Assembly: GCA_049969675.1 (NCBI GenBank)
Contig: JBMFOP010000026.1
Span: 1 to 33,227, forward strand
From: Myxococcota bacterium
GTDB lineage: Bacteria > Myxococcota > SpSt-1050
Direction of reading: 5' to 3'
Length of the DNA: 33,227 bases
This document shows positions 1-33,227 of this stretch, in pieces. A program made the translations under genes and the position numbers. Position 1 is the first letter of the stretch, and every line of letters starts with the position of its first letter. The notes under the pieces are model-generated. The model made no database searches and was not told the origin of the DNA. It saw nothing but the letters and a program-made list of their open reading frames with translations.

Positions 1-126
1 GCAGGGTGATTTTAGTTGCTTGGGGCAATTAGTAGCAATAAATTTCAAACGGGGTTTAGCATACAAGAATTTTGGGGAATGAATAAATTCTTAGAGACAC
101 AACCAATTGTGCCAGATGTAGCAATT

Positions 127-154
127 GTAGGGGCTAATGATTATTGACCCTTAC
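127..154. repeat. GTAG-type REP-like imperfect palindrome (GTAGGGGCTAATGATTATTGACCCTTAC)
   Basis: Starts with GTAG, ends TTAC; the arms GTAGGGGCTAAT / ATTGACCCTTAC pair imperfectly. Intergenic. Resembles REPs associated with RAYT transposases. Single copy in window. Confidence 0.5.
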
Positions 155-422
155 TTTAAAAGATAATTTTAGTTGGAAAGCATTTTAATTGGTAATGAGG
201 AGAAGGAGGTAATCTGATTTTGCAAATATAGATTTACGCGTCCAGAATCCTTAAATATTTAATTTATCATTATAAACATTTTGGATGGAAATGAGTATTG
301 GATTTTATTGAGTGGTTTCTGTATGAAAAAAATGGCATAGTTTGTAATTTAAAAATTTTGTCTTTTGCCAGAGGGGTGTCTGATGTAATAGATTAAGGCT
401 TCGGACTGAGGAGGTCTTGATT

Positions 423-2690
423 ATGAGGAATGTATTATTATCTATGCCTTTTTTAATAATTTTAATATCAAATCTTTATGCCGATAATGGACTTAGTGTA
501 ACCCTTGAAGAGGTTCAGAGGGCTATTATTGAGAACAATCTATATTGGACGGCTTCAGAGACAATCTATACAAAGATGACCCCTGAGCAGAGGAAGTCCG
601 TATTTGGTCTCATTATCCCACGGGGATACAAGTCGCCCAAAAGTAATATTGCATCTACATTGAAGATGTCGCTTCCAGCCACATTTGATTGGAGAAATAA
701 TAATGGGAATTATGTGACTACTCCAAAGGATCAGGGGTATTGTGGGAGTTGCTGGGCATTTGCCTCAACCGGTGCCATTGAATCAAAGTATATGATTACA
801 AAGAAGTCACCCGGACTGAATATAGACCTTGCAGAGCAGATTCTTGTCTCCTGTGATATGTCTAATTATGGTTGTAATGGCGGTCTGCTTGCAAATGCAG
901 CATCATTTTTACAGGATAGTGGCATATATACTGAGTCCTGTTTCCCATACAACCCATCAACTTCAGACCCATCTTCAACAAGATGTTCTAAAGCCTGTGC
1001 AGATTACAGGAATAAAGTTAAATATTATAAGATTAAAGACTTTATTGGTGTTGCTCAGGATGTAAATGAGATTAAAGCTGCTGTATATCAATATGGCCCT
1101 GTGCCGGTCGGGATGATAGCGTGTGATGACTATCAATATTACAATAGCGGGGTATATAAGCATAGGAGTGGAAGTTGTAGCCCTGATTCAGGGCATGGGG
1201 TGCTTGTGGTTGGCTGGGATGATTATAATAACTGTTTTATCGTGAAGAATAGTGGTGGTAGATATTGGGGAGAGAATGGCTATTTCAGGATAGATTATAG
1301 TGAGGTAAGGGATTGCTATGATTCTTCTCGTGAAACCTTTACCTGCACGAGCTTCGGTCAGATGGGAGTTGCATATGGAGATGTGGTGACTGATGCAGAT
1401 GCAGTTCAGGTTACCATTGCAACTGACCCAACCAGTCTAGAGCTAAATATTGATAATACTGTCTTTAAAGCACCGAAGACTTTTACCTGGATAGCAGGTT
1501 CATCGCATAGTGTAAATGTAAAGCCAGAGCAGAAGAGTGCCGATGGAAGATACAAATACTATTTTGATTCACGCTCAGATGGGAAAAATATGCTGGATGT
1601 AATAATTGCCCCATCTGTATCGTCTACAATTACATTTAAGTTTAAGACTCAGTATCAATTTAAGACCTCACTATCTGATGTAAATGCCGGAAAGGTGAGT
1701 CCCTACTGTTCCCCTGAGTGCTGGCTGGATCCAAATTCACCAATTACTCTATCAGCGACTGCAAATGCTGGCTACGAATTTACCGGTTTTACTGGCGATA
1801 TAACTACTACACAGAATCCGTATCAATTTACTATGTCAAAACCAACCTCAGTAGTTGCCAACTTTAAGAAGAGTTCGGTTACGACATATACAATCACGGC
1901 ATCTGCCGGTTCAAATGGGAAGATAGAGCCATCAGGGATAGTAAATGTCCCTCAGGGTGGTTCTCAGACCTTCATTATTACACCCAATCAGGGATATCAT
2001 ATTGACAGATTGCTTGTTGACGGGAATCAGGTTGCAAGTACAAACTCTTATACATTCTCAAATGTCACTTCAAATCACACAATCAGTGTCGCTTTCGCGC
2101 TCAATTCTGTTGAGACATATAAGATTGTTGCACAGGCTGGGGAGGGTGGAAGTATCTCGCCTTCAGGGACTATAACAGTGAGTAAGGGAGGGAGTCAGAG
2201 ATTTACTATTACTCCGTACTCCCAATATGCAATACAGAATGTTCTGGTAGATGGCAAATCACAGGGGAAGATATCCAGTTATACATTCTCAGGTGTAACG
2301 GCGGATCATCAAATTTATGCGGCATTTGAAAAGGTCTCTACACAGAAAGAGTATAAGAAGTTGAGCATTACATATAAAGGGAATGGAGGTGGAACAGTCT
2401 ATTCATATCCCTCTCAACTGAATTGCACAAAAGATTGTTCGGGTTGGTTTGAAAAAGGTGTTCAGGTGGTACTTACTGCTATACCTGATTCAAAGTCCAA
2501 CTTTGAGGGATGGAATATCGGGAGCTGTGGGAAGAATAAATCCTGCACAATCAGGATGGATTATGATATGCCAGTTACAGCCTATTTCTCCTTAAAAGAA
2601 GGGCAGATAGTTGATGATGGGAATACTGCTGAGAGTGCAAATGGAGAGGTCGTCCCTTCATCGGGCTGTAGTTGTTCGTATATAGAGTAA
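423..2690 (+). CDS. Secreted papain-family (C1A) cysteine protease with InlB-B-like/Ig-like repeats and C-terminal GCxC tail
   Basis: Signal peptide; LPATFDWR, DQGYCGSCWAF (Gln, catalytic Cys), GHGVLVVGW (His), KNS (Asn). Two TYxIxAxAG..G.I.PSG...YTFS.VT..H.I...F repeats; ends GCSCSYIE. ATG 423 preferred over TTG 417 because of GAGGAGG spacing. Confidence 0.9.
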   Translation: MRNVLLSMPFLIILISNLYADNGLSVTLEEVQRAIIENNLYWTASETIYTKMTPEQRKSVFGLIIPRGYKSPKSNIASTLKMSLPATFDWRNNNGNYVTTPKDQGYCGSCWAFASTGAIESKYMITKKSPGLNIDLAEQILVSCDMSNYGCNGGLLANAASFLQDSGIYTESCFPYNPSTSDPSSTRCSKACADYRNKVKYYKIKDFIGVAQDVNEIKAAVYQYGPVPVGMIACDDYQYYNSGVYKHRSGSCSPDSGHGVLVVGWDDYNNCFIVKNSGGRYWGENGYFRIDYSEVRDCYDSSRETFTCTSFGQMGVAYGDVVTDADAVQVTIATDPTSLELNIDNTVFKAPKTFTWIAGSSHSVNVKPEQKSADGRYKYYFDSRSDGKNMLDVIIAPSVSSTITFKFKTQYQFKTSLSDVNAGKVSPYCSPECWLDPNSPITLSATANAGYEFTGFTGDITTTQNPYQFTMSKPTSVVANFKKSSVTTYTITASAGSNGKIEPSGIVNVPQGGSQTFIITPNQGYHIDRLLVDGNQVASTNSYTFSNVTSNHTISVAFALNSVETYKIVAQAGEGGSISPSGTITVSKGGSQRFTITPYSQYAIQNVLVDGKSQGKISSYTFSGVTADHQIYAAFEKVSTQKEYKKLSITYKGNGGGTVYSYPSQLNCTKDCSGWFEKGVQVVLTAIPDSKSNFEGWNIGSCGKNKSCTIRMDYDMPVTAYFSLKEGQIVDDGNTAESANGEVVPSSGCSCSYIE

Positions 2691-2692
2691 TT

Positions 2693-3391
2693 TTATTTCA
2701 GTGGTCTCATATACTTCTTGCTATTGGGGAAGAGTCTCTTTATTCTATCTGCAATCTTCCTCTCCTTCTCTTTCTGACCTGTTTTTTGATAAAATTCTCT
2801 TAACTTTGTGAGATATAATTCGTTTTCTGGATGATTATTTACAAGTCCTAATATCTCCTTTTCAGCCCTCATATATTCCTTATTTTCTGAAAGCAGATTG
2901 ATAATCTTTAATATAAGTGTGCTGCTTCTCATCTCAACTGGAATTGATTCATAATAAGAGATTGCTGATTTAAAATCGCCTTTATCGGCATAGATTGAGC
3001 AGGCTCTAATCAGGGCATCTGTATAAGCCGGTCTGAGGGCAATTGCCTTATCGTATAGTTTGAGTGCCTCATCTGGTTTCTTCCCTTCGAGGAATAGCCC
3101 TTTATAAAAGTAGAATCTGGGATTATCTATCAGAAGTCCCTCTGCTTTGATGAGATTCTCTGATATCTCATCTTCAGGGCATTCAATATATATACAATTT
3201 GCCGCATACTCCAGATAAAACAGCCCCCAATCGGTATATTTGACTGTCAACTCCTTTAATAGTCGCCTCGCCTCCATCCTCTTCCCCTGTTCAATAAGTG
3301 TTAGTGCTTCTTTGTATTGTGCGAGAGGTTCGGTGGCATATAAATTCCCAGAAATAATCAGGGCAAATATTATTGAGAGGAATCTTTTCAC
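2693..3391 (-). CDS. TPR-repeat protein with signal peptide
   Basis: TPR-like helices (YFYKGLFLEGKKPDEALKLYDKAIALRP); hydrophobic N-terminus; GTG start. Confidence 0.8.
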   Translation of the reverse strand: MKRFLSIIFALIISGNLYATEPLAQYKEALTLIEQGKRMEARRLLKELTVKYTDWGLFYLEYAANCIYIECPEDEISENLIKAEGLLIDNPRFYFYKGLFLEGKKPDEALKLYDKAIALRPAYTDALIRACSIYADKGDFKSAISYYESIPVEMRSSTLILKIINLLSENKEYMRAEKEILGLVNNHPENELYLTKLREFYQKTGQKEKERKIADRIKRLFPNSKKYMRPLK

Positions 3392-3401
3392 AAAAGAGGC
3401 A

Positions 3402-4496
3402 TTAAATTACCTGTTCAACCCACTCATAAGGGTCGGGCTTTAAGCCGTATTGCAGGTCCTGAATGTAATCAAACAACTTCTTTGAAAGTTCACCTACCTG
3501 ATTGTTGGCGATTGAATAGTTCTTTCCTTTATAGTAGAGTTCTCCAACTGGTGAGATAATTGCTGCTGTGCCGGTTCCAAATATCTCCTTTACCTCTCCC
3601 TTTTCTATGTGATGAATGAGTTCATCAATTGATAAGAGCCTCTCAGAGACCTTATACCCCCAATCTCGGGCAATCCTGATGACCGAATCGCGGGTGATAC
3701 CGGGGAGAATTGAACCGGTGAGTGGAGAGGTAATAATTTCATCATTGATGTAGAAGAATATATTCATTGTCCCTACTTCCTCTACATATCTCATATTTAT
3801 TGCATCCAGCCACAAAACCTGTGTAAATCCGAGTTGTTTTGCCTCCTCAGCTGCATACAGGCTATGGGCATAATTTGCGGCGGTCTTTGCCTCTCCCAAT
3901 CCACCTCTTACGGCCCTTACATACTTATCTGCGACATATATCTTGACTGGATTGAATCCCCCTGGATAATATGACCCGACGGGACCGACTATGATAAAAA
4001 ACAGATAAGTGTTTGAGGGCCTGACTCCGAGTGCTGGCTCTGTGGCAATCATTGTTGGTCTGATATAGAGTGCCCTCCCTGTCCCGTATGGTATCCAATC
4101 TTTTTCAATCTTGATCAACTCCTTTAGTCCCTTCAGTGCGGAATCTATATCTATTCGTGGCATACAGAGTCTCTTCGCAGACCTGTTAAATCTCTCAAAA
4201 TTATTTCTGGCTCTGAATAAATATATATGGTCATCTTTCCCTCTATATGCCTTCAAACCTTCAAATATTGCCTGCCCATAGTGGAATACCATCGCAGCCG
4301 GGTCCATTGGTAGCTCAGCATAAGGCACAATTCTTGCGTTATTCCAGCCATGGTCTTTGGTATAGTCCATCAGAAACATATGGTCAGAAAAATACTTTCC
4401 AAATCCGAGTTCATCCTTTTCATTCTCCTCATATTTTAATTTTGGTTTTGGTTTTAACTGGCTCTCCGGCCTCTTTTCAATTTTGATATTTATCAT
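3402..4496 (-). CDS. ilvE: Branched-chain amino acid aminotransferase
   Basis: FHYGQAIFEGLKAY, LYIRP, AKTAANY (PLP Lys), EEVGTMNIFF, ILPGITRDSV, FGTGTAA; AGGAGG RBS. Confidence 0.96.
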   Translation of the reverse strand: MINIKIEKRPESQLKPKPKLKYEENEKDELGFGKYFSDHMFLMDYTKDHGWNNARIVPYAELPMDPAAMVFHYGQAIFEGLKAYRGKDDHIYLFRARNNFERFNRSAKRLCMPRIDIDSALKGLKELIKIEKDWIPYGTGRALYIRPTMIATEPALGVRPSNTYLFFIIVGPVGSYYPGGFNPVKIYVADKYVRAVRGGLGEAKTAANYAHSLYAAEEAKQLGFTQVLWLDAINMRYVEEVGTMNIFFYINDEIITSPLTGSILPGITRDSVIRIARDWGYKVSERLLSIDELIHHIEKGEVKEIFGTGTAAIISPVGELYYKGKNYSIANNQVGELSKKLFDYIQDLQYGLKPDPYEWVEQVI

Positions 4497-4687
4497 TGAT
4501 ATTCCTCCTGAAAGAAGATAAGGATTTTATTAAGATGTAATCTTCGCTCTGTCAATCTTAAAAAGGCATAAAAAAAAATATTGTCATTTTGCGAAAATTT
4601 TAGATTTAAAATTTTATCTATTATCATTGACAGGGAGGCAATTTTATTCTTACTTATTACCCGCTATCTAACTCAGGAGGACTGTGT

Positions 4688-5176
4688 ATGCAGACAAATG
4701 GAGAGTTTAAGTTTTTTGGGAGGGAGACCGTGGAACATACAATGGGTGACCCCTCTCAGGTAATTCCACTTCTGCAGATGGTACAGGAGAAGGAGGGTTA
4801 TGTGCCTGAGAGAGCCATTGAGGAGATATCTGAAATCACGGGAGTCTCTGTAAGTAATATATTCTCTGTAATTACCTTCTATAAGCAGTTTCGTCTAAGA
4901 CCACCCGGAAAATTTATAATAAGGGTCTGCGATGGAACGGCCTGTCATGTAAATGGTGCAAGGACCCTTCTGGATATACTCAATGATGAATTAAGACTTG
5001 AAGGTAGCGATACCACAGAGGATGGGCTATTTACAGTTATGCCAGTCGCCTGTCTGGGCTGCTGTTCCCTTGCTCCAGTTATTATGGTCGGTGAGGATAC
5101 ACACGGAAAACTAACGCCACAGAAGCTCAGAAGGATTATCAGGGATTACCAGAAGAAGGGCAAAGAGAGTAACTAA
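4688..5176 (+). CDS. nuoE: NuoE/HydC-like [2Fe-2S] subunit (BfuC/NfnC-like)
   Basis: VCDGTACH...ACLGCC thioredoxin-like 2Fe-2S motif; TFYKQF; AGGAGG RBS. Confidence 0.9.
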   Translation: MQTNGEFKFFGRETVEHTMGDPSQVIPLLQMVQEKEGYVPERAIEEISEITGVSVSNIFSVITFYKQFRLRPPGKFIIRVCDGTACHVNGARTLLDILNDELRLEGSDTTEDGLFTVMPVACLGCCSLAPVIMVGEDTHGKLTPQKLRRIIRDYQKKGKESN

Positions 5177-5187
5177 AAGGAGGAAAG

Positions 5188-6951
5188 ATGTATAAGATAA
5201 CAGTAGGGATGGCTACCTGCGGCATCTCTGCAGGGGCTGACAGGGTTTATAAATCATTGGAGAGTCTATTAAAGGGTAAGGCAGATGTATCATTGCATAC
5301 AACAGGGTGTATGGGGATGTGTTATAAAGAGCCTCTTGTTGAGATATTTGATGGTAAGACAAAATATCTATATGGAGATGTGGATGAGAAGAAGGCTCAG
5401 AAGATATTTGAGTCTCATATTGTAAATAATATCCCTGTTGAAGAGCTGATTGTCCTCAGGGATTATAAGAGTGGAACAGAGCAGGAGTTTAATGAGAGAC
5501 AGTATAAGATTGTGCTACGAAATTGTGGAATGATTGACCCCGATTCAATAGAAGAATATGAATTGAGAGATGGATACAAAGCAATAAAGAAGGTCCTCTC
5601 CTCAATGACACAGGATGAGGTGATTGATGTGATACTTAAATCTGGACTCAGGGGAAGAGGTGGGGCTGGCTTTCTGACGGGCCAGAAGTGGAAATTTGCA
5701 AAATCATCTATTGCTGACCAGAAATATGTAATTTGCAATGCTGATGAAGGGGACCCGGGCGCCTTTATGGATAGGTCTGTGCTGGAGGGGGACCCTCACT
5801 CCGTGATAGAGGGTATGATGATATGTGGATATGCAATAGGTGCCACTCAGGGTTATATTTATTGCAGGGCTGAATATCCGCTCGCGGTTAAGAGATTAAA
5901 GAAGGCGATTAAGTTGCTTGAGGAGCGAGGTTATCTGGGAGATAACCTATTCGGTTCCAACTTCTCGTTCAGGATAAAACTGAAAGAGGGTGCAGGAGCC
6001 TTTGTCTGCGGTGAGGAGACAGCGTTGATGCAATCCATTGAAGGGAAGAGAGGGACGCCGAGACCGAGGCCACCGTATCCAGCAGTGAAAGGACTATGGG
6101 GGAAGCCGACCAATATAAACAATGTTGAGACATTTGCAAATGTACCTTGGATTATACTGAATGGTTGGGAGAAGTTTGCCTCTATGGGAACGGAGAAGAG
6201 CAAGGGGACCAAGGTCTTTGCAATAGCGGGGAAGGCGGTGAGGACCGGACTGGTTGAGGTCCCAATGGGTATTACCATCAGGGATGTGGTCTTCAATGTG
6301 TGTGGTGGGATAAAGGATGGGAAGAAGTTCAAGGCGGTTCAGATGGGCGGACCATCGGGTGGTTGTATACCCGAATCCCTTGCAGATACACAGATTGATT
6401 ATGAGCAGATTACAAAGACCGGTGCGATAATGGGCTCCGGTGGACTGGTTGTAATGGACGAAACTACCTGTATGGTGGAGATGGCGAGATTCTTTCTAAA
6501 CTTTACTCAACTTGAGTCCTGTGGAAAATGCACATCCTGTCGTATAGGGACATTGAGAATGCTTGAAATCCTGGAGAGGATTGTATCCGGTAAAGGTGAG
6601 GAACAGGATATAGAGAGATTACAGGAACTTGGGGATTTTATCAAGAAGACCTCTCAGTGCGGACTCGGACAGACGGCGCCCAATCCAGTGCTTACAACAA
6701 TTAAGTACTTCCGTGATGAATATGAGGCACATATAAAGGAGAAGAGATGTCCAGCACATTCCTGTGGTGCACTCGTAAAATATACTATCATTCCAGAGAA
6801 ATGCACGGGTTGTATGATATGTGCCAGACAGTGTCCGGCGAGTTGCATAAGTGGAGAGAAGAAGAAGCCACATGTAATAGACCAGAGTAGGTGTACGAGG
6901 TGTGGTAAGTGCTTCACAGTCTGTACATTTGATGCAATCTACAAGGATTAA
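5188..6951 (+). CDS. nuoF: NuoF/HydB-like FMN/NADH-binding subunit with N-terminal thioredoxin-like domain and C-terminal 2x[4Fe-4S] (BfuB/NfnB-like)
   Basis: SGLRGRGGAGF, CNADEGDPGAFMDRS, GAGAFVCGEETAL, GGPSGGC, ESCGKCTSCR, CTGCMICARQC, CTRCGKCFTVC. Confidence 0.92.
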   Translation: MYKITVGMATCGISAGADRVYKSLESLLKGKADVSLHTTGCMGMCYKEPLVEIFDGKTKYLYGDVDEKKAQKIFESHIVNNIPVEELIVLRDYKSGTEQEFNERQYKIVLRNCGMIDPDSIEEYELRDGYKAIKKVLSSMTQDEVIDVILKSGLRGRGGAGFLTGQKWKFAKSSIADQKYVICNADEGDPGAFMDRSVLEGDPHSVIEGMMICGYAIGATQGYIYCRAEYPLAVKRLKKAIKLLEERGYLGDNLFGSNFSFRIKLKEGAGAFVCGEETALMQSIEGKRGTPRPRPPYPAVKGLWGKPTNINNVETFANVPWIILNGWEKFASMGTEKSKGTKVFAIAGKAVRTGLVEVPMGITIRDVVFNVCGGIKDGKKFKAVQMGGPSGGCIPESLADTQIDYEQITKTGAIMGSGGLVVMDETTCMVEMARFFLNFTQLESCGKCTSCRIGTLRMLEILERIVSGKGEEQDIERLQELGDFIKKTSQCGLGQTAPNPVLTTIKYFRDEYEAHIKEKRCPAHSCGALVKYTIIPEKCTGCMICARQCPASCISGEKKKPHVIDQSRCTRCGKCFTVCTFDAIYKD

Positions 6952-6963
6952 TGGAGGTTTATT

Positions 6964-9900
6964 ATGGCAAATTCAGTCAAGATTAAGATAAATGGAAAAG
7001 AGATAATTGCCGATTCATCAAAGACAATTTTAAATGTGGCGAGAGAGAACGGGATTGATATCCCTACACTCTGCTATGACCCGCGACTGCCACCTTATGG
7101 TAGCTGCCTTGTCTGTGTGGTAGAGCTCAGGAATCAAAACAGGGTGGTAATGTCCTGTACAACTCCGGTGGCTGAAGGGATGGATATCTATACAGACTCT
7201 GAGATGGCAGTTGATTCAAGAAGTAAGGCATTATCAATGTTGCTCTCAAATCACTATGCCGATTGCAGGGGACCCTGTTATGTAAATTGTCCGGCTAATG
7301 TGGATGTTCAGGGGTATCTGGCACTTGCAAATGCCGGGCTCTATTATGAGGCGCTTGAACTGATAAGGGAGACGAATCCGATGCCACTTACCTGTGGGAG
7401 GGTATGCGTCAGGTACTGTGAGGCAAACTGTCGTAGAAAGGATATAGATTCACCAGTCGCTGTAAATATTATGAAGAGGTATGTCTCCGACCTTGAATAT
7501 GACAGGCTTCCCCCGCCAAAGATTACACCCAAAAATGGTAAGAAGGTGGCGATTGTAGGAGGTGGACCGTCTGGACTCACCTGTGCATACTATCTCGCCA
7601 AGGAAGGATATTCGGTAACTATCTACGATAAGCAACCCAAACTCGGTGGTATGCTCAGATATGGAATCCCCGAATATAGACTTCCTCAGGCAGTTCTGGA
7701 TAAAGAGATAAATTATCTATTGGCTCATGGGATTGAGGCAAAAAATAATGTAAAGATTGGAACTGATATTACACTATCTCAACTCAGAAAGGAGTATGAC
7801 GCTGTCTATATAGCAGTTGGTGCGTGGGCCGCCAAGCCTATGGGGATTGAGAACGAGAATCATCCATCGGTTCTATCTGGAATAAAGTACCTTGAACAGG
7901 TCAAAAGGGATGTGCCACCTGATTTCTCTGGTAAGGTAGTGGTTGTTATCGGTGGAGGAAATACAGCGATAGATGCCTCAAGGACCGCCCTTAGATGTGG
8001 GGCAAAACATGTAGCAATCCTGTACAGAAGGACCCGTAATGAGATGCCAGCCGACCATGATGAGGTGGAGGATGCACTTGCCGAGGGAGTTGAGATTCAA
8101 TTTCTTATCGCTCCTAAGAGGGTTTTAGTAGAGGGGGAGAGGCTTAAAGGGATTGAGTGCTATAGAATGGAGCTCGGTGAACCGGATGCCTCCGGCAGGA
8201 GGAGCCCTATACCTGTTAAAGGCTCAGAATTTATCTACGAATGTGACTATATTATCTCAGCCATTGGACAGGAGCCGGTTCTGGACTTTGCTGAAAGTCT
8301 TAAGGTTACAAAGTGGAAAACAATTGAGGCAAGTCCGGAGACCTATGCCACAAATATTGAAGGTGTCTTTACAGGTGGAGATGTGTTTACCGGTCCGATG
8401 GCGGCGATAGATGCAATAGGTGCCGGGAGAAAGGCTGCAATGGTAATTGACTCTTATATCAGAACCGGTAGGATTGAAAAGTTCAAACAGGAGTTCTTAT
8501 CCAGAAAGACAGTTGTGGCAGAATTAGATAAGTCATTTTTTGAATCCCAGCCAAAGATTGAACGTACCAGAATTCCAAAGAGTGACCCGAAGGAGCGAAT
8601 ACACAACTATGAAGAGGTTGACCATATAATCACAAAGGATATGGCAGAGAGGGAGACGATGAGATGTCTCTCCTGCGGATGTAACTCTGTCTTTGATTGC
8701 GACCTGAAGGTATTCTCGGGTGAATATGCCGCGAGACAGGATCTGTATCACGGTAAGGCAAAGAGATACAAGGTAGATGATAGACATCCTTTTATCATTC
8801 TTGATGCAAACAAGTGTATTCTGTGCGGCAGATGTGTCAGATATTGTAGTGATGTAATAGGAATAAGCGCCTTAGGGTTTGTAAACAGAGGATTTGATAC
8901 TGTTGTAAAGCCGGCACTTGATAAACCTCTTCAGGAGACCACCTGTATCTCCTGTGGAAACTGCATTGAGGTCTGTCCTACAGGTGCCATTGTGCATCGG
9001 ATTATTGCCAACAGACCCGGCCCATACAGAACCATTCCAGCCGATTCTATCTGCTCTTTCTGTTCAGTTGGATGTAATATAATCGTAAACCATGTTGGCA
9101 GGGAGATATTCTACATAAATGGAAAGCAGAGAGAGAAGTACATTGAACCCGAACTCTGTGCAAAGGGTCGTTTTGGAACTTATTATATAAAAAGCAAGGA
9201 CAGATTGTATTCTCCAATTTCAAGAGGTAGCAAGACAGATATCAACAATGTCGTGGTTGAACTATCTCAGGCTCTAAAGGATATAAAGTCAGAGAGTACG
9301 GTCATTGTGGTCTCAGAGAGGATGTCTGTAGAGGAATATTATCTTATTGGAAGTATAGCCTCAAGGCTTGGTATCAAGAATATAATCTCAGCAAACGAAC
9401 TATATCAGAACAATCTGATGGTTTTAGCCGAATTTATTGGCTCAAATATTACTCTTGCCAGAAGGGATGATGTTAGTTCCTCAGAATATATCCTTATCTT
9501 TGGAAATCAGGGGACAATCTCCTATACAAAGGTGCTGGGATTTGATATCAAGAAGGCTGTATCAAATGGCGCAAAACTTATCTGGGTAGGTGAGGGCTCT
9601 CAGGAGTTCAGGAAGTATATCTCAAAGCAGATTGAGACGAAGAGGATTGCAGAGTTTGTAAATGGGGTTGTAAAGAAGTTGATAACTGATGGTAAGTTTG
9701 TAAAAGATGCACAGAAAATATCTGGATTTGAGGAACTAATGAGATTTTCATCAGAAGAGAATGAGGAGAGTGGATCTGTTGCAGAACTCCTATCAGACAG
9801 TTCAAAGAAGATTATAGCAATATACAACCCTGATTATATTTACGGAAACAATTACAATGACTTTGGTGCGATTCTCAATCTCTTAATTCTGACAGGCAGG

Positions 9901-10518
9901 ATACAGAATGGACTGCTCATCCCGAGGAATGAGAGCAATGGGTTAGGATATAATGATGTCATTAAATCCAGAAAGGCTCAATTTACTGACCTATCTGCCC
10001 AGAGCAATGCAGTGAAGTTGATAAAGGATAAAAAGGCATCAGTGATTATCACATTCAATGTGGATATCAGTGATAAGGTAAATTACAAGCCCGAGCTACT
10101 CATTGCATTTGATATGTTTGAAAATGATTTAAGCAGGATGGCGGACTTTGTGATTCCCACATCTCCAAACCTTGAATCCGAGGGTTCATTTGTGAGCTAT
10201 GATGGTGTGCTCTATAAATATGATAGAGTCTTCAATCCTCTTGCGGGTTATACAACATTTGATGCTTTAAGCAGTCTCTTCAGGGCAATAGGTGGATCCA
10301 ATCAACCCTTAGAATCGGTTAGAATGTCCATATCAGGACTGATTTCTGAATATTCAAAGCTCAAAGAGAAGAACAAAGGATTCTCCATTCTGAGGGAGAT
10401 AAAGGTTACCTCTTTTATAAAGATGAATAACTCTCCATTTACCCCGATGCCCTATAAGTGTAGAACTACATATTCTATTGTTGCAGAAAATACCCTCCCT
10501 AAAAAGCCAACAAAGTAG
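6964..10518 (+). CDS. Fused NuoG/HydA-type Fe-S + GltD-like FAD/NADPH + degenerate molybdopterin-oxidoreductase protein (BfuA/NfnA-like)
   Basis: N-terminal 2Fe-2S (TLCY..GSCLVC..SC); GltD domain (PCYVNCP, CGRVCVRYCEANC, GGGPSG, GGMLRYGIPEYRLP, GGGNTAID, YRR); CILCGRCVRYC, CISCGNCIEVC; CSFCSVGC..LCAKG; FdhA-like C-terminus without catalytic Cys/Sec. Confidence 0.85.
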   Translation: MANSVKIKINGKEIIADSSKTILNVARENGIDIPTLCYDPRLPPYGSCLVCVVELRNQNRVVMSCTTPVAEGMDIYTDSEMAVDSRSKALSMLLSNHYADCRGPCYVNCPANVDVQGYLALANAGLYYEALELIRETNPMPLTCGRVCVRYCEANCRRKDIDSPVAVNIMKRYVSDLEYDRLPPPKITPKNGKKVAIVGGGPSGLTCAYYLAKEGYSVTIYDKQPKLGGMLRYGIPEYRLPQAVLDKEINYLLAHGIEAKNNVKIGTDITLSQLRKEYDAVYIAVGAWAAKPMGIENENHPSVLSGIKYLEQVKRDVPPDFSGKVVVVIGGGNTAIDASRTALRCGAKHVAILYRRTRNEMPADHDEVEDALAEGVEIQFLIAPKRVLVEGERLKGIECYRMELGEPDASGRRSPIPVKGSEFIYECDYIISAIGQEPVLDFAESLKVTKWKTIEASPETYATNIEGVFTGGDVFTGPMAAIDAIGAGRKAAMVIDSYIRTGRIEKFKQEFLSRKTVVAELDKSFFESQPKIERTRIPKSDPKERIHNYEEVDHIITKDMAERETMRCLSCGCNSVFDCDLKVFSGEYAARQDLYHGKAKRYKVDDRHPFIILDANKCILCGRCVRYCSDVIGISALGFVNRGFDTVVKPALDKPLQETTCISCGNCIEVCPTGAIVHRIIANRPGPYRTIPADSICSFCSVGCNIIVNHVGREIFYINGKQREKYIEPELCAKGRFGTYYIKSKDRLYSPISRGSKTDINNVVVELSQALKDIKSESTVIVVSERMSVEEYYLIGSIASRLGIKNIISANELYQNNLMVLAEFIGSNITLARRDDVSSSEYILIFGNQGTISYTKVLGFDIKKAVSNGAKLIWVGEGSQEFRKYISKQIETKRIAEFVNGVVKKLITDGKFVKDAQKISGFEELMRFSSEENEESGSVAELLSDSSKKIIAIYNPDYIYGNNYNDFGAILNLLILTGRIQNGLLIPRNESNGLGYNDVIKSRKAQFTDLSAQSNAVKLIKDKKASVIITFNVDISDKVNYKPELLIAFDMFENDLSRMADFVIPTSPNLESEGSFVSYDGVLYKYDRVFNPLAGYTTFDALSSLFRAIGGSNQPLESVRMSISGLISEYSKLKEKNKGFSILREIKVTSFIKMNNSPFTPMPYKCRTTYSIVAENTLPKKPTK

Positions 10519-10548
10519 TTATTCTAATTGTTGCAGACTGAATTTATT

Positions 10549-10580
10549 GAGGCTGGGCAACTCCCAGCCCTCTTTATTTA
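10549..10580 (+). terminator. Probable Rho-independent terminator of the oxidoreductase operon
   Basis: GGCTGGG-CAACT-CCCAGCC hairpin followed by a T-rich tract, about 30 nt after the stop at 10518. Confidence 0.7.
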
Positions 10581-10782
10581 TATAGTATTGCCAATCTCCA
10601 TATCTTTATATACAATCTACCCCCACTACTAAATCCATTTGTCCCCTCTTCTGTCATCTTCTCTATCATCACCTCATAAAACACATCCCCCGAAAATATC
10701 TATATAATCTGTTTACCAATAAAAATTGTGTCCAGAAATGATGATATGAGTTTGGCTTTTAATTGATGAGATTTTGCATAAA

Positions 10783-13239
10783 TCACTCAATTAGGTTACA
10801 TCCACAGCCCCCTTCATCACTCTCCTGTTGGGGTTTATTTAAGTCTGATCTCTTTTTTGAGACATCTTCATAATAAAAAATAACATCTTCTTGAAAAATT
10901 CCATTGTCAATAATCATTGTGTCCTCTGCAATGGTATCTTCAATAGCATATGTGTCATTAACTGGTATCTCTTCTGCTCTATGGTCTCTACCAGGGGTAT
11001 CTTCAACATTTGTATCTGAATATGATGTGTCTTTATAGGGGTTAGAATCTATACCGACATCTGTGGTAGAACCAATTATGTTGATTACAAAATATACAGG
11101 TATCAAATCCTCTGCCTTCTCAGGTAGTATAGTTCTATTCCTCCCGGTCTCTACGGGCGATTCACCATCCCATGCTGCTAAATAATAGTAAATCTTCTTC
11201 GCTGTAATAAATGCGGCACTTATCTTTGCCTCAAAGACTGAATTACCCTTATCTATCATATTGATTGTCTTCATTATTGAATCACCTTCGTTTTTATATT
11301 TGATATTTGCCGCCTGAATCTTTCCACTGTCATCTGTGATCTTTGCAGATATGATAATATCCTCACCTGCATTTGCTGTGGTAACCGGTGTATGAATAAT
11401 TACTGGTGGGGTATTTGGCCTTGTAATAGAGATTACAAAATATTGCGGATTTGTACTGTCCTCTGCCTTCTCGGGGAGAACGCTCCTGTTTACACCAGTC
11501 TGTACAGGCGATTCACCATCCCACGCCGCTAAATAATAGTATATCTTTGAGGATGTTATTGATGCTGCTGGAATTTTTGCCTCAAAATTTCCAGACCCTT
11601 TATCTGTCATCGCAATGGCAGTAAAATTTGCATCTGATTCATTCTTAAATCTAAGTGTGGCAGCGGCGATTGTTCCTCCGTCATCTGTAATCTTTGCGGT
11701 GATAAGTATGTCCTTCCCACTATCAGCGGTGGTGACAGGTGTGTGTGAAATTACTGGTGGTTTATTAGTTGGAACAGAGTCGTCAACTATGGCATTATAT
11801 CTTATTGCATCATATCCGTCATTCTCAGCCGGTGTCCTGACTGTATATCCCACTCCCCAATAGCCAGAACCAGCATAGGATTCTACCATATCCCACTTTC
11901 CGTCCGGGCGGAATCCAACAAATAATCTAATGTGAGAACCAGTGTCATTGAGTGCATCTGCAGGCTTGAGCTCTGATTTGTTAATCTTTGTTGCTATTTG
12001 CATAATGGTGGAAGTTCCATATTTGGTGGTCTGTTTCCATAGCCTTGAAACAAAACCGGAGCAGTCAACACCCACAGAACAGGATGAACCACAGGCAGAG
12101 GTTCCATCAGCATATTTTGTCTGTATATCCCCGGCCTTTTTGCAATCAGATAATCCCTGGTCAAACTGGGATATTGTGGAGAATCCTCCCCACGAATATG
12201 GGAATCTATTATTTGTCCCTACCACTACCCAGGAGGGTGGTTTGATAGTCTTGGTCTTATTACACCAATCGGTGCAGGTGGTTGTGCCTACATTACAGGA
12301 TTTTGCAGTCCATATGTGGTCATTATATTGTTTTGCAAGATTCAGCGCCTCTGACCTCTTCACCGGTGTTAGAGCCAGAAGTCTCTGTTCATAATTGATA
12401 TTTTCATTATATTCATAGATCTTTTTAGTCCATTCAGATATTGTAATACTCCCACCAGCAAAGGTGTCAAATTTGTACATCTTTATTCCAGCTTTATCCG
12501 ATGCCAGAACAAAAATATTGTTTTCATAAATCTTTATATCTTTTACATCATTAAGGAGAAATCTATTTGGCAAAAATATCTCTGAAATGATATCTCCCCT
12601 CTGGTTTATCACTTTTATAACTCTACTTCTTCCCATATCAAATTCTACGGCAATAATAAGCAAATCATTAATTAGACCAATAGGTGTAATTGCTGCAATA
12701 TTATCCCTGTCCTGATATGAGAAGGTGCTTATTGTATTCTCTTTATATATCTTTATCTGGGCAAGATGTGGATTTTCAATAATTGCGTCCATCAATATAT
12801 CTTTGAAGGCATATTTTTCAAATCTATTAATTGGATAGAAGAGATTATTTGAATACAAAATGCCAGACAGGGTCTCCACACCATATAATTTTCCAATCTT
12901 AATCAGGGATTTGTTCACAATCTGATATTCTGTACCATCTCTTGTAAATAGAAATGTCCTCTTAAAATGTCTTTCAATGAATATCGCCTCGTCTGGAATA
13001 TTCTCAATGGAGTATCTATAAATTCCACTCTCATAGATATCTATTGAATGATTAAAATTATTAAGCAGTCCAATCTCAGAGTCATCCACATAAAAGTCTG
13101 ATATCCCATAAACCCCGTCTGGAGTTGTAAAATAGTTTATATTTTGTTCTCCCCATTTGATATCCAGAATCGGTGTGGAGTTGAGTGTTATGGGGGAGAA
13201 GAGTAAAACTATTGCAAAAATAATCTTGATTCTATTCAT
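10783..13239 (-). CDS. Secreted NlpC/P60-like cysteine hydrolase with two tandem ~117-aa domains and C-terminal GCxC tail
   Basis: Signal peptide; PYSWGG...GVDCSGFVSRLW...SHIRLF...ES (Cys/His/Glu); tandem PPVIxHTPVTTA domains; acidic linker; ends GCGCNLIE. Confidence 0.75.
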   Translation of the reverse strand: MNRIKIIFAIVLLFSPITLNSTPILDIKWGEQNINYFTTPDGVYGISDFYVDDSEIGLLNNFNHSIDIYESGIYRYSIENIPDEAIFIERHFKRTFLFTRDGTEYQIVNKSLIKIGKLYGVETLSGILYSNNLFYPINRFEKYAFKDILMDAIIENPHLAQIKIYKENTISTFSYQDRDNIAAITPIGLINDLLIIAVEFDMGRSRVIKVINQRGDIISEIFLPNRFLLNDVKDIKIYENNIFVLASDKAGIKMYKFDTFAGGSITISEWTKKIYEYNENINYEQRLLALTPVKRSEALNLAKQYNDHIWTAKSCNVGTTTCTDWCNKTKTIKPPSWVVVGTNNRFPYSWGGFSTISQFDQGLSDCKKAGDIQTKYADGTSACGSSCSVGVDCSGFVSRLWKQTTKYGTSTIMQIATKINKSELKPADALNDTGSHIRLFVGFRPDGKWDMVESYAGSGYWGVGYTVRTPAENDGYDAIRYNAIVDDSVPTNKPPVISHTPVTTADSGKDILITAKITDDGGTIAAATLRFKNESDANFTAIAMTDKGSGNFEAKIPAASITSSKIYYYLAAWDGESPVQTGVNRSVLPEKAEDSTNPQYFVISITRPNTPPVIIHTPVTTANAGEDIIISAKITDDSGKIQAANIKYKNEGDSIMKTINMIDKGNSVFEAKISAAFITAKKIYYYLAAWDGESPVETGRNRTILPEKAEDLIPVYFVINIIGSTTDVGIDSNPYKDTSYSDTNVEDTPGRDHRAEEIPVNDTYAIEDTIAEDTMIIDNGIFQEDVIFYYEDVSKKRSDLNKPQQESDEGGCGCNLIE
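11075..11766 (-). repeat. Intragenic tandem duplication of a ~351-bp (117-aa) domain
   Basis: NKPPVISHTPVTTA... (from 11766) and NTPPVIIHTPVTTA... (from 11415) share KIYYYLAAWDGESPV and LPEKAED. Confidence 0.9.
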
Positions 13240-13250
13240 ATTTTCTCTCC

Positions 13251-13808
13251 TTATATATCTGTCTCATTGTTTTTACTCCTATCCGAGGATATTCCCGCCC
13301 CTATTGTAAAGAGTATGATTGATGGCCATTGTGTGGTGGTCTTATATAGCTGCTTGTACGATAGTTCAAATATAAGCAGAATCGGTAACCTCTCATATCT
13401 CACTCCCGCCCCCATTGAATAGCCATAATCATAATCCTCATCATTTAGAAAATTTCCTCTATAATACTCCCCACATACTTTAATATATGGAAAAAGTGTC
13501 ATAATATCTACAATGTAAATAATTCCTAAAGATGTGTTCAATAATCTTGCGTCATTTGCATATTTCTGTCCTCTATAAACACCTGCATCAAGTATAGAGA
13601 TATTTTCAGATAGTGATAGAGCGAGGTCAGAGAAGATAAATATATCAGTATTTATGCCAAGGGTATATCCATTGCGCTCTGTTGGACCTCTATATTCAAG
13701 TGCACCTGTATGGAGAAGTCCATCAAATGAAAGAGCCATTAGATCAAAAGGCATAAGGATTGATAATAATATCAGAAAAGCCGTTATTCTGGATTCCATA
13801 TCCCTCAT
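13251..13808 (-). CDS. Small outer-membrane beta-barrel-like protein
   Basis: Signal peptide; alternating aromatic/Gly beta-strands (GYSMGAGVRY, FTIGAGIS); lies directly upstream of the NlpC/P60 gene. Confidence 0.6.
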   Translation of the reverse strand: MRDMESRITAFLILLSILMPFDLMALSFDGLLHTGALEYRGPTERNGYTLGINTDIFIFSDLALSLSENISILDAGVYRGQKYANDARLLNTSLGIIYIVDIMTLFPYIKVCGEYYRGNFLNDEDYDYGYSMGAGVRYERLPILLIFELSYKQLYKTTTQWPSIILFTIGAGISSDRSKNNETDI

Positions 13809-13814
13809 AGATAT

Positions 13815-13843
13815 AATATATCTGATCTGTGAGACGCTGTCAA
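13815..13843 (-). promoter_or_regulatory. Sigma70-type promoter, likely leaderless transcript for gene starting at 13808
   Basis: TTGACA-17 bp-TATATT, with 6 nt to the ATG at 13808. Confidence 0.6.
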
Positions 13844-13915
13844 ACAGGTTGTTCTTTTGATTGAACAGAAGTAAGCTGTTGATTTTTTACTAAAATTACT
13901 ATTTAATCATAATAT

Positions 13916-15316
13916 ATGAGTATTAAGTATAAATTTATCTTTTTTCTTATTTTAATAACGACCATTTTTATAGTCCTGAATCTCTTTGTGTATCTTTATA
14001 TATCGTTTAAGCTCTTTAATTCGGGGAAGATAGATACATATATGATCTCTGCCTCAATAGTCTCACAGCTTGTGATAGAAAAGGGGGATAAGGAGTGTTA
14101 TCAGGTTATAGGAGATAGGAGACTCATTGAATATATGCCGGTTGCCGTTGCAAGGATTTATAAAGATAACTCCTTTGACTATCTATGTGGAATTGTGAAT
14201 GATACAGGGATAATAAAATATGCAATAAGTGTTATAAAAGGACAGTATACTTTTTTTACCTATGGGACAGACTATATTGCTATCTTAAAAAATACTGATA
14301 CCTCTCTTCAGTATAGACATCTGATTATATTTGGTTATGAGAAGGATATAAAAAATTATGAAAGACTCAGAAACGCTATAATAATTTTTGATGTGATACT
14401 CTTTACGATTTTTGTGATGGTAATATTTATATTGGTTCGTCGCCTATATTTTAGACCCCTTGAGAATCTTAAAGACAAATTGACTTCTTCACAGATTGAA
14501 GATGACCTTTTGATTACGGATTCCATTAGAGATGAGACTGCTATTATTCTCTCTTCTGTGGCTTCGTTGATAAGAAGGTTTAAGAATGAGAAGGTGGAAC
14601 TGATCAGGATTAATGAGGAGCTCAAGAAGGCTCAGAATGACCTGATTCTGAGTGAGAGGTTGTCTACCGTTGGGAAGATCGCTGCATCTATTGCTCATGA
14701 GGTTGGGACTCCACTCGGCACAGTAAGGGGTTACATTGAAATAATTGGTAAAGAGATAAAGGGTGGGAGGACTGAGAGTATAAGTGAATATCTGAAGAGG
14801 ATGGATAATGAAATCGTCAGAATCAGCAACATTTTAAAAGAATTGCTTGATTATGCAAGACCACCTAAATTTAATATGAAAGAGGAGGAATTGAATCCGG
14901 TAATCTCTGAAGTAATAAATTTTCTATCAGTTCAAAAATCATTCAATAAAATACAGATTAAATTTAATGAACCGAAAAGAGTTGTAGCCAATTTTGATAA
15001 GGATAGAATCAAACAGATATTGATCAATCTATTGATGAATGCAAAGGATGCAATGAATGGGGAGGGTGTAGTTGAAATAAATCTAAGCGAAGACGATAAT
15101 TTTACAATAGTTGGTGTTAGAGATAACGGTTGCGGGATACCTGATTCTGATAAAGAGAAGATCTTTGAGCCTTTCTTTAGCACCAAACCATCAGGGCAGG
15201 GTTCAGGTCTTGGACTTGCTATTGTAAAGAGATTGATTGAGAGTATGAATGGTAAGATTGAATTTGAATCTGTGTATGGAAAGGGTTCTACTTTCAAGAT
15301 ATATCTGAGAAAATGA
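13916..15316 (+). CDS. Membrane sensor histidine kinase (NtrB-like)
   Basis: Two TM segments; H-box AHEVGTPL; N-box QILINLLMNAKDAM; DNGCGI; IFEPFFSTK; GSGLGL. Confidence 0.93.
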   Translation: MSIKYKFIFFLILITTIFIVLNLFVYLYISFKLFNSGKIDTYMISASIVSQLVIEKGDKECYQVIGDRRLIEYMPVAVARIYKDNSFDYLCGIVNDTGIIKYAISVIKGQYTFFTYGTDYIAILKNTDTSLQYRHLIIFGYEKDIKNYERLRNAIIIFDVILFTIFVMVIFILVRRLYFRPLENLKDKLTSSQIEDDLLITDSIRDETAIILSSVASLIRRFKNEKVELIRINEELKKAQNDLILSERLSTVGKIAASIAHEVGTPLGTVRGYIEIIGKEIKGGRTESISEYLKRMDNEIVRISNILKELLDYARPPKFNMKEEELNPVISEVINFLSVQKSFNKIQIKFNEPKRVVANFDKDRIKQILINLLMNAKDAMNGEGVVEINLSEDDNFTIVGVRDNGCGIPDSDKEKIFEPFFSTKPSGQGSGLGLAIVKRLIESMNGKIEFESVYGKGSTFKIYLRK

Positions 15317-15426
15317 GAAAATACACGATGATAGAGTAATAAATTGTTGTTAATTGCTGCCCTCTTATACTCTGGACACTCCGAAATCTTTACCGGATTA
15401 CAATTGTGCCAAAAGAATGATAAAAA

Positions 15427-16779
15427 TTAGAATAGAACATTACATTCACAGCCTGCAAGGTTATTTAACTCCTCAATTAAATCTACATCGGATGTTGAAC
15501 TCTGATCTGTATCTTTGGAAGGTGATGTCCCTGTATCTTTAATACTGGATATATCTGTTATGCCTGCATCAATTGTCCCTGAACGGGGCATACAGGCTCC
15601 ACTCTCATTTGTGAGCGTTACACATTTATCATCTGAGGGACATTTTGGTGATTTGGGGTCACATTCATAATAACATTTCCCATAGTCATCTCCAGCTTTA
15701 GCCGCTACACATATAAGTCCAGATTTACATTCATCTAATGTATAACAGGTCTCTCCCAGCTCCTTTGGCGCATTCTGGATGTTGCACTCATCTTTCTCTG
15801 GCCAGCAGCCTCCACCTCCACTTTCAATCTCTGTGCAGTAATATCCTGATGGACAGTTACTGCTTGAGACAACGCAGTATCTTGAACAGATAGAGAGATT
15901 TCCGTCAGTCAGGCAGAGCTCCGATGAACAGTCCTTTGAGCTTTCACAGGGTTTGCATAGGTCTGATAAATTATCTCCGGGGAAGCAGTATGAGTTGCCA
16001 TCTGTTGCCTCAAAACACTTATATCCATTGGGGCAGCTCCCTATCTCACCAACATTACAGATCTGAGAACACATACCCGAATCCCCATTAGAGACACAGA
16101 TATTGCTTTTGCAATCTGAACTGTATTCACATACCGAACCGAATGTACCCTTTGAAGAGGATGAAGTGGAAGGATAAAGAAAACAGATGCCTTTTATATC
16201 ATCATCTTCTATCGTTCTTTGATTGGTATCACCCATATTTGAATAAGGATACATTGTAGCCCCATATACCATTGTGTGGTCAAGCCCAAAGAAGTGTCCA
16301 ATCTCGTGCGTTGCAATATTCTGAAGATCCATCTTCCCTTTTTCACCTGTTGTGGACCACTTAAAATCGGCTGCATTAAATCTTATATCTGCATCTTTAA
16401 TATATCCATCTGAATATGTTGCAGGGGTGCATACAGCAATAGTGCCATATCCACCCAATTCATCAGGCCATTTCCCTGTTATAAAGAATAAATTATTTAT
16501 AAAGTCGGTCGGAGTTGCGGTCTTTGAGTTTGTCCTGCCAGCATATTGAGTACTTATGTAAGTACAGTCTGGTTTGGACCATTCCTCAAATGAGAGTTTA
16601 ATAGCATTAATTACATCACTTTCATTTAAACCCGAATCCGCTGGATTTATATAGTATTTCACAGGAAGATTTGAATCCTCCCACCTGGCAGAAGAACCAT
16701 CAGGGTTTTTAATGGTATTAAAGCCTGATAGTAGTAAGAATGAAAATATTACACTCAAAAAATTCCATCTCATTGACAT
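15427..16779 (-). CDS. Secreted matrixin-like (M10A) zinc metalloprotease with Cys-rich repeats and C-terminal GCxC tail
   Basis: HEIGHFFGLDH zinc motif, ATMYP Met-turn; three C-x5-C-S-x2-C Cys-rich modules; ends GCECNVLF; ATG 16779 follows AGGAG. Confidence 0.88.
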   Translation of the reverse strand: MSMRWNFLSVIFSFLLLSGFNTIKNPDGSSARWEDSNLPVKYYINPADSGLNESDVINAIKLSFEEWSKPDCTYISTQYAGRTNSKTATPTDFINNLFFITGKWPDELGGYGTIAVCTPATYSDGYIKDADIRFNAADFKWSTTGEKGKMDLQNIATHEIGHFFGLDHTMVYGATMYPYSNMGDTNQRTIEDDDIKGICFLYPSTSSSSKGTFGSVCEYSSDCKSNICVSNGDSGMCSQICNVGEIGSCPNGYKCFEATDGNSYCFPGDNLSDLCKPCESSKDCSSELCLTDGNLSICSRYCVVSSSNCPSGYYCTEIESGGGGCWPEKDECNIQNAPKELGETCYTLDECKSGLICVAAKAGDDYGKCYYECDPKSPKCPSDDKCVTLTNESGACMPRSGTIDAGITDISSIKDTGTSPSKDTDQSSTSDVDLIEELNNLAGCECNVLF

Positions 16780-16784
16780 AATCA

Positions 16785-16810
16785 CAACTCCTGTTATCAA
16801 CTCCTGTTAT
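16785..16810. repeat. Perfect 13-bp tandem duplication (CAACTCCTGTTAT x2) containing the RBS
   Basis: 16785-16797 and 16798-16810 are identical; minus strand reads ATAACAGGAGTTG twice. Confidence 0.9.
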
Positions 16811-16853
16811 TTAATCGCATTTTTATAGTTATTTCAAGTAATTAAAGATAATT

Positions 16854-18116
16854 CTATTCGGCTTTTGCAGGTTTTGGGTAATCAAATGGAATCTCAAAAG
16901 AGTCAAATATATCTCCATCAATATCAACAGCGGTAATTATTGCCCTATCACACAGAACATCAGCATAAATAAAATGATGAACATAGTTGGTCTTTTGAAT
17001 GAATGGGAAATCATTGCATTTTGAATCAAGGTCTCCTCCACCACCTCCGATAATCATATGATAAACTCCATTTAGATAACCTCTCTCATAACCGTGTGTA
17101 TGACCATTTAGAATAAGATTAACTCCACCCTTTTCAAGTACTGGTATTAGAGAACTTCTTATTTGTAGATTCCCATCATAATCACAATGTCCCCATCCAT
17201 CTGTATAAGCAGATTCATGAAATACAGCTATTCTCAATCCAGCCCAGACTGCCTCTGGCATTTTGAGAGTTTTGACTATCCACCTGTGTTGAGGGTCTTC
17301 TGTTCCAAAGATATATTTTTCTGAGTCTATCACTATTACAAACACACTACCATATTTAAACCAATAGTAGCTTTCGTGTTGCTCATCTCCCTCGGGATAG
17401 GGATATGATAGATATTTATAGTAATAGTCAGAATTCGCCTCGTGATTACCCATAGCCATATAATAAGGTATGTAAAAGGCTATAGGTCTAATTACATCAA
17501 AGAGTTCAGTCTGCCACCTCTCTTCCTCCCATCCTCTCTCAACAGCATCTCCAGCGTGCAGGATAAATGAAGGTCCCAGCGCTGCAATAAGAGGAATCAA
17601 TCTTGAATGTCTTTCTGGATGATTCTGTGAATCGCTATATGCGGCAAATCTAAATGGTTTATTGTAACCTGGATTTGTAGCAAATGTAAAAAATTCAGAC
17701 ATAGTCTCGCCACCTCCAACCCTGTAAAAATATCTGGTACCTGGTTTTAAATTTGTAATTCTGACTTCGTGAACAATAGCTTCATCTTTAATAATCTTTT
17801 CAAGTTTATCTTCTCTCTCCCCATATTCAACAACTGTTGGCTCTGTATCTTCGGTCTGCCACATTATTGTGGTGGAAGATGTATCTGTATACATTATATA
17901 TGGACCTTTTACAAAAGGCTTATAATTACTGAGCTGAATGGATTCAAATGTTGCATCTACATTGCAAATATATATATCAATAGCTACATCTGAGATGGCA
18001 GTATCTGCATTAAAACCAGAATACCCGGAATCTAAAAGAATATTTTCAGACACATCAGAACAATTATAAAAAGGAGTCAATCCAAGTAAGAGTATAAATA
18101 AACTTAAATTTTTCAT
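16854..18116 (-). CDS. Purple acid phosphatase-family metallophosphoesterase with FN3-like N-domain, putative lipoprotein
   Basis: HEVRITNLKPGTRYFYRVG; SDSQ, HAGDAV, MGNHE, FH, GHTHGYER motifs; signal ending in Cys19. Confidence 0.88.
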   Translation of the reverse strand: MKNLSLFILLLGLTPFYNCSDVSENILLDSGYSGFNADTAISDVAIDIYICNVDATFESIQLSNYKPFVKGPYIMYTDTSSTTIMWQTEDTEPTVVEYGEREDKLEKIIKDEAIVHEVRITNLKPGTRYFYRVGGGETMSEFFTFATNPGYNKPFRFAAYSDSQNHPERHSRLIPLIAALGPSFILHAGDAVERGWEEERWQTELFDVIRPIAFYIPYYMAMGNHEANSDYYYKYLSYPYPEGDEQHESYYWFKYGSVFVIVIDSEKYIFGTEDPQHRWIVKTLKMPEAVWAGLRIAVFHESAYTDGWGHCDYDGNLQIRSSLIPVLEKGGVNLILNGHTHGYERGYLNGVYHMIIGGGGGDLDSKCNDFPFIQKTNYVHHFIYADVLCDRAIITAVDIDGDIFDSFEIPFDYPKPAKAE

Positions 18117-18128
18117 AAAATCTCCAGA

Positions 18129-18515
18129 TTATAACCTTGTATTGATTATCTCTTCCTGAAGTGTTTTTAGTTCCTGAAAGAAGATCTCTTTTTTTAAATC
18201 CTGCTCGGTATTTAGGCGGGATATAAGGTTAAGAGAGCGATTCTTCCAGTCTTCATTTGATATCTTTCTGGCAAGATTTTCAATCTTCTTGATATTCCAT
18301 GGAAATTCGTAATATGAGGTATAATTATAACAATCTCCCTCTTTTGTATTAAATCTAAGGGAAGCGGCAGCACATATCTTGGAGGTTACAACAATTGCCT
18401 CTACACGGTCATACCCTTTTGGGGAAAATATATTTATACCTACTCCGATTGCAGGACAGGCGATTATCCAGATCAGGATGATGATATAGATTGCAAGAAT
18501 AATCTTCTTTGTCAT
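18129..18515 (-). CDS. Hypothetical protein with N-terminal TM helix
   Basis: 128-aa ORF overlapping the kinase stop by 4 nt; hydrophobic N-terminus. Confidence 0.65.
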   Translation of the reverse strand: MTKKIILAIYIIILIWIIACPAIGVGINIFSPKGYDRVEAIVVTSKICAAASLRFNTKEGDCYNYTSYYEFPWNIKKIENLARKISNEDWKNRSLNLISRLNTEQDLKKEIFFQELKTLQEEIINTRL

Positions 18516-20320
18516 AGATCTGTCTCCTTAAATGGTGGAACTATCGTCTCTTTACCCGCTTTTACTGTGACAGTTCTGGATTCACTAAACTTATTTAAAC
18601 CTGTGTAATGTATCTTGATACTGTACTTGCCCGGCTTTATCTGAAATCTTTTAAGTGGTGTAGTCTGTCCAATGGGCTTGCCATCAATATAAACCTCTCC
18701 CCATGGAGTGGAATTGACAGATAAAAATCCCATCTCCTCATGAGTTGAAGCTATTAAATCCCTCTTCTCTTTCTTCATCTGGGTATTCTTCTTCTCTTTC
18801 TGCCTGCTTTGACTCTTCTCCTTTATTATATCCCTTTCTGGTGGTGATTCTTTTATTTGAATTTGTGGTGATTCCTTCTTGAGAGTTGGTATTGCATAGT
18901 AGTTGTTGAGATTCTCTTTGTTCAGTGGAGAAGGAATCTCTTTAATTTCATACATATAAGAGGAATCAATAGGACTCCTTTGATGTTTATAGATATTAAA
19001 GAGCATCATAAGGATAACTATTGCCAGAATTATAGCAACAGAGCTCAGTATAGTTATAATGAGTTTAATAGGGTTGGTATGGATATCTGAGAAGAAATCT
19101 GATATTCTAAGTGTAATTACTCTGCCAGTCTCCCTCGCAGTCATAGCGGAGTTGTTTAAAAAATTTAGTATTCTAAATAGCAGATCACCGGATGTGTTAT
19201 TTACCTTCTCTTTGATTGTAGGTTTGGTGATTGAGAGCGTGGGCTCGGCATCGGCTCTCTTCTCCATCTCTATTTTGTAAGGAGTTGGGGTCTTTCGTGT
19301 AATCTCCGCCTTCTCTCTGGCAATTAGAGACTCTTCCGTATCAACTGCAAAATCTACCCTGGTCATCTTATCTGATATCTTCTCCTGTCTTATGACCTTT
19401 GTGGTCTCCTCTGACTTACCAAAGAATTTCTTTGTAAAGTCCTGTAATTTTGACGGGACAAAGCCAGGATATGTCTTAAATAGATACTTTTGTAAATCTG
19501 CCTGGAGTTCTGATGCCGCCTGATATCTTGCATCTCTATCTTTTGCAAGACACTTCATTACTATATCAATAATTTCATCCGGCAGGTCTTCTCTAAAGAT
19601 TGCAGGAGATTTTACAACTCCCTTTTTGATCATCTCTATCTGTTTATAATCGCTCTCGGCATAAAATGGCCTCTGATTTGTAAGCATCTCATACAGAACA
19701 ATTCCAAGGGCATATATATCTGACCTGCTGTCAATCTCCATCCCTGCTGCCTGTTCGGGTGACATATAATTAATCTTACCTTTGAGCAGTCCTTTGGTAG
19801 TCTCTTTACTCTTTATATTTGCCTTTGCAATGCCGAAGTCTGTAATCTTTATCTCTCCAATATCACTGATAAGAATATTCTGGGGACTTACATCTCTATG
19901 AATAATATTCAGAGGTTTACCTTCGGGGTCCCTCTTTCTATGGGCATAATCAAGCCCTTTTGCAACCTCAGATGCAATGAAGATACTTATGTCAGTTGGC
20001 AGATACTTCTTCTCCTTTTTACACTTCTTGAGATATCTATGCAGATCTATGCCGTTTACATACTCCATTGCGATAAAGTAGTGCTCACCTATTCTTCCGA
20101 GGTCAAATACCTGAACTATATTGGAATGGTTCAGAAAGACAGATATCTTTGCCTCATCTATTAACATCGTGATAAATTCCTGATTCTGGGCAAATTGTGG
20201 ATGAATTCGTTTTATGGCAAGGATCTTCTCAAATCCAGAGACGCCGACAGTCTTTGCCTTGAAGATCTCCGCCATACCTCCAGAGGCAATTTTGTCAAGC
20301 AGAATATTTTCCAAAAGCAC
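18512..20320 (-). CDS. Hanks-type Ser/Thr protein kinase with TM helix and C-terminal PEGA-like domain (true start probably ATG 20333, frameshifted)
   Basis: IASGGMAEIF, AIKRI, HRDVSPQNIL, DFGIAK, YMSPEQ, SDIYALG; TM; GFLSVNSTPWGEVYIDGKPIGQTTPL. Confidence 0.92.
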   Translation of the reverse strand: MLLENILLDKIASGGMAEIFKAKTVGVSGFEKILAIKRIHPQFAQNQEFITMLIDEAKISVFLNHSNIVQVFDLGRIGEHYFIAMEYVNGIDLHRYLKKCKKEKKYLPTDISIFIASEVAKGLDYAHRKRDPEGKPLNIIHRDVSPQNILISDIGEIKITDFGIAKANIKSKETTKGLLKGKINYMSPEQAAGMEIDSRSDIYALGIVLYEMLTNQRPFYAESDYKQIEMIKKGVVKSPAIFREDLPDEIIDIVMKCLAKDRDARYQAASELQADLQKYLFKTYPGFVPSKLQDFTKKFFGKSEETTKVIRQEKISDKMTRVDFAVDTEESLIAREKAEITRKTPTPYKIEMEKRADAEPTLSITKPTIKEKVNNTSGDLLFRILNFLNNSAMTARETGRVITLRISDFFSDIHTNPIKLIITILSSVAIILAIVILMMLFNIYKHQRSPIDSSYMYEIKEIPSPLNKENLNNYYAIPTLKKESPQIQIKESPPERDIIKEKSQSRQKEKKNTQMKKEKRDLIASTHEEMGFLSVNSTPWGEVYIDGKPIGQTTPLKRFQIKPGKYSIKIHYTGLNKFSESRTVTVKAGKETIVPPFKETDL

Positions 20321-20341
20321 AGGGGAACTTCATTAATAACT

Positions 20342-20370
20342 ATTATAATACAAATAATTCTACCTGGCAA
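20342..20370 (-). promoter_or_regulatory. Sigma70-type promoter for kinase operon
   Basis: TTGCCA-17 bp-TATAAT, 8 nt upstream of ATG 20333. Confidence 0.6.
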
Positions 20371-20425
20371 CTTTTTAACTGACTGTGTGTTTAAAAGGAT
20401 ACTAATGGATGTATACGAATTACTG

Positions 20426-20454
20426 TTGCATAAAATTTGCTTTTATAGTAAAAT
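20426..20454 (+). promoter_or_regulatory. Sigma70-type promoter for the gene at 20482
   Basis: TTGCAT-17 bp-TAAAAT; GGAGG RBS downstream. Confidence 0.45.
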
Positions 20455-20481
20455 ACATTTATCTTACTGGAGGTTAGTAAA

Positions 20482-21786
20482 ATGAAAAGTGTCGTTTCCC
20501 ATTTAATTTTTGTCTTTTTGGTAGGCATATTCTTTTATTATTGCGGTTCCACTGCTGTGGTTGAAGAGCCAATGGGGGATACCCAATCACAGGATATAAC
20601 ATTGAAGGATGGAGTAAGTGATGCATCTAATGATACATTACAGGCTGATATCTCTATTAAAGACGGTAATATTGAAGATATTCCCTCTCTGGATACAACT
20701 TTTAAGGATATAGTTTTATCAGATGAAGGGGAGACAGATGTCCTTGAAGATGTTGAGGCTGATGTATTTAAAGATGGAGGAGGAGATGGGGGTGGAAGGG
20801 ATACGGCTTTTACAGACAATGAGATTACAGACACATCCACTGCTATGTATAGCATATCCGGAAAGGTCACGGTAAATGGAGGAAATCCTGAAAGTGGCAG
20901 GCAGGTATATGTGATGATATTTGATAAGATTCCCGGCGAGGATGTGCCTCCAATTGCTTATACAACAACAGATAGCAATAATGACTACATAGTTGATGGA
21001 TTGAGTTCTGGTAGGTACTATGTCTTTGCAATTTATGATATAAACGGCGATGGCAATCCCGACCCTGCAACCGGTGACCCCTATGGGTCTTATTTAAATA
21101 ATCCTGTTGAGATAAAGAGTAGTTCACTAACGGGTATCAATATAAATATTCATACAATTCAGCTTATGGTCTCATCTGTATTTATGAGAAGACAACAATC
21201 TCAAAATGCATATCTTATAAGTCTTGTAGCAAAGGTTATTAATCCAAAAGATGGTTCGCCTCTTTCGGATGCCACTGTCACTGCAACTGACCCTATGGGT
21301 CAGACTTACACCCTTACATATAATCCTCAGACAGGGCAATATGAAAAGAACTTTAATCCTTATGCCCAGAATGCAGTGATTGCACTGGAGGGCAATTATC
21401 AATTTACCATTCAACATCCATTTTATGGCTCACAACCTGTAAGGCTTCCACTCCCTCATAAACCTATGAAAGAATTGGTTACGATAACACAGCCTCTCAA
21501 TAACTCAACCATCAATGCCGGAGAGGACCTGACTGTTGCCTGGAAGAATCCACCGGGCGCCGATATCAATATGATGATTCAACTTATACATAGAGTAAAT
21601 AATCAGATGCGAGAGATTATGAGGGATGAGAAACAGCCAATCCCGAATCCTTATACGATTGATGGTGGATACCTGGATGAGAGCGGGATGTATATAATAA
21701 ATGTAATCAGTGGGAGGTATAGTATAGTTCCAAATGGTCTCAGTATAGAGGCGACCAGCGGGACAGTCATAGTAAATGCACAGTAA
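20482..21786 (+). CDS. Putative lipoprotein with acidic linker and beta-sandwich domains
   Basis: Signal ending FYYC; Asp-rich linker; YSISGKVTV, DINGDGNPD Ca-binding-like loop, GSPLSDATVTAT. Confidence 0.7.
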   Translation: MKSVVSHLIFVFLVGIFFYYCGSTAVVEEPMGDTQSQDITLKDGVSDASNDTLQADISIKDGNIEDIPSLDTTFKDIVLSDEGETDVLEDVEADVFKDGGGDGGGRDTAFTDNEITDTSTAMYSISGKVTVNGGNPESGRQVYVMIFDKIPGEDVPPIAYTTTDSNNDYIVDGLSSGRYYVFAIYDINGDGNPDPATGDPYGSYLNNPVEIKSSSLTGININIHTIQLMVSSVFMRRQQSQNAYLISLVAKVINPKDGSPLSDATVTATDPMGQTYTLTYNPQTGQYEKNFNPYAQNAVIALEGNYQFTIQHPFYGSQPVRLPLPHKPMKELVTITQPLNNSTINAGEDLTVAWKNPPGADINMMIQLIHRVNNQMREIMRDEKQPIPNPYTIDGGYLDESGMYIINVISGRYSIVPNGLSIEATSGTVIVNAQ

Positions 21787-21789
21787 TTT

Positions 21790-22383
21790 ATGAATGTTAT
21801 ACAAATTGGATTACTCCTTTTATCCTATGTGGGGGGGTCTATCCCTTTTGGACTGATATTTGCAAAGATATTTTCAAATAAGGATATCAGGAGGATTGGT
21901 TCCGGGAATATCGGGACAGCAAATGTAATAAGAAATGCTGGACTTCTTGCAGGGCTTCTGACCTTCCTATTTGACTTCTTAAAGGGGTTGATTCCTGTTC
22001 TGGTCGCACTTCATTATTATAATGTTTTACTTGGAGTACTTGCCGGATTTATGGCTGTAACAGGACATATCTTCCCGATATTTTTAAGGTTTTCGGGAGG
22101 GAAGGGGGTTGCTACGGCATTTGGTGTTGTACTGGGACTCAATTATCTGACTGCGCTGATCTCATTTGGAATCTTTATCCTGATGATTGTAATATTCAGA
22201 ATCTCCTCTTTATCATCTCTTGTAGCGACTCTTTCCAATCTGTTACTGAATATATTTGTTGCCTTTGATAAATATATTGTTCTCCTGAATATCCTCCTCC
22301 TCCTTCTTATATTTTTCAGGCATAGGGAGAACATAAAAAGACTGATTTCAGGTACCGAACCGAGGATGTGGGGAAGGAGTTGA
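21790..22383 (+). CDS. plsY: Glycerol-3-phosphate 1-O-acyltransferase
   Basis: GSIPFG, DIRRIGSGNIGTANVIR, DFLKG, GHIFPIFLRFSGGKGVAT, RHRENIKRL. Confidence 0.96.
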   Translation: MNVIQIGLLLLSYVGGSIPFGLIFAKIFSNKDIRRIGSGNIGTANVIRNAGLLAGLLTFLFDFLKGLIPVLVALHYYNVLLGVLAGFMAVTGHIFPIFLRFSGGKGVATAFGVVLGLNYLTALISFGIFILMIVIFRISSLSSLVATLSNLLLNIFVAFDKYIVLLNILLLLLIFFRHRENIKRLISGTEPRMWGRS

Positions 22384-22386
22384 GAT

Positions 22387-23979
22387 ATGAAGAGGATAGG
22401 TAGAGTCATAATAGCCTGTTTATCTCTATTATTAATGGAATTTCCACTGCATTCGGAGGAGAGTAATGATTCAAATTGGAAGGATGAGGCTCTGTTTTAT
22501 ATTTTTAGTATGAATAATCGTTTTGAAATAAAGAGAAACTTCTTAAATTCTGAAAAGCCAGATGCCCTTTCATTTTCAGATAAGACCACAGGATATTATT
22601 TATATGCGGGTGGGACACTAATGTGGTTTATATCAGATGCACTGGATTTTAATCTCTCTGTAAACTCGGGAATACTTAAATTGAAAAATATATATTATGA
22701 AAATAAAGAGACCTACACAACTATAAATAATGAGAGTGCCACCGAGTATGCAAGGAAGAGTCTCTTCATTGATGAACTTTATATTGAATATGATGATTCA
22801 TTTAAGTTGGGATTGGGGAAGGCCAATACTACTGTTGCAACAGATTTTGTCTTTAATGACTATGTCTTCTTTATCAGAACAGATTTTTATCTCTATAAAC
22901 AGGCAAAGAGGCGTCTGACATTGGGGATTCAATTCAATACTGTAGATGGTTCTTTTACGACCGATTATAAGAGTTCACCCATGCTATCCGCAGATATTTC
23001 ATATAAAGATGGAAAGAGGTTTAATATCTCACTCTTTTCGCTCTTTCTATATGACAATGACAGTGCATTTGGAAAGATCTATGAACCATTTATTGAGGCA
23101 TTTGTGGTGAAAAAATTAAAGGAGGCTGGACAGGATACCTCACAACTCTGTGGTGGTGATATATCCGGGTGCATAAAGGCTGATAGCAATGGTTATCTCC
23201 TGTGGGGAGGGGTTGACTTAAAGGGCAAATATAATGCATTTTCATATAAGTTGGATATTATTTTGAATTATGGAGATATGGAGATAGTGCCCTATCTGGA
23301 TATAAATGGTCAGATTATAAATATTTATAATAAAAAGAAGATGAGTGGAAAGGTTATTCAATATCTAAAATATGGAGATACTGATATGGGAGGGACATCA
23401 GGGGGAGGCACCACTGCTTATGGGAGTTTGTTGAACAAAGAATTGAGCAATAAGAAGATACTTGGCTACCTGATATATTCGGAGGTAGGTTATAAATTCA
23501 TCAAACTCCTTGAGTTATCCCCTTACTTTCTCATTATGAGTGGCGAGAACAACCTGGAGAAGAGTGGATACCTGAATTCATTTGTATCCGTTAAGTCATA
23601 TATTACCACCTCAAATATATTCTTTAATGGCGGATTGAATGAGACTGCCTCATCCCGAAACTTTTCACTTTCTGGAGTAAATGGGAGGGGTATAATCAGT
23701 GCTGGTATATGGCTTAGATTAAAAGAAGATGATTCTCCTTTTAAGATGAATTTAGGGGCGATGAAATTTTATTCACAGAGTTCAAATATAAACAATAAGT
23801 ACGATTATGGAACAGAGATAGACTTTGTCACGAGTTATGGATTTACAAAATTTCTGGAATTGAGCCTTGAGGCAGACTATTTTATTGTTGGAGATTTCTT
23901 TAAGACCGATACAGAGTCGGTGAAAAATCCGTTCAAATTGCTATTGGGACTGAATCTATATCTGGACAATTTAGATTGA
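22387..23979 (+). CDS. Outer-membrane beta-barrel protein (alginate-export-like C-terminus)
   Basis: Signal peptide; amphipathic strands; YGTEIDFVTSYGF...ADYFIVGDFF C-terminal pattern. Confidence 0.65.
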   Translation: MKRIGRVIIACLSLLLMEFPLHSEESNDSNWKDEALFYIFSMNNRFEIKRNFLNSEKPDALSFSDKTTGYYLYAGGTLMWFISDALDFNLSVNSGILKLKNIYYENKETYTTINNESATEYARKSLFIDELYIEYDDSFKLGLGKANTTVATDFVFNDYVFFIRTDFYLYKQAKRRLTLGIQFNTVDGSFTTDYKSSPMLSADISYKDGKRFNISLFSLFLYDNDSAFGKIYEPFIEAFVVKKLKEAGQDTSQLCGGDISGCIKADSNGYLLWGGVDLKGKYNAFSYKLDIILNYGDMEIVPYLDINGQIINIYNKKKMSGKVIQYLKYGDTDMGGTSGGGTTAYGSLLNKELSNKKILGYLIYSEVGYKFIKLLELSPYFLIMSGENNLEKSGYLNSFVSVKSYITTSNIFFNGGLNETASSRNFSLSGVNGRGIISAGIWLRLKEDDSPFKMNLGAMKFYSQSSNINNKYDYGTEIDFVTSYGFTKFLELSLEADYFIVGDFFKTDTESVKNPFKLLLGLNLYLDNLD

Positions 23980-23994
23980 GATTATATTTCCTGT

Positions 23995-24023
23995 TTGCAA
24001 TAAGGTCCAAATATTGATAAGAT
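23995..24023 (+). promoter_or_regulatory. Sigma70-type promoter with extended -10
   Basis: TTGCAA-17 bp-(TG)n TAAGAT upstream of AGGAGGAG and ATG 24051. Confidence 0.45.
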
Positions 24024-24050
24024 TAATCTGCTTATTCAGGAGGAGATAGG

Positions 24051-26012
24051 ATGAAAAGAATCTCTATTATCACTCTGGTTTTTATGCTATTGGCTACCGT
24101 TACAAATGCTGAATGGAAAGCCATCTTTACACAGATGGGGAATAAAAATGGCTGGGCAGGTATAGAGGTCTTTGATGAAAACAGTATTTCTATGACGGGC
24201 GTTATGGACAATATGGGAAATTCACAGCCGATTTTAGGATATTCATCTGATGGTCAGAATGTATCAATGGGTCAACCACCACAAAATACAGATGCACAGA
24301 TGAGTATCTTCTTCTTCCTGTCTGGTGCTGGCACAAACGGTTTCCTTGCCGGTATGTCACTTCTAAAGGGGTTCCCTCCTCCAATTATAATTGATGTGGC
24401 AAAATCAACAAATAAGGGTAAAAATTTTAGCCTTCAGAAAGGTGCACTCCCCGGCTCAAAGAATATGTCAGCATCAGCAATATATTTTTCAGACCCTATG
24501 ACCGGATGGATTGTGGGCGGCGGAGATAAGACTTATTATCTGGCTTCAACAAAAGATGCCGGCGCAACATGGGAGGAGAATACTACATTTTATGCATTCA
24601 GAGATAAGATATCTGTAAATAACATCTTCTTTATCAATGATAGAGTCGGCTGGATTGTCGGAGGTGATAATGGTGAACGGAACAAGGAGACCGGAGAATA
24701 TACAAGAAATCCCTCATCTGGTTTTATTGCGGTATCAACCGATGGTGGAAAGACATTTAAGAACATATATGAGAATAGCAATTTTACCATAAATGCTGTT
24801 CACTTTGTTGATTGTCAGATTGGAATAATTGCAGGATATGACGCCGCAAAGGCTTATGTGTTGTATACTTCCGATGGGGGCAAGACATTTACACAGAGCG
24901 GCGATTTGAAAATACCTTACGGTAGCAAGACAGTAGATGCAGGATATGTATCAGCGCTGCAACTCCTGAATTCAAAGGATGGTTTTTTAGGGGCAAATTA
25001 TATAACAGACCCCAGTGGTGAATCCTGTGCACCGGCGGTATTTAAGACCTCTGATGGAGGAAAGAGCTGGGTAATAGATGATACATATTCAGCAGGTCTT
25101 ACCGGTATTGCCAGATACGCCTGTATATATGGTATGAAATTCTACTCTGAGAAGGTAGGATATCTGGTAGGACAGCATCTATTGGTAGCAAAATATACCA
25201 ATGAAAATGGTTCATCGGAGAACCATAGATGTGTAGAGTGTATGCTCGGTAAGTGCCACAGGCAGGAGGTTCCGGATGCCGGACCTGATGTAGTAACTCC
25301 AGATATTGTCTATCCCGATGGTGAGACCCCGGACACGATTGAAGATACCGGGACGGTCATTACCTGTCCATCAGATAAGATTCTGCCGATGACGGATTCC
25401 AGGATATGTTTCAGCAATGCCACAGAGAGTTCAATCTCACAATTTAAGGCAAATATAGGATTTGCTGAAATCATAAACGGGACATCCTTTGTCGCATATA
25501 TAATTGGAGAGAAAGAAGGTATGACTCTTGCAGAGGCAAGGGATGCGGCAAATAATAAGACGGAGGATGTGGATTATATCAGGCTCTCAATCTCTCCATC
25601 TATGAAGGTATCTGAGATGTACGGTTTTTCAAAAATAAAATTTGTTGGCTCAAATATCTCGGCACAGATAGTCTATGACGATTTATATCAGATTTTAAAG
25701 ATTAAAGGACTTGAAGCGGATATTATGGATTCCGGTAATCAGAAGAAAGGGGGTATTACCATGAATCTTGAGGTCCCTGTTCTTACAGCCAGACAGTTGA
25801 GCAATGCCTCTCTCAACCTGATTGATGAGATATGCAATCTAAATAGACAGAGTTGCCAGAGTTCCATAGAAGATACTGGAGTAATTATTGGAGAAGATGG
25901 AGAGATTATAAATCCTGATGGTGCGACTCCATCTCTGGATGCTCACTCAGTGTCAGATGGCTCAAAGGGAGCCTCTTCCTCAGATGGTTGTAGTTGTACA
26001 ACATTATTTTGA
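24051..26012 (+). CDS. Secreted BNR/YCF48-like beta-propeller protein with C-terminal GCxC tail
   Basis: Signal peptide; Asp-box repeats (STNKGKNF, TKDAGATW, STDGGKTF, TSDGGKTF, TSDGGKSW) with GWIVG; acidic linkers; ends GCSCTTLF. Confidence 0.82.
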   Translation: MKRISIITLVFMLLATVTNAEWKAIFTQMGNKNGWAGIEVFDENSISMTGVMDNMGNSQPILGYSSDGQNVSMGQPPQNTDAQMSIFFFLSGAGTNGFLAGMSLLKGFPPPIIIDVAKSTNKGKNFSLQKGALPGSKNMSASAIYFSDPMTGWIVGGGDKTYYLASTKDAGATWEENTTFYAFRDKISVNNIFFINDRVGWIVGGDNGERNKETGEYTRNPSSGFIAVSTDGGKTFKNIYENSNFTINAVHFVDCQIGIIAGYDAAKAYVLYTSDGGKTFTQSGDLKIPYGSKTVDAGYVSALQLLNSKDGFLGANYITDPSGESCAPAVFKTSDGGKSWVIDDTYSAGLTGIARYACIYGMKFYSEKVGYLVGQHLLVAKYTNENGSSENHRCVECMLGKCHRQEVPDAGPDVVTPDIVYPDGETPDTIEDTGTVITCPSDKILPMTDSRICFSNATESSISQFKANIGFAEIINGTSFVAYIIGEKEGMTLAEARDAANNKTEDVDYIRLSISPSMKVSEMYGFSKIKFVGSNISAQIVYDDLYQILKIKGLEADIMDSGNQKKGGITMNLEVPVLTARQLSNASLNLIDEICNLNRQSCQSSIEDTGVIIGEDGEIINPDGATPSLDAHSVSDGSKGASSSDGCSCTTLF

Positions 26013-27016
26013 TGAAGGTCTCTATATTAATAGTAACATTTAATAGCGAATCTGTAATAACAGAGTGTCTGGATTCGCTAATTAGAATAGACTACGGAGA
26101 TTTTGAGATTCTGATTTATGACAATGCCTCTCTGGATAATACCTGTAGGATTATTGAGAGATATAAAGACAAAGTAAGACTGATAAAAGGGGGATTTAAT
26201 AGAGGTTTTGGGTATGCGCTCAACAGGCTTGCAGAGAATGCAAATGGTGAGATTATAGCCTCACTGAATCCCGATACAGTTGTGGACAGATACTGGATAA
26301 AGAATGCGATTGGACATTTTTCAAGAAGTGATGTAGGGATGGTCTCTTCAAGGATACTGTTTAAGGATAATCCAGATATAATTGATTCCACAGGACATCT
26401 GATATATCCAGATGGACTGAATAGAGGGAGGGGACATCAGAAGAACTTAACCGAGGAGTTTCTAAAAGTAGATGAGGTGGCATTCCCGAGTGGCTCGGCT
26501 GGATTTTATAGAAGAGATATCTATATTGAATTAGGTGGGATTGATGAATCGCTCTTCTTATTTGGTGACGATACAGATATAGGAATAAAGTTTCAACTCG
26601 CTGGATATAAATGCATCTATGAGCCGGCATCTGTTGTATTTCACCACTATTCTCATTCTGTCGGCAGATACTCGGATATAAAGGCATATTTTGTTGAGAG
26701 GAACAGGATCCAGATTCTCCTGAAATATTTCCCTCTAAGATTTATTGCAAAGAGCCTCTTTTATACATCAAGCCGTATAGTCATGCATAATCTCTCTGCT
26801 ATTTCAGGCCGTGGTAGCACCGCGAGATATATAAAGGAAGGAAGTATCATTAAACTCTATAAACTTATGCTAATGGCTTATATTGACACTATTCTTGATT
26901 TACCAGACATAATCAGAAAGAGAAGAAAACTTCTGTCAAGACTTGATTTAGAGAAGATTGTACCTCTGTTAAAGAGGCATACTATATCCGCAAGTGAATT
27001 AACATTGACTGATTAG
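26012..27016 (+). CDS. Family 2 glycosyltransferase
   Basis: VSILIVTFNS, YDNASLD, NRGFG, LNPDT, DDTD, VFHH; start ATG 26012 overlaps the upstream TGA (TGATG). Confidence 0.9.
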   Translation: MKVSILIVTFNSESVITECLDSLIRIDYGDFEILIYDNASLDNTCRIIERYKDKVRLIKGGFNRGFGYALNRLAENANGEIIASLNPDTVVDRYWIKNAIGHFSRSDVGMVSSRILFKDNPDIIDSTGHLIYPDGLNRGRGHQKNLTEEFLKVDEVAFPSGSAGFYRRDIYIELGGIDESLFLFGDDTDIGIKFQLAGYKCIYEPASVVFHHYSHSVGRYSDIKAYFVERNRIQILLKYFPLRFIAKSLFYTSSRIVMHNLSAISGRGSTARYIKEGSIIKLYKLMLMAYIDTILDLPDIIRKRRKLLSRLDLEKIVPLLKRHTISASELTLTD

Positions 27017-27031
27017 GATAAGGAGATTCTT

Positions 27032-28282
27032 ATGTTTTTTACACTCTTATCATTATTTCTTGCACAGATTCAGGATGTAAATTTTGATGAATACTTCCTT
27101 GATAAAACAATGCGGGTTGATATGTATATCACAGGTAATCATCTTGAAGAGGTTATATCTCTTGATGAGATTATTGAGGAGGGGAGGTGGGCTGGTTCTA
27201 AAAAGAATCTGATTGATTACACTAACTACGGTTGTGAACAGCTCAGGGTTCTTAACAGTAAGACCCAGAGGATGATTTATTCAAGGGGGTTTTGTACCCT
27301 TTTCGGTGAATGGCAGACAACAGATGAGGCAAAGCAGATAAAGAGGACATTTCACAATACTGTAAGATTCCCATTCCCGAAGGATCAGGTTCAACTTATT
27401 ATTGCCAGTGGACAGAAGAAGATATTTTCACTTAGTATTGACCCAAAAGATTACAGAATAAAAAAGTATAAGCCTAAGCATATCAATGTAATGCAGCTTC
27501 ATCATTCCGGTGATTGTCATAATAAACTGGATGTCCTTATAATTCCAGAGGGATATACAAAATTAGAAGAGAATAAGATGGTGAAAGATGCTAAGAGATA
27601 TAAGGAGATCCTTCTTTCAAATGAGCCGTATAATAAATATCTGGATAAGATTAACATCTGGTTTACGGAGATATTTAGTAATGAATCAGGTGTGAGTGAG
27701 CCGAGAAAGGGGATCTATAAAGATACAGCCCTTGGGGTGACATTTAATACATTTGATATAGAAAGATATCTTACAGCACCAGATAATAAGAAAGTAAGAG
27801 ATATAGCCTCTGCCTCCTGTTATGACACGATTTATATTATGGTGAATACAAATAGGTATGGAGGGGCTGGTATATTTAATCAATGGGCTATTTTCCCCTC
27901 CGACAATGAATATGATGAGTACATATTTTTACATGAATTTGGTCATTCTTTTGCCGGGCTTGCAGATGAATATTATACCTCAAAGGTGGCTTATTCAGAT
28001 TTTTATCCAAAGGGGCTTGAGCCATGGGAACCGAATATCACTGCGTACCTCAAGAAGGGTGAGGTAAAGTGGGGGAATTTAGTTGACAAAAATATCCCAA
28101 TTCCTACCCCTGAGAAGGATGAGTATAAGGGTAAAGTAGGTCTATTTGAGGGGGCGGGGTATGCATCAAAGGACCTTTACAGACCGATGATGGACTGTAA
28201 GATGTTCAGCAAGGGATCTGTTCCATTCTGTCCGGTATGCAGGGCATCAATTGAAAAGATGATACAGCTCTACTCAGAATAA
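27032..28282 (+). CDS. Peptidase M64 (IgA peptidase-like) metalloprotease
   Basis: FDEYFLDKTMRVD N-domain; YGGAG; HEFGHSFAGLADEY; C-terminal CKM..FCPVC. Confidence 0.92.
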   Translation: MFFTLLSLFLAQIQDVNFDEYFLDKTMRVDMYITGNHLEEVISLDEIIEEGRWAGSKKNLIDYTNYGCEQLRVLNSKTQRMIYSRGFCTLFGEWQTTDEAKQIKRTFHNTVRFPFPKDQVQLIIASGQKKIFSLSIDPKDYRIKKYKPKHINVMQLHHSGDCHNKLDVLIIPEGYTKLEENKMVKDAKRYKEILLSNEPYNKYLDKINIWFTEIFSNESGVSEPRKGIYKDTALGVTFNTFDIERYLTAPDNKKVRDIASASCYDTIYIMVNTNRYGGAGIFNQWAIFPSDNEYDEYIFLHEFGHSFAGLADEYYTSKVAYSDFYPKGLEPWEPNITAYLKKGEVKWGNLVDKNIPIPTPEKDEYKGKVGLFEGAGYASKDLYRPMMDCKMFSKGSVPFCPVCRASIEKMIQLYSE

Positions 28283-28320
28283 AATGTGCTTCTTGTTGTA
28301 GATGGGTGTCTTAGACTATG

Positions 28321-28430
28321 CCGTCAGAATCTATCGTCCACCCCCTTCTGAGATGGGGAAAATACCCCGTCAACCTTCGGTTGCCACCCCATGTCAGAAA
28401 GATAATTCATCCCCCATATTAAGGGGTGTC
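28321..28430. repeat. Degenerate GC-rich palindromic repeat element between convergent genes
   Basis: Two related units CCGTCA...CCACCCC; inner hairpin CAACC-TTC-GGTTG; CCCC...GGGG hairpins. Confidence 0.5.
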
Positions 28431-28554
28431 AGTGCGTGAAAATACTTAAAAAATAACTTCAAGTGATGCTGGAAGAAAGATAAATTGGATGACAGGGGAT
28501 TTGAGGGGATAGAAAGTGCAAGGTCGGTTAAAGTTGATTTCAGAGGAGCCAATA

Positions 28555-29252
28555 TTACTCTTTACCTATTATCGTCCTCAATTCTATATATGCACCATAA
28601 GAAGGGGTATATGGTCCAGCCATATTGAGTGCCACAAATGAGGTATTAAGTGTTATGAGACCTTTTTTAAATTCAAATATAAATCCAGCGTCCATCTCAT
28701 CTGAGGCATTCTTGCTAGAATAATCTGTGCTCTGAATAAAATAGTTGATATATGGCTTAATGTTTGATGTAATATCCCAATTAAATTTTAATTCTCCAAT
28801 ATGTCCCTGCCTTATGGAATATCTCTTCAGATATCCCCAGCTCAGATTCTCATAAGTTGGATTTATCCTCCTCTCAGCCACATCAATCAACACAGTAGCA
28901 AAACCAAGAATCAGAAGAGGTTCGTCTTCAAATATCGGAATATGAAATCTAATCTCTGATACAAGGGCTGGGATAGATGCATAATCGCTTTCAAAGTGAT
29001 TGAATATAATTAATGGCTCAACTGCATAGGACAATCTTCTTTTGATAATCGGTCCTTTTGCATATATTTTGGTAGATTCTCTCCAACATCAACACCAAGA
29101 TAAAATAATCTGACCTCTGCACCGAGAGAGAGTGTATCAGTAATATCAAAATTGTGTGCATTCAATTTTGAGGGGCACTCACGAGCCAATCCAATACCTG
29201 AAATCAAAAATAGAAACAATAATATATTAAAAAGCAATAATTTTCTTGTCAT
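28555..29252 (-). pseudogene. Exported/outer-membrane protein split by an apparent -1 frameshift (ORFs 29010..29252 and 28555..29034)
   Basis: Upstream ORF has the signal peptide; the downstream frame is open back to ~29090; one extra A in CCAAAATAT joins them as ...GENLPKIYAKGPIIKRRLSYAVEP... Confidence 0.65.
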
Positions 29253-29255
29253 ACA

Positions 29256-30353
29256 TCAGTTATTCTTCGCCCCCTCATTGACCCATTTTAAGAAGAGGTT
29301 GTATTTGGTTCCACCTTTGGGCCATTTATTTGGATGGCCATTTCCACCGGATGCCCACCACAGGAAACCGTATGGGGCTTCTGGATTATTTACATCCACA
29401 TATCTCATCACCTCTGAATAATCAGAGACCGTACCGGTCAGCTTTACCCCGTGTTGTCCGGCATAATGACAGGACCTGCAATCAGTCTTAACAAGTGGGA
29501 CTATCTGAGCACTGAAAGAGACAGTAGATGTGTTCCCGGTATCACTCCCCACATCATAGCCTGCATCAAATCCGGTATCCTTTACACCCGAATCATATCC
29601 AGCATCATAACCCGTATCATAGCCATAATCAATACCCACATCATATCCACTGTCAAATGAACCAGAATCTGATCCACTATCAACATAAGAGGTATCAGTC
29701 CCATTATCTGCAACAACAATATCATTTACTCCATTTGAATCCGTTATATTACCGGCGTCCATCTCATTACTTTTACATAGTCCAAAGACTGGTTCTGCAC
29801 AATTATTGTCGCTGGCACACCTCCCAATGCCACTCCCGTCAATATAACATCTGGATGCGGTAACTACACTCAAATCCTCACATATACAGGAGATCTCTTC
29901 ACATTCCTCATCACTCTGACACTCACCAAAATTTGTATCAATACACCCCTCTTTTCCCCCATTAGCAATCCAGTTATACATAGTAAGATATTCCTTTGAG
30001 CCTTCGTTCCAGATCTTAGGGTGTTTCTTCTTACCTGTTGCATATTTTAATATAAGACTTTCATCGGGATTTTGAGTATCTGCATAGGAGTAGAGTATCT
30101 GATAATCATCTCTTAAACCAGTGACCTTGAATCTATATTCACCATTCTCATGACACCTTGAACAGTCCCTCTTTACCAGTGGCACAATGTCCTTTTCAAA
30201 GCAGGGGTTCTGATAATTTAAATCAAGTGAAATATCATTACAATACAATACAGAAAAAGATAAGATTATCAATAAAAAGCCAGATAGAATTAAAAAATTC
30301 TGATTCCTCTCAAACTTCCTTTTTAATATATTGTGGAATATATCCGTCTCCAC
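29256..30353 (-). CDS. Dihaem c-type cytochrome (two planctomycete-cytochrome-like domains), putative lipoprotein, with Cys-rich module and D-x-G-Y linker
   Basis: FEKDIVPLVKRDCSRCH...HP...WIANGG and FSAQIVPLVKTDCRSCH...HP...WVNEGA; hydrophobic segment ending VLYC. Confidence 0.8.
   Translation of the reverse strand: METDIFHNILKRKFERNQNFLILSGFLLIILSFSVLYCNDISLDLNYQNPCFEKDIVPLVKRDCSRCHENGEYRFKVTGLRDDYQILYSYADTQNPDESLILKYATGKKKHPKIWNEGSKEYLTMYNWIANGGKEGCIDTNFGECQSDEECEEISCICEDLSVVTASRCYIDGSGIGRCASDNNCAEPVFGLCKSNEMDAGNITDSNGVNDIVVADNGTDTSYVDSGSDSGSFDSGYDVGIDYGYDTGYDAGYDSGVKDTGFDAGYDVGSDTGNTSTVSFSAQIVPLVKTDCRSCHYAGQHGVKLTGTVSDYSEVMRYVDVNNPEAPYGFLWWASGGNGHPNKWPKGGTKYNLFLKWVNEGAKNN
29535..29681 (-). 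repeat. Low-complexity tetrapeptide repeat D-x-G-[YFISV] within the cytochrome
   Basis: DSGSDSGSFDSGYDVGIDYGYDTGYDAGYDSGVKDTGFDAGYDVGSDTG. Confidence 0.9.
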
Positions 30354-30489
30354 TCCAGATACCTCTATATAATAAGGAAATATCCACCATAAAAGATTTG
30401 TCTGAACCTACTAATTCTCAAATGTAAGTTAATGGATTCAACTACAAAACTATCAATCATCTCAACCTCATTACATTGCTTAAAGATGA

Positions 30490-30849
30490 TTATTCAGTAA
30501 CCTTTATCTTCCCCTCGCTGATTCCCTTCTTACTGCACTCCCTCCATACCCTTATTTCACCATCTTTTTCGGTGAGTTCTACCTCAATCTCATTTTTGAA
30601 AAGTCCCGGCTTCTCCTTCTTCCATCCACTCTCTTTAAGCTTCTTCACGCCTTTGTAATCAATATTGATATCATCATCTGCAAGGACACATTTTTTGTGC
30701 TCCCATTTCACAACAGCAACCACCTTTGCCACCTTATCTTTATCCACCTTTACCTTATCTCCCTGCTCAAATGTAATCTCACAGGCAAAGACTGATTTTA
30801 CCAATAATAAGAAAAGGACTGTTAGAAATAAAATTGAAAATCTCTTCAT
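30490..30849 (-). CDS. Small secreted hypothetical protein with three Cys
   Basis: Signal peptide (SVFA/CEI); EHKKC; REC. Confidence 0.75.
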   Translation of the reverse strand: MKRFSILFLTVLFLLLVKSVFACEITFEQGDKVKVDKDKVAKVVAVVKWEHKKCVLADDDINIDYKGVKKLKESGWKKEKPGLFKNEIEVELTEKDGEIRVWRECSKKGISEGKIKVTE

Positions 30850-30920
30850 AATGATAAACTCCTTTCTATACTAATTCAATTTACAAAATATAATAGGGTT
30901 GATGCATCTGAGATTTGCCC

Positions 30921-31304
30921 TCAATGATTGTGTTTATGCATCTCCTCTCCTTCGCCCTTCATCCCCTTCTCTTCATCCTTTTTATCTCTCTTCTCCTCCT
31001 TTACTCCCCCTTTTTTCTTTTCCTTTGTTCCATCCCCTTTTTTCTGACCATCTGAGAGATATTTTTCGGGGTCCTTGTCAAATGTTGGCTTGCACATATC
31101 ACAGCAGAAATAAATATGCTTACCTTTGTATTCAGAATGAGGTGTATCCTTTGAGATAGTAAACTCCTCACCGGTGACAGGACAGGTAGCCTTTACACCC
31201 TCTTTCTGTGGAGCATCAAATACCTTTGGCGCCTTCTGGGGATTATCTGCTGCAAACAGACCAATACTGAAAGTCAAAAACAAAATGATAAAGACATTTT
31301 TCAT
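30921..31304 (-). CDS. Secreted YHS-domain protein with charged, His-ending tail
   Basis: CPVTG...YKGKHIYFCCDMCKPTFDKDPEKY; ends MHKHNH. Confidence 0.88.
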   Translation of the reverse strand: MKNVFIILFLTFSIGLFAADNPQKAPKVFDAPQKEGVKATCPVTGEEFTISKDTPHSEYKGKHIYFCCDMCKPTFDKDPEKYLSDGQKKGDGTKEKKKGGVKEEKRDKKDEEKGMKGEGEEMHKHNH

Positions 31305-31321
31305 AAAAACCTCTTTAATTG

Positions 31322-32224
31322 TTATGATGCATCAGCCCTATTTTTGATTCCAAAACCAAATTTAATACAATCCACCTTACAGTTTGATTCACACTCTCTG
31401 CACATTATACATTCATAGTCATCTATTTTGGTACATCTGTCAGCCGTCTTTATTGCATCTACCGGACAGACCTTTAGACACCTCTCACAACCAGTACATT
31501 TGCTCCCAATATCTACCCCTACTTTTAGAAAACTGATTTTATTTATAAGACCCAGAAGGGCGCCCTCCGGGCAGAAGTATCGGCAATATGGTCTACTTAC
31601 AAATACACTGAGAATAAGCCAGAATGATAGCCACAGGACCATAAAGACCGAGCCGCTCATACTGAACAGTATATGAAATGGACCTATATGTTCAAAGAGC
31701 TTAAAATCACCGAACAATGTTGCAAAGATCAGGGCAAAAAGTAGAATAAATTTTGCTTTTTTCAATATCCTATCCAGATTTTCAGGGACCTCAATCTTAA
31801 AGTCCTCCTTGTAAATATACTCCTGAATTATTCCTTTGGGACAGATCCACACACAGTAATATCTTGAAAATAAAAGGGCAGTTATTACAAATACTCCAAT
31901 CTTGATAACATACATAGCCACAGGTCTGTGATTGACCAGTGCTGATATCATATATTCAATTGCACGAGGCACCCGTGGACAGGACATCTGTAAAAATCCG
32001 AACATAGCAAGAGATGCAAGCATTACAATAGGTCTTACATATTCGGTTCTCGGATAGTGGAATAAAAGAGATGGAACAATCAACATAAACATAAGAAATA
32101 ATTGATAATCCAGATTCCAGAATTTTACACCAGTAATCGGAATAAATGGGAGAGAGAGTGCTATAACAATAAGTAAATATGAAAAGATTTGCAAAATCTT
32201 ATATCTGGTAGATTGAATCACCAT
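31322..32224 (-). CDS. Membrane 4Fe-4S binding protein (NapH/MauN/YccM-like)
   Basis: Several TM helices; YCVWICPKG and YCRYFCPEG; CTGCERCLKVCP; CIMCRECESNC. Confidence 0.88.
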   Translation of the reverse strand: MVIQSTRYKILQIFSYLLIVIALSLPFIPITGVKFWNLDYQLFLMFMLIVPSLLFHYPRTEYVRPIVMLASLAMFGFLQMSCPRVPRAIEYMISALVNHRPVAMYVIKIGVFVITALLFSRYYCVWICPKGIIQEYIYKEDFKIEVPENLDRILKKAKFILLFALIFATLFGDFKLFEHIGPFHILFSMSGSVFMVLWLSFWLILSVFVSRPYCRYFCPEGALLGLINKISFLKVGVDIGSKCTGCERCLKVCPVDAIKTADRCTKIDDYECIMCRECESNCKVDCIKFGFGIKNRADAS

Positions 32225-32363
32225 AAACCGATTCTTCTACCATACTCATAAACTTTTTCAACATACTAAATCAGAATTGTTTTAATTTCTGAAAACTTTG
32301 TCATATTCTACCAGTTCTATAATATATTACCTGAGTTAATCCAACTTAATGCCAATTTAGAAT

Positions 32364-33074
32364 CTAAAAATTATATGGCAGTTCCTCTGCACTTAATTTA
32401 TCCTTTATAATATCAGCCCCATATTCTCTTAAAAGCTCATAGGAGTATGAATTTGTAACCGCGATGCATTTCATCCCCGCTGATTTGACTGATCTTATTC
32501 CAAAGAGTGAATCCTCTATCCCTGCGCAATCTTCTATATTTATATCCAGAAATTTCTCCTTTAGTCTTTTATATGCTGTAAGATAAGGTTCGGGGTCTGG
32601 CTTCCCTCTCAAATAATCACCTGCTGAGACTATAAATTCAAAATATTTGATGATGTTGAGCCTCTCTAAAATCACCTCTATCTCATCTCTCTGAGCGCCT
32701 GATGCCACTGCCAGCTTATAATATGAGGTTGCGGTCTTTACAAAATCTGTTAATCCCTCAAATGTCTGGATGGCACATTCCCCTTCTCTCTTATCTCCTC
32801 TAATCGTAATTGGGAGTCCCTTTAAAAGCGGAAAGAACCATCTCCTCTTCTCCTCAATCAATTCATTCAATAATTTTTCATCATACCTTATTCCGAGTTC
32901 AGTCAATATGCCAATAAAACAATCCCTATCCTGAAATGCCAGATAATTCTTCTTATAGTGCTCGTAAGTCATTGTGTAATTATACCTCTTCATTACTCTC
33001 AAAAAACCTTCAAAATGAAGAGGTTCCGTATCAACAATTACGCCATCAAAATCAAAGATTAGTGCCTTGAGCAT
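32364..33074 (-). CDS. HAD-superfamily phosphatase (beta-phosphoglucomutase-like)
   Basis: FDFDGVIVDTEP, VAS, GKPDPEPY, IEDSLFGIRSVKSAGM; ATG 33074 follows GAGG. Confidence 0.92.
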   Translation of the reverse strand: MLKALIFDFDGVIVDTEPLHFEGFLRVMKRYNYTMTYEHYKKNYLAFQDRDCFIGILTELGIRYDEKLLNELIEEKRRWFFPLLKGLPITIRGDKREGECAIQTFEGLTDFVKTATSYYKLAVASGAQRDEIEVILERLNIIKYFEFIVSAGDYLRGKPDPEPYLTAYKRLKEKFLDINIEDCAGIEDSLFGIRSVKSAGMKCIAVTNSYSYELLREYGADIIKDKLSAEELPYNF

Positions 33075-33227
33075 ATTCAAACCTCTCAAATATCAAACAT
33101 ATAATCAATAAAATCTGTTTATGCAATCTATTTTCTACCCCTGCTGACAGGAATAATCTGATTTCCACTGCTGTCCGTAATAATCTGCTGTTAAGAGTTA
33201 AGTGTTTGTAAATAAGTTGCTAAAACA

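Follow-up and report, generated by a model that had tools for sequence, protein, structure and literature searches.

A short, helix-less C-terminal tag on exported proteins of a Myxococcota genus, probably descended from MYXO-CTERM

Can a cysteine-containing peptide of eight residues, at the very end of otherwise unrelated exported proteins, be a sorting signal, and if so, where did it come from? The question arises from the window, a stretch of 33,227 nucleotides from the genome of an uncultured, myxobacterium-like member of the Myxococcota (contig JBMFOP010000026.1), in which 4 of 25 non-overlapping ORFs of at least 100 aa carry such a tag. The phylum name was deduced in the analysis from the MYXO-CTERM and myxosortase content of the member genomes. 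An earlier note on this DNA listed the four tails, and their positions and translations were confirmed. Carrier 1 (417..2690, plus strand; ATG at 423 is a likelier start than the frame start at 417) is an exported papain-family (C1) cysteine protease of 757 aa with InlB-B-type repeats (Pfam PF00112, PF18998), ending in GCSCSYIE* (2664..2690). Carrier 2 (10783..13239, minus strand; 818 aa) is exported, contains two Ig-like repeats (PF11896), and ends in GCGCNLIE* (10783..10809); the protein has no clear family, but a weak match to NF008096 (E 0.059) makes a peptidase domain of the NlpC/P60 type probable. Carrier 3 (15427..16800, minus strand) is a metalloprotease of the matrixin (M10) family (PF00413) that is exported and bears Cys-rich repeats, ending in GCECNVLF* (15427..15453). 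It is related to the myxosortase-dependent MXAN_2677/2678 family, NF041905, scoring 85.7 bits, below the cut-off of 250. Carrier 4 (24051..26012, plus strand) is an exported BNR/Ycf48-like beta-propeller protein of 653 aa (PF14870, PF02012), ending in GCSCTTLF* (25986..26012). The four are indeed unrelated: each occupies its own homology cluster and its own family.

The tag is used genome-wide, as the earlier note had expected from these four. Among the 2323 ORFs scanned in this genome (G000; 99.9% complete), GC.C occurs 69 times, with 30 occurrences exactly at −8 (the terminal pattern GC.C.{4}$ that the note had proposed to search for), where internal frequency predicts 0.09. The looser pattern [GS]-C-x-C-x-a-a-X ends 35 ORFs from 22 homology clusters, against an expectation of about 0.3. 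Both Cys residues are invariant in all 35, and Gly precedes them in 32. Exactly four residues follow the second Cys in 33 tags, and the stop lies four or five residues past CxC in all 35. Positions +4 and +5 are aliphatic in 66% and 97% of tags, respectively, versus 21% and 9% of 34 full CxC matrixin tails. The last residue of the 33 four-residue tails is E (23), F (4), Y (3), or D, N, or W (one each); the consensus first proposed, G-C-x-C-x-x-[IL]-[EF], is thus too narrow.

The carriers are exported proteins, and their linkers are of the acidic/Ser/Thr type that the note described. A hydrophobic N-terminus, scored as signal-peptide-like by a crude hydropathy proxy rather than by SignalP, is found in 33 of the 35 carriers versus 790 of 2219 other 5′-complete ORFs (odds ratio 30, Fisher p 6e-13). 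Linkers before the tag are rich in D, E, S, and T (D, 15% versus 6%; S, 13% versus 7%). Residues upstream of the first Cys form no hydrophobic lipobox, and the tags are devoid of a C-terminal cluster rich in Arg. No family recurs among 118 neighbouring genes, and the idea that the carriers sit next to a partner gene of their own was therefore rejected.

Might the short tails simply be premature stops from assembly errors, or hide stop-codon read-through into a helix? The stop codons of the 35 tags are TAA (15), TGA (11), and TAG (9), in proportion to genome usage. In-frame read-through past them reveals no helix and Arg cluster. Eleven orthologues in the three other species of the genus (G001, G002, and G003) stop in the same register (10) or one residue later (1). 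With all three stop codons in use and orthologues stopping in register, the tag is not an artefact or a product of read-through; the chance of such an origin is negligible. It is also very improbable that helix loss merely frees enzymes for secretion, leaving a functionless, decaying tail. Tail lengths vary in the sister family (G004), resembling repeated truncation. However, the Cys pair in G000 is invariant, the length is fixed, and one form is shared by 22 unrelated families; moreover, in the 11 orthologue pairs the tag is 0.5–1.0 identical versus 0.2–0.6 for the preceding 30 residues (ungapped). This conservation already contradicts decay, and that explanation is largely refuted.

Comparison of orthologues indicates where the tag originated. 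The G004 counterparts of carriers 3 and 4 keep the CxC motif, a transmembrane (TM) helix, and an Arg cluster: the orthologue of carrier 3 (54% identical) has SCECSAVG followed by a TM helix and RRR, and the homologue of carrier 4 (30% identical over 701 columns) has GGCTCAV followed by a TM helix and Arg cluster. The tag therefore is almost certainly the signature part of MYXO-CTERM (TIGR03901) after loss of the TM helix and Arg cluster. Orthologues of carrier 1 are helix-less in G001–G003 and in G004 as well; the carrier 2 tag is kept in G002 and G003, and in the G004 homologue a longer tail, also without a helix, takes its place. Matrixin homologues elsewhere in the phylum end in GCxC-helix-RR. 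The 150 best library representatives comprise 117 with Cys, TM, and basic elements, 6 helix-less, and 27 unclassified by rule. (Many of these 27 look canonical by eye.)

The distribution of the two forms points the same way. TIGR03901 matches none of the four genus genomes versus 35 of 37 other phylum genomes, and terminal tags number 27–44 in each of the four genus genomes versus 0–2 in the control. G004 yields 29 profile matches, of which 3 in short frames were dropped; the others are helix-less and terminal (23, with 4–16 residues after CxC), helix- and Arg-bearing (2), or internal (1). The sole helix-bearing copy in G000 is internal to a 3704-aa TraAB-like fusion. It begins with GCQCSVMD, which fits the tag consensus, and gives the best TIGR03901 score in the genome (11.3 bits, cut-off 20); none of the 35 tails exceeds the cut-off. 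A quick matrixin tree, from which eight near-identical rows were left out, tested for a single origin: 10 of 11 helix-less sequences share one branch (SH-aLRT 92) with one helix-bearing row, and the helix-less P0212 stands apart on a long branch, a pattern compatible with one helix loss or with more. In phylum genomes without TIGR03901 matches (G005, G011, G015, and G020), the tag profile found nothing; G005 and G015 are ruled out as further helix-less lineages by their divergent full matrixin tails.

The separate, new sorting system first suggested for these tails is thus not borne out: orthologues show derivation from MYXO-CTERM, and PF02517 matches just one protein of the genome, a myxosortase. 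As the best explanation of these sequence comparisons, the signal appears to have lost its helix and Arg cluster in one Myxococcota order, and this genus appears to have fixed CxC with four more residues, one small, two aliphatic, and X, in that order.

Downstream machinery is present. The myxosortase (G000:C85; L001:1471-2127, minus strand) scores 115.9 bits against NF040914 (cut-off 100) and under the MrtX, MrtC, and MrtP subtype cut-offs. Its motifs EExxxR, H, and HxxxN are intact (E127, E128, R132, H167, H203, and N207 are invariant), and the structural model (pLDDT 94.5) predicts an Rce1 fold, with MmRce1 (4CAD) as best match at an E of only 0.009. Profiling of the tag against this family, as the note advised, finds a myxosortase in three of the four genus genomes and in G004; genus and G004 group weakly in the myxosortase tree (65/21). 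Type II secretion (T2SS) components GspC–G exceed their cut-offs, and GspD is present in 5/5 genomes. Two tandem Lgt paralogues, over the TIGR00544 cut-off, adjoin an lspA-like gene. Since many members of the phylum have multiple or tandem copies of Lgt, the pair says nothing specific about the tag, and the idea of a special Lgt was dropped. Prenylation as in eukaryotic CaaX or CxC proteins is unlikely: PF00432 prenyltransferases gave no match in the four genus genomes, in a search equally silent in controls. The tag is CaaX-like in shape, as the note envisaged, and a CPBP enzyme is encoded elsewhere in the genome.

Neither a Pfam or NCBIfam model nor a published description of the helix-less form was found. 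NCBIfam models match none of the 35 tails, nor 4 longer ones; in Pfam, only DUF4266 responds (2 of 35 tails, best E 0.007). The Cys-type prokaryotic sorting signals described by Haft (10.1101/2023.06.07.544157) and by Guo et al. (PMC11980579) are all tripartite. In the published models, the TM helix serves to keep the substrate at the inner membrane and to make contact with myxosortase. In Myxococcus xanthus, MrtX cleavage and surface anchoring depend on the Cys, and TraA is released when its entire tag is missing; even there, no enzyme is assigned to lipidation of the MYXO-CTERM Cys (PMC11980579).

Because this helix is missing, retention of the tagged proteins must work differently. The tag probably acts as a Cys-dependent membrane or surface anchor, and we infer that its carriers are lipidated. 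A combined model of Cys lipidation, CaaX-like trimming by myxosortase, and T2SS surface display has about an even chance. Sec would carry the protein across the inner membrane, and one or both Cys residues would be lipidated in the periplasm as the C-terminus exits the translocon, most plausibly with a diacylglyceryl group transferred by either Lgt paralogue, the greasy a-a residues standing in for the helix in recognition. Myxosortase would then cut off the four residues that follow the distal Cys, much as Rce1 removes aaX from CaaX, and the hydrolase or adhesin, with its lipid anchor, would reach the cell surface through the T2SS. A farther-reaching proposal, somewhat short of an even prospect, is a natural bacterial CaaX-like pathway, in which a soluble, helix-less peptide of eight residues would be enough for an Lgt paralogue to lipidate the Cys and for an Rce1-fold protease to trim the end. 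The Lgt paralogue would act on an inverted, C-terminal substrate in the periplasm, and the signal would have shortened stepwise, from the full tail through the variable short tail of G004 to the fixed four residues of the genus.

The tag might instead be lipidated and anchoring, yet never trimmed, with myxosortase maintained on account of the few full MYXO-CTERM substrates that are left, the TraAB-like fusion among them. The full CxC-helix-RR-second-signal-peptide element within that fusion is conserved in G000, G001, and G002, and it alone may explain why myxosortase is retained; Haft proposes a helix-helix contact between signal and protease (10.1101/2023.06.07.544157); and G003 (85% complete, 430 contigs) has tags and no myxosortase match. 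Against this stand the fixed four residues and the aliphatic +5 residue, which would suit a signal that is read from its free end, the way CaaX termini are processed; an untrimmed anchor seems unlikely. (A transferase could equally impose a fixed length and an aliphatic constraint.)

It is likewise doubtful that no lipid is involved. In that case CxC would be a thiol handle that forms a disulfide tether with a partner in the envelope, binds metal, or serves in redox chemistry, or else CxC and the aliphatic end together would make up a peptide recognized by a receptor or the T2SS; the proteins would be held by contacts with other proteins or released. Direct descent from MYXO-CTERM argues against this, as does the lack of a recurrent partner family among the carriers' neighbours. 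DUF4266 and DUF3570 also were found in none of the order's five genomes, a partly uninformative result since both searches were silent in controls too.

With an anchor as the probable role, an order that sorts dozens of proteins without a helix implies that sorting information can reside in eight residues, a length comparable to that of the CaaX lipid-anchor box of eukaryotes. Annotation that relies on HMMs overlooks this lineage's surface proteome, and an intermediate stage of signal shortening survives in the sister family. Two points become directly testable with synthetic peptides: the enzyme that lipidates the MYXO-CTERM Cys, and CaaX-like natural substrates of prokaryotic Rce1 homologues. 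(None is known for MmRce1, according to Haft; 10.1101/2023.06.07.544157.) If the CaaX-like pathway exists, a prokaryotic Rce1 homologue would have in the tag a physiological substrate without a helix, and the tag would also amount to a minimal, portable module for surface display.

Among known systems, JDVT-CTERM and Synerg-CTERM, as well as CGP-CTERM, likewise are C-terminal signals that contain Cys and have a cognate CPBP protease, but each of them is tripartite and includes a TM helix. DUF4266 (PF14086) is secreted and has a conserved C-terminal CXC without a helix, but is a single small family in a flavinylation/thioredoxin cluster rather than a tag on unrelated proteins. MYXO-CTERM (MrtX/MrtC/MrtP, NF040914 core) has several features in common with the tag: a GCxC signature that follows an acidic/Ser/Gly linker; use, in each genome, on dozens of hydrolases and adhesins that are unrelated to one another and exported by Sec; carriers that are orthologous; a single-copy myxosortase with a T2SS; and one copy that lies internally, within a TraAB-like fusion (compare MXAN_5598). 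The tag differs in lacking the TM helix, the Arg cluster, and any TIGR03901 score, and in its fixed four residues past the distal Cys, aliphatic pair, and mostly terminal Glu. Eukaryotic CaaX, CaaaX, and Rab CxC substrates resemble it in having Cys close to a free C-terminus, followed by aliphatics, in the presence of an Rce1-fold protease. They are cytosolic rather than exported, are served by prenyltransferases of a kind not matched here, and have Cys at −4, whereas the distal Cys of the tag is at −5 (five-residue CaaaX substrates of farnesyltransferase are reported to exist). The likeness to CaaX is one of shape, reached by convergence from MYXO-CTERM ancestry rather than through homology with CaaX.

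The tag, an eight-residue C-terminal GCxC tail without a helix, is real. All four tails in the window lie exactly where the earlier note placed them, and its expectation of many more was borne out. The window makes up contig C26 of the genome under study, G000 (3.05 Mb; 188 contigs; 38.9% GC; 99.9% complete), in which mechanical calling gave 2323 non-overlapping ORFs, each 100 aa or longer. Among these, 30 of the 69 GC.C occurrences lie at exactly -8 from the stop (0.09 expected); a looser pattern, in which Ser may replace Gly and the tail may be one residue longer, retrieves 35 proteins (about 0.3 expected). Four residues follow the second Cys in 33 tags and five in two, and an acidic/Ser linker leads into the consensus S-S-G-C-[SG]-C-[SNT]-[ILVT]-[ILV]-[E>F,Y]-COOH. 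All three stop codons terminate tags, with no helix-like sequence downstream; an artefact is barely conceivable.

The 35 proteins form 22 homology clusters. Most are either hydrolases (C1, M10, M4, M36, M64, and S8 peptidases; GH15; GH25; amidase; acid phosphatases) or vWA/Ig adhesin-like proteins. The export signals reported for the window carriers seem general: by a crude proxy, 33/35 have a hydrophobic N-terminus, versus 790/2219 other ORFs. The tag is also conserved, its identity exceeding that of the linker in all 11 orthologue pairs; that it is a relic seems very improbable.

Some tagged proteins (G000 contigs C58:3288-5408 and C4:19999-21666; C102 and C38 by eye) also have an N-terminal lipobox-like Cys, and may be anchored at both ends. 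Among 159 putative G000 lipoproteins defined by a crude lipobox rule, 11 have C-x-C at the mature N-terminus (such as C91:5901, C60:712, C30:5010, C78:8342, and C96:3587), the commonest second-Cys spacing. This mirrors the C-terminal CxC, and both are perhaps a common mark for double acylation or surface sorting. The window also encodes an untagged exported protein (27032-28282, plus strand), presumably M64 peptidase-like from its HEFGH motif (the C126 M64 protein has the tag); a NuoE/NuoF-like/GltD-fusion operon (4688-10518, plus strand); and an exported protein with two CxxCH motifs flanking an Asp/Gly/Tyr-rich repeat linker (29256-30353, minus strand), from weak matches a probable diheme cytochrome c.

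The earlier note proposed a separate, new sorting system. Orthologues in G004, from the sister family in the same order, do not bear this out: they show that the tag is the front part of MYXO-CTERM (TIGR03901; Cys motif, TM helix, and Arg cluster), from which it descended. In G004, the window matrixin has an orthologue with 54% identity whose end reads SCECSAVG-helix-RRRQ, versus GCECNVLF in the window, and the homologue of the window BNR protein ends GGCTCAV-helix-Arg cluster. G004 counterparts of the other two carriers lack the helix. A profile of the 35 tails has 29 matches in G004: 23 helix-less terminal tails of 4-16 residues, two with helix and Arg cluster, one internal, and three left out as short frames. 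TIGR03901 has four matches there. At one G004 locus (L121, contig C313), the stop comes only 152 residues after a helix-less GCGCTTL; this short tag is thus internal, with a further domain behind it.

Matrixin homologues elsewhere in the phylum have full tails. Among the best 150 library representatives, 117 were classed as having Cys, TM, and basic elements, six as helix-less, and 27 as other. A quick tree places 10 of 11 helix-less matrixins on one branch, together with one helix-bearing row; the eleventh is apart, a pattern compatible with one origin of helix loss or with several. This eleventh row, P0212 (GCSCSILEE), helix-less outside the genus and on a separate long branch, possibly reflects independent helix loss; P0112, also outside the genus, has a helix-less tail with a single Cys (GGGCSVVSVGI). 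The aliphatic pair after CxC is much more frequent in the tags than in 34 full CxC tails from other lineages (at +5, 97% versus 9%), sets that differ in base composition. Since full copies within the order also have the pair, it probably predates helix loss.

The terminal-tag DNA pattern has 32, 27, 44, and 44 matches in the four genomes of the genus, G000 to G003 (controls, 0-2), and is at control level in 37 other phylum genomes (0-9 versus 0-11 in controls). TIGR03901 is its mirror image (E<=0.1), with no match in the four and matches in 35 of the 37. This MYXO-CTERM content, together with that of myxosortase, points to Myxococcota as the phylum, 16S being missing from the assembly. Across 401 phylum genomes, the 35-tail profile has 10-20 matches in every one of the order's five genomes, with at most 20 candidates scored, and one or two in each of 40 genomes outside. 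Ten of the 25 outside loci examined are in long clean frames, and all ten run into a helix and Arg cluster, so the helix-less form is confined to one order in the sampled genomes; 14 others are in frames of at most 213 aa, and one has a stop inside.

Candidate machinery is present in G000. Myxosortase, the MYXO-CTERM protease, is encoded on contig C85, the only PF02517 match. It passes the core cut-off (115.9 versus 100 bits) and falls below those of the MrtX, MrtC, and MrtP subtypes; it retains the catalytic EExxxR, H, and HxxxN, and the predicted structure (pLDDT 94.5) best matches MmRce1 (4CAD; E 0.009, TM 0.65). Myxosortase is also present in G001, G002, and G004; G003, 85% complete, has no match. 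Close relatives occur in two MAG records labelled Bdellovibrio sp. and Deltaproteobacteria bacterium. An unclassified exported-protein gene (myxosortase locus L001:2116-3102; also L007, L017, L021) is its conserved neighbour not only throughout the genus but also in G004 and in two more genomes of the phylum; ispDF adjoins it in the genus only. GspC, D, E, F, and G of the T2SS exceed their cut-offs. Two Lgt paralogues, the first with a two-Cys insertion of ~40 residues, lie in tandem, in one operon, behind an ORF that reads as lspA-like (G000:C4:291-2549, L109); multiple Lgt copies are usual across the phylum. Prenyltransferase (PF00432) had no match in the four genus genomes, a search silent in controls too.

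The M. xanthus model, as outlined in PMC11980579, comprises Cys-dependent MrtX cleavage and T2SS display. By analogy, a carrier would cross the membrane by Sec export, its tag Cys would be lipidated at the periplasmic face, myxosortase would trim the last four residues, and T2SS delivery would be followed by anchoring at the surface. We give this scheme about an even chance; one weak point is retention of a substrate without the helix.

The single helix-bearing MYXO-CTERM of G000 is internal, in a 3704-aa fusion of a Cys-rich adhesin with a TraB-like barrel/OmpA part (G000:C48:13684-24798, minus strand, L142). Its order is GGGCQCSVMD, acidic spacer, helix, RR, then directly a second signal-peptide-like stretch; its first eight residues agree with the tag consensus. 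It is kept in G001 and G002, and no such copy turned up in the loci examined for G003 and G004. This order suggests that the C48 gene yields two separately sorted proteins, and it matches the internal layout described for MXAN_5598 (PMC11980579). The other weak point of the scheme is that this copy by itself could justify a retained protease; the tag might then be lipidated and anchoring yet untrimmed, which we consider unlikely. About equally doubtful is a lipid-free tag with a thiol or receptor role, of the type that PMC8238504 proposes for the CXC end of DUF4266.

No description of the helix-less form was found in the literature searched, which includes few subscription papers; the MYXO-CTERM protein table of Haft (10.1101/2023.06.07.544157) could bear on this. 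The present analysis adds the direction of change read from orthologues, an intermediate stage preserved in the sister family, a boundary at the level of the order, and, as a caveat, the full copy lying inside the fusion protein. Scored against CTERM models, as the earlier note proposed, none of the 35 tails matches any NCBIfam model. The likeness to CaaX or CaaaX termini is convergent only. The tag is descended from MYXO-CTERM and would work in the same way; however, it lacks two of the three defining parts and is not recognized by the HMM, and is therefore not classed as a member.
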